Shown: positions 1-24,936 of the stretch, piece after piece | Layout of the letters: each line of letters starts with the position of its first letter | How positions within the stretch are numbered: position 1 is the first letter of the stretch | Assembly (NCBI GenBank): GCA_902806305.1 | Contig: CADCWC010000218.1 | Coordinates: forward strand, 1-24,936 | Direction: 5' to 3' | From: an uncultured Thermoleophilia bacterium | GTDB taxonomy: Bacteria > Actinomycetota > Thermoleophilia > Gaiellales > F1-60-MAGs149 | Length of the DNA stretch: 24,936 bases | Notes under the pieces: model-generated | Database searches by the model: none | What the model saw: only the letters and a program-made list of their open reading frames with translations | What the model was told of the DNA's origin: nothing | Made by a program: the position numbers and the translations under genes

Positions 1-1
1 T

Positions 2-448
2 CTCGGCGATCTGCGCCGCGCAGGCCGCCGCCGTGTCCGCCAGGGCGCCCGCCGTCTCGGCTTCGCCGGTCAGGCGCGGGTTGCAGCGCGCGGCGACCGC
101 GTCGGCCAGCGCGGCGAGCGCCAGGCCGCGCTCGGCGAGCGCGAGCGGGACGTGGGCCGCCGCGCGCCACGCCTCCGCCACGTCGCCGCCCGCCCGTCGC
201 GCCTCACCGACGGCCGCGAACGCGGTCTCGTCGGCGGCGATGAAGGCGAGGCTCTCCACGCGGTGCGTCGCCGCGGCCCTCGCCTCGGCGGCCAGCGATC
301 CGTCGTGCGTCAGCGCACAGGCCTTCTCGACCAGCGCCGCGGCCATCGCCGCGAGCACGCCGACGGCCGCGCCCGCCGCGTGGGACGGCTGCGGCGCGGC
401 CATGGCGTCCAGGAAGGCGCCGAGCGACTCGTCCGGATAGCCGCTCAG
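2..448 (-). CDS. Cyclodeaminase/cyclohydrolase family protein (FTCD C-terminal-like), 3' end runs off the window
   Basis: Not in the ORF track; translated by hand as (L)[45 protein letters not shown]...[10 protein letters not shown]...[16 protein letters not shown]. This matches the FTCD_C pattern (SL..FL..LA..P..G.A.A...AMAA.LV; VPL; N.....D/E...A..LA). The frame is open to the edge. The likely start is CTG at 448-446 overlapping the glgC TGA; the first ATG is at 403. Confidence 0.7.
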
Positions 449-1767
449 ACCGCCCGCACCCGCCGCTTGCGCGACGCCTGCGTGCGCACGCCGGCGTCCT
501 TCGAGCGACACACCGAGGAGCCGCTCTCGACGACCGGGGCGTCGAAGTTCGCCGTCGTGACGTTGCCCTCCACCCGGCAGTTGCGGCCGATGCTCGTGCC
601 CTCGGGGATCTCCGCGAACTCGCCCACGATGCTGATCCCCGTCATCAGGTTCCGCGGCTCCTCCCGGTTCGGCGGGGCACCCGCGACCTCGCCGACGCCG
701 ACCTGCGCCTCGGGGCCCACCTCGACGAACTTGTCGAGCACGCAGCGGTCGACCACGGCGCCCGACCGGATGACCGTGTCGTGCAGGATCACCGAGTCGC
801 GCACGATCGCGCCGCGCTCCACGCGCACGCCCGAGCCGAGCACGCTGTTCGAGACGGTCCCGTCGATGATGTTGCCCGCCGAGAACAGCGAGTTCCGGAC
901 GTCGCAGTGCGGGCCCATCTTGGCCGGCGGACGTTCCCGCGAGCGGGTGTGGATCACCCAGTCGCTGTCGTACAGGTCGAGGCTCGGGATCGTCCCCGCC
1001 AGGTCGAGGTTCGCCTCCCAGTAGGCGTGGATCGTGCCGACGTCGACCCAGTAGCCGTCGAAGGGGTAGGCGTAGACCCGGTCGTTGGCCACCATCTTCG
1101 GGATGATGTCCTTGCCGAAGTCGTGGTTCGAGGTCGGGTCCTGATCGTCCTCGATCAGCCGCTGCATGAGGAACTCGGTGTTGAAGACGTAGATCCCCAT
1201 CGAGGCCAGCGTGGAGACCGACTCCCGCGGCTTCTCCCGGAACTCGACGATCCGGTCGTCGGCGTCGACGGTCATGATCCCGAAGCGGTGGACCTCGTCG
1301 GCGGGCACGTGCATGACCGCCACGGTCAGGTCGGCGCCGTGCTCGCGGTGGAAGCGCAGCAGGTCGTTGTAGTTCTGCTTGTAGATGTGGTCGCCCGACA
1401 GGACGAGGGTCTCCTCGCTGCCGTCCTCGGCGATGAAGGCCATGTTCTGGAAGAGCGCGTCGGCGGTGCCGCGGTACCAGTCCTGGTCACGGCGGCCGCG
1501 GTAGGGCTGCCAGACCTGGATGCCGTTCGGGCTGCGCCGGTCGAGGTCCCACGGGTCGCCGATGCCGATGTGCTGCATCAGGGAGTGGGGCCGGTACTGG
1601 GTCAGCACGCGCACCCGGTAGAGCCCCGAGTTGACGGCGTTCGAGAGCGGGAAGTCGATGATCCGGAACTTGCCGCCGAACCACATCGCGGGCTTCGCGC
1701 GCTGCTCGCCGAGGATGCTCAGGCGGCTTCCCTCGCCACCGGCCAGGATCAGGGTCAGCACCGTCAT
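445..1767 (-). CDS. glgC: Glucose-1-phosphate adenylyltransferase (ADP-glucose pyrophosphorylase)
   Basis: [74 protein letters not shown]; C-terminal left-handed beta-helix repeats; GGAG RBS upstream; 440 aa; directly downstream of glgA. Confidence 0.97.
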
Positions 1768-1784
1768 GGCGTGGTCTCCCTCGG

Positions 1785-3230
1785 TCAGCCGACCGGCGCC
1801 AGGCGGCGTCGTTCGACCGTGTCGCGGTACAGATCGGCGTAGCGGGCCGCCGAGGCGGCCCAGGAGAGGTCTCGTCGCATGGCCCGACGCATCGCGGCCT
1901 CACGGCGTGGCACATCCTCCCACGCCGCCACGGCCCGCGCCAGCGCCTCGGCGGGCGCCCGGGCGGTGTACGGCTCGAAGCGCACGCCGACGCCGTCGGG
2001 GCCGTCGTCGAGGTCCGGGACCGTGTCGACGAGTCCGCCCGTGGCGCGGACCACGGGCAGCGTGCCGTAGCGCATGGCGATCATCTGCCCGAGCCCGCAC
2101 GGCTCGAACCGGGACGGCATCAGGAACAGGTCGGCGCCCGCGTAGAGCCGCTGCGCGAGCGCCGGGTCGAAGCGACGCCAGAGGCGGAACCCCTGCGGGA
2201 ACAGCTCCGCGAGCCCCTGCAGGCGCGTCTCGATGGCCGGGTCGCCGGTGCCGAGCACGACGACCTGGAGCGGCCGGCCGCCGAGCAGGGAGGGGAGCGC
2301 CTCGACGGTGATGTCCAGTCCCTTCTGCTCCACCAGTCGCGCGACGATGGCGACGACCGGCACGTCCGGAGCCACGGCGAGGCCCGCCTCGGCCTGCAGG
2401 GCCGCCTTGCAGCGGGCCTTGCCGGAGAGGTCGTCCGCGTCGTAGGGCGCCGCGATGTGCGGGTCGGTACGCGGGTCGAAGACGTCCGTGTCGAGGCCGT
2501 TCAGGATGCCGTGCACGTCGCTCGCACGACTGCGCAGGATCGGGTCGAGGCCGTGGCCGGGGCCGGGCGTGAGGATCTCCCGGGCGTACGTCGGGCTGAC
2601 GGTGGTGATCGCGTCGGCGGCGATGAGCCCCTCGGCCAGGAAGTTGACCAGGCCGTCGGGTGTCGACGGCAGCAGGCGGCCGCTGAAGCCGATGCTCCAC
2701 GCCGCGACGAGGCCCTGGTAGCCGAGGTTGTGGACCGTCATCACGGTCGGGAAGTCGAAGCCGGGGGCGCGCAGGGCCGCCAGCCAGCGCGGGAGCAGGC
2801 CGGTGTGCCAGTCGTGCACGTGCACGACGTCCGGCCGCCAGTCGAGGGCGTGCAGCGCGCCGAGCGTGAGCGCCTGGAAGACGACGAAGCGGTCGGCGTC
2901 GCCGACGAAGTCCGTGTAGACCGTGGGCCGCTCACCGAAGCTCGGGCCGTGCTCCGCGAACAGGATCGGCACGCCGTCGATCTCGCTCTCGAGCAGGCTG
3001 CCGAGCTGCGGCTCGCCGCCGAGCCCGACGGGGAACGGCCTGCCGAGCGGCCGCATGCGCCACGCCGCGCGGTCGAGGGCGCCGTAGGCCGGCAGGAGGA
3101 TCCGCACGTCGTGCCCGAGCGCGCGGAGCGCCTTCGGCAGGGCGCCGACGACGTCGGCGAGGCCCCCGACCTTGACGAGCGGCGTGGCCTCGGCGGCGAC
3201 GAACAGGATCTTCAGGGGCCGGTCGGGCAT
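1785..3230 (-). CDS. glgA: Glycogen synthase (ADP-glucose, GT5); start trimmed to MPDRPLKILFVAAE
   Basis: KILFVAAE.TPLVKVGGLADV, HVHDWHTG, TVHNLGYQG, TVSPTYA.EI, GILNGLD, RLVEQKG, PSRFEPCGLGQMIAMRYG, TGGLVDTV. ATG at 3230 gives 481 aa; the ORF-track 5' extension is not protein-like. Confidence 0.96.
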   Translation of the reverse strand: MPDRPLKILFVAAEATPLVKVGGLADVVGALPKALRALGHDVRILLPAYGALDRAAWRMRPLGRPFPVGLGGEPQLGSLLESEIDGVPILFAEHGPSFGERPTVYTDFVGDADRFVVFQALTLGALHALDWRPDVVHVHDWHTGLLPRWLAALRAPGFDFPTVMTVHNLGYQGLVAAWSIGFSGRLLPSTPDGLVNFLAEGLIAADAITTVSPTYAREILTPGPGHGLDPILRSRASDVHGILNGLDTDVFDPRTDPHIAAPYDADDLSGKARCKAALQAEAGLAVAPDVPVVAIVARLVEQKGLDITVEALPSLLGGRPLQVVVLGTGDPAIETRLQGLAELFPQGFRLWRRFDPALAQRLYAGADLFLMPSRFEPCGLGQMIAMRYGTLPVVRATGGLVDTVPDLDDGPDGVGVRFEPYTARAPAEALARAVAAWEDVPRREAAMRRAMRRDLSWAASAARYADLYRDTVERRRLAPVG

Positions 3231-3430
3231 GCGGCGGGCCTCGGCGGACGGGTCGGCACGGACGGGGCGCCAAGCGTAGTCGGGGGCGTCCCTCGGCGGA
3301 CGGGTCTCCGAGCGTTCCCGGTCGGCCGGCGCACGCGGTGGCGCCGAAGGGCACCCTGTCGGTGCTCGAGGGGCCGGAACGCGGCGACCTCGGTCCGCAG
3401 CGACGTCCGACGACGGAAGGACCAACGCGA

Positions 3431-4282
3431 ATGACGAGGATCGTCGTGACCGGCGGCAGCGGCCGGGCCGGGCGGCCTGTGATCCGGGAGCTCCTCGAGC
3501 ACGGCCACGAGGTCCTGAACGTCGACCTCGTGCCGTCGATCGACCCGGTCGCGCCGTACCTGCCCGCCGACCTGACCGACCTCGGGCAGACGATCGAGGC
3601 GCTGTCCGGCGCCGAGGCGCTCCCCGGCATCGAGGCCGTCGTCCACCTGGCCGCGCTGCCCGCGCCCGAGGTGGCGACGCCCGACGTCGTCTTCCGGACC
3701 AACATCACGAGCACGCACACCGTGTTCGCGGCCGCCGCGCGGCTCGGCCTGCGACGGGTGGTGTGGGCGTCGAGCGAGACGACCCTGGGGTTGCCGTTCG
3801 ACCAGCCGCCGGACTACGCGCCGGTCGACGAGGACCATCCGCTGCGGCCGGAGTCGAGCTACGCGCTCTCGAAGGTCCTCGGCGAGGAGACCGCGCGGCA
3901 GTTCAGCCGGTGGAGCGGCATCCCGATCGTCGGCCTGCGGTTCTCGAACATCATGCACCGCGTCGACTACGCGGAGTTCCCGTCGTACTGGGACGACCCG
4001 CAGCTGCGCCGGTGGAACCTCTGGGGGTACGTCGACGAGAGCCACGTGGCCGAGAGCTGCCGGCTCGGCCTCGAGGCCGACATCCGCGGCGCGGAGGCCT
4101 TCGTCATCGCCGCCGCCGACACGGTCATGCGGCGTCCGAGCCGGGAGCTGATGGCCGAGGTCTTCCCCGGCGTGCCGGTGCGGGACTCGGTCGCGGAGCA
4201 CGGCACGCTGCTCGCGATCGACAAGGCCCGGCGCCTGCTCGGCTACGACCCCCGGTTCTCCTGGCGGGAGCTCTACGACTAG
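3431..4282 (+). CDS. NAD-dependent epimerase/dehydratase (extended SDR)
   Basis: MTRIVVTGGSGRAG Rossmann motif, VVHLAA, WASSETT, YALSK (YxxxK); GGAAGG RBS upstream of ATG 3431; 283 aa. Confidence 0.9.
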   Translation: MTRIVVTGGSGRAGRPVIRELLEHGHEVLNVDLVPSIDPVAPYLPADLTDLGQTIEALSGAEALPGIEAVVHLAALPAPEVATPDVVFRTNITSTHTVFAAAARLGLRRVVWASSETTLGLPFDQPPDYAPVDEDHPLRPESSYALSKVLGEETARQFSRWSGIPIVGLRFSNIMHRVDYAEFPSYWDDPQLRRWNLWGYVDESHVAESCRLGLEADIRGAEAFVIAAADTVMRRPSRELMAEVFPGVPVRDSVAEHGTLLAIDKARRLLGYDPRFSWRELYD

Positions 4283-4302
4283 GGCCGACCGGCGGTCCAG
4301 CG

Positions 4303-5058
4303 CTACGCGAGCCGCCGGCGGATGTCCTCGGCGGCGCGCCCGAGGCGGTCGCCGAGCTCTCCGAAGCGCGTCGGCGGCAGCCGTCGGGCGGTGCCCCAGA
4401 GCGTGAGGTAGGCGATCGGTCGGTCGGCGCGGCCACGCACCGCGACCGCGATGCCGTTCAGGTCGTCCTCGAACTCGTCGACGATCGTGGCGAAGCCCCG
4501 CTCCTCGACGACGGCGATCTCGGCCTCGAGCACGGCGCGGTCGGTGATGGTCGACGTGGCGAGTCGCGGCAGCGTCTCCGGCAGCCGGTGCGCGCGCTCC
4601 TCGGCCGTCATGCCGGCCAGCGCGGCCTTGCCGCTCGGCGTGGCGTGGAGCGGCGCCACGATGCCGATCCAGTCCACGGCGAGCACCGTCGACGGGCTGA
4701 CCTGGTCGATCGAGACCACACCGCCCGCCCGCAGGACGTTCAGGTTGGCGGTGGTCCCGGTCGCGAGCACGAGCGCCTCGAGCGTCGGACGCGCGGCCCG
4801 GGCCAGCAGCGCGTCCGGGTCCGCCGCGGAGGCGAGCCGGACAACCTCGTGGCCGACGACGTAGCGCCGGGCCGCGTCGCGCTCCACGAGCCCGTGCCGC
4901 TCGAGCGCCTGGAGCAGGCGCCAGGCGGTGCTGCGCGTGAGGGAGCAGCGGTCGGCCAGCTCGAGGGCCGTGAGCGGCTCGGGCGCCTCGGCGGTGGCGC
5001 GGAGCAGCGCGACGGCGCGGTCCACGCTCTGCGTGGCGGCTGCAGCCGGTTGCACCAT
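4303..5058 (-). CDS. IclR-family transcriptional regulator
   Basis: QSVDRAVALL...LELADRCSLTRSTAWRLLQALERHGLV (HTH), PLHATPSGKA, IAVAV; 251 aa; divergent from the amidohydrolase-fold/Rieske genes. Confidence 0.93.
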   Translation of the reverse strand: MVQPAAAATQSVDRAVALLRATAEAPEPLTALELADRCSLTRSTAWRLLQALERHGLVERDAARRYVVGHEVVRLASAADPDALLARAARPTLEALVLATGTTANLNVLRAGGVVSIDQVSPSTVLAVDWIGIVAPLHATPSGKAALAGMTAEERAHRLPETLPRLATSTITDRAVLEAEIAVVEERGFATIVDEFEDDLNGIAVAVRGRADRPIAYLTLWGTARRLPPTRFGELGDRLGRAAEDIRRRLA

Positions 5059-5059
5059 A

Positions 5060-5078
5060 TGGGATTCGATCCTACATT
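5060..5078. promoter_or_regulatory. AT-enriched divergent promoter region with near-palindrome TGGGAT-TCG-ATCCTA (candidate IclR operator) and TANNNT -10 candidates on both strands
   Basis: Only 48 bp lie between the two start codons; GGAT-N3-ATCC at 5062-5072; TACATT (+, 5073-5078) and TAGGAT (-, 5074-5069). Confidence 0.4.
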
Positions 5079-5106
5079 ACGGGCGCCGACCACGAAGGAG
5101 CGCGCC

Positions 5107-6195
5107 GTGCTGATCGACTGCGACATCCACGTCGGGTACGAGAGCCTGCTGGACCTGGTCCCGTACCTCGACGGACCCACGCGGGAGCATGTGCTGCACG
5201 CCGGCTCGAACGGGCTCGCGATGCCGAGCTACCCGTGGTACCACCCGACGGGCTGGATCCGGAAGGACGCCTATGACGCCGCCGCGACCGCCTCCGGCCG
5301 GCAGATCCCGGGCCAGACCCTGCCGACCCTGCAGCGGCTTCTGCTCGACCCCTTCGATGTCACGTACGGGATCCTGACGCCCGACGAGGCCGCCGCCTTC
5401 TCGATCTACCCGAACGCCCAGCTGGCCGCGCGGCTCGCGACGGCCTACAACGACTGGCTCGCCGAGCGGTGGCTGCAGGAGGACGCCCGACTTCGGGGCC
5501 TCGTGGTCGTGGCGGCCCAGCATCCCGAGGCCGCAGCCGACGAGATCCGGCGGCGCGCGTCGGACGACCGCTTCGTGGGCGTGTTCCTGCCCGGCGGCGC
5601 CCGCGCGCCCTACGGCAACGTCATCTACGACCCGATCTGGCGCGCCGCGGCCGAGCACGGCCTGCCGGTGGTCGTGCACACGCACTTCGACGGCGTCGGG
5701 CTGAGCTCCCCCGTGACGGCCGCGGGGCATCCCGACACGTACGCCGAGTACCACGTGCTCTGCGGTTCGGGCATGTACGGCCACTTCGTGTCGACGGTCT
5801 ACTCCGGCGTGTTCGAGCGCTACCCCGACGCCCGCATGGTGATGAGCGAGGGCGGGGTGGTGCCGTTCCTCGGCTACCTGTGGCGGCTCGACACCGACTG
5901 GAAGGCCTGCCGGAGCGAGATCCCGCACTGCCGCCGCCTGCCGTCGGAGTACGTCTGGGATCACGTCCGCTTCACGACCCAGCCGCTCGAGACGCCCGAG
6001 GACCCGTCCGACCTGTGGCCGATCATCCGGCACCTGCGGCCGGAGCGGACGCTGCTCTTCGCGAGCGACTACCCGCACTGGGACTTCGACGAGCCGACGC
6101 ACACGCTGCGGCTCCTGCCGGCGGAGATCCGCGACGCCGTCGCCTACCGCAACGCGGGCGAGCTGTTCCGTCTCGGCGCGCCCGTGCCGCTGTGA
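5107..6195 (+). CDS. Amidohydrolase_2-fold protein, probable dinuclear (Fe/Mn) oxygenase of the AibH/PtmU3 type
   Basis: GTG start after GAAGGAG RBS; DCDIH, AYNDWL..W, VHTH, SEGG, FTTQPLE, FASDYPHWD motifs; 362 aa; GTGA overlap with a Rieske protein. Confidence 0.85.
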   Translation: MLIDCDIHVGYESLLDLVPYLDGPTREHVLHAGSNGLAMPSYPWYHPTGWIRKDAYDAAATASGRQIPGQTLPTLQRLLLDPFDVTYGILTPDEAAAFSIYPNAQLAARLATAYNDWLAERWLQEDARLRGLVVVAAQHPEAAADEIRRRASDDRFVGVFLPGGARAPYGNVIYDPIWRAAAEHGLPVVVHTHFDGVGLSSPVTAAGHPDTYAEYHVLCGSGMYGHFVSTVYSGVFERYPDARMVMSEGGVVPFLGYLWRLDTDWKACRSEIPHCRRLPSEYVWDHVRFTTQPLETPEDPSDLWPIIRHLRPERTLLFASDYPHWDFDEPTHTLRLLPAEIRDAVAYRNAGELFRLGAPVPL

Positions 6196-6584
6196 GCACG
6201 ATCGGCTCCGATCGCGAGCTGCGCCTCGCGGCCTCGGCGCTGCCCCCTGCGGGCGAGATCCGGATGGTCGAGCTCGGCCGGCACCGCATCGGGCTCTTCC
6301 GGGTGGGCGACGAGGTGCACGCGCTCGCCGACCGCTGCCCGCATCGCGGCGCGCCGCTCTGCTCGGCGGGCGACGTCGTGACCGGCATCGAGCGACGGCC
6401 CGACGGCCGCCTCGAGCTCGGCCCGGCGGGCGCGCTCGTGCGCTGCCCGTGGCACAAGTGGGACTTCGACATCGCGAGCGGCGAGTGCGTCGTCGAGCCG
6501 CGCCTGCGTGTCCGCCGCTACCCCGTGCGCCACGACGGCGACGACGTGGTCGTGAGCCTCGACGGCGGGCTCGACCGGCCGTAG
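6192..6584 (+). CDS. Rieske [2Fe-2S] ferredoxin
   Basis: CPHRGAPL ... RCPWHKWDFD (CxH...CxxH); GTG start overlaps the upstream TGA (GTGA); 130 aa. Confidence 0.93.
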   Translation: MSTIGSDRELRLAASALPPAGEIRMVELGRHRIGLFRVGDEVHALADRCPHRGAPLCSAGDVVTGIERRPDGRLELGPAGALVRCPWHKWDFDIASGECVVEPRLRVRRYPVRHDGDDVVVSLDGGLDRP

Positions 6585-6596
6585 CGAGGGCCACGG

Positions 6597-7019
6597 GTGC
6601 TCGTCGGGGAACGGGCCGAGGAGGTCCGGGTGCTCCTGGAGCGCCTGGCGGCGTGGGCCGGCCGGCGTCCGGACGTCTGCGCGTTGGCGCTCGTCGGGTC
6701 GTGGGCGCGCGGCGCGGCGGGACCGACGTCCGACGTGGACGTCGTGCTGCTGACGACCGAGCCGTGGCGGTACGTCGACCACGTCGACTGGCTCGACGAC
6801 GTCGGCGCCGTCCACCTCCTGCAGACGCGGTCGTGGGGCGCCGTCACGGAGCGCCGCGTCGCCCTCCCGAGCGGCCTCGAGGTCGAGTTCGGGATCGGCT
6901 CGCCCTCGTGGGCCTCGACCGACCCGGTCGACCCCGGCACCCGCCGGGTCGTGACGGACGGCCTGGGCGTGCTTCACGACCCCGACGGGGCGCTCGCCCG
7001 GCTCGTCGCAGCGTGCTGA
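6597..7019 (+). CDS. Minimal nucleotidyltransferase-domain protein (pol-beta superfamily)
   Basis: LVGSWARG....SDVDVVLL (GS-DxD motif) plus a third acidic residue in LEVEFG; 140 aa. Confidence 0.8.
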   Translation: MLVGERAEEVRVLLERLAAWAGRRPDVCALALVGSWARGAAGPTSDVDVVLLTTEPWRYVDHVDWLDDVGAVHLLQTRSWGAVTERRVALPSGLEVEFGIGSPSWASTDPVDPGTRRVVTDGLGVLHDPDGALARLVAAC

Positions 7020-7068
7020 GACGGGGTCGGGTCCGCCGGGTCGTCCGCCGTCCGACGGCGTCTCGGTG

Positions 7069-7098
7069 TTGACGCCGCGACGTCGCGAGGCGTAGGGT
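7069..7098 (+). promoter_or_regulatory. Putative housekeeping sigma70 promoter of the heme peroxidase gene
   Basis: TTGACG (7069-7074), 18-nt spacer, TAGGGT (7093-7098); the spacer contains the 12-bp palindrome CGCGACGTCGCG (7076-7087); GGAGG RBS at 7138-7142. Confidence 0.55.
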
Positions 7099-7148
7099 CG
7101 GCGCGCGGACCGCCACACGCGTCAGCGCAGGAGAGGGGGAGGTGGGCG

Positions 7149-8717
7149 ATGCCGGCGAGGAGTACGGTGCGGGACGGCGCCGCGAACCGGGTGGAGACGT
7201 ACGTGACGACGCACTTCGAGCCCGTCTGGAACGCCGTCCAGCGGGTCGAGCCAGTGCGGCGTCGGGTCAACCGCGTCCTGGTCAACCGAGCCATCGCGAA
7301 GCTCCCGACCCGCCCGAACCCGCTGTCGACGAAGGCCGACTACACGTCGTGGGACTCGCTCACGGATCGTCGGTTCGACAGTCGGCACCTGCCGCCCGCG
7401 CCGGCGCGGAACGGCGGCGGGCCGAGCGTCGAGCAGGCCGCGGACCTCTTCCGGCGCGATGGCGAGATGGTGCCGTGCGAGAAGTCGACGGTGCTGTTCT
7501 CGTACTTCGCGGCGTGGTTCACCGACGGGTTCCTGCGCAGTGACCGCTCGGAGCCGCGGGACATGCGCCGGAACGACTCGAACCACGAGATCGACCTGAC
7601 CCAGCTCTACGGCGTGCGCACCGCGGAGACCGACCTCCTGCGTACGTTCGAGGGTGGCCGCCTGAAGAGCCAGATCCTGGAGGGGGAGGAGTACCCGCTC
7701 TTCCTCTGCGAGGGCGGCGAGGTCAAGCCCGAGTTCCGTGGCCTGACGGTCGTGCGCTGGGAGCAGCTCTCCCGCGAGCAGCGGGACGGGCTGTTCGCCA
7801 TGGGCAGCGACACCTCGAACCTCCACCTCGGCTTCCTGATGCTCGGCGTGCTGTTCCTGCGCGAGCACAACCGCCTCGCCGACGCGCTCCGCCGCGAGTA
7901 CCCCGGCTGGGACGACGAGCGGCTGTTCGGGACGGCCCGCAACATCCTCACGGTCGTGCTCATCAAGCTCGTGGTCGACGAGTACATCAACCACATCACG
8001 CCGTACCACTTCCGGTTCACCACCGACCCGACGTCGCTCGGCAACGCACCGTGGATGCGGCCGAACTGGATGGCCGTCGAGTTCAACCTGCTCTACCGGT
8101 GGCACAGCATGGTCCCGTCGACGTTCCGGATCGGCGGCCGCGACGTCGCCATCGACGACACGCTCTTCAACACCCGGCTGCTGGTCGAGCGCGGCCTGGG
8201 CGGGCACTTCGAGGACGCGACCGACCAGCCCGCGGGCCGGGTGGGCCTGTTCAACACCGAGGCCTACCTGCGTGACGCCGAGGTGGCGAGCATCCGACAG
8301 GGTCGGGAGGTCCGGCTCGCGTCCTACAACGACTAACGCGAGGCCTGCCGATTCCCGCGCGTGACGGCGTTCGAGCAGATCTCGTCCGACGAGCGCGTCC
8401 GCCGCGGCCTGCGGGACGTCTACGGCCACGTCGACGAGATCGAGTTCTACGTGGGGCTGTTCGCGGAGGACCGGCGCCCGAACTCGGTGCTGCCGTCGCT
8501 CATCGGACGGATGGTCGGGATCGACGCCTTCTCCCAGGCCTTCACGAACCCACTGCTCGCGCCGCGGATCTACACGGCGGCCACGTTCTCGCCGCTCGGG
8601 ATGGAGGTCATCCGCACGACGCGGACGCTCTCGGACGTGGTGCACCGCAACCTGCCGCCCGGTTCGCCGCGCCACCGCGTCGGCATGACGCGAAGCGACT
8701 GGCGGCGCGTCTCCTAG
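7149..8717 (+). pseudogene. Cyclooxygenase-like animal-type heme peroxidase/fatty-acid dioxygenase interrupted by an in-frame TAA at 8334-8336
   Basis: ORFs 7149-8336 and 8361-8717 share a frame. Read-through gives ...SYND*REACRFPRVTAFEQIS..., matching the COX N(E/D)YR...F.(S)F..(L/I) motif. Also IDLTQLYG, LFLREHNRL, WDDERLF.TAR.I, EFNLLYRWH, YG.VD.IEFYVGLFAE. The full product would be 522 aa. Confidence 0.85.
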
Positions 8718-8837
8718 CGGGTCGGACGAGCGTCAGCGAGGCGACCGGCCGGCGCCACCGATGAGTTCGCCGCCGCCGCGGCGTCCTTTCCAGCGACGGG
8801 CCGGCAGGGCCGGCGTTCCGACGGAGGAGGGTCCCCC

Positions 8838-9209
8838 ATGGGTACGGACGAGACGGCACGGAGCTCGGAGGCGGTCGAGGGCTACATCGACCTCTACCTG
8901 CTGCCGGTGCCCGAGGAGAACCTCGACGCCTACCGCCGCCAGGCGACGATCTTCGGCACGGTGGTCAAGGAGCACGGCGGGCTCGGCTACCGCGAGTTCC
9001 GCGGTGACGACCTGAGGGAGGGCTTCAGCGCGGAACCCGGTGTGATGCTGACGACGGCCGTGGCGGAGTTCCGGTCACGGGCCCACCGCGACGAGGTGAT
9101 GGCCAAGGTGCTCGAGGACCCGCGCATCAAGGGGTCCATGGACGGCGACCAGCTCGCCGACATGGGGCAGATGCAGTACGGCGGATTCCGGACCTTCGTC
9201 GCGCCGTAG
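8838..9209 (+). CDS. DUF1428 family protein (dimeric alpha-beta barrel)
   Basis: YIDLYLLPVP..NLDAYR..A.....V..EHG.L.YRE...DD; FRSRAHRDEV.AKV..DPR; YGGF; strong GGAGGAGG RBS; 123 aa. Confidence 0.82.
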   Translation: MGTDETARSSEAVEGYIDLYLLPVPEENLDAYRRQATIFGTVVKEHGGLGYREFRGDDLREGFSAEPGVMLTTAVAEFRSRAHRDEVMAKVLEDPRIKGSMDGDQLADMGQMQYGGFRTFVAP

Positions 9210-9215
9210 CGCGCC

Positions 9216-9263
9216 CCGCGTCCTGGCGCCCCTCCGGTTCAGCCGAGCGGCGCCAGGACGCGG
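9216..9263. terminator. 15-bp perfect inverted repeat between convergent genes (likely bidirectional terminator)
   Basis: CCGCGTCCTGGCGCC (9216-9230) / GGCGCCAGGACGCGG (9249-9263), 18-nt loop containing the flavin reductase stop codon. Confidence 0.55.
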
Positions 9264-9841
9264 ACGAGCGGGTCGTTCAGGTCCTCGTCGTCCTCGAGCG
9301 AGAGCGGCCCGCCCTTGACGGCCAGGGCAGGCAGGCGCGGCAGCATCCGCAGCGCGCTCTCGTGGAACAGCAGCGGGGTCTCGTCGGCGCGGCCGCAGCG
9401 CTCGACGAGGCCGAACATCACGTCGTGGTCACCGACCCGGACCACCTCGTGGAGCTTGCAGACGAGGAGGGCGAGCCAGTGGTCGAGGATCGGCACGCCC
9501 TCCTCGTCGAGGTGATGGGAGACCGCGTCGAAGCGAGGCGCGTGGAAGCCGACGAACGCGCGCGCCGAGGAGATCTGGTCGTGAGCCAGCACGTGGATGG
9601 CGAACCGGCCCGAGGTCTTCGCCGCCTCGCAGGTGCGCGCGCCGATCTGCGAGCAGACGAGCACGATCGGCGGGTCGAGCGACACGCTGGTGAACGAGTT
9701 GGCCGTCATACCGCAGAGGGTGCCGTCCTCGGCCGCGGCCGAGACGATCGTCACCCCCGTCGGGTACGAGCTCATCACGGAGCGGAACGTGGCCGGGTCG
9801 AAGGCGTCGCCCAGCGAGGAGAGGTCGGACATGGACGTCAT
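9239..9841 (-). CDS. Flavin reductase family protein (HpaC/DszD-like)
   Basis: FR.VMS.YPTGVTIVS, GMTANSFTSVSLDPP.VLVC, GDHDV.FG.V, PLLF; the start may be at 9832 instead. Confidence 0.92.
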   Translation of the reverse strand: MTSMSDLSSLGDAFDPATFRSVMSSYPTGVTIVSAAAEDGTLCGMTANSFTSVSLDPPIVLVCSQIGARTCEAAKTSGRFAIHVLAHDQISSARAFVGFHAPRFDAVSHHLDEEGVPILDHWLALLVCKLHEVVRVGDHDVMFGLVERCGRADETPLLFHESALRMLPRLPALAVKGGPLSLEDDEDLNDPLVRVLAPLG

Positions 9842-9874
9842 TGTCCCCGGGTCCGGCCGGTTGCAGCAAGGAGA

Positions 9875-9903
9875 CGGGTCGGCGCCTCGCCGGCGCCGAC
9901 CCG
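9875..9903 (-). terminator. Hairpin downstream of the APC permease
   Basis: CGGGTCGGCGCC / GGCGCCGACCCG 12-bp stem, 5-nt loop, followed on the minus strand by TCTCCTT. Confidence 0.55.
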
Positions 9904-9935
9904 CCCGTCACCGCGTCGGGCGTCCGCGGCGTCGA

Positions 9936-11450
9936 TCAGTGGACGCCGGTGCCGGTCAGGACGCGCTCCTCGTCGGGCGTCCGTGGCGCGGGCATTCGCA
10001 GCGTCAGCTTCGACTTGTCCTCGACGATCACCCGGTAGGCGAAGAAGGCGAGCGACATCGCGAGGACGAAGACGCCGACCAGGAGCTCCTTGTACTCGCC
10101 GTAGCCGGTGAGCTTGAAGGAGAGCGACCCGACGACGAGGATGATGACGTCGTAGACGAGCAGGACGGCGGCGATCGGCACCCACGCCGGTCCGACGCGC
10201 AGGGGCCGCGGCCACGCCGGGCGGTCCCGGCGCAGCAGCAGGAAGGCGGAGACGGCCGCCACGTGGGCGAACACGTAGCCGAGGTTCGACATCGTCAGGA
10301 TCTGGATCACGGCCGTGGGGCCGGCGAACAGGATCGTGACCGCGATGTTCATGACGGCGTCCAGGGTCATCGCGTTCCCGGGCACATGCCGTCGGTTGGC
10401 CTTGCCGAGCCAGCGCAGCGTCATGTCCGCCCGCGAGATGCCGTAGAGGGCACGCGACCCGTCCATGGTCGCCGTGTTCATCGACAGCAGGATGCCCGCG
10501 CAGAGCAGGATCACCGCGACCGACGTGAACCCCGTCCCGAGGATCGCCTCGAGGGCGGTCGTGTAGAACGAGTAGGCGTTCTCGACCGTGATGTTCTGGT
10601 CGCCGACGATGCCGACCGCGCCGAGCGGCAGCAGGCCGTAGACGAGGATGCCGAACACCGCGGCGGCCCGCAGCGCCTTCGGCGTGTCGTTCACCGGGTC
10701 CTTGTACTCGGCCGCGAACGTGGCGCAGCACTCGAAGCCGTACGCCGACCAGCACATGATGTAGAGCCAGGCGATCACCAGGCGCAGGCCGTTGTCGCCG
10801 CCGAAGCTGCCCCAGTCGACGTTGTTCGAGAGGTTGTCGGCGCTCCAGTCGCCCGTCAGGTAGGGCAGGAACATCAGGATCGCGAGCGGGATCAGGAGCA
10901 GCGCGCCCGTGATGTACGAGACCCACACCGCCGGGCGGACGCCCATGATGTTCGACAGCCAGAGCGCGATGATCAGGAAGATCGCGACGAAGATCGGGAA
11001 CGTGAAGGTCACGTCGACGATGCCGAGGCCGAGCGTGCGGTTCCAGCCGGACTCCGGGTCCGCGGTCCCCTCGAAGAACTGCGCCTGGATCAGGCCGCCG
11101 ATGATGATGCCGTTGACGGAGAGGACGACCGACCAGCCGAGCCAGTACCCGAAGGCGGCCATCGGGCCGACGAACGACGCGTAGCGCTTCCAGCCCTCGT
11201 GGGCGTAGAAGGCGATGCCGCCCGCGCGGTCCGGGAACATCGTCGACATCTCGGAGTAGATGACGTTGTGCAGGGCGCCGACGCAGACCGCGATCAGCCA
11301 CACGATCACCGCGCCCCAGCCGCCGAGCGACACGACCGAGAACCCGAGACCCGTCAGCAGGAACGCCGGATTCGCCATCGCGACGACGAAGCCGTCGAAC
11401 CACGACATTGCCCGAGCGAGTTCGCCGTCCTCTACCTCTGCAACCGCCAT
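9936..11450 (-). CDS. APC-family amino acid/amine permease
   Basis: About 12 hydrophobic segments; E..T.FPDRAGGIA, GYWLGW, WSAYGFE....FAAEYKDP..DTPKAL, DGSRALYG.S, LRR..P.WPRP; GGAGAAGG RBS; 504 aa. Confidence 0.92.
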   Translation of the reverse strand: MAVAEVEDGELARAMSWFDGFVVAMANPAFLLTGLGFSVVSLGGWGAVIVWLIAVCVGALHNVIYSEMSTMFPDRAGGIAFYAHEGWKRYASFVGPMAAFGYWLGWSVVLSVNGIIIGGLIQAQFFEGTADPESGWNRTLGLGIVDVTFTFPIFVAIFLIIALWLSNIMGVRPAVWVSYITGALLLIPLAILMFLPYLTGDWSADNLSNNVDWGSFGGDNGLRLVIAWLYIMCWSAYGFECCATFAAEYKDPVNDTPKALRAAAVFGILVYGLLPLGAVGIVGDQNITVENAYSFYTTALEAILGTGFTSVAVILLCAGILLSMNTATMDGSRALYGISRADMTLRWLGKANRRHVPGNAMTLDAVMNIAVTILFAGPTAVIQILTMSNLGYVFAHVAAVSAFLLLRRDRPAWPRPLRVGPAWVPIAAVLLVYDVIILVVGSLSFKLTGYGEYKELLVGVFVLAMSLAFFAYRVIVEDKSKLTLRMPAPRTPDEERVLTGTGVH

Positions 11451-11598
11451 CGCATCGACCGCCTTCTCCGAGGGAACGTCCGGCCTAGGAAAGCGTCCGC
11501 CCAGGCAGGAGGCAAGTGTGGAGGATCTACCGTCTTCACGCCCGTTTTCCTGCCGGAAGTGCTATAGCCCCGGTGCGGACCGGAAGGAGAATTGCGGG

Positions 11599-11964
11599 AT
11601 GCTGCGTCAGGATCCACCGAAGATCACGATCACGTGCGACTGCGGCGAGGTCCACCGCCTTGCCTACGGCGACGAGGTGGCCTGCCGTTGCGGGCGCCGC
11701 TACGACACCTCGGCCATCCCGGCCGAGGACTACGCCGCGATCAGGGCGACGCGCCGGCGCTTCCGGCTGCTGCAGGGGGCGTTCGCCGTCGCCCTCGGCG
11801 GCCTGATGCTGGCCACGCTGCTCCTCCGGCCACGAGCGGCGGTCATCCTCGTGCCGCTGGTGCTGATGGTGTGGTTCGTCTACCTGCGCCCGCTGCTCCG
11901 GCGCTGGTACCGGCGACAGGTCGCCGAGCTCACGCTGCGCTGGACGCTCGAGGCCAAGGCGTAG
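11599..11964 (+). CDS. Hypothetical small membrane protein with N-terminal CxC...CxC motif and two TM helices
   Basis: GGAAGGAG RBS 9 nt before ATG 11599; ITITCDCGEVHRLAYGDEVACRCGRRYD, then two hydrophobic helices flanked by Arg clusters; GC3-rich codons; 121 aa. Confidence 0.72.
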   Translation: MLRQDPPKITITCDCGEVHRLAYGDEVACRCGRRYDTSAIPAEDYAAIRATRRRFRLLQGAFAVALGGLMLATLLLRPRAAVILVPLVLMVWFVYLRPLLRRWYRRQVAELTLRWTLEAKA

Positions 11965-12010
11965 CGGTGGGCGCACGTGTCCGGACGGCGCCGACGCGGG
12001 ACGCGGTCCG

Positions 12011-13273
12011 GTGCTGCTCGCGCTGACGAACGCCCGCGTCTTCACGGCGACGGGCGAGCCCGCGCTCGCGTCGGGCGTCGTCGTGGTGGAGGACGCCCGG
12101 ATCCGCTCCGTCGACCCCTGGCCGACCGAGCTCCCGGAGGGCTGCGTCGCCGTGGACCTCGCGGGCCGGACGCTCCTGCCCGGCTTCGTCGACGCCCACG
12201 TGCACCTCGTCTACCGGGAGGGCCTGGACGACTGGTACACGTTCGAGCTCGCCACGCCGCTCGAGGCCGCCGCCGTCGACGCGACGATCAACGCCGGTCG
12301 GCTGCTCGAGATGGGCATCACGTCGGTGCGTGACGTCGGCACGCGCGGCAACATCGCCGTGGTGCTGCGGGACGCGATCCGGGGCGGCCGGCTGGGTGGG
12401 CCGCGCGTCCGCGCGTCGAAGCAGATCATCTCCGTCTCGGGCGGTCTCACGGATGTCCACCCGAGCCACCTGCCGATCGACGGGCGGCACGCCGCGACGA
12501 CCGGCGAACGGGTGACGGGGCCGTGGGAGGCCCGCGACGCGGTCCGCCGTCAGGTCAAGGACGGCGTCGACTGGATCAAGGTCGAGGCGAGCGGCACGTT
12601 CAACAGCCCGTACTCGCCCGGCGATCGCGAGACGATGTCGGCCGAGGAGCTCCGGGCGATCGTGGACGAGGCCTCCGACAAGGGCCGCCCCGTCGCCTGC
12701 CACGCCGAGTCGCGACGGAGCATCCTGCGGGCCGCCGCCGCTGGCGTGCGGACGATCGAGCACGCCGTCGACCTGGACGACGCGGCCGTCGAGGCCGTCC
12801 TCGAGGCCGGCGCGGCGATCTGTCCGACGATGGGGATCTACCGCAACCTGGCCGTCCGCGGCCGTGAGTTCGGGTTCGCCGACGAGGTGGTGGAGCGCAA
12901 CCTGGCCAATCACCGCCGCCACGTGGAGTCGATCCGCCGGGCCCACCGCGCGGGGCTGACGATCATCGCCGGGAGCGACGCCGGCTCGTCCCGGTTCCCG
13001 CACGACGGCGCGCTGCTGCGGGAGATCTGCCTCTACGTCGAGCTGGTCGGGATGACCGCGGGCGAGGCGCTCGTGACCGCGACCCGCGCGGCCGCGACGG
13101 TGATCGGGCTCGGCGACGAGGTCGGCACGATCGAGGCGGGCAAGCGGGCCGACCTCGTCGTGATCGCCGGCGATCCGCTCGGGCGCATCACGACGCTGAC
13201 CGACCCGGGCGCCGTGGAAGCTGTGCTGCAGGACGGCCGCGTCGTCGCGGGGGCCCTCCCCGGAATGGGCTGA
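12011..13273 (+). CDS. Metal-dependent amidohydrolase (prolidase/imidazolonepropionase-like subgroup)
   Basis: LLPGFVDAHVHL (HxH), G.TSVRDVG, WIKVEASG (putative carbamylated Lys), CHAES, IEHA, AGSDAG, G.IE.GKRADLVV; 420 aa. Confidence 0.92.
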   Translation: MLLALTNARVFTATGEPALASGVVVVEDARIRSVDPWPTELPEGCVAVDLAGRTLLPGFVDAHVHLVYREGLDDWYTFELATPLEAAAVDATINAGRLLEMGITSVRDVGTRGNIAVVLRDAIRGGRLGGPRVRASKQIISVSGGLTDVHPSHLPIDGRHAATTGERVTGPWEARDAVRRQVKDGVDWIKVEASGTFNSPYSPGDRETMSAEELRAIVDEASDKGRPVACHAESRRSILRAAAAGVRTIEHAVDLDDAAVEAVLEAGAAICPTMGIYRNLAVRGREFGFADEVVERNLANHRRHVESIRRAHRAGLTIIAGSDAGSSRFPHDGALLREICLYVELVGMTAGEALVTATRAAATVIGLGDEVGTIEAGKRADLVVIAGDPLGRITTLTDPGAVEAVLQDGRVVAGALPGMG

Positions 13274-13280
13274 CGTCTCC

Positions 13281-13314
13281 GCCGGCCGGGAGCGCGACCG
13301 CGCTCCCGGCCGGC
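13281..13314. terminator. Bidirectional terminator hairpin
   Basis: GCCGGCCGGGAGCGC / GCGCTCCCGGCCGGC 15-bp perfect stem, 4-nt GACC loop, between convergent stops at 13273 and 13326. Confidence 0.75.
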
Positions 13315-13325
13315 GCGATCACCCG

Positions 13326-14723
13326 TCAGGCGGGCGAGCCGCCGTTCGATGAGCCGTCGGCCTCGCCGAGCAGGCGCTCGGCCAGCTTGCGCTTCTCCTC
13401 GGGACCGAGCTTCTTGATCTCGTTCTCCATCGCGCGCGTGTTGACGACCTGGTTCCAGTAGTCGAGCGAGTCGTAGCCGAGCAGCGCCGTCTTGCCCACG
13501 AACTGGCGCAGCACCTCGTTCGTCGGGCCCATGACCCAGCCCGCCTTGCCGTCGCGCAGGTAGCGCTCGATGTCGAGCGGCTTCTTCTTGTAGCCCGTGC
13601 CGCCCGTGCAGTGCAGCATCTTGTCGACGACCCGGGCGACGTTCTTCGCGGCCCGGAACTTGATCTGCCACAGGAACGGCAGGTAGTCCGCGCGGGCGAG
13701 CTCGCCGACCGGCGGATTGCGTCGCGCGTCGTCCGTGACCTTGTCGAGCGCCTGGGCGACCGAGAACGTGAACGCACGGGCCGAGTTCGTCTCGATGATC
13801 GCCTCGCCGACGGCGTCCTGGATCGTCGGGTAGTCGCAGACCCGCAGGCCGACGTCCTTGTGCGTCTTGCGGGTCGTGTGGGAGATCGCGATGTCGATCG
13901 CGCCGAGCGCGATGCCGCTCCAGACGCCGGAGGACCCGATCAGGAAGTTCGGATCGACGGACTCGTCGTTCGAGGCGGCGCCGTCACCGATCGGACCGAC
14001 GAGCTGCTGCTCGGGCACGAAGCCCCAGTCGACGAGCAGGGAGCCGGACTGGTTGCCCCGCAGGCCGAGGGCGTCCCACTCCTGCGGCTCGGCCTGGATC
14101 TGCGAGGCGTCGATCAGGAAGACGGACAGGTTCGAGTAGTCGCCGCCGTAGTCGGGCGACGTCGTCTGGCAGACGTAGAAGTCGGCGAAGCCGCCCGAGG
14201 TCGTCCACGACGCCTTCTTCAGCACCTCGAAGCCGCCCTCGACCCTACGGGCGCCCGACGCCATCGGGTACCAGAAGTGGGAGCCGGTCTCGGGGTCCGA
14301 GTAGGAGAGCGTGCCGATCAGCCCGTCCTTGACCTTCTTCAGGTAGTTCTCGACGAAGTAGTCCGTCTGGCGCAGGCGGAGCGTCTCGACGGCGCCCGTG
14401 TGCATCACGTAGCACATGGCACAGGAGGCGTCGCCGTAGCGCGCGATCGTCTCCGTGACCCACGCGTAGAAGACGTGGTTCTGGCCCAGCCCGCCCCACT
14501 CCTTGGGCAGCATGACGCCGAGGAAGCCGTCCGGCCCGAGCGCCTCGAGGCTCTCGCGCGGGAACGTCAGCGTGGCGTCGTTGTGACGCGCCCGCGGCCG
14601 GATCTCCGTCTCGCAGATCTCCCGAAGGCGCGCCAGGAGTCCGATCTGCTCCTCGTTCAGGAACCAGACCGGGTCGAACATCGGGTCGAGTCCGTTCTTG
14701 GTCTCCTCGGCCACCGCGGCCAT
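13326..14723 (-). CDS. Acyl-CoA dehydrogenase-fold flavoprotein (possibly a flavin-dependent monooxygenase)
   Basis: D....FP.E.L..LG..G.LG..LP.EWGGLG, SDPETGSH, K.SW.TSGG.AD, W..LGLRG..SG, GGTGY....IERYLRD; GAAGGAGG RBS; 465 aa. Confidence 0.88.
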   Translation of the reverse strand: MAAVAEETKNGLDPMFDPVWFLNEEQIGLLARLREICETEIRPRARHNDATLTFPRESLEALGPDGFLGVMLPKEWGGLGQNHVFYAWVTETIARYGDASCAMCYVMHTGAVETLRLRQTDYFVENYLKKVKDGLIGTLSYSDPETGSHFWYPMASGARRVEGGFEVLKKASWTTSGGFADFYVCQTTSPDYGGDYSNLSVFLIDASQIQAEPQEWDALGLRGNQSGSLLVDWGFVPEQQLVGPIGDGAASNDESVDPNFLIGSSGVWSGIALGAIDIAISHTTRKTHKDVGLRVCDYPTIQDAVGEAIIETNSARAFTFSVAQALDKVTDDARRNPPVGELARADYLPFLWQIKFRAAKNVARVVDKMLHCTGGTGYKKKPLDIERYLRDGKAGWVMGPTNEVLRQFVGKTALLGYDSLDYWNQVVNTRAMENEIKKLGPEEKRKLAERLLGEADGSSNGGSPA

Positions 14724-14780
14724 ACGTCTCCTCCTTCGTCACCACCTGACCGCTCGTCAGGCGACTCATCGCCGGCGCCG

Positions 14781-14786
14781 ATCGTA
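14781..14786 (-). promoter_or_regulatory. -10 element (TACGAT) of the ACAD-fold gene
   Basis: TACGAT on the minus strand, about 57 nt before ATG 14723; no clear -35, consistent with an activator-dependent promoter. Confidence 0.4.
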
Positions 14787-14943
14787 CCGTCGGGCCAAGG
14801 TGGAGCATACGTGCGGAAGCCACACCGCGGACGGCCCGGGGGTGGGCGCCTCCCCGGGTTGCCGACCGGGGTGGGGTCGCCTACGCTCGGCCCCCGCAGG
14901 TCCCTCGGAGGACCGGCCCACGAGACACACACACGGAGGATGC

Positions 14944-16419
14944 ATGGGAGCGATCGAGAGCGGGCTCCAGCTCGAGAACCTGGTGTCGACCGTGCTCGCG
15001 TCGCCGAGGGTGGCCCCGCCGCCCGCGACGCTCGGCGAGGCCCGGAACGCGCCGGGGCGTGACGCGCAGATCGCCGACATCCAGGCCCGGATCGAGCGCG
15101 AGGGGATCCAGTACGTCTTCTTCCAGCAGGTGTCGGTGTCCGGGCACGTCAACGGCAAGGGCGTCGTCTCGGACTTCTTCGCCCAGGTGGCGAAGAACGG
15201 CTACCAGCTCGTCTACGGCGCCACGGCCGACCTGTTCCTCGACCGGCACGAGAACTACATCGGGTTCGGCCCGCACACCTCCGAGCTCGCGGCGATCGCC
15301 GACCTCGACACGTTCAGCGTGCTCCCGTGGGACCCGCGCGTGGCCCGCGTGTTCTGCGACTGCTACGACACGGAGACGGGCGGGCTGCTCGAGTCGGACC
15401 CCCGGCAGAACCTGAAGGTGGTGGCCGACGAGGTCGAGGCCGAGCTGTCGGAGCTGCTCGGCACGCAGGTCAGCTTCCTGTGCGGGATCGAGCCGGAGAT
15501 GATGTGGTTCGGGCAGAAGCCGTCGGGCGGCCAGGAGCCGATCGGGCTGACCAAGCCCTGGTGCTACCACATCAACCAGTTCGAGCAGCTGCGCGAGGTG
15601 ATCCTCGACGTCGTGGCCTACGGCAAGGCGCTCGGGCTGCGGATGAGCTACGGCGACCACGAGGACTCGCCGGGCCAGCTCGAGCTGAACTTCGCGTTCG
15701 ACCGCGCCTCGCGGACGGCCGACAACCTGACCACGTACCGCCAGATCTGCGCGGCGGTCGGCCGGAAGCACGGCCTGTTCCCGTCGTTCATGCCGAAGCC
15801 GTTCACGGGCGTGTCGGCGAACGGGGCGCACCACCACTTCACGCTCGTCGACGAGTCGGGTCGGAACGTCTTCTACGACCCGAACGGCCCGGCCACGCTC
15901 TCGGACGCGGGGCGGAGCTTCCTCGGCGGCATCCTCAAGCACTACCGCGCGCTGACCTGCGTCTCGGCGCCGACGGTCAACTCGTACAAGCGCTTCTTCG
16001 ACGAGGGCTTCTGGGCCCCGATCCACGCCGACTACGGCTGGCAGAACCGGACCTGCGCCGTGCGGGTGGCCGGCTCGGGGCGCTTCGAGTACCGCTCGGT
16101 CGACTCGGCCTGCAACCCGTACCTGACGCAGGCCGCGCTGCTGACCTGCGGGCTCGAGGGCATCCGCGACAAGATCGACCCCGGTCCGCCGCAGTCCGAG
16201 AACGTCTACGAGGTGCTCGACCGGGGCACCACGATCGGCCGCGTGCCGAACACGCTCGGCGAGGCCCTGGACGCGCTGCACGAGGACGAGACGGTCAGGG
16301 GGGCGCTCCGCGGGCACCTCTACGAGGTCTTCCGGCACTACAAGCGCGACGAGTGGGAGCGCTTCTGCTCGGCCGTCACCGACTGGGAGCGCGACCAGTA
16401 CTTCGACGTCCTGCCGTGA
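14944..16419 (+). CDS. gmaS: Gamma-glutamylmethylamide synthetase-like glutamine synthetase-family protein (GlnT/GmaS)
   Basis: GIEPE, DHEDSPGQLELNF, FMPKPF.G.SANGAHHH, YKR....WAP....YG..NRT..VR, RFEYRS.D..CNPYL. The DHED motif and adjacency to glxBCD/mgsABC favour GmaS over GlnA. GGAGG RBS; 491 aa. Confidence 0.8.
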   Translation: MGAIESGLQLENLVSTVLASPRVAPPPATLGEARNAPGRDAQIADIQARIEREGIQYVFFQQVSVSGHVNGKGVVSDFFAQVAKNGYQLVYGATADLFLDRHENYIGFGPHTSELAAIADLDTFSVLPWDPRVARVFCDCYDTETGGLLESDPRQNLKVVADEVEAELSELLGTQVSFLCGIEPEMMWFGQKPSGGQEPIGLTKPWCYHINQFEQLREVILDVVAYGKALGLRMSYGDHEDSPGQLELNFAFDRASRTADNLTTYRQICAAVGRKHGLFPSFMPKPFTGVSANGAHHHFTLVDESGRNVFYDPNGPATLSDAGRSFLGGILKHYRALTCVSAPTVNSYKRFFDEGFWAPIHADYGWQNRTCAVRVAGSGRFEYRSVDSACNPYLTQAALLTCGLEGIRDKIDPGPPQSENVYEVLDRGTTIGRVPNTLGEALDALHEDETVRGALRGHLYEVFRHYKRDEWERFCSAVTDWERDQYFDVLP

Positions 16420-16425
16420 TCGGCG

Positions 16426-16486
16426 GCCGGTGCGAGGGACGCACGCGTCCCGAGGGCCGTATGTGCATTTCGTCCCTCGCACCGGC
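16426..16486. repeat. 61-bp palindromic element, 16-bp perfect arms
   Basis: GCCGGTGCGAGGGACG (16426-16441) / CGTCCCTCGCACCGGC (16471-16486), starting 6 nt after the gmaS stop. Confidence 0.8.
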
Positions 16487-16617
16487 GGCCGGATGTGGCC
16501 GAATCGCTCCTAGACGGGGCCTCTAGGCCTCGATACGCTCCAGCGCCACGGGCCGGTATGGAGCTTCCCTCCACCGTGCGCCCGTCGGCCGTCACTCCGA
16601 AGCGAGGCAGACCAGAG

Positions 16618-17541
16618 ATGTGCGGGATCGCCGGGATCATCTACCGCGACGGGGAGCACGACGTGGGGCGCGACCTCACGCGCATGCTCCAGTCGATGAA
16701 GCACCGCGGGCCGGACTCCACCGGCTTCGCGCTCTACGGGCCGGTCGGTCCGCAGATCGTCGTGCGCTACACGCTCGCCGACGCGAACGACCCGCGCGGC
16801 ATGCACTTCGACGAGCGCATGGTCGGCAACCGACGTGAGGTCTCCTCGCGCCTGCGCAGCGCGGGCGCCGTCATCGAGGAGCTCGAGCAGGAGACGGCCT
16901 ACGCCGACCGCGCGGTGCTGACCTACGACGGCGACCTGAAGACGCTCACCGACCTGCTCGAGGACATCCAGGGCTGCGAGGTCCTGTCGCTCGGCCACTC
17001 GCTCGAGATCGTCAAGGACCTCGGCGACGCCGAGGCCGTCTGCTCGCAGTACGGCCTGGAGACGTTCCGCGGCACGCACGCCATCGGCCACGCGCGGATG
17101 GCCACCGAGTCCGAGGTCGACATCTCGGGCGCCCACCCGTACTGGGCCTACCCGTTCCCGGACGTGGCCGTGGTCCACAACGGCCAGCTGACGAACTACT
17201 TCCAGTGGCGCCGCCGCCTGGAGCGGAGCGGCCACCGGTTCCAGTCCGAGTGCGACTCGGAGATCATCGCCGTCTACGTGGCCGAGCGGATGACGGAGGG
17301 CTACACCCTCGAGGAGGCCATGCGGCAGAGCCTCGAGGAGCTCGACGGCGTCTTCACCTACATGTGCGTGACCGCGGACGCCCTCGGCGTGGCGAAGGAC
17401 GAGATGGCCGCCAAGCCGCTCGTGCTCTACGAATCGGACCAGCTCGTGGCCGTGGCCTCCGAGGGCACGGCGATCGAGACGCTGACCGACGGCGACACGT
17501 ACGACCCCTACGAGGGCGAGGTGATGGTATGGCAGCGGTAG
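16618..17541 (+). CDS. mgsA: Class II glutamine amidotransferase-like subunit (N-methylglutamate synthase subunit A, GlxB)
   Basis: N-terminal MCGIAG (Ntn Cys), HRGPDSTG, HAIGHARMATES, HP, VHNGQLTNY, SECDSE, LDG.FT; 307 aa. Confidence 0.85.
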   Translation: MCGIAGIIYRDGEHDVGRDLTRMLQSMKHRGPDSTGFALYGPVGPQIVVRYTLADANDPRGMHFDERMVGNRREVSSRLRSAGAVIEELEQETAYADRAVLTYDGDLKTLTDLLEDIQGCEVLSLGHSLEIVKDLGDAEAVCSQYGLETFRGTHAIGHARMATESEVDISGAHPYWAYPFPDVAVVHNGQLTNYFQWRRRLERSGHRFQSECDSEIIAVYVAERMTEGYTLEEAMRQSLEELDGVFTYMCVTADALGVAKDEMAAKPLVLYESDQLVAVASEGTAIETLTDGDTYDPYEGEVMVWQR

Positions 17542-18317
17542 GCGAGCGCGCGGTCAGCTACGACGCACGCGGCCTGGCGGAGCCGAACGCGGTCGCGCCC
17601 GAGACGGCGGTCGTCGACGGCCAGACGGCCGAGCTCGACGCGGCCGACCTCTCGATCCGACAGATCAACCTGGAGCTCCGGCGCCTCGTCTACGGGCTCG
17701 GCGTGACCGACGTCGTGGTCCGCAACCCCGGCTCGAAGCACTCGCTCGGCGTGGGCATCCTGACGCGCTGCCGGATCCGCTTCGAGGGCAGCCTCGGCTA
17801 CTTCGCCTGCGGGCTGCTCGACGGGCCCGAGGTGCACATCACGGGGCGCGTGGGCTGGGCGGCGTGCGAGAACATGATGTCCGGCGTCGTGGTCATCGAG
17901 GGGAACGCCGGCTCCCAGACGGGGGCGGCGCTGCGCGGCGGCGACCTCGTGGTCAAGGGCCGCGCCGGCGCGCGCTCGGGCATCGACCAGAAGGGCGGCA
18001 CCATCATCACGATGGGCAGCGTCGGGGCGATGACGGGCTTCATGATGCAGCGCGGCCGCCAGGTCATCTGCGGCGACGCGGGCCCGGGGCTCGGCGACTC
18101 GATGTACGACGGGACGATCTACGTGGCCGGCAAGGTCAAGGCCCTCGGGATCGACTGCGTGCCCGGTGAGTGGACGGACGCCGACACCGAGTTCATCGAG
18201 CGCAAGTTCCGCATCTACGACCTCGGCTCGCCGCCGTCGTTCGACAAGTTCGTCTGCGGCAAGAAGCTCTACAACTACGACAGCCTCGAGCCGGCCGAGC
18301 GCAAGCTCGTCCTCTAG
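17529..18317 (+). CDS. mgsB: GXGXG/FmdC-like subunit (N-methylglutamate synthase subunit B, GlxC)
   Basis: GSLGYFACG, G.VGW...ENMMSG, GNAGSQTGA.LRGG, G.R.GI..KGG, MTGFMMQRG, GDSMYDG.IYV; overlaps the mgsA end by 13 nt; 262 aa. Confidence 0.87.
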   Translation: MAAVGERAVSYDARGLAEPNAVAPETAVVDGQTAELDAADLSIRQINLELRRLVYGLGVTDVVVRNPGSKHSLGVGILTRCRIRFEGSLGYFACGLLDGPEVHITGRVGWAACENMMSGVVVIEGNAGSQTGAALRGGDLVVKGRAGARSGIDQKGGTIITMGSVGAMTGFMMQRGRQVICGDAGPGLGDSMYDGTIYVAGKVKALGIDCVPGEWTDADTEFIERKFRIYDLGSPPSFDKFVCGKKLYNYDSLEPAERKLVL

Positions 18318-18331
18318 GACCGGGAGACCAC

Positions 18332-19798
18332 ATGGCGGCCACCGACGACATCCGGCAGCACCCGGACCGGGCCAACATCGACCAGCAGCGCAGCGTGCTC
18401 GGGCACTCGCAGATCTTCACGCCGGAGGTCATCGACGACATCCACGTGAAGTCGGAGCTCGGCCGCTACCGGATGCGCGGCTTCTCGATGTTCAAGAAGA
18501 TCCCGCACTGGGACGAGCTGATGTTCATGCCCGGCACGCTCACGCGCTTCGTGATCGAGGGCTACCGCGAGAAGTGCGAGACGAAGACCGTGCTCGGCGC
18601 GCGCTTCGCGAAGAACCCGCTGACGCTCGACATCCCGATCTACATCACGGGCATGAGCTTCGGCGCGCTCTCGATCGAGGCGAAGATGGCGCTCGCCAAG
18701 GGCGCCTCGATGGCCGGGACGGCGACCTGCTCGGGCGAGGGCGGCATGATCCCGCCCGAGCGCGAGCTCTCGACCAAGTGGTACTACCAGGTCATCCAGA
18801 GCCGGTACGGGTTCAACCCGCACCACCTGATGCTGGCCGACGCGGCCGAGTTCTTCATCGGCCAGGGCTGCAAGGTCGGGCTCGGCGGGCACCTGATGGG
18901 CCAGAAGGTCACGGAGCAGGTGGCCGAGATGCGCTCGCTGCCCGTCGGCATCGACCAGCGCTCGCCCGCCCGGCACCCGGACTGGCTCGGCCCGGACGAC
19001 CTGTCGCTGAAGATCCAGGAGATCCGCGAGGCGACCGACTACCGGATCCCGATCCAGCTGAAGCTCGGCGCCGCGCGCGTCTACGACGACGTGCGGATGG
19101 CGGCCAAGTGCGGCCCCGACATCATCTACCTGGACGGCGCCGAGGGCTCGACGGGCGCCGGGCCGCACACGGCGACCGAGGAGACCGGCATCCCGCTGAT
19201 GGCGGCCATCCCCGAGGCGCGGCGCGCCCTCGAGGACGTCGGCCTGGCCGACGAGATCGACCTCGTGGTGGCGGGAGGCATCCGGAACGGCGGCGACATC
19301 GCCAAGTGCATCGCGCTCGGGGCCAAGGCCGTGGCCATCGGCCACTCGGCGCTGATCGCGCTGAACTGCAACAAGGAGATCCCGGGCGTCACCGACTACG
19401 AGGGGACGATCGGGGTCAAGGCCGGGCGCTGCTACCACTGCCACACGGGCCGCTGCCCGGTCGGCGTGACGACGCAGGATCCGGAGCTGCGGGCCCGCCT
19501 GGAGGTCGACGCCGCCGCCGAGCGGGTCTACAACTTCCTGCACGCGATGACGCTCGAGCTCCAGATGCTGGCCCGGGCCTGCGGCAAGACGGACGTGCAC
19601 AGCCTCGAGCCCGAGGACCTCTGCGCACTGACCGTCGAGGCCTCGGCGATGGCCAAGGTGCCGCTCGCGGGCACGACCTACATCCCGGGCGTGACCGAGC
19701 AGCGCACGCTCGACGAGATCAAGGGCCTCGTGCAGGGCCTCGTGCCCCAGCCGCACGGCGAGTCCGACCGCGAGTTCGTGCGACCGGCGGCCGACTGA
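18332..19798 (+). CDS. mgsC: FMN-binding glutamate synthase family subunit (N-methylglutamate synthase subunit C, GlxD)
   Basis: ITGMSFGALS, SGEGGM, SRYGF, IGQGCKVGLGGHL.G.KV, SPARHPD, DG.EG.TGA, GGIRNG.D.AK..ALGA, CYHCHTGRCP.G..TQD ([3Fe-4S] motif); 488 aa. Confidence 0.9.
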   Translation: MAATDDIRQHPDRANIDQQRSVLGHSQIFTPEVIDDIHVKSELGRYRMRGFSMFKKIPHWDELMFMPGTLTRFVIEGYREKCETKTVLGARFAKNPLTLDIPIYITGMSFGALSIEAKMALAKGASMAGTATCSGEGGMIPPERELSTKWYYQVIQSRYGFNPHHLMLADAAEFFIGQGCKVGLGGHLMGQKVTEQVAEMRSLPVGIDQRSPARHPDWLGPDDLSLKIQEIREATDYRIPIQLKLGAARVYDDVRMAAKCGPDIIYLDGAEGSTGAGPHTATEETGIPLMAAIPEARRALEDVGLADEIDLVVAGGIRNGGDIAKCIALGAKAVAIGHSALIALNCNKEIPGVTDYEGTIGVKAGRCYHCHTGRCPVGVTTQDPELRARLEVDAAAERVYNFLHAMTLELQMLARACGKTDVHSLEPEDLCALTVEASAMAKVPLAGTTYIPGVTEQRTLDEIKGLVQGLVPQPHGESDREFVRPAAD

Positions 19799-20361
19799 TG
19801 GCCCCCGACGAGCACATCCTGAACGACCCGGACCAGATGCACCACGACCCGCACGCGGGCGGTCACGCCACGGCCGAGGGCGGCCCGGGCGGCGACGAGC
19901 AGCACGCGCAGAGCGTGACGGGGCACCACCCCGAGCGCGCGCAGTGGACGATGGGCACCTCGATCGACTCGGAGGCGCTCTGGGGCCGACGGTTCCCGTA
20001 CCAGGAGGACCTGTCCCTGGTCGAGGACGTCGACCTGGTGGCGGCGACGCCCGGGGCCGACATCAACTGGCTCGAGGACGTCGACCTCCTCCAGGAGGAG
20101 GGCATCCCGGCCGTCTTCGACCGCTACTCCAACTGCTTCCTCAAGATCCACTTCCCGATCCCGGCGGGGCGCGAGAACGAGATCGCCCGCAAGGTCCTGA
20201 TCAAGCACCTGCAGTCGGGCAACTCCTACGGGATCCGGATGAAGGAGAAGCACGCCAAGTTCGCGCAGCCGGAGCTCGGGCCGTGGGTGGCGAACTCGCG
20301 GACGGTGGGGGAGAACTACACCCCGCCGGTGCTCGAGGGCTGGGAGCCGCCCGTCCACTGA
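19798..20361 (+). CDS. Hypothetical protein with His-rich N-terminus, translationally coupled to mgsC
   Basis: TGATG overlap at 19796-19800; GC3-rich codons; followed by a terminator hairpin; 187 aa; no family recognised. Confidence 0.8.
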   Translation: MAPDEHILNDPDQMHHDPHAGGHATAEGGPGGDEQHAQSVTGHHPERAQWTMGTSIDSEALWGRRFPYQEDLSLVEDVDLVAATPGADINWLEDVDLLQEEGIPAVFDRYSNCFLKIHFPIPAGRENEIARKVLIKHLQSGNSYGIRMKEKHAKFAQPELGPWVANSRTVGENYTPPVLEGWEPPVH

Positions 20362-20370
20362 CCGCCGTGT

Positions 20371-20399
20371 GACCGGCGCCCGTGGGGCGGGCGCCGGTC
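20371..20399 (+). terminator. Terminator hairpin ending the mgsABC-orf187 unit
   Basis: GACCGGCGCCCG / CGGGCGCCGGTC 12-bp stem, 5-nt loop, 9 nt after the stop. Confidence 0.7.
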
Positions 20400-20637
20400 G
20401 CGCGTCACCACCTCGGCGGTACGGTGCCGGCATGGGCGCGGCGAAGCCGGCGGTGGCGTTGCGGGGCGGCCGCGTCGTGCGGTACGCGCGGCACGACGAT
20501 CTCCGCACGGCCCTGGACGCGGCACGACTCGCGTGGCCGACGAGGTCCGGGTCGAAGGACGGTCCGGCGCCGCCGGCCTGCACGCCTGACGGTCGTCCGG
20601 ATCGTCGACGTCGTCTCCGACCTGGGGCGGTAGCGGC

Positions 20638-21414
20638 TCAGGCCCCGAGCGCCCGCGAGACCTCGCGGCCGGCCTGGACCAGCGCGGGCCGGGCGACGTC
20701 CATCGCGTCCGGCGTGAAGCGGGCGGCGGGCCCCTGCAGCCCGAGGACGGCCGCCAGGTCGCCGCGCGCGTCGAGGACGGGGACGGCCACCGCGTTGAGG
20801 TCCGGCTCGCGCTCGCCGACGGCGCGGGCCACGCCCTCGAGCCGGATCCGTTCGACCTCCCGCCGCAGCGCCGCCGGGTCGGTGATCGTCCGGGACGTGT
20901 AGCCCGTCAACGGGCCGTCCGGGTCCGCCACGACCCCGTCACGACCGAACGCGAGCATGACCTTGCCGACGGCCGTGGCGTGCGCCACGCTCGGTCGGCC
21001 GACGCGGGCCACGGAGATCACCGTCCCGGCCCGGCCGGGCACGAAGTCGGCGGTCACGGCCTCGTCGCCCGCGGGCAGGGACAGCGTGGCCGTCTCGCCG
21101 TGGCGGTCGACGAGGTCCTCGAGGAACGGCCGCGCCAGCGCGCGGACGTCCAGACGGGCCAGGACGGCGTTCGCGAGCTGCAGCACGCGCGCGCCGAGAC
21201 GGTAGCGGCCGCTGTCCGGCAGGTGCTCCACGTAGCCCGCCGCGGTCAGCGTGGCCAGGACGCGCGACACGGTGGCGGCGTTGATCGCGGTGCGGCGGCT
21301 GATCTCCGAGGTGCCGAGCTCCCCGCCGGGAGCGGCGCCGAGGGTGTCCAGGACCTGCGTCGCCCGTGCGACCGCCGCCAGTGTCCGAACGGCCGGGACT
21401 CCCGTCCGGCCCAC
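20638..21414 (-). CDS. IclR-family transcriptional regulator
   Basis: LAAVARATQVLD.L...G.SEISRRT.IN.ATVSRVL.TL...GYV, AHATAVGKVMLA, AVAVPV; 258 aa. Confidence 0.93.
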   Translation of the reverse strand: MGRTGVPAVRTLAAVARATQVLDTLGAAPGGELGTSEISRRTAINAATVSRVLATLTAAGYVEHLPDSGRYRLGARVLQLANAVLARLDVRALARPFLEDLVDRHGETATLSLPAGDEAVTADFVPGRAGTVISVARVGRPSVAHATAVGKVMLAFGRDGVVADPDGPLTGYTSRTITDPAALRREVERIRLEGVARAVGEREPDLNAVAVPVLDARGDLAAVLGLQGPAARFTPDAMDVARPALVQAGREVSRALGA

Positions 21415-21508
21415 GTCAGGCGCCCCGACGGACGGTGGTACGCTGGCGGCCGGTCGTGCCGTCCGAACCCCGAGGGAGCGCCGTCCTGCCCGTACCGATC
21501 ACTGCCGC

Positions 21509-23308
21509 ATGAGCGCCGCCCCCCGCCCGTTCGACGTCCCGGTCGCCGTCCCCGCGCCGGACGTCGAGCTGCTCCATGACGTGGTGCGCGCGGTCTCGTC
21601 GAGCCTCGAGCTGCCGGTCGTGCTGAGCTCCGTCGTCGAGCTCGTCACGCGCGCCGTCGGGTGCCACGCCTGCTACGTCTTCCTCGCCGACCAGAGCGGC
21701 CGGATGGTGCTCGAGGCGTGCAGCTCCGAGCGCTACGCCGACTCCGTCGGCAAGGTGGTGCTCGAGCCGGGCGAGGGCCTCGCCGGGTGGGTGGCGCGCC
21801 GCCGGATGCCCGTCTTCATCGCCGAGGATGCGCTCGCCGACCCGCGCGTCCGGATCCTCGACCAGTTCGAGGAGCACAAGTACCAGTCGCTCGTCTCGCT
21901 GCCGCTGATCGGCAAGGGCGGCGAGGTCTTCGGCGTCATCGCCGCCCACGGCGCCGCGCCGCGCGAGTTCACCGCCGCGGAGCAGCGCTTCCTGCTCTCG
22001 AGCGCCGCCCTGGCCGCCGGGGCGATCGAGAACGCCCGGCTGTACGGCGAGACCTCGCGGCGCGTGGACGTCCTGGAGCGCCTCGTGCAGCTGTCGCGCA
22101 GCATCGCCGAGGGCGAGACGATCGACGTGCTGCTCCGCGACGTCTGCTCGCGCCTCCTGCCTCTTCTCGGCGCGGCGTCGTGTCGGCTCTTCCTGCGCGA
22201 CGACGACCACGCCCGGCTGCGGCTGCGCGCCTACGCGCCGCCGGGCAGCTGCGACGGCGGTGTGACGTCGATCGGCATCGAGGACGTCGGAGCGGCGGTC
22301 GGGCCCGACCGGCACGGCGTCGAACGCGTCGCGCGCCTGCTCGGCGACGAGACGGCCCAGGCGGCCGAGTGGCTCTTCCAGCCGCTGCTCGTCTCGGGTG
22401 AACTGCTCGGCCTGCTCGCCGTCCGCGGTCGTGGCGGCCGGCGCTTCGGGTCCGAGGACCGCGACCTCGCGGCGACCGCGATGGCCCAGGCCGCCGTCGC
22501 GGTCGAGAAGATCCGGCTGCTCGAACGGCTCGAGGAGCGGAACCTGATCAAGGACTTCTTCGACGACCTCGCCGCCGGTGACAGCGCGGCGGCCCGCGGC
22601 CGGGAACGGCGACTGAGCTGCGATCTGGCCACGCCGCGGGTCGTCCTGATCGCGACCCGCTACGGACCACACGCGGCCGGCGCGGACGAGAGCGGCTGGG
22701 CCGCCGCCCTCGAAGCCCGCCTCGCCGTGCGCTTCCCGGCCGCGCTCTTCGACCGCAGCGAGCACGGCCTCCGCGCGCTGCTCCCGGTCACGCCCGCGTC
22801 CGAGGCGGAGGCGCGGGCCTGGGTGCGGGAGGCGCACGCCGCCGTGTCGTCCGAGGACCTGCCGGTCGCGGTCGGCCTGTCCGAGGTCTGTACCGGCCGA
22901 CCGGGCTACGTGGCGGGCTTCGAGGAGGCGAACCTCGCCCTCTCGGCGGCCGCCGTCCTGCACGGCAGGCCGTCCGTCATGGGGTTCGACGAGCTCGGCC
23001 CGTACAAGTACCTGCTGCGGCTGCCGCGCGGCACGCGCGATCGCCACTGCGACCGGCTGCGTCCGCTGCTCGAGTACGACCGGGACCACGGGTCGCAGCT
23101 CTTCCTGACCCTCGAGGAGTACTTCCGGCGCCGCGGCCGCGTGGCCGCCACGGCGGCGAGCCTCTACATCCACCCGAACACGCTCCGCCAACGCCTGGGC
23201 CGGATCGCCGCGCTCACCGGTCTCGACGTCGAGCGCGAGGACCCGCTCACGCTCGAGCTCGCCATGAAGCTCGTGCGCCTCGAGGACTCCGTCACCCGCG
23301 GCACCTGA
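21509..23308 (+). CDS. GAF-GAF-PucR/CdaR-type transcriptional regulator
   Basis: Two GAF-like segments (GEGLAGWVA...PVFI..DA..DPR; SL..LPL..GV) plus C-terminal L..TLE.Y....G.V..TA..LYIHPNTLRQRL.RI..LTG HTH; start trimmed to MSAAPRPF; 599 aa. Confidence 0.9.
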   Translation: MSAAPRPFDVPVAVPAPDVELLHDVVRAVSSSLELPVVLSSVVELVTRAVGCHACYVFLADQSGRMVLEACSSERYADSVGKVVLEPGEGLAGWVARRRMPVFIAEDALADPRVRILDQFEEHKYQSLVSLPLIGKGGEVFGVIAAHGAAPREFTAAEQRFLLSSAALAAGAIENARLYGETSRRVDVLERLVQLSRSIAEGETIDVLLRDVCSRLLPLLGAASCRLFLRDDDHARLRLRAYAPPGSCDGGVTSIGIEDVGAAVGPDRHGVERVARLLGDETAQAAEWLFQPLLVSGELLGLLAVRGRGGRRFGSEDRDLAATAMAQAAVAVEKIRLLERLEERNLIKDFFDDLAAGDSAAARGRERRLSCDLATPRVVLIATRYGPHAAGADESGWAAALEARLAVRFPAALFDRSEHGLRALLPVTPASEAEARAWVREAHAAVSSEDLPVAVGLSEVCTGRPGYVAGFEEANLALSAAAVLHGRPSVMGFDELGPYKYLLRLPRGTRDRHCDRLRPLLEYDRDHGSQLFLTLEEYFRRRGRVAATAASLYIHPNTLRQRLGRIAALTGLDVEREDPLTLELAMKLVRLEDSVTRGT

Positions 23309-23337
23309 GCGCTCCTCCGCCCGCATCGGCGCCGCGG

Positions 23338-24648
23338 TCAGCTCCAGGGGTAGGGGCTGTGCGAGACCGGGTGCAGGTCGCCGGTCGCGAAGCGCTCGTA
23401 GCGGAACGGGTAGAGCAGCGACGAGTGCTCGCCGAGCAGCACGCGGGCGACCTCCCGTCCGACGCCGATCATCTTGTAGCCGTGGTTCGAGTCGGCGATC
23501 ACGTAGACGTTCGGGCGCATCTCGTCGAAGACCGGGAAGTTGTCGACCGTGAACGCCCCGACACCGCCCGACCGGACGGTCTTGTAGGCCGAGCGCATCC
23601 CCGAGAAGCGCTCCATGCAGTGCGAGAGCGCCGCGACCCACATGTCGGCGAAGCCCGGCTCCACGGAGGAGCTCGGGTACGGGTCGACCTGGAAGTCGTG
23701 TCCCTTCGGGAGCGGTGACGCGCCGCCCTGCACGCCGTGGCGGTCCCGCTTGAAGTAGATGCCCCACAGCTCGTCCGTGATCAGCCGGCCGTCGTCGTCG
23801 TGGAGCGGCGCATCGGAGTCGACGTGGATCACCGGCGGGATCCCGCCCTCGGCGGTGGCGAACAGCGACGGGTCCATCGTGATCTCGCCCTCCTGGAGGT
23901 ACCAGAAGGTCCACATCTCGCGGTCGCGGTGCACCTCGCCCTCGGGTGTGCGCACGTCGAGGCGCTGCGGCAGCCCGAGCATCCCCCAGATCTCCTTGAC
24001 CCACGGTCCGGCGCCCACGACCACCTGCTCGACCTGGATCGAGCCGCCGTCGGTCTCGACCGTCGTGACGGCACCGGAGTTGTCGAGCTCGAACCCGGTC
24101 ACCCGGACGCCCTCGAGGATCTGGACGCCCTCGCCGCGGGCCTTCCCGGCCAGCCCCTGGATGGCGTCGACGTTGTAGGCGAACCCGCCCTTGTGCTCGT
24201 GCAGGCAGACCGTCACGCCGCGGCCGCGCCAGTCCGGGTAGAGGCCCCGCATGTAGTCGCGGACCTCGCGCTCGCCCACGATCAGGTCCGAGGGGTAGCC
24301 GATGCGCTGCTGCCGCTCGTGCACCTCGATCAGGTCCTGCTCCTGGACCTGCGGGCCGAGCGCCATGTAGCCCACGCTGTTGTAGGCGTACGCCGCCGGG
24401 TCCTCCTCCCAGACCTCGACGTTGGCGGCCATCAGCTCGGCCATCGCGGGCTGGTAGTAGTTGTTGCGGACGACGCCGCACGCGATCCCCGAGGCCCCCG
24501 CGGCCACGCCGGTCTTGTCCACGACCAGGATGTCCTCGCCGCCGCCCTGGCCGCGGGCCTTCAGCTCCTTGGCCAGGTGGTAGGCCGTGGAGAGGCCGTG
24601 GACGCCCGCGCCGATGACGAGGTAGCGCGTGGACTTGGGGACCTGCAT
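23338..24648 (-). CDS. FAD-dependent oxidoreductase, DAO/sarcosine oxidase beta (SoxB/MgdA)-like
   Basis: YLVIGAGVHGLSTAYHLA, VVDK....GASG.ACGVVR.NY, VTG, VVVGAGPW, T.DNFPVFD, GYK...VG; GGAGG RBS 8 nt before ATG 24648; 436 aa. Confidence 0.88.
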   Translation of the reverse strand: MQVPKSTRYLVIGAGVHGLSTAYHLAKELKARGQGGGEDILVVDKTGVAAGASGIACGVVRNNYYQPAMAELMAANVEVWEEDPAAYAYNSVGYMALGPQVQEQDLIEVHERQQRIGYPSDLIVGEREVRDYMRGLYPDWRGRGVTVCLHEHKGGFAYNVDAIQGLAGKARGEGVQILEGVRVTGFELDNSGAVTTVETDGGSIQVEQVVVGAGPWVKEIWGMLGLPQRLDVRTPEGEVHRDREMWTFWYLQEGEITMDPSLFATAEGGIPPVIHVDSDAPLHDDDGRLITDELWGIYFKRDRHGVQGGASPLPKGHDFQVDPYPSSSVEPGFADMWVAALSHCMERFSGMRSAYKTVRSGGVGAFTVDNFPVFDEMRPNVYVIADSNHGYKMIGVGREVARVLLGEHSSLLYPFRYERFATGDLHPVSHSPYPWS

Positions 24649-24667
24649 GGTGTCGACCTCCGGCCGT

Positions 24668-24695
24668 ATTGCCATGACGGCAATCGTGTTGCCAT
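24668..24695. promoter_or_regulatory. Candidate operator: ATTGCC-N5-GGCAAT inverted repeat plus second TTGCCAT half-site
   Basis: Perfect inverted repeat at 24668-24684; TTGCCAT direct repeat at 24669 and 24689 (20-bp period); AT-enriched, just upstream of the oxidoreductase RBS. Confidence 0.55.
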
Positions 24696-24711
24696 ACGTT
24701 GTAGGTGGAGA

Positions 24712-24936
24712 CTAGACGGCGGGCGGGTCCGACGCAAGCGCCGGGCTCCGAGGCGAACGCCGGCCCACACCGCCCGGCCGCGGCCAGGCGGCGCTCGCCG
24801 TCGGGCGCGAGCTGACGAGCCGGAACCAGCCGGTGCGTCGGCGTCGGGCCGACAGGTCATGCTCGCGCAGGACGCCACGGAGACGGGCCACCGTCAGGAC
24901 GACCGGGTCGACGAGCTCGAGCCGTCCGCCGGCCGC
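24712..24936 (-). CDS. Possible C-terminal fragment of a hypothetical protein entering from the right edge
   Basis: Open frame AAGGRLELVDPVVLTVARLRGVLREHDLSARRRRTGWFRLV...* ending at TAG 24714-24712; GC3-rich in its first half. Confidence 0.3.
   Translation of the reverse strand, partial: AAGGRLELVDPVVLTVARLRGVLREHDLSARRRRTGWFRLVSSRPTASAAWPRPGGVGRRSPRSPALASDPPAV

What the first reader, a model, noticed from the sequence alone, without database searches (positions are those of the whole stretch)
5107..6584. Amidohydrolase-fold protein + Rieske ferredoxin: likely an orphan dinuclear monooxygenase, not a hydrolase
Seen: DxDxH, H (VHTH), E (SEGG) and SDYPHWD ligand set, translationally coupled to a Rieske protein, divergent from IclR. 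Established: AibH1H2/AibG (2-aminoisobutyrate hydroxylase) and PtmU3 are amidohydrolase-fold dimetal monooxygenases carrying a DYPHx(D/E)-type ligand motif; the Aib system uses a Rieske protein and a reductase. Inference: a one-subunit variant with unknown substrate. No ferredoxin reductase is encoded beside it, so electrons come from elsewhere.
Basis: partly seen in the sequence, partly recalled or inferred. Interest (0 to 1): 0.65.

Follow-up and report, generated by a model that had tools for sequence, protein, structure and literature searches.

The report
Mislabelled two-metal oxygenase with Rieske partner
The gene that looks like an "amidohydrolase" is almost certainly an oxygen-activating two-metal (probably manganese-iron) hydroxylase fed by the small Rieske iron-sulfur protein encoded next to it; this enzyme family was published in 2021-2026, so this is an uncharacterised new member and not a new kind of system.

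Summary
ORF 5107-6195 (+, 362 aa, PF04909) carries the complete ligand set of the published amidohydrolase-related dinuclear oxygenases (AROs): D6-I-H8, H191, E248 and D321-Y-P-H324-W-D326. Its TGA overlaps the GTG of a 130-aa Rieske ferredoxin (6192-6584; C49-x-H51...C85-x-x-H88). An IclR gene (4303-5058, minus strand) lies 48 bp upstream, divergent.

Liu et al. (JACS 2024, 2026) found such enzymes precisely by their Rieske neighbours. They solved structures of single-subunit members (SfbO 8SM6; D3EI84 8SM7) and defined about 17,000 AROs by the D-x-P-H-x-D/E motif.

The window protein is closest to 8SM7 (E 5e-72, about 37% identity, TM 0.90-0.94). It meets all three published criteria for the low-potential, Mn-using subclass.

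- 75 of 80 related genomic loci keep a Rieske gene within 3 kb.
- No ferredoxin reductase is adjacent here, beside the four other ARO-Rieske cassettes of this MAG, or (FNR type) in about 90 related loci.
- The substrate is unknown.
- In the orthologue clade (Gaiellales/Thermoleophilia, at least 56% identity) neighbours vary, but methyl-group and betaine metabolism genes recur, a weak hint of an N-demethylase role.

This scan has found the same kind before on other DNA.

The parts
4303..5058 (-). IclR-family transcriptional regulator (251 aa), divergent from the oxygenase operon; presumed substrate- or product-responsive repressor
   Evidence: Pfam HTH_IclR 2e-15 and IclR_C 1e-24. An IclR gene lies directly upstream (divergent or co-directional) of the orthologue in about 12 of 18 lineages of the clade.
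5059..5106 (.). 48-bp intergenic region. It holds the RBS AAGGAG (5095-5100), a TAnnnT-type hexamer TACATT (5073-5078) and an imperfect palindrome TGGGAT-TCG-ATCCTA (5060-5074) that could be the IclR operator. This is weak and read by eye.
   Evidence: Sequence read. The consensus promoter/terminator scan found nothing. The repeat finder reported only CCATATGG at 5055-5062. Orthologous intergenic regions carry different palindromes.
5107..6195 (+). Amidohydrolase-related dinuclear oxygenase (ARO), low-potential (Mn/Fe-type) subclass, 362 aa. Ligands: D6, H8, H191, E248 (bridging), D321 (bridging), H324; second-sphere D326. Published marker positions: gamma1 I7, gamma2 T91, gamma3 A319, gamma4 W325, gamma5 F327.
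   Evidence: Pfam PF04909 7e-35. PDB phmmer: 8SM7 5e-72, 8SM6 5e-67. AF2 model pLDDT 87.5, Foldseek TM 0.89-0.94 to 8SM6/8SM7. Ligand invariance in 80 relatives. Motif definitions from PMC13154177.
6192..6584 (+). Rieske-type [2Fe-2S] ferredoxin (130 aa), translationally coupled (GTGA). Cluster ligands C49, H51, C85, H88. Long 33-residue spacer and a C-P-W-H-K-W-D motif typical of ARO-linked Rieske proteins.
   Evidence: Pfam Rieske 2e-15 and Rieske_2 1.5e-10. The NirD model scores below its cut-off. 74 of 75 ARO-linked homologues show C-x-H-x30-35-C-x-x-H, mostly C-P-W-H-[GKQ]-W-[ED].
6597..7019 (+). Small nucleotidyltransferase-fold gene 13 bp downstream. It is possibly co-transcribed but probably not part of the system.
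   Evidence: Pfam NTP_transf_2 2e-6. No homologue was found next to the ARO in any of 80 related loci.

Best explanation
The locus is a three-gene module: an IclR regulator, an ARO oxygenase and its Rieske ferredoxin.

Proposed mechanism:
1. NAD(P)H reduces an unlinked flavoprotein reductase.
2. The reductase reduces the Rieske [2Fe-2S] protein (6192-6584).
3. The Rieske protein docks on the oxygenase near W325/F327 and delivers two electrons, one at a time, to a carboxylate-bridged two-metal site. That site is built on the TIM barrel by D6, H8, H191, E248, D321 and H324, with D326 hydrogen-bonded to a water on metal 2.
4. The reduced site binds O2 and forms a high-valent oxidant that hydroxylates an aliphatic C-H bond of a small polar substrate.

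By the published sequence rules the site should prefer Mn/Fe (or tolerate Mn) rather than strictly Fe2. IclR presumably represses the divergent operon until the substrate or product binds.

What is shown and what is inferred:
- Shown here: gene structure, fold, complete ligand set, subclass markers and conserved Rieske linkage.
- Inferred from characterised relatives (AibH1H2, SfbO): O2 dependence, electron path, metal identity and hydroxylation chemistry.
- Substrate: unknown. My best guess, at about 25%, is an N-methylated amine or amino-acid derivative that is demethylated through hydroxylation of the N-methyl carbon.
For: - Sequence: the nearest solved proteins are all dinuclear oxygenases. 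These are 8SM7 5e-72, SfbO 8SM6 5e-67, 8SM8 3e-49 and AibH1/H2 about 1e-46. PtmU3 scores 7e-13 and the decarboxylases 2e-15 or weaker.
- Structure: AF2 model pLDDT 87.5, pTM 0.91. Foldseek gives TM 0.89-0.94 to 8SM6/8SM7, 0.82-0.86 to AibH1H2, 0.75 to PtmU3 and 0.7 or less to decarboxylases.
- Motifs: N-terminal D-x-H and C-terminal D-x-P-H-x-D are present. They are reported absent from all characterised PF04909 hydrolases and decarboxylases (PMC13154177). All ligand columns are invariant in 80 relatives.
- Subclass: gamma1 = Ile, gamma2 = Thr, gamma4 = Trp match the 'Mn-dependent' row of Table 1 of PMC13154177. gamma5 = Phe is the aromatic residue proposed to stack on the Rieske partner.
- Linkage: a Rieske homologue lies within 3 kb in 75 of 80 loci, on the same strand in 67 and directly downstream (170 bp or less) in 52. 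Orthologues show the same 4-bp overlap.
- Chemistry precedent: AibH1H2-AibG-AibF hydroxylates 2-aminoisobutyrate (PMC7782822). SfbO performs O2-dependent hydroxylation of the C-H next to nitrogen, leading to dealkylation (PMC10811679).
Against: - Nothing here measures metals, O2 dependence or activity.
- The natural substrates of the closest structural relatives (8SM7, 8SM8, 8SM9, SfbO) are themselves unknown, so function is transferred only at the level of reaction class.
- No reductase is linked. None of the PF14759 type was found in the genome, which is only 70.7% complete.
- SfbO's sulfonate-binding R232/R235 align with H216/C219 here, so substrate specificity cannot be copied.
- The gamma2 position was assigned by pairwise alignment to SfbO, not from the paper's master alignment.
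Confidence: 0.85

Rival explanations
1. It is an ARO-Rieske oxygenase whose specific job is oxidative N-demethylation (or N-dealkylation) of a methylated amine, betaine or N-methyl amino acid. Hydroxylation of the N-methyl carbon gives a hemiaminal that collapses to formaldehyde plus the demethylated amine. This refines the best explanation rather than contradicting it.
For: Within the orthologue clade (at least 56% identity) methyl-group and one-carbon genes recur near the pair:
- PF02574 homocysteine/betaine-type S-methyltransferase lies in the same operon in L116 (4-bp overlap with the Rieske gene) and within 2.5-7 kb in L084, L108 and L109.
- L108 also has formaldehyde-activating enzyme Fae, a Zn-ADH and an enolase-superfamily gene directly upstream.
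- L115/L004 place the pair between an MttB-family methyltransferase/corrinoid/RACo/MTHFR set and a DMGDH-like gene with ETF.
- Creatinase/M24 genes are adjacent in L081 and L110.

Background PF02574 density in relatives is about 1 per Mb. About 0.3 would be expected in 18 neighbourhoods of 16 kb, against 4 seen.

A paralogous ARO-Rieske cassette in the same MAG (C249) also abuts a PF02574 gene. The window itself carries a gmaS/mgsABC-like island 8 kb downstream. SfbO provides the chemical precedent.
Against: - The association was noticed post hoc.
- It is present in only about 5-8 of 18 lineages.
- The genes involved differ from locus to locus.
- Relatives are not independent.
- Several orthologues, and the window itself, sit among unrelated housekeeping genes.
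Confidence: 0.25
2. It is an ARO that does oxidative chemistry other than hydroxylation, such as oxidative decarboxylation or desaturation like BarH/LynB7/DolJ/E0U9F9, or N-oxygenation.
For: The superfamily contains such enzymes (PMC13154177). The ligand set alone does not fix the reaction outcome.
Against: Those enzymes are high-potential, diiron, largely Rieske-less AROs with a hydrophilic gamma1 and a non-aromatic gamma4. The window protein has the opposite markers and a Rieske partner. No thiazoline synthase or other biosynthetic cluster genes are nearby.
Confidence: 0.08
3. It is a conventional PF04909 metal-dependent hydrolase or decarboxylase with a mononuclear Zn/Mn site, and the Rieske gene is an unrelated neighbour.
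For: Pipeline annotations of all homologues read 'TIM-barrel metal-dependent hydrolase' or 'amidohydrolase'. The Pfam family is named Amidohydro_2.
Against: - The second-metal ligands D321, H324 and D326 are invariant.
- The N-terminal motif is D-x-H, not that of the characterised hydrolases and decarboxylases.
- Similarity to decarboxylases is far weaker (about 57 orders of magnitude in E-value) than to oxygenases.
- The Rieske gene is translationally coupled and conserved in 75 of 80 loci across many phyla.
Confidence: 0.04

Closest known systems
D3EI84 of 'Geobacillus' (Paenibacillus) sp. Y412MC10, PDB 8SM7, an orphan low-potential ARO found by its Rieske neighbour (Liu et al., JACS 2024, PMC10811679)
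   Same: - Best sequence match: E 5e-72, about 37% identity over the full length; TM 0.90/0.94.
- Same D-V/I-H and D-Y-P-H-W-D-F/W motifs.
- Same E-x-H at window positions 214-216.
- Single-subunit enzyme with an adjacent Rieske ferredoxin.
- Natural substrate unknown.
   Different: - Only about 37% identical.
- Different phylum (Bacillota versus a Gaiellales-like actinobacterium).
- The window clade has its own invariant residues (H46, W44, W50, R52, D54, H193).
- The window clade usually has an IclR neighbour.
SfbO of Litorilinea aerophila (A0A540VG95; PDB 8SM6, 8SMA, 9BU9, 9BUA), with its Rieske partner SfbR
   Same: - E 5e-67, 35% identity, TM 0.89-0.91.
- Identical ligand set.
- gamma4 is Trp and gamma5 is aromatic.
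- Rieske partner present.
- Cambialistic Mn/Fe or Fe2 C-H hydroxylase chemistry, which serves as the mechanistic model.
   Different: SfbO's sulfate/sulfonate-binding N67, R232 and R235 align with H46, H216 and C219 here. A sulfonate substrate is therefore unlikely.
AibH1H2-AibG-AibF, the 2-aminoisobutyrate hydroxylase of Rhodococcus wratislaviensis (PDB 6M1W, 8FUL-8FUO; PMC7782822, PMC10401708)
   Same: - Same fold and the same six ligands. AibH2 D25, H27, H211, E265, D337, H340 plus D342 correspond to D6, H8, H191, E248, D321, H324 plus D326.
- Rieske ferredoxin as electron donor.
- O2-dependent aliphatic hydroxylation.
   Different: - About 29% identity (E about 1e-46).
- AibH is a heterotetramer with a degenerate Zn subunit, AibH1. 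The window has only one PF04909 gene.
- AibF reductase is encoded in the aib operon; no reductase is encoded here.
- An AibH1H2-like two-gene version does exist elsewhere in this MAG, on contig C316.
PtmU3 / DitZ / BarH-like high-potential diiron AROs
   Same: Same superfamily and the same D-x-P-H-x-D/E motif.
   Different: - E 7e-13 and TM 0.75 to PtmU3.
- These have a hydrophilic gamma1, a Phe/Tyr gamma2 and a non-aromatic gamma4, and they usually lack Rieske partners.

Membership tests
Amidohydrolase-related dinuclear oxygenases (ARO; PMC10811679, PMC13154177) | PF04909 (amidohydrolase_2) TIM-barrel fold | tested here: met
   Pfam PF04909 7.4e-35, full-length match 1-289/289. AF2 model TM 0.89-0.94 to 8SM6/8SM7.
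Amidohydrolase-related dinuclear oxygenases (ARO; PMC10811679, PMC13154177) | N-terminal D-x-H motif on the first beta strand (ligands of metal 1) | tested here: met
   D6-I7-H8 lie within predicted strand 3-9. They are invariant in 80 relatives. Definition taken.
Amidohydrolase-related dinuclear oxygenases (ARO; PMC10811679, PMC13154177) | C-terminal D-x-P-H-x-D/E motif preceded by about 200 residues or more | tested here: met
   D321-Y-P-H324-W-D326. D, P, H, W and D are invariant in 80 relatives.
Amidohydrolase-related dinuclear oxygenases (ARO; PMC10811679, PMC13154177) | Remaining ligands: one more His and a bridging Glu (AibH2 H211, E265) | tested here: met
   H191 aligns with the single His of SfbO ('vhfg') and of 8SM7 ('ihpg'). 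E248 aligns with their Glu. Both are invariant. The ligand list comes from PMC7782822.
Amidohydrolase-related dinuclear oxygenases (ARO; PMC10811679, PMC13154177) | Redox-active dinuclear Fe/Mn cofactor and O2-dependent turnover | not testable with these tools
   Requires purified protein (ICP, UV-vis, EPR, activity assays).
Low-potential, Mn-using ARO subclass (Table 1 of PMC13154177) | gamma1 hydrophobic, gamma2 hydrophilic, gamma4 aromatic | tested here: met
   gamma1 = I7 and gamma4 = W325, read directly. gamma2 = T91, assigned by alignment to the Thr that ends strand 2 of SfbO. Among 80 relatives gamma1 is V/I in 75, gamma2 is T/N in 58 and gamma4 is W in 80. The gamma2 assignment is an inference.
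Low-potential, Mn-using ARO subclass (Table 1 of PMC13154177) | Adjacent Rieske ferredoxin and an aromatic gamma5 at the docking surface | tested here: met
   The Rieske gene overlaps the ARO stop codon. gamma5 = F327, and is F/Y in 78 of 80 relatives. Rieske linkage holds in 75 of 80 loci.
AibH1H2-type heteromeric hydroxylase | A second, degenerate PF04909 subunit (AibH1-like) encoded beside the catalytic subunit | tested here: not met
   Only one PF04909 match lies on the window's contig (C218:5113-6174). No second copy appears in the Pfam survey of the window.
Three-component monooxygenase operon (oxygenase + ferredoxin + reductase, as in aibH1H2GF) | Ferredoxin:NAD(P)+ reductase encoded in the same cluster | tested here: not met
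   None in the window. No PF14759 in the MAG, which is 70.7% complete. Two unlinked FNR-type genes lie on C462 and C170. No FNR homologue was found in about 90 related loci.
Rieske [2Fe-2S] ferredoxin (PF00355) | C-x-H ... C-x-x-H cluster-binding motif in a small soluble protein | tested here: met
   C49-P-H51 and C85-P-W-H88. Pfam Rieske 2.3e-15. The NirD model scores 53.8 bits, below its 74.65-bit cut-off.
Classical PF04909 decarboxylases/hydrolases (LigW, ACMSD, gamma-resorcylate decarboxylase, LigI/LigJ) | Mononuclear (or metal-free) site with non-D-x-H N-terminal motifs and no D-x-P-H-x-D/E loop | tested here: not met
   The window has both ARO motifs. Similarity to these enzymes is E 2e-15 or weaker and TM 0.7 or less.

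The most novel reading that the evidence does not exclude
The Thermoleophilia/Gaiellales clade to which this gene belongs (at least 56% identity, usually with an IclR gene) may be a previously unrecognised class of oxidative N-demethylase for methylated amines or betaines. It would be built on a Mn/Fe amidohydrolase-fold oxygenase plus a Rieske ferredoxin, and would stand alongside the Rieske-oxygenase type (GbcAB/BmoAB, Stc2, CntAB) and the flavin type (DMGDH, sarcosine oxidase). The recurring S-methyltransferase, MttB/corrinoid, Fae, DMGDH/ETF and creatinase neighbours, and the N-methylglutamate-pathway island in this window, are compatible with this reading but do not prove it.
Probability: 0.22. 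Interest if true: 0.55.

Novelty: new member of a known kind. Interest (0 to 1): 0.3.

Why it matters
The gene is mis-annotated everywhere as a hydrolase. Recognising it as an O2-activating Mn/Fe oxygenase changes how the metabolism of these uncultured soil actinobacteria is read.

None of the Rieske-linked single-subunit AROs has a known natural substrate. A clade with a compact IclR-oxygenase-ferredoxin module and recurring methyl-metabolism neighbours is therefore a reasonable entry point for finding one.

The principle itself (an amidohydrolase fold acting as a dinuclear oxygenase, found through its Rieske neighbour, with Mn/Fe preference predictable from sequence) is already published. 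The gain is incremental.

Tried and rejected
- **Natural ARO-Rieske fusions.** Database proteins of 449-486 aa looked like fusions (P0120, P0066, P0111). The alignment shows frameshifted C-termini that re-enter the Rieske frame. They are assembly or gene-calling artefacts and show only adjacency.
- **Conserved accessory genes.** The window's SDR, nucleotidyltransferase, peroxidase, DUF1428 and flavin reductase were searched in 80 related loci. None is conserved; there is one distant SDR hit.
- **Other candidate neighbours.** Alpha/beta-hydrolase, M24 and SBP_bac_5 genes seen in L081, L107 and L110 are not general.
- **Reductase search.** There is no PF14759 in the MAG. Two FNR-type genes lacking a Fer2 domain are unlinked. 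No reductase lies beside the other four cassettes. No FNR homologue was found in related loci.
- **H193 as a ligand.** Rejected, because it is specific to the window's clade.
- **Regulatory signals.** The consensus scan found no promoter or terminator. The repeat finder found no convincing operator. Orthologous intergenic regions carry different palindromes.
- **Newer literature.** A search for later characterised AROs found only the two Rittle-laboratory ARO papers beyond the AibH papers already in hand.
Full report
**Anatomy**

The window is about 72% G+C, so long spurious ORFs abound. Third-position GC was used to pick out the real genes.

- The finding covers two co-directional genes. The first runs 5107-6195 (+), with a GTG start 6 nt after AAGGAG (5095-5100), and encodes 362 aa.
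- All homologues start at the same M-L-I-D-C-D, which fixes the start codon.
- Its TGA (6193-6195) overlaps the GTG (6192-6194) of a 130-aa ORF ending at 6584.
- The same 4-bp overlap is seen in orthologues from other assemblies.
- An IclR-family gene (4303-5058, minus strand) diverges 48 bp upstream.
- Other neighbours are a convergent SDR/epimerase gene upstream of IclR, a small nucleotidyltransferase gene 13 bp downstream of the Rieske gene, and an animal-haem-peroxidase-like gene broken by one in-frame TAA.

**What the two proteins are**

- The first protein matches Pfam PF04909 end to end (7e-35). No NCBIfam model names it.
- Against all PDB sequences the best matches are not hydrolases. 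They are the dinuclear oxygenases 8SM7 (5e-72), SfbO 8SM6 (5e-67), 8SM8 (3e-49), AibH1/AibH2 (about 1e-46) and 8SM9 (2.5e-45).
- PtmU3 scores 7e-13 and the LigW/gamma-resorcylate/ACMSD decarboxylases 2e-15 or weaker.
- An AlphaFold2 model built on 52 homologues (pLDDT 87.5, pTM 0.91) superposes on 8SM6 and 8SM7 with TM 0.89-0.94. The values are 0.82-0.86 for AibH1H2, 0.75 for PtmU3 and 0.7 or less for the decarboxylases.
- The second protein is a Rieske [2Fe-2S] ferredoxin (Pfam 2e-15) with all four ligands: C49-P-H51 and C85-P-W-H88. It scores below the NirD cut-off.

**Literature**

- Hibi et al. 2021 (PMC7782822) showed that AibH1H2, AibG (Rieske) and AibF (FMN reductase) hydroxylate 2-aminoisobutyrate. 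They listed the AibH2 ligands as D25, H27, H211, E265, D337 and H340, with D342 in the second sphere.
- Powell et al. 2023 (PMC10401708) showed that the active cofactor is Mn/Fe.
- Liu et al. 2024 (PMC10811679) named the class 'amidohydrolase-related dinuclear oxygenases' (AROs).
  - They found new members by looking for PF04909 genes next to small Rieske genes.
  - They solved the single-subunit enzymes SfbO (8SM6), D3EI84 (8SM7), B6JH23 (8SM8) and W7L2Y2 (8SM9).
  - They showed O2-dependent hydroxylation of the C-H next to nitrogen, leading to dealkylation, by SfbO.
- Liu et al. 2026 (PMC13154177) defined the family by an N-terminal D-x-H and a C-terminal D-x-P-H-x-D/E motif.
  - They counted about 17,000 members and 3,307 Rieske-associated candidates.
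  - They split the family into high-potential diiron and low-potential Mn-using enzymes, using positions gamma1, gamma2 and gamma4.
  - They proposed that aromatic gamma5 contacts the Rieske partner.

**Membership**

- The window protein has D6-I7-H8, H191, E248 and D321-Y-P-H324-W325-D326-F327.
- In an alignment of the window protein with 76 relatives from genomes and 3 paralogues of the same MAG, D4, D6, H8, H191, E248, D321, P323, H324, W325 and D326 are invariant. gamma1 is V/I in 75 of 80, gamma4 is W in 80 of 80 and gamma5 is F/Y in 78 of 80.
The ligand is therefore H191, which aligns with the single His of SfbO and 8SM7.
- gamma1 = Ile, gamma2 = Thr91 (aligned with the Thr that ends strand 2 in SfbO; an inference) and gamma4 = Trp satisfy the published 'Mn-dependent' rule.
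- It is not an AibH1H2-type heteromer. Only one PF04909 gene lies on this contig.

**Is the Rieske linkage real?**

- A scan of one genome per prokaryotic species found more than 590 related loci. In the best 80, a homologue of the window's Rieske protein lies within 3 kb in 75, on the same strand in 67 and directly downstream (170 bp or less) in 52. Two of the five loci without one run out of contig within about 400 bp of the gene, leaving little or no room for a downstream Rieske gene.
- These Rieske proteins form a recognisable subtype with a long spacer (C-x-H-x30-35-C-x-x-H; 33 in the window) and a C-P-W-H-[GKQ]-W-[ED] motif. Other Rieske proteins in the same MAG have the usual 13-21-residue spacers.

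**Reductase**

- No ferredoxin reductase is encoded in the window.
- The source genome is a MAG of 2.78 Mb in 516 contigs, 70.7% complete. It has no PF14759 match and two unlinked FNR-type genes without a ferredoxin domain.
- The MAG holds five ARO-Rieske cassettes: C218 (this window), C316, C36, C202 and C249. The C316 cassette is AibH1H2-like, with a motif-less PF04909 gene upstream. None of the other four has a reductase beside it.
- No FNR homologue occurs in about 90 related loci. A shared, unlinked reductase is thus the rule for this family rather than a peculiarity of this locus.

**Distribution and context**

- Close relatives (56-81% identity) come from Gaiellales, Gaiellaceae, Thermoleophilia and Solirubrobacteraceae MAGs.
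- At 50% clustering the clade collapses to two or three full-length clusters. 534 clusters in the library match at E 1e-30 or better.
- The next relatives (46% identity or less) include many Paenibacillus, Chloroflexota, Verrucomicrobiota and others.
- In the orthologue clade only the ARO-Rieske pair is constant. An IclR gene lies directly upstream in about 12 of 18 lineages. The window's other neighbours are not conserved.
- Neighbours that recur without being universal belong to methyl-group or methylated-amine metabolism:
  - a PF02574 S-methyltransferase in the same operon (L116) or within 2.5-7 kb (L084, L108, L109);
  - Fae plus a Zn-ADH plus an enolase-superfamily gene (L108);
  - an MttB-family methyltransferase, corrinoid protein, RACo and MTHFR on one side, and a DMGDH-like gene with ETF on the other (L115, syntenic with L004);
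  - creatinase/M24 genes (L081, L110).
- PF02574 occurs at about one copy per Mb in relatives. About 0.3 copies would be expected in 18 neighbourhoods of 16 kb, against four observed.
- In the window's own MAG, the C249 cassette also abuts a PF02574 gene. The window itself carries a gmaS/mgsABC-like island, a permease and a SoxB-like flavoprotein 3-19 kb downstream.
- This pattern was noticed post hoc, the lineages are related, and many orthologues sit among housekeeping genes. I treat it as a hint (about 0.2-0.25) that the substrate is an N-methylated amine or amino-acid derivative. SfbO's sulfonate-binding Arg residues are replaced here by H216 and C219, so a sulfonate is unlikely.

**Mechanism proposed**

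NAD(P)H passes electrons to an unlinked flavoprotein reductase, then to the Rieske [2Fe-2S] protein, then to the Mn/Fe (or Fe2) site of the ARO. O2 activation there leads to hydroxylation of an aliphatic C-H bond, possibly an N-methyl group followed by hemiaminal collapse. IclR controls the divergent operon.

The genes, fold, ligands, subclass markers and linkage are shown here. The redox chain, metal identity and chemistry are inferred from AibH1H2 and SfbO.

**Verdict**

Earlier follow-ups in this scan reached the same conclusion on other genomes. It is a new, uncharacterised member of a known kind. Interest is modest, and is raised slightly by the compact regulon, the five-fold paralogy in a small genome and the possible link to methylated-amine metabolism.

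Noticed in passing
window 7149-8717 (stop at 8334-8336): An animal-haem-peroxidase/cyclooxygenase-like gene is interrupted by a single in-frame TAA (AAC GAC TAA CGC). The same frame continues for 127 codons and still matches the Pfam model. This could be a recent pseudogene or a sequencing error.
   Followed up: partly
own genome contigs C316 (11940-14169), C36 (509-1932), C202 (1708-2819), C249 (1980-3457): The 2.78-Mb, 71%-complete MAG carries at least five ARO-Rieske cassettes, each with D-x-P-H-W-D and a long-spacer Rieske protein. The C316 cassette is AibH1H2-like, with a motif-less PF04909 gene upstream. The two paralogues compared (C316 and C249) are only 38-40% identical to the window protein.
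   Followed up: partly
own genome contig C249:965-1846 and loci L116:9448-10365, L108:10593-11621, L109:1335-3131, L084:1332-2399: PF02574 (homocysteine/betaine-type S-methyltransferase) genes recur next to ARO-Rieske pairs. In L116 the gene is in the same operon. The family is unusually abundant in this lineage, at about 3-4 copies per genome.
   Followed up: partly
L115:1-17131 (and syntenic L004): A 65%-identical orthologue sits inside a quaternary-amine demethylation cluster. On one side are an MttB-family methyltransferase, a corrinoid protein, RACo, a pterin-binding methyltransferase and MTHFR. On the other are a DAO/amine oxidase gene that overlaps the Rieske stop codon, an Fe-S CCG oxidoreductase, ETF alpha/beta and a DMGDH-like gene.
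   Followed up: no
window 9239-24675: The region holds a flavin reductase, an amino-acid permease, an Amidohydro_1 gene, an ACAD-fold protein and a glutamine-synthetase-like gene. It also holds GATase, GXGXG and glutamate-synthase-like genes (an N-methylglutamate-pathway-like set), a second IclR, PucR and a DAO flavoprotein. Together these look like a methylated- or primary-amine utilisation island 3-19 kb from the oxygenase.
   Followed up: partly
proteins P0120, P0066, P0111 (metagenome gene calls): Apparent 449-486-aa 'ARO-Rieske fusion' proteins are frameshifted read-throughs of adjacent genes, not real fusions.
   Followed up: yes
Rieske genes next to AROs in L001-L080 and window 6192-6584: ARO-associated Rieske ferredoxins share a 30-35-residue spacer between the two ligand pairs and a C-P-W-H-[GKQ]-W-[ED] signature. 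Other Rieske proteins of the same genome have spacers of 13-21 residues. This signature could be used to find AROs.
   Followed up: partly

What the first reader, a model, noticed from the sequence alone, without database searches (positions are those of the whole stretch)
9239..24695. Non-canonical N-methylglutamate (methylated-amine) catabolic island in a high-GC, probably non-proteobacterial genome
Seen: gmaS-like GS, then mgsA-mgsB-mgsC, flanked by a permease, amidohydrolase, ACAD-fold flavoprotein, flavin reductase, FAD oxidoreductase and two regulators. Established: GmaS + MgsABC + four-subunit MgdABCD form the N-methylglutamate route for methylamine, characterised mainly in Proteobacteria; glnT-glxBCD clusters are annotated in some Actinomycetota, so the core alone is not new. 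Inference: the downstream step (no mgdBCD) and the upstream amine-releasing step (no tmm, tdm, dmmABCD or mau in the window) are supplied by different enzymes here, making this a rewired pathway for an unknown N-methylated substrate.
Basis: partly seen in the sequence, partly recalled or inferred. Interest (0 to 1): 0.8.

Follow-up and report, generated by a model that had tools for sequence, protein, structure and literature searches.

The report
Actinobacterial methylated-amine island, demethylase-less variant
A soil-crust actinobacterium carries a widely conserved gene island for breaking down methylated amines; its core is an unstudied sister copy of the methylamine-fixing enzymes with an extra small protein, and two uncharacterised flavoenzymes sit where the textbook demethylating enzymes would be expected.

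Summary
The genes are all there as described. The window is a whole contig of a 71%-complete, 74% GC Gaiellales (Actinomycetota) genome from biocrust.

The core is GS-like, GATase-II, GXGXG, Glu_synthase and orf187. It is not the canonical gmaS-mgsABC but a sister set:
- The ligase has GmaS-type active-site residues but fails the NCBIfam cut-off.
- The five genes stay together in about 75 of 80 related loci.
- 8 of 12 carrier genomes also have a canonical GmaS.

Linkage is conserved for the DAO-type oxidoreductase, the ACAD-fold protein, the flavin reductase, the APC permease and IclR. It is not conserved for the amidohydrolase.

In a sample of 400 Actinomycetota genomes, the ACAD gene and a bona fide TMAO demethylase (Tdm) occur in exactly the same 9 genomes, always adjacent. 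A TMADH/ETF set replaces the ACAD in situ in 10 loci. This window belongs to a distinct ACAD clade whose islands lack Tdm.

The claim that Mgd is replaced does not hold. SoxD-A-G-B operons flank the island in relatives, and a SoxB orthologue lies elsewhere in this genome.

My best reading is a methylated-amine island in which ACAD plus reductase is an oxygen-dependent N-demethylase. Enzyme assignments remain inferred. This scan has met the same island type about a dozen times on other DNA.

The parts
9239..9841 (-). Flavin reductase (Flavin_Reduct), probable reductase partner of the ACAD-fold protein; apparently co-transcribed with the permease
   Evidence: PF01613 at 119 bits. Best NCBIfam matches are StyB/HsaB-type reductases, all below cut-off. 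Homologues occur in 22 of 80 loci and in 14 of 15 full-length loci that hold the ACAD gene. A hairpin at 9216-9263 follows its stop.
9936..11450 (-). APC-superfamily permease, a distant relative of the Methylocella TMAO permease
   Evidence: AA_permease_2 at 152 bits. NF053774 gives 210 bits against a 690-bit cut-off. The same sub-family scores 176-215 bits in islands with and without Tdm. Present in 41 of 80 loci and 9 of 9 ACAD-anchored loci.
11599..11964 (+). Small protein with a CxC...CxC zinc-ribbon-like motif and a membrane helix; a recurrent companion of the permease or orf187
   Evidence: Translation. No Pfam match. Homologues in 34 of 80 loci, usually just after orf187 or next to the permease.
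12011..13273 (+). Amidohydro_1 metallohydrolase, a lineage-specific passenger and not a conserved island member
   Evidence: PF01979 at 153 bits. Best NCBIfam match is Xaa-Pro dipeptidase, 260 bits against a 500-bit cut-off. No homologue in 80 loci. Two paralogues elsewhere in the genome. A perfect 17-nt hairpin at 13280-13315 separates it from the convergent ACAD gene.
13326..14723 (-). ACAD-fold flavoprotein without the catalytic Glu; candidate oxygenase component of a two-component N-demethylase (clade B, the Tdm-less type)
   Evidence: ACAD N, M and C domains. The block reads VMGPT where MCAD has IYEGT, and G398-P399-T400 are invariant in 40 homologues. The AlphaFold model has pLDDT 83, and all top 50 Foldseek matches are acyl-CoA dehydrogenases at 17-25% identity. 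It co-occurs with Tdm in exactly the same 9 of 400 genomes.
14944..16419 (+). GS-like ligase of the 'sister' type (GS*), with GmaS-type active-site signatures
   Evidence: Gln-synt_C at 294 bits. TIGR03105 gives 331.6 bits against a 469.6-bit cut-off. It has Trp at the flap-Glu position (GFWAP), DHED where GS has HHEV, ELN, and no FDGSS loop. It shares these with a canonical GmaS and not with this genome's own GlnA.
16421..16491 (+). Strong hairpin (21-nt arms, 95% complementary) between the ligase and the first synthase subunit; possible attenuator or processing site
   Evidence: Its function was not tested.
16618..17541 (+). MgsA-like class-II glutamine amidotransferase subunit
   Evidence: GATase_6/7. 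The N-terminus is Met-Cys-Gly. It is 34% identical to the canonical MgsA of L106 and 60-80% identical to sister-set orthologues.
17529..18317 (+). MgsB-like GXGXG subunit; overlaps the preceding gene by 13 nt
   Evidence: PF01493. Translation. It is 37% identical to canonical MgsB.
18332..19798 (+). MgsC-like Glu_synthase/FMN subunit, extremely conserved
   Evidence: PF01645 at 305 bits. It is 85-92% identical across Thermoleophilia and Actinomycetes, and at least 579 genome loci encode a relative. Mean column identity is 87%. It is 52% identical to the canonical MgsC of L106. The closest solved structures are GltS large-chain FMN domains.
19798..20361 (+). orf187: conserved small protein of unknown fold, translationally coupled to MgsC*. 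The core is about 130 aa. The His-rich N-terminal tail is lineage-specific.
   Evidence: Directly after MgsC* in 73-74 of 80 loci. More than 7,600 90%-identity clusters, all unnamed and without Pfam domains. Only 176 representatives at the 50% level. The model core has pLDDT above 90. No PDB fold match: best E-value 1.6, TM at most 0.22.
20366..20404 (+). GC-rich hairpin right after orf187; likely end of the GS*-Mgs*ABC-orf187 transcription unit
   Evidence: 17-nt arms, 88% complementary, 5-nt loop.
20638..21414 (-). IclR-family regulator, the usual neighbour of the DAO gene
   Evidence: HTH_IclR plus IclR_C. It occurs together with the DAO gene in 21 of 45 full-length loci. The same pair is seen in L086, L106 and L110.
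21509..23308 (+). GAF-GAF-PucR regulator, characteristic of the Tdm-less (clade B) islands
   Evidence: GAF_2, GGDEF_2 and HTH_30. A PucR gene sits next to the ACAD gene in L106, L110, L111 and the P0012 contig. A paralogue sits beside SoxB on C51.
23338..24675 (-). DAO-family FAD oxidoreductase (DAO*), a distant relative of SoxB and monomeric sarcosine oxidase, tied to the sister set
   Evidence: PF01266 at 117 bits. The soxB model gives only 72 bits, over the N-terminal half. PDB matches cover the FAD domain only. Orthologues occur in 21 of 400 genomes, including all 12 that hold orf187; one of the 21 is the unpublished G120. In G236 and G262 the operon is MgsC*-orf187-DAO*-DAO paralogue.

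Best explanation
The stretch is a Tdm-less variant of a conserved actinobacterial island for catabolism of methylated amines (the TMA/DMA/MMA series).

Shown:
- gene content
- conserved linkage
- GmaS-type active-site signatures in the ligase
- loss of the ACAD catalytic base
- nested co-occurrence of the accessory genes

Inferred mechanism:
1. The APC permease, with its small membrane partner, imports the amine.
2. The ACAD-fold protein, fed reduced flavin by the flavin reductase, acts as an O2-dependent N-demethylase. It would convert TMA to DMA or DMA to MMA and release formaldehyde. That is the job done by the TMADH/ETF set that replaces it at the same position in other islands.
3. The sister ligase GS* joins the resulting amine to the gamma-carboxyl of glutamate.
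4. The sister synthase Mgs*ABC, with the extra protein orf187, converts this to an N-methylated glutamate.
5. The DAO-type flavoprotein and a SoxD-A-G-B (Mgd-like) dehydrogenase encoded elsewhere remove the methyl groups as formaldehyde or methylene-THF.
6. IclR and the GAF-PucR protein regulate the units.

The amidohydrolase is a passenger.
For: Core and island:
- The five core genes are kept together in about 75 of 80 loci from Thermoleophilia and Actinomycetes.
- Recurrent neighbours are Tdm, TMADH+ETF, FTHFS, SoxB/SoxA, the permease, DAO*, and ACAD plus reductase.
- The Tdm next to the ACAD gene in Carbonactinospora passes the NCBIfam equivalog cut-off, 1231 against 1100 bits.

Sample of 400 Actinomycetota genomes:
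- ACAD is found in 9, and Tdm in exactly the same 9.
- orf187 is found in those 9 plus 3 more.
- DAO* is found in those 12 plus 9 more.
- ACAD lies immediately upstream of Tdm in all 9.

ACAD as a demethylase:
- ACAD and TMADH/ETF never occur together: 0 loci with both, 20 with ACAD only, 10 with TMADH only. Both occupy the same slot between the permease and Tdm.
- The window's ACAD falls in a well-supported clade (99/99) with L106, L110, L111 and a Chloroflexota locus. None of them has Tdm. The Chloroflexota locus has a stand-alone GcvT-type gene beside it.
- A 5.2-Mb relative with the window-like layout has no DUF1989 domain at all.
- The catalytic Glu is absent and the replacing block is invariant.
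- The five Tdm-carrying genomes tested gave only weak, partial FMO matches or none, so no Tmm-like gene was found.

Ligase:
- GS* shares the flap Trp, DHED and ELN with canonical GmaS, as defined for RhGmaS in PMC7948447.

Expression and transcription units:
- Biocrust metatranscriptome assemblies hold 37-47% of the words of the ACAD-to-orf187 stretch.
- Hairpins delimit the transcription units.
Against: - No biochemical datum exists for any of these proteins.
- By sequence and by fold, the ACAD protein is nearest to genuine acyl-CoA dehydrogenases, not to known ACAD-fold oxygenases.
- The strict ACAD-Tdm adjacency in clade A fits a TMAO-forming enzyme equally well.
- 8 of 12 carrier genomes also have a canonical GmaS. 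The sister set may therefore handle an amine other than monomethylamine.
- The role of DAO* is not pinned down.
- The MAG is 71% complete, so Tdm, SoxA and canonical GmaS could lie in unassembled DNA.
- Carrier genomes are related, so the co-occurrence counts overstate independence.
- I could not test for DmmABC because no reference sequences were available.
Confidence: 0.55

Rival explanations
1. The ACAD-fold protein with its reductase is a trimethylamine N-oxygenase that makes TMAO, a non-homologous substitute for the flavin monooxygenase Tmm. It would feed Tdm as tmm-tdm does in Proteobacteria.
For: - ACAD lies directly upstream of Tdm in 9 of 9 sampled genomes and in most of 20 loci.
- The five Tdm-carrying genomes tested gave only weak, partial FMO matches or none.
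- ACAD-fold amine N-oxygenases are known (own knowledge: VlmH, KijD3/DnmZ). DnmZ and KijD3 appear as weak PDB matches.
- Earlier notes of this scan favoured this reading.
Against: - The window's clade of the family sits in islands without Tdm: the window, L106, L110, L111 and the P0012 contig. One such genome has no DUF1989 domain at all. A TMAO product would have no consumer there.
- The ACAD set is displaced in situ by TMADH/ETF, which demethylates and does not N-oxygenate.
Confidence: 0.2
2. The sister set (GS*, Mgs*ABC, orf187) together with DAO* handles dimethylamine and not monomethylamine. It would form gamma-glutamyl-dimethylamide, then N,N-dimethylglutamate, which DAO* would demethylate stepwise, with the Mgd-like enzyme finishing the job. 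The ACAD enzyme would then act one step earlier, on TMA.
For: - The sister set coexists with a canonical GmaS in 8 of 12 carrier genomes, sometimes within 20 kb.
- Four Tdm-carrying genomes that are 94-99% complete have only the sister ligase.
- DAO* follows orf187 in one operon even where ACAD and Tdm are absent.
- Every Tdm-carrying genome sampled has the sister set.
- Earlier notes of this scan gave this lead.
Against: - The amine-pocket signatures of GS* match those of canonical GmaS.
- In Pseudonocardia and Streptomyces loci the sister set is the only set seen within 10 kb of SoxB-D-A and of a TMAO-permease equivalog, as expected for a plain methylamine module.
- The chemistry is hypothetical.
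Confidence: 0.3
3. One reading: the lone DAO-type flavoprotein replaces the four-subunit N-methylglutamate dehydrogenase as a single-subunit enzyme.
For: - Within 10 kb of MgsC*, DAO* and SoxA are never seen together: 0 with both, 31 with DAO* only, 6 with SoxA only, out of 45 full-length loci.
- DAO* is co-operonic with orf187 in some genomes.
- No orthologous SoxA was found in this MAG.
Against: - A full-length SoxA-type gene lies within about 20 kb of the island in 5 of 5 further carriers, and in L099, L102, L110 and G223.
- A SoxB orthologue (61% identity) lies on C51 of this genome.
- The MAG is incomplete.
Confidence: 0.15
4. The neighbours are unrelated operons placed side by side by chance. 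The ACAD protein is an ordinary dehydrogenase and the GS/GltS-like genes serve nitrogen assimilation.
For: - All closest solved structures of the ACAD protein are dehydrogenases.
- The amidohydrolase is indeed unrelated to the island.
- All NCBIfam matches are below cut-off.
Against: - The genome-level and locus-level co-occurrence.
- The missing catalytic Glu.
- GmaS-type and not GS-type active-site residues in the ligase.
Confidence: 0.05

Closest known systems
N-methylglutamate pathway module GmaS-MgsABC-MgdABCD (Methyloversatilis universalis, Methylocella silvestris, Methylobacterium; gene clusters noted in methylamine-using Mycobacterium, PMC5023230)
   Same: - The same order of a GS-like ligase followed by GATase-II, GXGXG and Glu_synthase subunits.
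- GmaS-type residues: flap Trp, the Asp of DHED, and no Asp50' loop.
- In Actinomycetes the sister set sits beside SoxB-D-A and FTHFS.
   Different: - The ligase fails the TIGR03105 cut-off (332 against 470 bits), whereas canonical copies in relatives score about 600.
- The subunits are only 33-52% identical to a canonical set in the same genome (L106).
- A fifth conserved protein, orf187, is present.
- A DAO-type flavoprotein travels with it.
- The sister set coexists with canonical sets in 8 of 12 carriers.
Aerobic trimethylamine pathway Tmm-Tdm-DmmDABC of Methylocella, Ruegeria and SAR11 (PMC5520151)
   Same: Relatives of this island carry a bona fide Tdm, a related APC permease, and folate-linked C1 genes next to the methylamine module.
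   Different: - The five Tdm-carrying genomes tested gave only weak, partial FMO matches or none, so no Tmm-like gene was found.
- This window and its clade lack Tdm.
- The oxygenase slots are filled by an ACAD-fold protein plus flavin reductase (or by TMADH/ETF), by DAO* and sometimes by a PhyH dioxygenase.
- DmmABC could not be searched for.
Group D two-component flavin-dependent monooxygenases with the ACAD fold (DszC, HsaA, C2-HpaH, isobutylamine N-hydroxylase VlmH, nitrososynthases DnmZ/KijD3)
   Same: - ACAD fold.
- No catalytic glutamate.
- A Flavin_Reduct gene in the same island.
- No CoA-metabolism genes nearby.
   Different: - Sequence and fold searches rank true acyl-CoA dehydrogenases first. 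DnmZ scores 47 bits against 97 bits for the best ACAD.
- The family has about 50 extra C-terminal residues.
- Neither the oxygenase activity nor the substrate has been tested.
Trimethylamine/dimethylamine dehydrogenase with ETF
   Same: It occupies the same position in the island, between the permease and Tdm, and is mutually exclusive with the ACAD set. This suggests the same step.
   Different: The fold (Oxidored_FMN + Pyr_redox_2) and the electron acceptor are unrelated. It is not present in this window.
Sarcosine oxidase beta subunit / monomeric sarcosine oxidase / dimethylglycine oxidase (DAO family)
   Same: DAO* shares the FAD-binding half with these N-demethylating amine oxidases.
   Different: Only the N-terminal approximately 220 residues align (46-72 bits). 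No partner subunits are adjacent. The substrate is unknown.

Membership tests
GmaS (gamma-glutamylmethylamide synthetase; NCBIfam TIGR03105) | Score at or above the curated equivalog cut-off (469.6 bits) | tested here: not met
   331.6 bits. The Pseudonocardia sister copy scores 322 bits, and the canonical copy in L106 scores 596 bits.
GmaS | The flap Glu of GS is replaced (Trp300 in RhGmaS), the catalytic Asp177/Glu186/Asn188 are present, and the Asp50' ammonium loop is missing (PMC7948447) | tested here: met
   GFWAP, DHED...ELN and no FDGSS. This is the same as the canonical GmaS of L106. The genome's own GlnA on C242 has GYEAP, HHEV and FDGSS. The mapping is by alignment and pattern, not by structure.
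GmaS | ATP-dependent ligation of methylamine to glutamate | not testable with these tools
   This needs an enzyme assay with MMA, DMA and ammonia.
N-methylglutamate synthase MgsABC | Three co-transcribed subunits: class-II GATase with N-terminal Cys, GXGXG, and Glu_synthase/FMN | tested here: met
   The genes overlap by 13 nt or are 14 nt apart.
N-methylglutamate synthase MgsABC | Orthology to the characterised (canonical) set | tested here: not met
   34%, 37% and 52% identity to the canonical MgsA, MgsB and MgsC that coexist with a sister set in L106 and L111. There is also an extra subunit-like gene, orf187.
N-methylglutamate dehydrogenase MgdABCD (SoxB/D/A/G-like) | The four subunit genes are present in the island or the genome | tested here: inconclusive
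   - None is in the window.
- A SoxB orthologue lies on C51, cut by the contig end.
- The SoxD-SoxA pair on C222 is only 35% identical to the island-linked SoxA and sits in a betaine/sarcosine-like context.
- No SoxG match was found.
- The genome is 71% complete.
TMAO demethylase Tdm (NF053776) | A DUF1989 + GcvT fusion above the 1100-bit cut-off | tested here: not met
   No match in G000. The only DUF1989 is a stand-alone 201-aa protein in an unrelated context. Relatives score 1125-1231 bits.
Group D two-component flavin monooxygenase | ACAD fold without the catalytic base, plus a dedicated flavin reductase | tested here: met
   The reductase is linked in 14 of 15 full-length loci that hold the ACAD gene.
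Group D two-component flavin monooxygenase | Closer to known oxygenase members than to dehydrogenases; O2-dependent hydroxylation | tested here: not met
   The top PDB sequence and Foldseek matches are all dehydrogenases. The activity is not testable here.
TMAO permease (NF053774) | Score at or above 690 bits | tested here: not met
   210 bits. The second permease of Pseudonocardia scores 778 bits.

The most novel reading that the evidence does not exclude
The island encodes a route for tertiary and secondary methylamines that needs neither Tmm nor DmmABC. It would have two parts:
- a new ACAD-derived, flavin-reductase-dependent N-demethylase;
- a glutamate-conjugation route for dimethylamine, run by the sister ligase/synthase with its fifth subunit orf187 and the DAO-type flavoprotein.

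This would fill the known 'dimethylamine gap' in bacteria that have Tdm but no Dmm.
Probability: 0.3. Interest if true: 0.8.

Novelty: new variant of a known kind. Interest (0 to 1): 0.6.

Why it matters
Methylated amines are significant carbon and nitrogen sources and are precursors of climate-active gases. The dimethylamine step is a recognised bottleneck: many Tdm-carrying bacteria lack the only known enzyme for it (PMC5520151).

This island is frequent in soil and biocrust Actinomycetota. At least 579 genome loci encode the sister MgsC, and it holds four conserved proteins that have never been assayed: the ACAD-fold protein, DAO*, orf187 and the sister ligase/synthase.

This window adds a natural experiment. 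Its islands have all of these genes but no Tdm, and that argues the ACAD enzyme is a demethylase and not a TMAO-forming oxygenase.

If this is confirmed, gene markers used to count methylamine degraders (gmaS, tmm, dmm) would miss a large soil guild.

Tried and rejected
- Complex prediction of MgsC* with orf187 residues 50-187 gave no verdict (score 0.00). This is evidence neither for nor against binding.
- The 617-aa 'MgsC-orf187 fusion' P0249 is a frameshifted read-through, not a real fusion. Residues 353-480 are out-of-frame sequence.
- Foldseek against the PDB found no fold match for orf187. The protein atlas gave no usable hit for orf187 and only generic ACAD names for the ACAD protein.
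Co-transcription and induction therefore could not be read. Only the word shares are available.
- Two NCBIfam accessions that I guessed might be Tmm or Dmm models turned out to be unrelated families. This told me nothing.
- DmmABC could not be searched for because no reference sequence or family accession was at hand.
- The PF00743 search gives only weak partial matches of generic flavoproteins, or none. I read this as no Tmm-like gene found, not as proof of absence.
- The own-genome DUF1989 hit on C340 is a stand-alone protein among a cytosine/purine-family permease, two short-chain dehydrogenases, a polysaccharide deacetylase and an arginase-family gene. It is not a split Tdm.
- Literature searches found no paper on an ACAD-type enzyme in TMA/DMA metabolism, nor on the fifth gene. 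The library is incomplete.

Full report
**What is there**

The window is the whole 24,936-bp contig C218 of a MAG. The MAG has 2.78 Mb in 516 contigs, is 70.7% complete and has 74% GC. Runs that hold the sequence are biocrust metagenomes and metatranscriptomes.

A genome of 'the same order' (G249) carries a contig of the same length as a Gaiellales MAG record, with an ACAD sequence identical to it. The organism is therefore a member of Gaiellales, class Thermoleophilia, Actinomycetota.

They add a small zinc-ribbon/membrane protein at 11599-11964.

Hairpins delimit the transcription units:
- reductase and permease, read leftwards
- the small protein and the amidohydrolase
- ACAD alone
- ligase, then a strong hairpin at 16421-16491, then the three synthase subunits and orf187, ending at a hairpin at 20366-20404
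- IclR
- PucR
- DAO

**The core is a sister of the N-methylglutamate module, not the canonical one**

The ligase scores 331.6 bits on TIGR03105 against a cut-off of 469.6. A canonical GmaS in a relative (L106) scores 596 bits, and the Pseudonocardia sister copy scores 322.

The ligase nevertheless has the GmaS hallmarks defined on the Rhodovulum structure (PMC7948447):
- Trp instead of the flap Glu
- Asp in a DHED block where GS has HHEV
- the ELN block
- no Asp50' loop

The canonical GmaS of L106 shares these residues. The genome's own GlnA on C242 has the GS residues instead.

The three synthase subunits have the expected domains and an N-terminal Cys. They are only 34%, 37% and 52% identical to a canonical MgsABC that coexists with a sister set in L106 and L111.

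The sister MgsC is extraordinarily conserved. It is 85-92% identical between classes, with 87% mean column identity, and at least 579 genome loci encode a relative.

orf187 follows it in 73-74 of 80 loci. Other facts about orf187:
- It has more than 7,600 near-identical clusters and no detectable distant relatives.
- It has no Pfam family and no PDB fold match.
- Its His-rich tail is not conserved.

Of the 12 sampled genomes that hold orf187, 8 also have a canonical GmaS above the cut-off. The other 4 are 94-99% complete and do not. The assembled part of this MAG has none.

**The accessory genes are conserved partners, except the amidohydrolase**

I anchored 80 loci on MgsC*. The window's genes recur in this many of them:

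| Gene | Loci of 80 |
|---|---|
| DAO | 45 |
| Permease | 41 |
| Small zinc-ribbon protein | 34 |
| IclR | 32 |
| Flavin reductase | 22 |
| ACAD | 20 |
| PucR | 4 |
| Amidohydrolase | 0 |

Clustering all neighbours and scanning representatives showed what else recurs:
- a DUF1989+GcvT fusion (Tdm)
- TMADH with ETF and an Fe-S/CCG protein
- FTHFS
- SoxB and SoxA
- a PhyH dioxygenase
- a C26 gamma-glutamyl hydrolase
- formate-dehydrogenase-like genes

The typical Solirubrobacterales order is SoxB, FTHFS, GntR, IclR, DAO*, then the five core genes, the small protein, Usp, the permease, a Usp-like gene, the reductase, Tdm and ACAD. Pseudonocardia and Streptomyces instead have SoxA-SoxD-SoxB and an XRE-cupin regulator upstream of the core. 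Downstream they have a permease that passes the TMAO-permease cut-off.

**Genome-level co-occurrence**

In an even sample of 400 Actinomycetota genomes:
- ACAD orthologues occur in 9.
- Tdm above the NCBIfam cut-off occurs in exactly the same 9.
- orf187 occurs in those 9 plus 3 more.
- DAO* orthologues occur in those 12 plus 9 more. One of the 21, G120, is an unpublished genome. The count is 20 without it.

In all 9 genomes the ACAD gene lies directly upstream of Tdm. The permease lies within 10 kb in all 9 and the sister core within 10 kb in most.

The 9 genomes fall in five families, so they are not independent. The nesting is still clean.

Carbonactinospora shows DAO-IclR-reductase-ACAD-Tdm with FolD, a cyclohydrolase and FTHFS nearby. 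Its Tdm scores 1231 bits against a cut-off of 1100.

**What the ACAD protein probably does**

- It lacks the MCAD-type catalytic Glu. The block reads VMGPT, and Gly-Pro-Thr are invariant in 40 homologues.
- It travels with a Flavin_Reduct gene.
- No CoA-related genes sit nearby.
- By sequence and by predicted fold it is nearest to true acyl-CoA dehydrogenases, not to known ACAD-fold oxygenases. The oxygenase reading therefore rests on context.

Two observations made here bear on which reaction it catalyses.

First, a tree of the family places the window's protein in a well-supported clade (99/99) with L106, L110, L111 and a Chloroflexota locus.
- None of these islands has Tdm. The same holds for the contig of P0012.
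- A 5.2-Mb relative with the same layout has no DUF1989 domain anywhere.
- These islands carry a GAF-PucR regulator next to ACAD, as the window carries one in the island.
- The Chloroflexota locus has a stand-alone GcvT-type gene beside the ACAD gene. This recalls DmmD (PMC5520151).

Second, ACAD and the TMADH/ETF set are mutually exclusive in the 80 loci: 0 with both, 20 with ACAD only, 10 with TMADH only. Both occupy the same slot between the permease and Tdm.

TMADH-family enzymes demethylate TMA or DMA. Both observations therefore favour an oxidative N-demethylase over a TMAO-forming N-oxygenase, at least for the window's clade.

The rival stays alive for the Tdm-linked clade. The five Tdm-carrying genomes tested gave only weak, partial FMO matches or none, so no Tmm-like gene was found there.

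**What the DAO protein does not do**

Within 10 kb of MgsC*, DAO* and SoxA are indeed never seen together. A slightly wider view removes the argument:
- A full-length SoxA-type gene lies within about 20 kb of the island in 5 of 5 further carriers.
- L099, L102 and L110 hold SoxD-A-(G)-B beside the island.
- G223, a genome of the window's own order, has SoxD-SoxA-SoxB-FTHFS just past the island.

In this MAG a SoxB orthologue lies at the end of the 2.9-kb contig C51, next to a PucR paralogue. It is 61% identical to the island-linked ones and scores 370 bits on the soxB model over its partial length.

The SoxD-SoxA pair on C222 is a more distant paralogue, at 35% identity. It sits with a GcvT and another DAO gene.

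DAO* is tied to the sister core. In two genomes without ACAD or Tdm it is co-operonic with orf187. Its substrate is open. Candidates are an N-methylated glutamate or dimethylamine.

- The labels 'non-canonical' and 'non-proteobacterial' hold.
- The predicted conserved linkage of orf187, the ACAD gene and the lone FAD oxidoreductase holds.
- The inference that Mgd is missing and replaced is not supported.
- The substrate is not mysterious in kind. The island belongs to TMAO/TMA/DMA/MMA catabolism.
- The amidohydrolase is a passenger.

**Known and new**

NMG-type clusters in Actinobacteria have been noted from genomes (PMC5023230). I found no paper on the sister nature of the set, on orf187, on the ACAD-Tdm pair or on DAO*.

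This scan has reported the same island type on about a dozen other stretches of DNA, with differing enzyme assignments. Those notes gave me the lead to test whether canonical and sister sets coexist.

What this window adds is the Tdm-less clade and the in-situ displacement by TMADH.

**Limits**

- Everything functional is inferred.
- The MAG is incomplete.
- The carrier genomes are kin.
- DmmABC was not searched for.
- The complex prediction gave no verdict.

Noticed in passing
window 7149-8717 (+): Two consecutive in-frame ORFs (7149-8336 and 8361-8717) both match the animal haem peroxidase family. This looks like one peroxidase/cyclooxygenase-like gene interrupted by a stop.
   Followed up: no
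window 16421-16491: A 21-nt-arm hairpin (95% complementary, 29-nt loop) lies exactly between the ligase stop and the first synthase gene, in a 198-bp gap. It could set the ligase-to-synthase expression ratio.
   Followed up: no
L106 and L111 (ENA contigs of 720 kb and 430 kb): One 20-kb stretch holds both a canonical GmaS-MgsABC-SoxD-SoxA set and the sister MgsC*-orf143 set, with PucR, ACAD, the permease, the reductase, IclR and DAO between them.
   Followed up: partly
L005, L020, L057, L077, L080 and five more loci: A TMADH-like gene with ETF alpha and beta and an Fe-S/CCG protein takes the place of ACAD plus reductase next to Tdm. The two sets never co-occur in the 80 loci.
   Followed up: partly
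L063, L068, L099, L101-L103 (after Tdm): A PhyH-family Fe/2-oxoglutarate dioxygenase follows Tdm in 7 loci. It is a third uncharacterised oxidative enzyme of the island. This MAG has two homologues elsewhere, on C77 and C253.
   Followed up: no
G000 contigs C222 and C271: C222 holds SoxD-SoxA with a GcvT and a 490-aa DAO gene. C271 holds a GMC oxidoreductase and an aldehyde dehydrogenase divergent from FTHFS. These are probably choline/betaine/sarcosine catabolism, separate from the island.
   Followed up: partly
window 18332-19798 and alignment A2: The sister MgsC has 87% mean column identity across two actinobacterial classes, far above its neighbours (ligase 50-68%). It includes an invariant Cys-rich block (CYHCHTGRCP).
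   Followed up: no
window 5107-7016 (+): Three co-directional ORFs with good coding statistics lie divergent from a second IclR gene. A minus-strand ORF that overlaps them has no Pfam or NCBIfam match. The plus-strand ORFs were not scanned.
   Followed up: no
P0249 (617 aa): This looks like a fusion of MgsC* and orf187 in the protein collection, but it is a frameshifted gene call. Only residues 1-352 and the last 130 residues are in frame.
   Followed up: yes

Follow-up and report, generated by a model that had tools for sequence, protein, structure and literature searches.

The ACAD-fold protein encoded at positions 13326–14723 of the window, by which we mean the whole 24,936-nucleotide stretch of DNA analyzed, belongs to a large, uncharacterized family whose genes lie beside methylated-amine breakdown genes and flavin reductase genes. 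On comparative grounds, this family probably provides an unrecognized dimethylamine-to-methylamine enzyme (or, less likely, a trimethylamine-to-TMAO enzyme) in Actinomycetota, Chloroflexota, and some Proteobacteria. It would be a flavin monooxygenase that derives from ACADs, depends on a reductase, and is not homologous to DmmDABC or Tmm, with self-sufficient, reductase-fused versions in arthropod-like eukaryotic genomes. Our leading but tentative assignment for the window's protein, made from sequence and gene context, is the oxygenase component of such an enzyme, which would convert dimethylamine to methylamine and formaldehyde; we infer its use of reduced flavin and O2, its substrate, and its chemistry. 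The family is tight and widespread (more than 1,300 matches, the best 120 of which share 62–87% identity). Our full-text literature searches found no paper on it, and its Protein Atlas labels are automatic only, reading either ACAD or "dibenzothiophene monooxygenase". The gene and its surroundings in the window are as follows.

9239–9841, minus strand: NAD(P)H:flavin reductase of the HpaC/StyB/HsaB type, 200 aa, proposed partner (Pfam Flavin_Reduct, 119 bits)
9936–11450, minus strand: APC-family permease, 504 aa (Pfam AA_permease_2)
13326–14723, minus strand: ACAD-fold flavoprotein, proposed oxygenase component, 465 aa (ATG at 14723, stop at 13326)
14724–14943, no strand: divergent intergenic region between the ACAD-fold gene and gmaS, 220 bp, sequence read
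14944–16419, plus strand: GmaS-like type III glutamine-synthetase-family ligase, 491 aa (Gln-synt_C, 294 bits; gln_synth_III, 332 bits)
16618–17541, plus strand: MgsA-like glutamine amidotransferase subunit (Pfam GATase_6/7)
17529–18317, plus strand: MgsB-like GXGXG subunit (Pfam GXGXG; start scan)
18332–19798, plus strand: MgsC-like FMN glutamate-synthase-domain subunit (Pfam Glu_synthase, 305 bits; start scan)
19798–20361, plus strand: conserved 187-aa protein, coupled to mgsC (no Pfam or NCBIfam match)
20638–21414, minus strand: IclR-family regulator (Pfam IclR_C and HTH_IclR)
21509–23308, plus strand: PucR-type regulator with GAF domains and HTH_30 (Pfam; start scan)
23338–24675, minus strand: SoxB-like FAD amine oxidoreductase of the DAO family, 445 aa (Pfam DAO, 117 bits; soxB family, 72 bits)

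The divergent arrangement of the ACAD-fold gene and gmaS described in the initial annotation was confirmed: gmaS starts on the plus strand at ATG 14944, with GGAGG ahead of it, and the 220 bp region separates it from the ACAD-fold gene on the minus strand, whose ATG at 14723 has an RBS-like GGAGGAG 5 nt to its 5′ side. The mgsA-like gene likely starts at ATG 16618 (N-terminus MCGIAG) according to a start scan. We found no operator or repeat common to the promoters of the ACAD-fold gene, gmaS, the permease, and the DAO gene, only chance-level repeats in high-GC coding DNA. The reductase lies second in the permease operon, 3.5 kb from the ACAD-fold gene, and its NCBIfam scores (StyB 121, HsaB 117, HpaC-type 99 bits) all lie under the cut-offs. 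Among named families, the permease comes closest to the Methylocella TMAO permease TmoP (TmaoPremMsil, 210 bits against a cut-off of 690; other transporters 64 bits or less). A homolog of the 187-aa protein comes after mgsC in 21 of the 86 loci from genomes and 12 of the 82 from metagenomes, and the IclR-family regulator recurs next to the reductase and DAO genes in related loci. An amidohydrolase at 12011–13273 that had been counted as part of the island was dropped; it is Xaa-Pro-dipeptidase-like, and its homolog adjoins the ACAD-fold gene in one of 86 loci, the window itself.

The 465-aa protein contains all three ACAD domains (Pfam; N 62, M 23, C 37 bits) and has the three-domain ACAD fold of N-terminal alpha, middle beta, and C-terminal alpha domains. 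Its AF2 model (pLDDT 92.8) has ACADs as structural neighbors over residues ~11–420 (Z 45–51; Foldseek, VIA-align). True ACADs (MCAD, SCAD, IVD; PF02771/PF02770/PF00441) thus share its fold, with rmsd 1.6–2.4 over ~375 residues (VIA-align), and are also its best PDB sequence matches (E 1e-27 to 1e-20). Unlike them, it lacks both glutamates that can act as the catalytic base and carries the family's own C-terminal extension of ~45 aa and an extra conserved N-terminal segment. The absence of the catalytic glutamate, first noted by eye, was borne out by HMMER alignments with the solved ACADs 3pfd, 2dvl, and 8i4p. In the C-terminal motif YLRDGKAGWVMGPTNE (residues 388–403), V-M-G-P-T of the query aligns with their I-Y-E-G-T, which places Gly399 at the site of the MCAD-type base Glu376. 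Likewise, VDPN-F aligns with LDHTRP at the segment SVDPNFLIG (residues 255–263), which makes Asn259 the counterpart of MCAD Thr255 and IVD Glu254; these two are equivalent sites (cf. the MCAD mutant T255E/E376G, PDB 1egc/1egd). Both Gly399 and Pro400 are kept in 24 of 24 family members, and in more distant relatives the position equivalent to 399 is occupied by Ala or Gly, which implies that the loss of Glu is no sequencing accident. Position 259 varies among the same 24 members (N/W/F/I/K/Y), which excludes a catalytic base there. The Glu that a catalytically competent ACAD carries at the MCAD or the IVD/LCAD position is therefore found at neither, and this ACAD fold without a dehydrogenase base, a feature of the ACAD-fold branch of the group D flavin monooxygenases, supports the oxygenase reading across the family.

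The same data bear on a different reading, in which the protein would be a flavoprotein that holds its FAD tightly, works as a dehydrogenase or oxidase without an external reductase, and either oxidizes a methylated amine directly to an imine or dehydrogenates a thioester with a non-canonical base. That true dehydrogenases are the closest relatives in both sequence and structure argues for it and against an oxygenase. In addition, the ACAD-type FAD-contact motifs W-T-T-S-G-G and G-G-x-G-Y are kept, as judged by eye, which hints at bound FAD rather than diffusible flavin. Candidate bases exist in the invariant Asp253, Glu254, Asp257, and His149, and ACADs with a moved base or none exist, such as the cyclohexenecarboxyl-CoA dehydrogenase 7p98 with Y-T-G-T at this site and the desulfinase family, which is the second-best NCBIfam match. 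Nevertheless, we consider this reading unlikely, since flavin reductase genes are co-located with the family far above chance and are fused to its distant relatives, the context is uniformly one of C1 and methylated-amine metabolism, and the family's neighborhoods have no recurrent CoA-ligase, ETF, or beta-oxidation genes.

Our comparison with known ACAD-fold oxygenases changed one part of the initial proposal. Group D members of this fold (DszC, HsaA, C2-HpaH, SfnB, KijD3/DnmZ/ORF36, and isobutylamine N-hydroxylase) resemble the window's protein in having the ACAD fold without the base and a small flavin reductase gene as partner, and they include the amine N-oxygenases KijD3, DnmZ, and isobutylamine N-hydroxylase; in function, they serve as the model for our assignment. 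However, the group D profiles scored only 62 (SfnB), 53 (HsaA), and 30 bits (DszC) against cut-offs of 430–850, and PDB sequence matches to known ACAD-fold oxygenases ranged from E 1e-11 to 1e-7 overall (DnmZ 1e-11, KijD3 6e-9), so that sequence kinship with the characterized group D members is missing. The likeness to KijD3 and DnmZ that had been suggested for the RD..AG..M.P block did not survive a search with residues 345–420 alone, which match true ACADs best (E 0.003–0.05; DnmZ E 1.2). All top matches in the fold search were ACADs, and the structural comparison with the oxygenases placed none of DszC, KijD3, DnmZ, HsaA, or C2-HpaH among the 50 best matches (Foldseek, VIA-align). We therefore abandoned the "group D/KijD3-DnmZ-like" label, the nearest neighbors being genuine ACADs and an Rv1679-like group. 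This group, Rv1679/FadE16 (NF049984), is the family's closest relative with a name and gave the best NCBIfam match at 179 bits, which falls short of its 600-bit cut-off for membership. P0172 and P0182, relatives of the group, have M-A-P-T instead of Y-E-G-T; the group's proteins differ in being ~385 aa long, without the extensions, and only ~33% identical, and the literature searched held no published function for the group. If the window's protein is an oxygenase, it would have arisen separately from within the true ACADs.

Fusions and gene neighborhoods tie the family to a flavin reductase. Distant relatives (35–47% identity) that keep the family motifs and the C-terminal extension are fused to FAD_binding_6 and NAD_binding_1, the architecture of E. 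coli Fre (FNR/Fre-type, NAD(P)H), and some of these fused relatives are intron-bearing eukaryotic genes in arthropod-like genomes. Within the family, the window's gene falls in clade A, which is the sister of clade B; counts for the two clades refer to loci that had 8 kb or more of flanking sequence (27 and 25, respectively). A topology with clade A rooted inside clade B, which would have meant loss of tdm, was not supported, the two being sister clades. Across ~245 loci, the family occurs with gmaS-mgsABC, Tdm, a TmoP-like permease, a SoxB-like oxidase, and an HpaC/StyB-type flavin reductase. All 25 clade B loci and 11 of the 27 clade A loci have the reductase, the encoded partner expected of a group D-type oxygenase, no more than 10 kb away. 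A third subfamily has it directly beside the ACAD-fold gene on the same strand in 15 of 39 loci and within 5 kb in 9 of 11. Three loci (L066, L077, and L084) have operons of the form ACAD-Tdm-reductase-permease. Carriers of the family include a bacterium in culture, Carbonactinospora thermoautotrophica, whose member P0072 forms a pair with a neighboring reductase. This co-location, together with the fusions, supports the oxygenase reading, against which stand the 16 of 27 clade A loci with no reductase within 10 kb, a point in favor of a reductase-independent dehydrogenase, and genomes G001 and G002, in which the best reductase homolog lies far from the ACAD-fold gene. Clustering of ORFs across loci returned mostly shadow ORFs of high-GC genes and, apart from these, only a reductase/cNMP fusion and a PhyH-like gene.

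The two clades differ in the methylated-amine genes that they accompany. They also differ at position 259 of the protein, where clade A has N/F/I/K and clade B has W. In clade A, gmaS-mgsABC adjoins the ACAD-fold gene in 25 of 27 loci and the TmoP-like permease does so in 22; the PucR-type regulator is present in 21 and directly adjoins the ACAD-fold gene in most clade A loci, and Tdm occurs in none of the 27. In clade B, 24–25 of 25 loci have a true Tdm (932 bits to PDB 9q59) directly 3′ of the ACAD-fold gene on the same strand, and a PhyH-like 2-oxoglutarate dioxygenase gene is found right after Tdm in this clade. The SoxB-like DAO gene is found in 14/27 clade A and 18/25 clade B loci. An Oxidored_FMN gene (possible TMADH/DMADH) follows tdm in L102/L103 and in no other locus.

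A nested pattern emerged from the genomes. Every Tdm-positive genome among the 596 Actinomycetota sampled has the ACAD-fold gene (25/25); the same was seen among 251 genomes of the class (ACAD-fold gene in 24, Tdm in 19, 19/19 shared) and 351 of the phylum (9/9), counts that come from related genomes and are not independent samples. The ACAD-fold gene is also found without Tdm, for instance in the near-complete G037, G073, and G166 and in G001–G003 (of which two are assembled as single chromosomes), and is then always near gmaS. A GmaS-like gene is present in 33 of the 251 genomes, including 23 of the 24 with the ACAD-fold gene. Nesting of Tdm within ACAD within GmaS is predicted by the pathway TMAO to dimethylamine to methylamine, although, because clades A and B are sisters, it could also reflect two different functions. 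In its loci and across genomes, the family keeps company with tdm, gmaS-mgsABC, and a TMAO-type transporter, which places it by function rather than homology in an aerobic methylated-amine module, and this context, together with the nested distribution, supports dimethylamine as the substrate. So does the scarcity of PF11927 (DmmD/HODM), the marker of canonical dimethylamine monooxygenase, which turned up in just one of the 24 ACAD-positive genomes of the class. Other nearby candidates for the dimethylamine step, the SoxB-like DAO and the clade B PhyH-like dioxygenase, speak against it. In G001 and G002, we found no Tdm, PhyH-like gene, or DmmD, and FMO was absent from G002 and weak in G001 (60 bits); the ACAD-fold gene and the permease are thus the sole visible feeder of GmaS there.

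The main rival to dimethylamine is trimethylamine. In that case, the protein would be an N-oxygenase, a non-homologous stand-in for FMO-type Tmm that makes TMAO with the reductase for Tdm to demethylate. Tertiary-amine N-oxygenation is the most natural reaction of a flavin hydroperoxide, ACAD-fold amine N-oxygenases are known, and the clade B gene sits in the canonical place of tmm, immediately 5′ of tdm on the same strand. FMO is absent from most ACAD-positive genomes; no FMO gene was found in ~165 loci, and none in the 42 genomes of family f2, 14 of which are positive for both Tdm and ACAD. In addition, the PhyH-like dioxygenase after Tdm could carry out the dimethylamine step, and DmmD occurs alongside ACAD-Tdm in locus L158 and genome G228. 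Against this, the 27 clade A loci and G001, G002, G003, G037, G073, and G166 have no Tdm; TMAO would be a dead end in the window's clade, yet the gene is tied to gmaS-mgsABC there. A strong FMO (266–315 bits) alongside ACAD-Tdm in G168 and G233 would make the ACAD-fold protein redundant, TMAO could be imported directly by TmoP-like or OpuAC-type transporters, and the dimethylamine-to-methylamine step would be left without an enzyme in 23 of 24 carriers. On balance, we regard trimethylamine as a rather unlikely substrate.

We give still less weight to another substrate from the neighborhood: gamma-glutamylmethylamide, N-methylglutamate, methylamine (by N-hydroxylation), or some other N-methyl compound that yields methylamine. 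The tight linkage to gmaS-mgsABC in the window's clade would fit such a role, as would a Peptidase_C26 gamma-glutamyl hydrolase in some family loci and the hydantoinase genes that adjoin a Chloroflexota member. However, ten of the 251 genomes of the class have a GmaS-like gene and no ACAD-fold gene, so the protein does not belong to the core of the N-methylglutamate route. Several clade A loci contain MgdABCD-type genes as well, and the protein's exclusive partnership with Tdm speaks for TMAO/dimethylamine chemistry.

With dimethylamine as the favored substrate, the amine would be imported by the TmoP-like permease, the HpaC/StyB-type reductase (9239–9841) would provide reduced flavin at the expense of NAD(P)H, and the ACAD-fold protein would use this flavin and O2 to oxidize dimethylamine. 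Methylamine and formaldehyde would be released, and the neighboring GmaS and MgsABC would capture the methylamine. A point against this scheme is that flavin hydroperoxides normally N-oxygenate amines; a clean conversion of dimethylamine to methylamine takes an extra dehydration step. The likeliest chemistry is N-hydroxylation followed by water loss to an imine and hydrolysis, with direct hydroxylation of the alpha carbon as the alternative. In relatives with Tdm, the substrate of the enzyme would be the dimethylamine that Tdm releases from TMAO, and the enzyme would be a non-homologous replacement of DmmDABC. DmmDABC (haem/PAS HODM type) and Tmm (FMO-type) share with the ACAD-fold gene a genomic niche beside tdm, gmaS, mgsABC, and TMAO transporters; they have no homology to its product, and their cofactor logic differs from flavin with a separate flavin reductase. 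The initial proposal of a flavin monooxygenase that is served by this reductase and turns an amine into methylamine for GmaS agrees, as a genomic inference, with every comparative test that we ran (reductase linkage, fusions, and the gmaS-mgsABC neighbor), but it stands without its group D label.

Trimethylamine, TMAO, dimethylamine, and methylamine are major currencies of nitrogen and C1 units and give rise to climate-active gases, and their aerobic breakdown has been charted almost wholly in Proteobacteria (Tmm, Tdm, DmmDABC, GmaS/Mgs/Mgd). The sampled Actinomycetota have Tdm and GmaS but almost never DmmD and usually no Tmm, and the ACAD-fold protein accompanies Tdm every time. The assignment would supply a missing pathway step in such abundant soil lineages as Gaiellales and Solirubrobacterales, add a reaction type to the ACAD fold, and offer a lead to the reductase-fused homologs in TMAO-accumulating animals. 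It would also give environmental surveys a new marker gene; if it is true, much of the turnover of methylated amines in soil escapes surveys based on tmm and dmmD.

The ACAD gene encodes a 465-aa acyl-CoA-dehydrogenase-fold protein whose N-terminal, middle, and C-terminal ACAD domains are all matched within the open reading frame (Pfam). A GGAGGAG lies 5 nt 5′ of its start. The gene is divergent from gmaS, as the initial annotation had it, with 220 bp separating it from the gmaS start that we placed at ATG 14944.

Features of the window around the ACAD gene
9239-9841, minus strand: HpaC/StyB/HsaB-type flavin reductase, in one operon with the permease
9936-11450, minus strand: TmoP-like APC permease, in one operon with the flavin reductase
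12011-13273, plus strand: amidohydrolase, between the permease/reductase operon and the ACAD gene, convergent with the latter
13326-14723, minus strand: ACAD gene, ATG at 14723, stop at 13326, 465 aa
19798-20361, plus strand: 187-aa protein with no family match, translationally coupled to mgsC

The initial annotation had also noted that the protein appears to lack the catalytic glutamate, and the two strings it quoted span residues 388-403 and 255-263. HMMER aligns V-M-G-P-T of the query with I-Y-E-G-T of three solved ACADs, which places Gly399 at the MCAD-type base position. Similarly, VDPN-F falls under LDHTRP of solved ACADs, so that Asn259 occupies the IVD-type base position, that of MCAD Thr255 and IVD Glu254. 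All 24 aligned family members have G399 and P400, whereas at position 259 they show N, W, F, I, K, or Y. The invariance confirms that loss of the glutamate is a family trait and not an error. By the catalytic-base criterion, as read from the alignment, the protein is not a competent ACAD.

The predicted structure (AlphaFold2, 57-sequence alignment; pLDDT 92.8, pTM 0.90) resembles genuine ACADs, which rank first by both Foldseek and VIA-align (Z 45-51 over ∼375 aligned residues, model residues ∼11-420). Known ACAD-fold oxygenases are absent from the top 50 structural matches of these searches. Sequence comparison gave E-values of 1e-11 for DnmZ, 6e-9 for KijD3, and 1e-8 for DszC, versus 1e-27 for ACADs, and the C-terminal block searched alone again preferred ACADs (DnmZ, E 1.2). 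The likeness to KijD3/DnmZ suggested at first is thus not borne out; the fold is that of an ACAD, which does not decide the chemistry. On our preferred reading, the protein would be like the group D two-component monooxygenases in mode of action, but no characterized branch can be shown to include it.

A word-indexed search returned 1383 relatives at E ≤ 1e-10, the best 120 of which all share 62-87% identity, are ∼466 aa long, and are labeled only "AidB-like" or "acyl-CoA dehydrogenase family". An exhaustive search of 50%-identity representatives delineated a tight clade followed by a steep score drop, with the clade representative at 596 bits, a few remoter relatives at 240-434 bits, and ordinary ACADs below 190. 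The top NCBIfam model, Rv1679/FadE16, scores 179 bits, below that family's 600-bit cut-off; relatives nearer this model have M-A-P-T at the catalytic site in common, and we found no functional paper on Rv1679 in the literature searched. Family-specific invariant blocks include D-P-E-T-G-S-H-F-W-Y-P, L-R-G-N-Q-S-G, N-D-E-x-V-D-P, and W-V-M-G-P-T-N-E, and the 24-member alignment also shows a family-specific conserved C-terminal extension. Members occur in at least 569 species genomes, those closest to the window's member being Gaiellales/Thermoleophilia MAGs. No paper describing the family was found in the searched literature, which omits many subscription-journal papers.

To the right of the ACAD gene lie gmaS-mgsA-mgsB-mgsC, the 187-aa protein, two regulators (IclR and PucR-type), and a SoxB-like DAO flavoprotein. 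In 21 genome and 12 metagenome loci, a homolog of the 187-aa protein follows mgsC, marking it as a conserved accessory of such mgs operons. Among named families, the permease scores best with the Methylocella TMAO permease (210 bits, below cut-off; other transporters, ≤64). The Xaa-Pro-dipeptidase-like amidohydrolase (260 bits, cut-off 500) had been taken as a module member; since the window is the sole locus where it adjoins the ACAD gene, it falls outside the amine module and is probably unrelated to it. Upstream of this module is an Amidohydro_2-domain open reading frame followed by a Rieske-domain one (5107-6584, +). The window also holds an animal-heme-peroxidase-domain open reading frame (100 bits; 7149-8336, +), unusual for a bacterium.

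We compared the window's neighbors and both Tdm (TMAO demethylase) halves against 85 loci. The family tree from these loci has two sister clades: A, the window's clade (Gaiellales), and B (Gaiellaceae, Solirubrobacterales, Conexibacteraceae, Carbonactinospora, and others).

Features within 10 kb of the ACAD gene, in loci flanked by at least 8 kb
GS-like gene: clade A 25/27; clade B 7/25
mgs genes: clade A 23/27; clade B 7-10/25
PucR regulator: clade A 21/27; clade B 0/25
Permease: clade A 22/27; clade B 16/25
Flavin reductase: clade A 11/27; clade B 25/25
Tdm-type DUF1989+GCV_T fusion: clade A 0/27; clade B 24-25/25

The clade B fusion, directly downstream of the ACAD gene on the same strand (median gap 42 nt), is a genuine TMAO demethylase, matching Paracoccus TDM (PDB 9q59) at 932 bits, and some loci (L066, L077, L084) carry an ACAD-Tdm-reductase-permease operon. 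The clade B reductase often carries a fused cNMP-binding domain (L095:13769-14746 (-), L070:9439-10416 (-)), which is unusual in HpaC-type reductases. The 80 metagenome contigs retrieved with P0121 yielded a third subfamily; its ACAD gene has the reductase as immediate same-strand neighbor in 15 of 39 loci, and among 11 long-flank loci the reductase lies within 5 kb in nine and Tdm in eight. Probable alphaproteobacterial contigs carry DAO, gmaS-mgsABC, and GFA, then ACAD, an OpuAC-type ABC transporter, reductase, and Tdm; the Oxidored_FMN gene after tdm there (L102:21069-21410, L103:21096-21410) could encode a TMADH/DMADH-type enzyme or an OYE. A Chloroflexota locus (L004:3756-11428) may represent a split Tdm with two ACAD-fold enzymes: it holds stand-alone DUF1989, permease, another ACAD-like gene of 408 aa, a gene for a PNPOx-type flavin protein, and stand-alone GCV_T, followed by the ACAD gene. 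GCV_T, GFA, and THF genes are common near the ACAD gene. One variant operon (L094:11418-16012) comprises ACAD, a 398-aa protein without Pfam match, GCV_T, flavin reductase, a Peptidase_C26 of gamma-glutamyl hydrolase type, and a 2-hydroxyacid dehydrogenase.

Three relatives (P0125, P0132, P0140; 35-47% identity) retain the family's motifs and C-terminal extension and end in FAD_binding_6 and NAD_binding_1 domains, the architecture of E. coli Fre/FNR-type reductases. Two of them (P0125, P0140) are intron-bearing genes on eukaryotic scaffolds (L092:8001-24178, L093:8001-16353) and could be self-sufficient forms from arthropod-like animals; one of these genes, on a 13-Mb scaffold, neighbors a Chitin_bind_4 gene for a cuticle protein. 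The repeated wiring of the ACAD domain to an NAD(P)H-dependent reductase implies that it consumes reducing equivalents, which fits an oxygenase and not a dehydrogenase; a reductase-independent dehydrogenase or oxidase, for all its agreement with the fold, is quite unlikely. The initial proposal of a reductase-fed amine monooxygenase is partly supported: the reductase linkage, the fusions, and the gmaS context agree with it, and the KijD3/DnmZ likeness does not hold.

The genomes compared are related and hence not independent samples. In the class sample, 24 of 251 genomes carry the ACAD gene, one copy each, and 19 carry Tdm, always with ACAD adjoining; G000, G037, G055, G073, and G166 have ACAD without Tdm. 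Of the 33 genomes with a GmaS-like gene, 23 are among the 24 ACAD carriers and 10 lack ACAD. The dimethylamine monooxygenase marker DmmD/HODM (PF11927) is found in four genomes, one an ACAD carrier, and a strong FMO (the type of the trimethylamine monooxygenase Tmm) in 31, including 3-4 ACAD carriers; family f2, with 14 Tdm- and ACAD-positive genomes, has FMO in 0/42. Among 351 genomes of the phylum sample, 10 have ACAD; Tdm occurs in nine, all of them ACAD carriers, and the ACAD carrier without it is the MAG that the window comes from (71% complete). Three more genomes of clade A (G001-G003, the first two single-chromosome assemblies) yielded neither Tdm nor DmmD; FMO gave no match in G002 and a weak one (60 bits) in G001. 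Occurrence nests Tdm within ACAD within GmaS, as the order TMAO to dimethylamine to methylamine would predict if the ACAD protein took the middle step.

Oxidation of trimethylamine to TMAO, the chemically simplest task for a flavin hydroperoxide, seems unlikely: such an oxygenase is not expected without Tdm, yet in Tdm-free genomes the ACAD gene remains linked with gmaS-mgsABC and with a TmoP-like permease. DmmD alongside ACAD-Tdm (locus L158, genome G228) is a caveat on the dimethylamine reading. A rival candidate for the dimethylamine step, or for a demethylation step, is the PhyH-family Fe(II)/2-oxoglutarate dioxygenase (no NCBIfam match), which travels with tdm, directly after it in 24 clade B loci (L095:14746-15621 (-)) and in L102/L103, but is missing from all clade A loci, G001, and G002. 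The SoxB-like DAO is an alternative candidate for that step. Another substrate of the neighborhood is improbable, as is a different function altogether, and the substrates of the sister clades could differ.

Beyond the directly established fold, base loss, family, synteny, co-occurrence, and reductase fusions, we tentatively favor conversion of dimethylamine to methylamine. The reductase would supply reduced flavin to the ACAD-fold protein, which would form a C4a-(hydro)peroxyflavin and oxidize dimethylamine, likely by N-hydroxylation, dehydration to N-methylmethanimine, and hydrolysis, giving formaldehyde and methylamine for capture by GmaS. On sequence grounds alone, the invariant His108, His149, Asp253, Glu254, and Asp257 may act as acid/base residues. 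The ACAD protein is well supported as a candidate new enzyme in an established pathway.

What the first reader, a model, noticed from the sequence alone, without database searches (positions are those of the whole stretch)
19798..20361. Unknown 187-aa protein coupled to mgsC: candidate fourth component of N-methylglutamate synthase
Seen: the ATG overlaps the mgsC TGA (TGATG) and the gene precedes the operon terminator, so it is co-expressed. The first 44 residues hold 8 His in a D/G/P-rich flexible tail, followed by a compact domain (WLEDVDLLQEEGIPAVFDRYSNCFLKIHFPIP...HLQSGNSYGIRMKEKHAKF). Established: described MgsABC has three subunits. Inference: an accessory subunit, metal/Fe-S chaperone or C1-handling enzyme; I recognise no family.
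Basis: partly seen in the sequence, partly recalled or inferred. Interest (0 to 1): 0.7.

Follow-up and report, generated by a model that had tools for sequence, protein, structure and literature searches.

The report
Unnamed partner of iron-sulfur MgsC
This small gene is real and strongly conserved, has no known family or fold, and in soil Actinomycetota always sits directly after the flavin subunit of an unstudied, probably iron-sulfur-bearing relative of N-methylglutamate synthase, so it is most likely an unrecognised extra subunit of that enzyme.

Summary
ORF 19798-20361 encodes 187 aa. Its ATG overlaps the stop of the MgsC-like gene (TGATG), the first 44 residues hold 8 His, and a strong GC hairpin follows the stop.

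The protein ("X") belongs to a large unnamed family: 7609 clusters, all "hypothetical", with no Pfam, NCBIfam, PDB or fold match. The roughly 135-aa core is 65-84% identical across classes of Actinomycetota and ends in an invariant C-terminal His. The His-rich tail occurs only in the window's near relatives.

X lies directly after MgsC in 79 of 79 testable loci. Its start lies within -8 to +13 nt of the MgsC stop in 73 of 75 loci.

X travels with only one MgsC subfamily (86-90% identical). That subfamily keeps the three Cys that ligate the 3Fe-4S cluster of GltB, plus a fourth Cys, an insertion and a C-terminal tail. Classical MgsC (Aminobacter, Paracoccus, actinobacterial paralogues) lacks all of these and has no X.

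Best reading (about 0.6): X is an obligate accessory subunit of an Fe-S-type MgsABC-like enzyme. Binding is not shown: the complex prediction gave no verdict.

Other agents in this scan reached the same reading on other genomes. I found no paper describing it.

The parts
19798..20361 (+). Gene X: 187-aa acidic protein (pI 5.0) of an unnamed family, the finding itself. The stop codon is 20359-20361.
   Evidence: clean ORF, 7609 homologous clusters, 59 invariant columns in 45 sequences.
19798..19947 (+). Lineage-specific His-rich, disordered N-terminal tail (residues 1-50, 8 His in the first 44).
   Evidence: conserved in frame only among 91-98% identical relatives and shorter in P0003; absent from most of the family; pLDDT below 50.
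19948..20358 (+). Conserved core (residues 51-187) with motifs RFPYQED, AATPG.D.NWLED, PAVFDRYSN, ARKVL..HLQSGNSYG and the invariant C-terminal ...LEGWE.P.H.
   Evidence: 65-84% identity across classes of Actinomycetota; pLDDT 70-96 with few secondary-structure elements.
18332..19798 (+). MgsC-like FMN subunit (488 aa) of the X-linked, Fe-S-type subfamily.
   Evidence: PF01645, 7.6e-91; start; 86-90% identical next to every X.
19367..19456 (+). Cys motif C346-x20-C367-x2-C370-x4-C375-P in MgsC. C346, C370 and C375 align with the three 3Fe-4S ligands of this genome's own GltB.
   Evidence: Classical MgsC has D / W,F / D at these positions.
17529..18317 (+). MgsB-like GXGXG subunit (262 aa), with a ~30-aa N-terminal extension specific to the X-linked type.
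16618..17541 (+). MgsA-like class-II (Ntn) glutamine amidotransferase, 307 aa, starting MCGIAG.
14944..16419 (+). GS-like ligase (GmaS/GlnT-like, 491 aa), first gene of the five-gene block.
   Evidence: (TIGR03105, 5e-99, below its cut-off).
20367..20403 (+). 17-bp GC-rich hairpin 6 nt after the X stop. A plausible U-less terminator of the block.
   Evidence: -55.6 kcal/mol for the 86-nt stretch, z -2.3. Not called by the T-tract scan.
23338..24675 (-). DAO-type FAD oxidoreductase, a frequent companion of the block.
   Evidence: soxB-like, weak; an orthologue lies within 8 kb in 38 of 54 loci, often right after X.
20638..21414 (-). IclR-family regulator, convergent with X.
   Evidence: present in 24 of 54 loci.
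13326..14723 (-). ACAD-fold flavoprotein, a recurrent neighbour.
   Evidence: 62-66% identical copies near X in other classes.
9936..11450 (-). Amino-acid permease, a recurrent neighbour. No Amt-type transporter was found instead.
   Evidence: permease in 18 of 54 loci, Amt in 0 of 54.

Best explanation
X is an obligate, stoichiometrically co-produced accessory subunit (a de facto 'MgsD') of a distinct, probably iron-sulfur-bearing version of the three-part MgsABC / GlxBCD enzyme. That enzyme works with a GS-like ligase in amine (probably methylated-amine) assimilation in Actinomycetota.

Shown: X is a real, strongly constrained protein. It is always encoded immediately after, and translationally coupled to, the FMN subunit. 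It occurs only with the FMN-subunit subfamily that keeps the GltB-type cluster cysteines, an ~18-aa insertion and a C-terminal tail.

Inferred: X folds onto the complex. Its model is extended with few secondary-structure elements, and its constraint equals that of a core subunit. It most probably binds MgsC and/or MgsB near the subfamily-specific segments, where it could shape or shield the Fe-S site or dock a redox partner such as the frequently neighbouring DAO flavoprotein. The invariant C-terminal His (with H137 and H152) is a candidate functional residue. The His-rich N-tail is a lineage-specific add-on.
For: - Family size and constraint: 7609 clusters with a 65-84% identical core. Only 176 representatives at 50% clustering, and no distant relatives. 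59 invariant columns in 45 sequences, including the terminal His.
- Synteny: X directly follows MgsC in 79/79 loci with upstream DNA, while the flanks differ.
- Coupling: the X start lies within -8 to +13 nt of the MgsC stop in 73/75 loci, and 36 of these overlap.
- Specificity: in 401 Actinomycetota genomes, all 12 other X carriers have X in this position. Eleven show an 86-90% identical MgsC beside it, and in the twelfth X sits at a contig start. Nine genomes that have only the 50-58% MgsC class have no X.
- Classical clusters (Aminobacter, Paracoccus) have no X-like ORF.
- X-linked MgsC keeps the three GltB 3Fe-4S ligands plus a fourth Cys, and classical MgsC lacks them.
- X-linked MgsB has its own N-terminal extension.
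- Divergence: X has mean pairwise distance 0.21, equal to MgsB (0.21) and lower than MgsA (0.26) and GS (0.33). Its distance matrix tracks MgsB (r 0.63) and MgsC (0.59) better than MgsA (0.44) or GS (0.32) (weak evidence).
- The AF2 model is confident over the core but extended, and it matches no known fold.
Against: - No direct evidence of binding exists.
- X has no cofactor motif and no conserved Cys, so a role at an Fe-S site can only be indirect.
- Gene adjacency and coupling also fit a maturation factor or a separate pathway enzyme.
- The MgsC-X 'fusion' proteins in databases are frameshift artefacts of long-read assemblies, not Rosetta-stone evidence.
- The Fe-S cluster itself is inferred from cysteine positions only.
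- All carriers are Actinomycetota, so part of the constancy reflects shared descent.
Confidence: 0.6

Rival explanations
1. X is a dedicated maturation or assembly factor, not a subunit of the finished enzyme. It would help insert the Fe-S cluster or FMN, or help assemble the three subunits. In the window's lineage the His-rich tail could deliver metal.
For: X co-occurs strictly with the Cys-bearing MgsC subfamily. It is small, acidic and partly disordered. The window's lineage has a His-rich tail.
Against: The tail is absent from most of the family. X has no conserved Cys and resembles no known Fe-S or flavin assembly protein. Tight translational coupling and constraint equal to MgsB fit 1:1 stoichiometry better than a catalytic helper.
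Confidence: 0.14
2. X is a separate small enzyme or ligand-binding protein that acts on a pathway intermediate (for example a gamma-glutamyl-amide, an N-alkylglutamate, ammonia or formaldehyde). It would be encoded in the operon without binding MgsABC.
For: There are many invariant polar residues (D, E, H, Y, R, K, N). The neighbourhood is pathway-rich, with DAO, GcvT-like, ACAD-fold and FTHFS genes.
Against: The predicted structure is extended with a tiny core and no pocket-forming fold. X tracks the MgsC subfamily, not the variable downstream enzymes: DAO is present in only 38/54 loci and GcvT-like in some. X is absent from classical NMG clusters, which make the same intermediates.
Confidence: 0.12
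3. X is a protein regulator (inhibitor or activator) of the synthase or of the GS-like ligase, comparable in logic to the small inactivating factors of cyanobacterial glutamine synthetase.
For: It is small and partly disordered and is encoded with its presumed target.
Against: Regulators are rarely translationally coupled 1:1 with their target, and rarely as conserved as its catalytic subunits. X tracks GS least of all (r 0.32). The GS gene comes in two classes and is sometimes displaced, while X stays with MgsC.
Confidence: 0.08
4. The ORF is not a gene, or only the part from M52 is translated, and the upstream frame is open simply because the DNA is GC-rich.
For: The X frame is open from 18166, far into mgsC. 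An internal ATG at 19951 would give a protein the size of most homologues.
Against: The core is conserved at protein level in thousands of sequences. The tail is conserved in frame, without indels and with its His kept, among 11 relatives. A start at or next to the MgsC stop is the family rule.
Confidence: 0.03

Closest known systems
Classical N-methylglutamate synthase MgsABC with GmaS (glnT-glxBCD) of proteobacterial methylotrophs, here seen in Aminobacter sp. MSH1 pAM01 and Paracoccus yeei plasmids
   Same: It has the same four-part set: a GS-like ligase, a class-II amidotransferase with N-terminal Cys, a GXGXG protein and an FMN Glu_synthase-domain protein. The FMN subunits are about 50-53% identical.
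   Different: Classical clusters have no fifth gene; glnT or sox/mgd genes follow mgsC directly. Their MgsC is about 442 aa and lacks the four Cys, the insertion and the C-terminal tail. Their MgsB lacks the N-terminal extension. They use an Amt transporter and four-subunit Sox/Mgd genes rather than a permease plus a single DAO.
Glutamate synthase large subunit GltB (FMN domain with 3Fe-4S cluster)
   Same: C346, C370 and C375 of the X-linked MgsC align with the three cluster cysteines of this genome's own GltB, including the C-P-V-G-x-T-T-Q context. The amidotransferase, FMN and GXGXG modules are the same domains, split into separate genes.
   Different: There is no central domain. No GltD-like beta subunit lies in the window or in 87 related loci. 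An extra Cys and an ~18-aa insertion sit between the first and second ligands. X has no counterpart in GltB or GltD (hhalign probability below 8%).
Small non-catalytic subunits of amine-oxidising flavoenzyme complexes (for example the sarcosine oxidase delta and gamma subunits)
   Same: These are also small proteins encoded inside amine-catabolic operons that exist only as parts of a complex. This is a resemblance in logic only.
   Different: No sequence or fold similarity was detected (Pfam at E up to 10; fold searches). X follows the synthase gene, not the oxidase, and stays there when the DAO gene is elsewhere.

Membership tests
Classical N-methylglutamate synthase MgsABC (the enzyme X was proposed to join) | Adjacent genes for a class-II (Ntn-Cys) amidotransferase, a GXGXG protein and an FMN Glu_synthase-domain protein, together with a GS-like ligase | tested here: met
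   GATase_6 (starts MCGIAG), GXGXG, PF01645 at 7.6e-91, TIGR03105-like GS.
Classical N-methylglutamate synthase MgsABC (the enzyme X was proposed to join) | FMN subunit of the classical type, as in clusters linked to sox/mgd genes (no Fe-S cysteines, about 442-444 aa) | tested here: not met
   the window's MgsC has C346, C367, C370 and C375 plus an insertion and a C-terminal tail. Aminobacter, Paracoccus and the actinobacterial paralogues have D / W,F / D at these positions. Identity between the two types is only 50-53%.
Classical N-methylglutamate synthase MgsABC (the enzyme X was proposed to join) | Pathway context: four-subunit N-methylglutamate dehydrogenase (mgdABCD / soxBDAG-like) and methylamine uptake | tested here: inconclusive
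   The window has no mgd set and no Amt. It has a single DAO, an ACAD-fold protein and a permease. Related loci add GcvT-like, FTHFS and sometimes SoxD/A-like genes, so a folate-linked demethylation is plausible.
Classical N-methylglutamate synthase MgsABC (the enzyme X was proposed to join) | Enzyme activity: forms N-methylglutamate from methylamine or gamma-glutamylmethylamide | not testable with these tools
   Needs biochemistry.
Glutamate synthase (GltB-type Fe-S flavoenzyme) | Three cysteines that ligate the 3Fe-4S cluster in the FMN domain | tested here: met
   aligned with the GltB of the same genome. Conserved in 32 of 32 X-linked MgsC sequences.
Glutamate synthase (GltB-type Fe-S flavoenzyme) | Electron-donating partner (GltD beta subunit) encoded alongside | tested here: not met
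   E. coli GltD found nothing in the window or in 87 related loci.
Any described protein family or fold, for X itself | A significant match to a Pfam or NCBIfam model, a PDB sequence or a known fold | tested here: not met
   no model match; only noise at E of 0.015 or more; PDB profile, best E 0.25; Foldseek best E 1.1; Atlas TM 0.35 or less; VIA best Z 2.7. Weak fold searches do not prove a new fold.

The most novel reading that the evidence does not exclude
X is the defining fifth component of a previously unrecognised iron-sulfur, GOGAT-like amine-assimilating enzyme of soil Actinomycetota. The retained cluster makes the enzyme a true redox enzyme, unlike the redox-neutral classical NMG synthase. 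X forms the docking site that couples it to a flavoprotein partner (the neighbouring DAO), so that electrons from oxidation of the N-alkylglutamate product feed the synthase.
Probability: 0.15. Interest if true: 0.75.

Novelty: new variant of a known kind. Interest (0 to 1): 0.6.

Why it matters
The N-methylglutamate route is the main way many bacteria use methylated amines. Its synthase has been treated as a three-subunit, FMN-only enzyme.

The X-linked gene set is a second version of this machinery. It is abundant in soil and biocrust Actinomycetota (Thermoleophilia and others). It has GltB-type cluster cysteines and a fifth protein that no database names.

Genome annotation currently labels these clusters as ordinary glutamate-synthase-family proteins plus a hypothetical protein. 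If X is a subunit, attempts to reconstitute or engineer this enzyme from three genes may fail.

X is also a clean marker gene for separating the two enzyme types in metagenomes.

Tried and rejected
- Complex prediction of MgsC with X residues 50-187: score 0.00, no verdict. It counts neither for nor against binding.
- AF2 of a database MgsC-X 'fusion' (P0283, alignment A3): the X part had the same confidence as X alone, and the MgsC-specific segments were disordered. Uninformative.
- Fusion search: 139 longer proteins join MgsC and X. Nearly all come from long-read ENA assemblies. Many have out-of-frame linkers, and neighbouring genes are split too. I rejected them as Rosetta-stone evidence.
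- Fold and family searches for X gave nothing: Foldseek PDB, ESM Atlas by structure and by features, VIA wide, PDB sequence profile, Pfam at E up to 10.
- hhalign of X against E. coli GltB, GltD and the MgsC alignment: probabilities of 3%, 7% and 1%. The eye-catching DL.A.TPG similarity to GltB 800-871 is not significant.
- Looking for X outside the phylum: the genome with the most divergent X (P0128) proved to be in the same phylum. The lead that SAR11-type operons carry other small unknown partners was not followed.
- Literature searches for a fourth Mgs subunit or an Fe-S-type enzyme found nothing.
- The His tail as the functional key was rejected, because it is confined to the window's near relatives.
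Full report
**1. The observation**

The window is GC-rich DNA from a 2.78-Mb, 70%-complete metagenome-assembled genome. ORF 19798-20361 on the + strand gives a 187-aa protein, P0001. Its ATG shares one base with the TGA of the upstream gene (sequence ...GACTGATGGCC...).

The upstream genes on the same strand are:
- a GS-like ligase (14944-16419; TIGR03105, 5e-99, below that model's cut-off);
- a class-II amidotransferase that starts MCGIAG (16618-17541);
- a GXGXG protein (17529-18317);
- an FMN Glu_synthase-domain protein (18332-19798; PF01645, 7.6e-91).

The first 44 residues of P0001 hold 8 His. A 17-bp GC hairpin begins 6 nt after the stop. It has no T tract, so the consensus terminator scan did not list it. 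The next gene, an IclR regulator, is convergent.

**2. It is a real gene of a large, unnamed, tightly constrained family**

- P0001 matches no Pfam or NCBIfam model. At E up to 10 only noise appears.
- The word-indexed search found 7609 protein clusters, all unnamed or 'hypothetical'. Typical members are 138-152 aa and 75-84% identical over residues ~52-187.
- An exhaustive phmmer search of 1.84 billion 50%-identity representatives found only 176 proteins. The apparently divergent ones that I read (P0168, P0184, P0193, P0237) are frameshifted, and many others are fragments. The lowest identity among intact members that I read is about 64%, so no distant relatives are detectable.
- An alignment of 45 members has 59 invariant columns. 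Every intact member ends ...LEGWE.P.H with a C-terminal His.
- The N-terminal tail is variable. The His-rich version is kept, in frame and without indels, only among relatives 91-98% identical to the window's protein. It is already shorter at 74% identity. The tail is therefore translated but lineage-specific.

**3. Structure**

AlphaFold2 with this alignment gives:
- a disordered tail (residues 1-52, pLDDT below 50);
- a core with pLDDT 70-96 but very little regular structure: one small three-stranded sheet, two helices of 9-14 residues and several one-turn helices.

None of the following found a convincing match:
- Foldseek against the PDB: best E 1.1;
- shape search of the ESM Atlas: TM 0.35 or less;
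- an exhaustive VIA-align pass over 48,161 PDB representatives: best Z 2.7;
- a PDB sequence-profile search.

An extended, confidently predicted chain with a tiny core is what one expects of a protein that folds onto a partner. That is inference, not a result.

**4. Context**

X sits directly after the MgsC-like gene in all of these:
- four metagenomic loci with different flanks;
- the most divergent intact homologue;
- 80 species-representative genomes, all Thermoleophilia-type MAGs among the best hits.

It does so in 79 of 79 cases with enough upstream DNA. The whole GS-MgsA-MgsB-MgsC-X order is kept.

The X start lies within -8 to +13 nt of the MgsC stop in 73 of 75 loci, and 36 of these overlap. 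The window's TGATG junction is therefore the family rule.

X diverges as slowly as a core subunit. Mean pairwise distances over 63 loci:

| Protein | Mean pairwise distance |
|---|---|
| MgsC | 0.09 |
| X | 0.21 |
| MgsB | 0.21 |
| MgsA | 0.26 |
| GS | 0.33 |

The X distance matrix correlates best with MgsB (r 0.63) and MgsC (0.59), and less with MgsA (0.44) and GS (0.32). This is only suggestive, because all the proteins share one phylogeny.

**5. X marks one particular kind of MgsC**

In an even sample of 401 Actinomycetota genomes, the X profile hit 13, all at E of 1e-68 or better and none weaker. Searching the same genomes with the window's MgsC showed three classes:
- An 86-90% identical class lies next to X in 11 of the 12 other X carriers. 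In the twelfth, X sits at a contig start, so the upstream gene is cut off.
- A 50-58% class occurs in 17 genomes. Nine of these have no X anywhere.
- A 38-43% class is more remote.

The 50-58% class is the classical type. In one large genome it lies in an amt-GS-mgsA-mgsB-mgsC-DAO operon. The annotated proteobacterial clusters are equally distant at 50-53%: Aminobacter pAM01 has mgsA-mgsB-mgsC-glnT-soxB-soxD-soxA, and Paracoccus yeei is similar. No X-like ORF exists in any of these loci.

**6. What distinguishes the X-linked enzyme**

Alignment shows that X-linked MgsC carries ...LNC-NKEIPGVTDYEGT.GV.AG.-C-YH-C-HTGR-C-PVG.TTQDP. Classical MgsC has ...LGDN..P...G.YDDW(H/Q).G(R/K)DPAG at the same place.

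Aligned with the canonical GltB of the same genome, C346, C370 and C375 fall on the three cysteines of the C-x5-C-x4-C-P motif. From established knowledge of glutamate synthase, those cysteines ligate the 3Fe-4S cluster. C367 is an additional conserved Cys.

The X-linked MgsC also has:
- an ~18-aa insertion between the first and second ligand;
- a 30-45-aa C-terminal tail.

The X-linked MgsB has a ~30-aa N-terminal extension.

So X belongs to a distinct orthologous set. Its FMN subunit probably binds an Fe-S cluster, unlike the classical FMN-only, redox-neutral N-methylglutamate synthase. No GltD-like electron-donor subunit is encoded in the window or in 87 related loci.

**7. What the pathway is**

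Recurrent neighbours within 8 kb in 54 loci:

| Neighbour | Loci with it (of 54) |
|---|---|
| DAO-type flavoprotein orthologous to window 23338-24675 (often directly after X) | 38 |
| IclR regulator | 24 |
| Amino-acid permease | 18 |
| ACAD-fold flavoprotein | 11 |
| Amt transporter | 0 |

In eight further genomes, including other classes of the phylum, a GcvT-like folate protein, formate-tetrahydrofolate ligase and sometimes SoxD/SoxA-like genes also recur. This fits an amine route whose product is demethylated onto folate, that is, an N-methylglutamate-like pathway with different downstream enzymes. The substrate is not established.

**8. Mechanism**

The best-supported reading is that X is an obligate accessory subunit of this Fe-S-type MgsABC-like enzyme.

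Shown:
- constant adjacency to MgsC;
- translational coupling;
- exclusive co-occurrence with one MgsC subfamily;
- constraint at the level of a subunit.

Inferred:
- physical binding;
- the binding site, most plausibly the subfamily-specific segments of MgsC and MgsB, which are disordered when modelled alone;
- a role in shaping or shielding the cluster site, or in docking a redox partner.

The invariant terminal His and H137/H152 are candidate functional residues. X has no conserved Cys and no cofactor motif, so it is unlikely to carry electrons itself.

**9. Attempts to test binding failed to give an answer**

- The complex prediction of MgsC with the X core scored 0.00, which the tool rates as no verdict.
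- Folding a database 'fusion' of the two proteins did not change the confidence of the X part.
- The 139 database fusions are mostly from error-prone long-read assemblies, and many have out-of-frame linkers. They arise because the X frame is open through the end of mgsC in GC-rich DNA.
Transcription is therefore not demonstrated here.

**10. Comparison with what is known, and novelty**

The accessible literature describes Gma/GmaS plus MgsA-C, also for Gram-positive methylotrophs, with no fourth subunit (PMC5023230).

The closest known system is the classical GmaS-MgsABC module. The X-linked set shares its parts list but fails the test of being the classical FMN subunit. In that one respect it resembles GltB.

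Other agents of this scan reached the same reading for the same family on other genomes. I found the Fe-S motif and the subfamily link independently, before reading the more detailed notes. Those notes are not independent evidence.

I rate this a new variant of a known kind: an undescribed component attached to an undescribed version of a known enzyme. Interest is moderate to high, limited by the lack of any direct evidence for binding or function.

Noticed in passing
window 19367-19456 (MgsC residues 346-375): The MgsC-like subunit keeps the three GltB-type 3Fe-4S cysteines plus a fourth Cys and an ~18-aa insertion. Classical MgsC of Aminobacter, Paracoccus and the actinobacterial paralogues has acidic or aromatic residues there.
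   Followed up: yes
window 14944-16419; loci L006-L085: The GS-like gene upstream of mgsA comes in two classes, 64-69% or 50-53% identical to the window's. In some loci it is displaced about 1.4 kb upstream by an inserted gene, while MgsABC-X stays constant.
   Followed up: partly
window 13326-14723 (-), 9936-11450 (-); L103-L109: An ACAD-fold flavoprotein (62-66% identical across classes), an amino-acid permease, a GcvT-like folate protein and formate-THF ligase recur around the block. The ACAD-fold protein's role in an amine pathway is unexplained. The window itself lacks the GcvT-like gene.
   Followed up: partly
window 7149-8336 (+): An ORF matches the animal haem peroxidase family (PF03098, 1.9e-28), which is unusual for an actinobacterial MAG.
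   Followed up: no
window 21251-23308 (+): A GAF-GGDEF_2-PucR-type regulator lies just beyond the IclR gene. PucR-type regulators also flank the block in L001 and L002.
   Followed up: no
P0272-P0384; L089, L090: About 139 database 'MgsC-X fusion' proteins, nearly all from long-read ENA assemblies, are mostly frameshift artefacts. The neighbouring DAO genes are split in the same contigs. They could mislead domain-architecture surveys.
   Followed up: yes
window 18166-20361 (+): The reading frame of X stays open for 1.6 kb upstream, through the whole of mgsC. An antisense ORF of 301 aa (19678-20583) overlaps X. Both are by-products of GC-rich coding DNA.
   Followed up: partly
window 12011-13273 (+): An amidohydrolase resembling the Caulobacter-type Xaa-Pro dipeptidase (NF051886, 3.5e-77) lies between the permease and the ACAD-fold gene. 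It was not found near X in the 54 other loci, so it may hint at this lineage's own substrate.
   Followed up: partly

Follow-up and report, generated by a model that had tools for sequence, protein, structure and literature searches.

A lone DAO-fold flavoprotein linked to a paralogous gmaS/mgs-like module in soil Thermoleophilia is a candidate N-dealkylating amine oxidoreductase

In soil as in the sea, methylated amines are major sources of nitrogen and C1 units. Eight genes make up the textbook N-methylglutamate route, which Proteobacteria carry as gmaS-mgsABC-mgdABCD. The window analysed here is the whole stretch of 24,936 nucleotides from an uncultured Thermoleophilia bacterium, and it resembles the plasmid locus of Paracoccus alcaliphilus (L111) in having a ligase gene and three synthase genes that are ordered alike, with an MgsC that is 54% identical. 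In contrast to the Paracoccus locus, the ligase of the window is divergent (333 bits against TIGR03105, whose cut-off is 470, and 33% identity to Paracoccus GmaS), an extra protein, X, is encoded, and a lone DAO-fold flavoprotein, denoted P0002, takes the place of mgdABCD (Table 1). Relatives have the canonical gmaS/mgs set in a second operon, separate from the first and fused to soxDAGB. The genes accompanying P0002 are a paralogous set with the extra small protein, hereafter termed type I, and our literature search found no paper describing this module. Comparison with a protein atlas returned nothing for protein X. A frame at 19944-20372 was rejected as the small gene following mgsC; it is the wrong frame, and alignment with loci L006 and L007 supports the reading given in Table 1.

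Table 1. Positions of the features of the window, counted from its first nucleotide.
Feature	Position	Strand	Basis or remark
P0002 coding sequence, 436-aa DAO-fold flavoprotein	23341..24648	-	Translation, Pfam, orthologues, AlphaFold model; stop codon 23338-23340
Ribosome-binding site GGAGGT	24656..24661	-	Read from sequence; 7 nt upstream of the start ATG (24648)
Operator-like element GGCAA-N5-TTGCC-N5-GGCAA, three half-sites, 10-bp spacing	24669..24693	-	Conservation among orthologues
Candidate -10 box TAGTCT	24709..24714	-	Inferred; lines up with the TACACT/TACAAT/TACGAT boxes that immediately precede the operator in relatives
Convergent regulator: two GAF domains, GGDEF-like domain, PucR HTH	21251..23308	+	Pfam; longest possible frame, true start probably beyond that of IclR, around 21.45-21.55 kb
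IclR-family regulator	20638..21414	-	Pfam
Type I module: GS-like ligase, MgsA/B/C-like, protein X	14944..20361	+	Pfam, NCBIfam
GS-like ligase, 491 aa	14944-16419	+	Pfam, NCBIfam
MgsA-like	inside ORF 16495-17541	+	Pfam, NCBIfam
MgsB-like	ends 18317	+	Pfam, NCBIfam
MgsC-like	about 18350-19798	+	Pfam, NCBIfam
Protein X, small, 187 aa, function unassigned	19798-20361	+	ATG overlaps the mgsC stop

The P0002 gene is genuine, because its orthologues are abundant at 63-80% identity and the AlphaFold model reaches a mean pLDDT of 93.7. This model was built with a 125-sequence alignment; a single-sequence run reached a pLDDT of only 34. Pfam DAO (PF01266) covers residues 9-402 with 117.5 bits against a gathering threshold of 27.9, and it is the sole Pfam domain, with neither an Fe-S module nor an NAD(P)H-binding module. 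The start at 24648 is backed by the family N-terminus MxLPxS..YLVIGAG and by the ribosome-binding site, whereas an ATG at 24675 was rejected because it falls within the operator-like element. In structure, P0002 comes closest to SoxB beta chains (TM 0.73-0.81, 20% identity), followed by the beta chain of Pyrococcus horikoshii proline dehydrogenase, MSOX and DMGO. The GxGxxG motif is present, as in SoxB/MgdA. In the alignments of 20-24% identity that underlie the residue mapping, Arg61 (IIR-SNY motif) and Lys392 (GFK motif), both nearly invariant in the P0002 family, align with the Arg and Lys of SoxB; Asn159 is also near-invariant. For P0002, the protein atlas offered no more than generic DAO clusters, and a plasmid collection contained no close relative, every match being at or below 26% identity. 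On sequence grounds, we assign P0002 to a new compact clade inside the SoxB/MSOX/DMGO superfamily.

The first-pass annotation described P0002 as SoxB/MgdA-like, which holds at the superfamily level only. P0002 matches SoxB/MgdA with 99.8% probability in a profile comparison and shares with these proteins (TIGR01373; 2GAG_B, 1VRQ_B) the two-domain DAO/FAD fold (TM 0.73-0.81 to 2GAG_B and 3ADA_B), the carboxylate-binding Arg/Lys pair and the linkage to gmaS/mgs-type genes. As judged by sequence, however, it is not a SoxB/MgdA orthologue. TIGR01373 scores 72.4 bits against a cut-off of 529.45 and matches residues 9-215 only; identity is 20-25%, and the substrate domain carries about 35 extra residues. 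In a tree, a long branch sets the P0002 clade apart from the SoxB/MgdA group. Against the MgdA-position protein of the Paracoccus plasmid locus, which served as the MgdA reference, P0002 is 25% identical over 220 residues of the N-terminal half only, whereas a beta chain encoded on contig C51 of the same genome is 41% identical over the full length; a Methylobacterium plasmid locus carries no mgd genes and was therefore unsuitable as a reference. Furthermore, the SoxB 'RHD' motif ('KHDH' in Corynebacterium) aligns with Tyr158-Asn159-Val160, so that Asn159 occupies the place of the FMN-linking His at the alpha/beta interface (beta His173 in literature numbering). Part of the P0002 family is labelled 'methylglutamate dehydrogenase subunit A' in databases, a label that these sequence tests do not support.

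As the first-pass annotation noted, no delta, alpha or gamma subunit is co-transcribed with P0002, and the window encodes none of SoxD, SoxA and SoxG. P0002 is thus encoded alone, whereas the canonical beta chain is found separately in the same genome. There, contig C222 carries soxD-soxA with no beta gene upstream, and the C51 beta scores 369.5 bits against TIGR01373 although its N-terminus is missing; it is truncated by the contig end and fits a C222-C51 join. In relatives, the sox operon, soxD-A-G-B, has its own beta gene. Across a 251-genome sample of the class, SoxD is present in all 35 genomes carrying the P0002 family, and therefore P0002 is no replacement for an absent four-subunit enzyme; in those genomes that were inspected for it, a canonical beta occurs as well, frequently no more than 5-20 kb away.

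DMGO and DMGDH (1PJ5, 4PAB) share the fold of the flavin domain with P0002, and their chemistry, N-demethylation, is the one proposed here for P0002. Residues 51-58 of P0002 read GASGIACG, where a DMGDH-like protein of the same genome (C241) has SSFHAPG; the His that carries covalent FAD in DMGO, DMGDH and SarDH (G-S-x-x-H-A-x-G) therefore corresponds to Ile55, bearing out the earlier observation that this residue is replaced. In contrast to these enzymes, P0002 is a single DAO domain that lacks the fused C-terminal GCV_T domain, and a folate partner, if there is one, would have to work in trans. In many relatives, a gene for a GCV_T folate protein is associated with the DAO gene. MSOX and MTOX (1EL5, 2UZZ) are, like P0002, stand-alone single subunits with a common fold (TM about 0.7-0.8) and the Arg/Lys carboxylate pair. 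P0002 is nevertheless only 18-20% identical to them, is about 45-65 residues longer, and scores 55.5 and 55.8 bits against TIGR01377 and NF008425, whose cut-offs are 479.65 and 257. A Cys carries covalent 8-alpha-S-cysteinyl FAD in MSOX and MTOX; in P0002, inspection by eye, in a region without a reliable residue-level alignment, found no Cys about 30-35 residues before Lys392.

The P0002 family forms a compact clade of soil Thermoleophilia and cultured Alphaproteobacteria, the latter including Pikeienuella piscinae, Nitratireductor sp. XY-223 and Hoeflea sp. TYP-13. Its members share similarity along the whole length (33-80% identity, 420-454 aa) and synteny with the type I module. Among 1.84 billion cluster representatives, a search recovered only 258 at 1e-30 or better, and most of the matches listed are fragments. 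In Solirubrobacterales the genes form an operon, gmaS1-mgsA1B1C1-X-DAO, in which the stop codon of X overlaps the DAO start (TGATG). In the alphaproteobacteria Pikeienuella piscinae (53% identical) and Nitratireductor, as well as for a family member of 33% identity, the DAO gene heads a DAO-GS-mgsABC-X operon. In genome G003, the P0002 orthologue lies 3.5 kb from a canonical type II mgs set, and the type I operon ends in a 39%-identical paralogue. Adjacency of the DAO gene to the module is thus not fixed and varies by lineage. MgsC1, the type I MgsC, is encoded no more than 10 kb from the DAO orthologue at 34 of 43 well-flanked loci, and in the class sample DAO occurs in 31 of 32 genomes with MgsC1, the window's own genome not counted. 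Linkage of the homologues to gmaS/mgs-like genes is strong, and therefore the absence of such linkage, which would have spoken against the first-pass reading, is not what was found.

The gene has its own upstream signals, as had been described from the sequence of the window. An AGGAG-type ribosome-binding site lies at the equivalent place in orthologous loci, and the TTGCC-N5-GGCAA core of the operator-like element stands between the -10-like box and the ribosome-binding site in 50 of 77 of these loci, with near-matches in many others. The element forms a perfect palindrome at 24668-24684 and is unique among the intergenic regions of the window; none occurs at the gmaS-like operon, an absence that counts against a partnership of P0002 with the module encoded there. 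A genome-wide scan for the operator returned noise and one perfect TTGCC-N5-GGCAA (C21:550-564), and a sigma-70 consensus scan found nothing. Only 288 bp of contig precede the start, and the term 'monocistronic' is therefore based on conservation of the promoter and the operator. A 74-codon open frame at the contig end (24715-24936, minus strand) showed no match to the kinase that lies upstream in the nearest relative or to the other sequences compared. Contig C432 was considered as a continuation of the window and rejected, as its orientation and end sequence do not fit. Downstream, P0002 converges on the PucR gene, as stated earlier, with a gap of 29 bp. The same order, DAO -> PucR <- IclR, recurs in L030, L031 and L064, which are the nearest relatives, and an IclR gene lies less than 400 bp from the DAO gene at 30 of 43 well-flanked loci. 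The IclR protein is the likeliest binder of the putative operator.

Considering these comparisons together, we somewhat favor the view that P0002 is a stand-alone FAD amine oxidoreductase that supplies the oxidative N-dealkylation step for the glutamate-mediated type I amine module. In this mechanism, P0002 would be transcribed from its own promoter, gated by the three-half-site operator with IclR probably bound. The type I module would build an N-methylated L-glutamate, with N-methylglutamate as the default candidate and N,N-dimethylglutamate as the alternative. Arg61 and Lys392 would hold the alpha-carboxylate of this substrate while its N-CH3 bond is oxidised on non-covalent FAD, and the iminium product would hydrolyse to demethylated glutamate and a C1 unit, which may be freed as formaldehyde or passed to tetrahydrofolate by a separate GCV_T protein. 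The electrons would go to O2 or another acceptor, and P0002 would function without delta, alpha or gamma subunits. The 'different partner' envisaged by the first-pass annotation fits this scheme, given that a gene for a separate folate-binding GCV_T protein stands within 2 kb of the P0002 orthologue at 10 of the 43 loci with good flanks and that the genome of the window has an orthologue of this GCV_T protein (C432, 59% identity). The neighbouring GCV_T protein scores best against the Tdm C-terminal domain; at 27% identity to Paracoccus DmmD, it is not claimed as an orthologue of that protein. Overall, the original interpretation survives as a lone flavoprotein linked to gmaS/mgs-like genes and is lost as a SoxB/MgdA orthologue. 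The nine well-flanked loci of 43 without MgsC1 within 10 kb and the arrangement in G003 also count against a partnership of P0002 with the type I module.

It is possible, though unlikely, that P0002 oxidises another small amine or amino acid from the catabolism of methylated amines or osmolytes, unrelated to N-alkylglutamates, such as sarcosine, proline-type imino acids, glycine or D-amino acids, and only happens to lie in a shuffled methylated-amine island. The islands around the family also carry Tdm, ACAD-like, flavin-reductase, permease and other GCV_T and DAO genes, the P0002 gene has its own operator and regulator, and the lineage differences in adjacency, together with the loci devoid of mgs genes within 10 kb, would be explained in this way. 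Nevertheless, the DAO gene shares an operon with GS-like and mgs-like genes in two phyla, even at 33% identity, its start runs into the stop codon of protein X in Solirubrobacterales, and the presence of DAO closely tracks MgsC1 in the class sample. A role as a GltD-like redox partner of the type I synthase, passing electrons to or from the Fe-S/FMN centre of MgsC1 without dealkylation, seems improbable. MgsC1 retains, at the 3Fe-4S place of glutamate synthase, a Cys-rich motif (C-x2-C-x4-C-P-V-G plus an upstream Cys) that is lost in Paracoccus and Methylobacterium MgsC, and the DAO gene lies within the operon in several lineages; however, the actinobacterial type II MgsC2, fused to soxDAGB and without such a DAO, has the identical motif, and P0002 lacks Fe-S and NAD(P)H-binding modules while retaining the Arg/Lys pair typical of amino-acid-oxidising members. 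Least probable is an alternative beta chain that docks on the C222 delta/alpha/gamma subunits, swapping with the C51 beta and altering substrate specificity, since its merits (SoxB beta chains as the top structural match, SoxD in every surveyed family genome and a C222 soxD-soxA pair without an upstream beta gene) are met by Asn159 at the FMN-linking position, the extra substrate-domain residues and low identity, the beta genes already supplied by the relatives' operon and by C51, and a Pikeienuella DAO operon more than 1 Mb from either chromosomal soxD copy (on other contigs in Nitratireductor).

Since SoxD is present in all 35 carriers, along with a canonical beta where this was examined, the four-subunit enzyme could oxidise the product of the module and leave P0002 with a different task, which speaks against the favored view. 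A doubtful but specific extension is that the type I module, P0002 and the DAO-2 paralogue found in some relatives (39-45% identical to P0002) form an undescribed glutamate-mediated dimethylamine route that fills the dimethylamine monooxygenase step. The GS-like ligase would work with the Mgs1/X synthase to attach dimethylamine to glutamate, the lone flavoprotein or flavoproteins would remove one methyl group to tetrahydrofolate via the free GCV_T protein, and the resulting N-methylglutamate would be completed by the four-subunit enzyme. The SoxD in every carrier speaks for this route, as does the P0002 family in 19 of 21 class genomes with TMAO demethylase. No DmmC-type gene (PF11927) occurs in any of the 35 family carriers, and the single Tdm-positive genome with DmmC has neither P0002 nor MgsC1; the genomes behind these counts are related, not independent. 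Against it, no Tdm was found in the assembled 70% of the window's own genome.

These findings suggest that the P0002 gene marks a second, uncharacterised N-methylglutamate route, with a divergent ligase, a split synthase plus a small protein, and a lone flavoprotein. This type I version is common in soil Thermoleophilia and also occurs in cultured marine Alphaproteobacteria, and it is therefore directly testable. The substrate of P0002 would reveal either a single-subunit closure of the N-methylglutamate cycle or a glutamate-based dimethylamine route.

The lone DAO-fold flavoprotein P0002 contains a single Pfam domain (DAO, 117.5 bits, residues 9-402). Its top NCBIfam model is soxB, but the score of 72 bits falls far below the cut-off of 529 and the match covers the N-terminal half only. 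A structure model built with 125 homologues (pLDDT 93.7, pTM 0.92) is closest to the beta chains of heterotetrameric sarcosine oxidase (TM 0.73-0.81, 20% identity), followed by Pyrococcus proline dehydrogenase beta and then by monomeric sarcosine oxidase, dimethylglycine oxidase/dehydrogenase, and MTOX. When its profile was compared with that of SoxB/MgdA sequences, the match had 99.8% probability at 24% identity, with Arg61 (IIR-SNY motif) and Lys392 (GFK motif) kept; in MSOX and TSOX, these residues bind the substrate carboxylate. Asn159 occupies the position of the His bearing covalent FMN in SoxB, and the substrate domain has approximately 35 residues more than that of SoxB/MgdA. As MgdA reference we used the beta-family protein encoded in place of mgdA in a classical gmaS-mgsABC-mgdABCD-folD-purU cluster, which lies on a plasmid of Paracoccus alcaliphilus; its identity to P0002 is 25%, over 220 residues only. 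A long, fully supported branch separates P0002 and its relatives from the SoxB/MgdA group. P0002 thus belongs to the amine-oxidising DAO superfamily and falls outside the SoxB/MgdA family. The "SoxB/MgdA-like" description in the first-pass annotation therefore holds as superfamily kinship and fails as family membership, while its statement that the His flavinylated in DMGDH/DMGO is replaced proved correct: residues 51-58 read GASGIACG, and Ile55 aligns with that His in a DMGDH-like protein encoded on contig C241 of the same genome (SSFHAPG). The family is small, with 258 of 1.84 billion cluster representatives scoring <=1e-30; the 150 matches listed are mostly fragments, including only a handful of full-length 50%-identity clusters. 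Neither Swiss-Prot nor the PDB contains a close relative of P0002. One source labels some family members "methylglutamate dehydrogenase subunit A", a label unsupported by the score, residue, identity, and tree tests.

The source assembly is a MAG (70% complete, 516 contigs) of which the window is one whole contig (C218), and the nearest relatives of the window are Gaiellales/Thermoleophilia MAGs. The RBS spacing and the alignment of the family N-termini at the Met encoded by the ATG at 24648 favour this start; the alternative ATG further upstream, at 24675, falls within the regulatory palindrome. Between the start and the contig end, 288 bp are left. The predicted operator is the sole such site in the intergenic regions of the window, and its TTGCC-N5-GGCAA core recurs in 50 of 77 extracted orthologous upstream regions in an equivalent position, flanked by a -10-like box and the RBS, with near-matches in many of the others. 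The first-pass observation that the gene has its own RBS and operator and converges on the PucR gene is upheld. The regulator of this operator may also bind the only other perfect palindrome of this type in the assembly, on contig C21.

Features of the window, of other contigs of the same genome, and of loci in other carriers
Feature	Location	Strand	Remarks
P0002 ORF	window 23341-24648	-	436 aa, by translation
RBS GGAGGT	7 nt ahead of ATG at 24648	-	from sequence
Operator-like GGCAA-N5-TTGCC-N5-GGCAA	window 24669-24693	-	predicted from sequence
GAF-GAF-GGDEF-like-PucR regulator	window, ends 23308	+	convergent with P0002; 29 bp to P0002 stop codon
MgsC-like	window about 18350-19798	+	Cys cluster: LNCN Cys, then C-x2-C-x4-C-P-V-G
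Protein X	window 19798-20361	+	187 aa; ATG overlaps mgsC stop
ACAD-fold protein	window 13326-14723	-	
Flavin reductase	window 9239-9841	-	
TTGCC-N5-GGCAA palindrome	C21 550-564		
soxD, then soxA	C222 2-1775	-	soxA runs off contig start
GCV_T gene, then DAO-like gene	C222 3433-6642	+	
Beta gene and second GAF-PucR regulator	C51 202-2963	-	beta cut by contig end; PucR follows
Pikeienuella piscinae operon and flanks	L117 8418-21344		
Type II mgs genes of G003 (Gaiellales)	L120 2232-6608		

Neighbours of the family were counted at the 43 orthologous loci that have 8 kb or more of sequence on either side. An MgsC-like gene of the window's type lies within 10 kb of the P0002 orthologue in 34 loci, an IclR gene within 400 bp in 30, a canonical SoxB-like gene within 10 kb in 15, and a free GCV_T gene within 2 kb in 10. 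Solirubrobacterales show the same-strand order gmaS-mgsA-mgsB-mgsC-X-DAO, in which the DAO start overlaps the X stop (TGATG). The cultured alphaproteobacterium Pikeienuella piscinae encodes a full-length member with 53% identity to P0002; Nitratireductor sp. XY-223 and Hoeflea sp. TYP-13 are further cultured alphaproteobacterial carriers. The alphaproteobacterial loci examined, together with the locus of a member with 33% identity to P0002, exhibit a GntR-controlled operon with the DAO gene first, followed by a GS-like ligase, mgsA, mgsB, mgsC, X, and CN-hydrolase. The P. piscinae operon is flanked by genes for a class-I glutamine amidotransferase, a CN-hydrolase (best match deaminated-glutathione amidase), an amino-acid permease, an FMO-like (Tmm-type) protein, and an OpuAC binding protein. 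The ACAD-fold protein and flavin reductase of the window are conserved neighbours of the type I module (GS-like ligase, MgsABC-like proteins, and X) and possibly constitute a two-component monooxygenase. In the relatives G003 and G015, an ACAD-like gene sits between DAO-2, a paralogue of the P0002-type DAO-1, and TMAO demethylase.

The class survey of 251 genomes revealed two MgsC paralogues in the relatives: type 1, with 86-90% identity to the window MgsC, and type 2, with 50-58% identity and usually immediately adjacent to soxD. The complete genome G155 has its type II set in one operon (PucR-gmaS2-mgsA2B2C2-soxD-A-G-B), and its type I set, including X, is located 20 kb away, accompanied by a P0002 orthologue and an IclR-family gene. 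The type II ligase of G155 shares 43-45% identity with Paracoccus GmaS, versus 31% for its type I ligase; the window ligase (491 aa) scores 333 bits against the TIGR03105 cut-off of 470. Only the type I set was seen in the window's own genome, assembled to 70%. Protein X, with no match in Pfam, NCBIfam, or the atlas, follows every type 1 mgsC, including those of Alphaproteobacteria, where it has 137 aa; the type II sets and the Paracoccus cluster examined lack it. The His-rich N-terminal tail of X is found in the window's genome only. The P0002 family occurs in 31 of 32 sampled genomes with type 1 MgsC, counted without the window's own genome, and the pairing is not rigid. The type I operon of G003 ends with DAO-2 (39% identity), the ACAD-like gene, and TMAO demethylase and adjoins soxDA, and the P0002 orthologue of this genome lies 3.5 kb from the type II genes; in another relative, DAO-1 and DAO-2 stand in tandem behind X. 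The type II MgsA, MgsB, and MgsC of G003 share 53%, 61%, and 78% identity with their Paracoccus counterparts, far more than do the remaining type II sets of Thermoleophilia, and this unusually high identity suggests recent horizontal transfer.

Replacement of an absent delta/alpha/gamma set by a lone subunit is not supported, since sox genes are present in the same genome and SoxD occurs in all P0002 carriers of the class sample. Contig C222 carries soxD-soxA, with soxA broken across two reading frames near 114-313 (a frameshift or an error of assembly); no beta gene lies upstream of soxD, where a methyltransferase gene is divergent. C222 also carries a GCV_T gene with another DAO-like gene behind it. 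The beta protein of contig C51 reaches 369.5 bits on the soxB model despite its missing N-terminus, has the RHD His, and shares 41% identity over full length with the Paracoccus MgdA-position protein and 61% with the beta of relatives; by these sequence features it is of the canonical SoxB type. The sox order in relatives is D-A-G-B, and C222 and C51 probably join, with the C51 beta continuing the operon. Across the class, the P0002 family occurs in 35 genomes and SoxD in 41, including all 35 carriers, often 5-20 kb apart.

Beyond the fold, residues, and synteny established here, we infer the substrate, acceptor, and C1 fate of P0002. P0002 is best read as an N-dealkylating flavoprotein that stands alone: the type I module would make an N-methylated glutamate, which P0002 would dealkylate without delta, alpha, or gamma subunits. 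The C1 product would be released as formaldehyde or handed to folate by the free GCV_T protein, whose top score is against the TMAO demethylase C-terminal domain and whose orthologue (59% identity) lies at the edge of contig C432 in the window's genome. We also considered a substrate unrelated to the N-methylated glutamate of the module. Dimethylamine handling by the type I module is a further idea. TMAO demethylase (Tdm) is found in 21 class genomes. The P0002 family is present in 19 of these and mostly shares an island with Tdm; five class genomes have DmmC-type genes (PF11927), none with P0002, and the sole Tdm-positive genome with DmmC lacks both P0002 and type 1 MgsC. This co-occurrence and exclusion fit a pathway hole that the module, with the flavoprotein(s), could fill. 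However, the surveyed genomes are related to each other and Tdm was not seen in the window's own 70% assembly, and we regard dimethylamine handling as rather unlikely. P0002 might instead swap in as a subunit with delta, alpha, and gamma proteins, against which stand the absence of the FMN-linking His, the insertion, the beta already present in sox operons, and the long distance of DAO from soxD on the Pikeienuella chromosome. The Cys cluster of the MgsC-like protein coincides in position with the 3Fe-4S site of glutamate synthase and is lost from Paracoccus and Methylobacterium MgsC, but a role for P0002 as its redox partner is weakened because actinobacterial type 2 MgsC, without such a DAO, retains the identical motif.

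The literature searched yielded no paper on the P0002 clade or the type I module. Superfamily and type of pathway are both known, and P0002 adds a new variant to them; together with the type I module, it is relevant to methylated-amine research and testable in cultured carriers.
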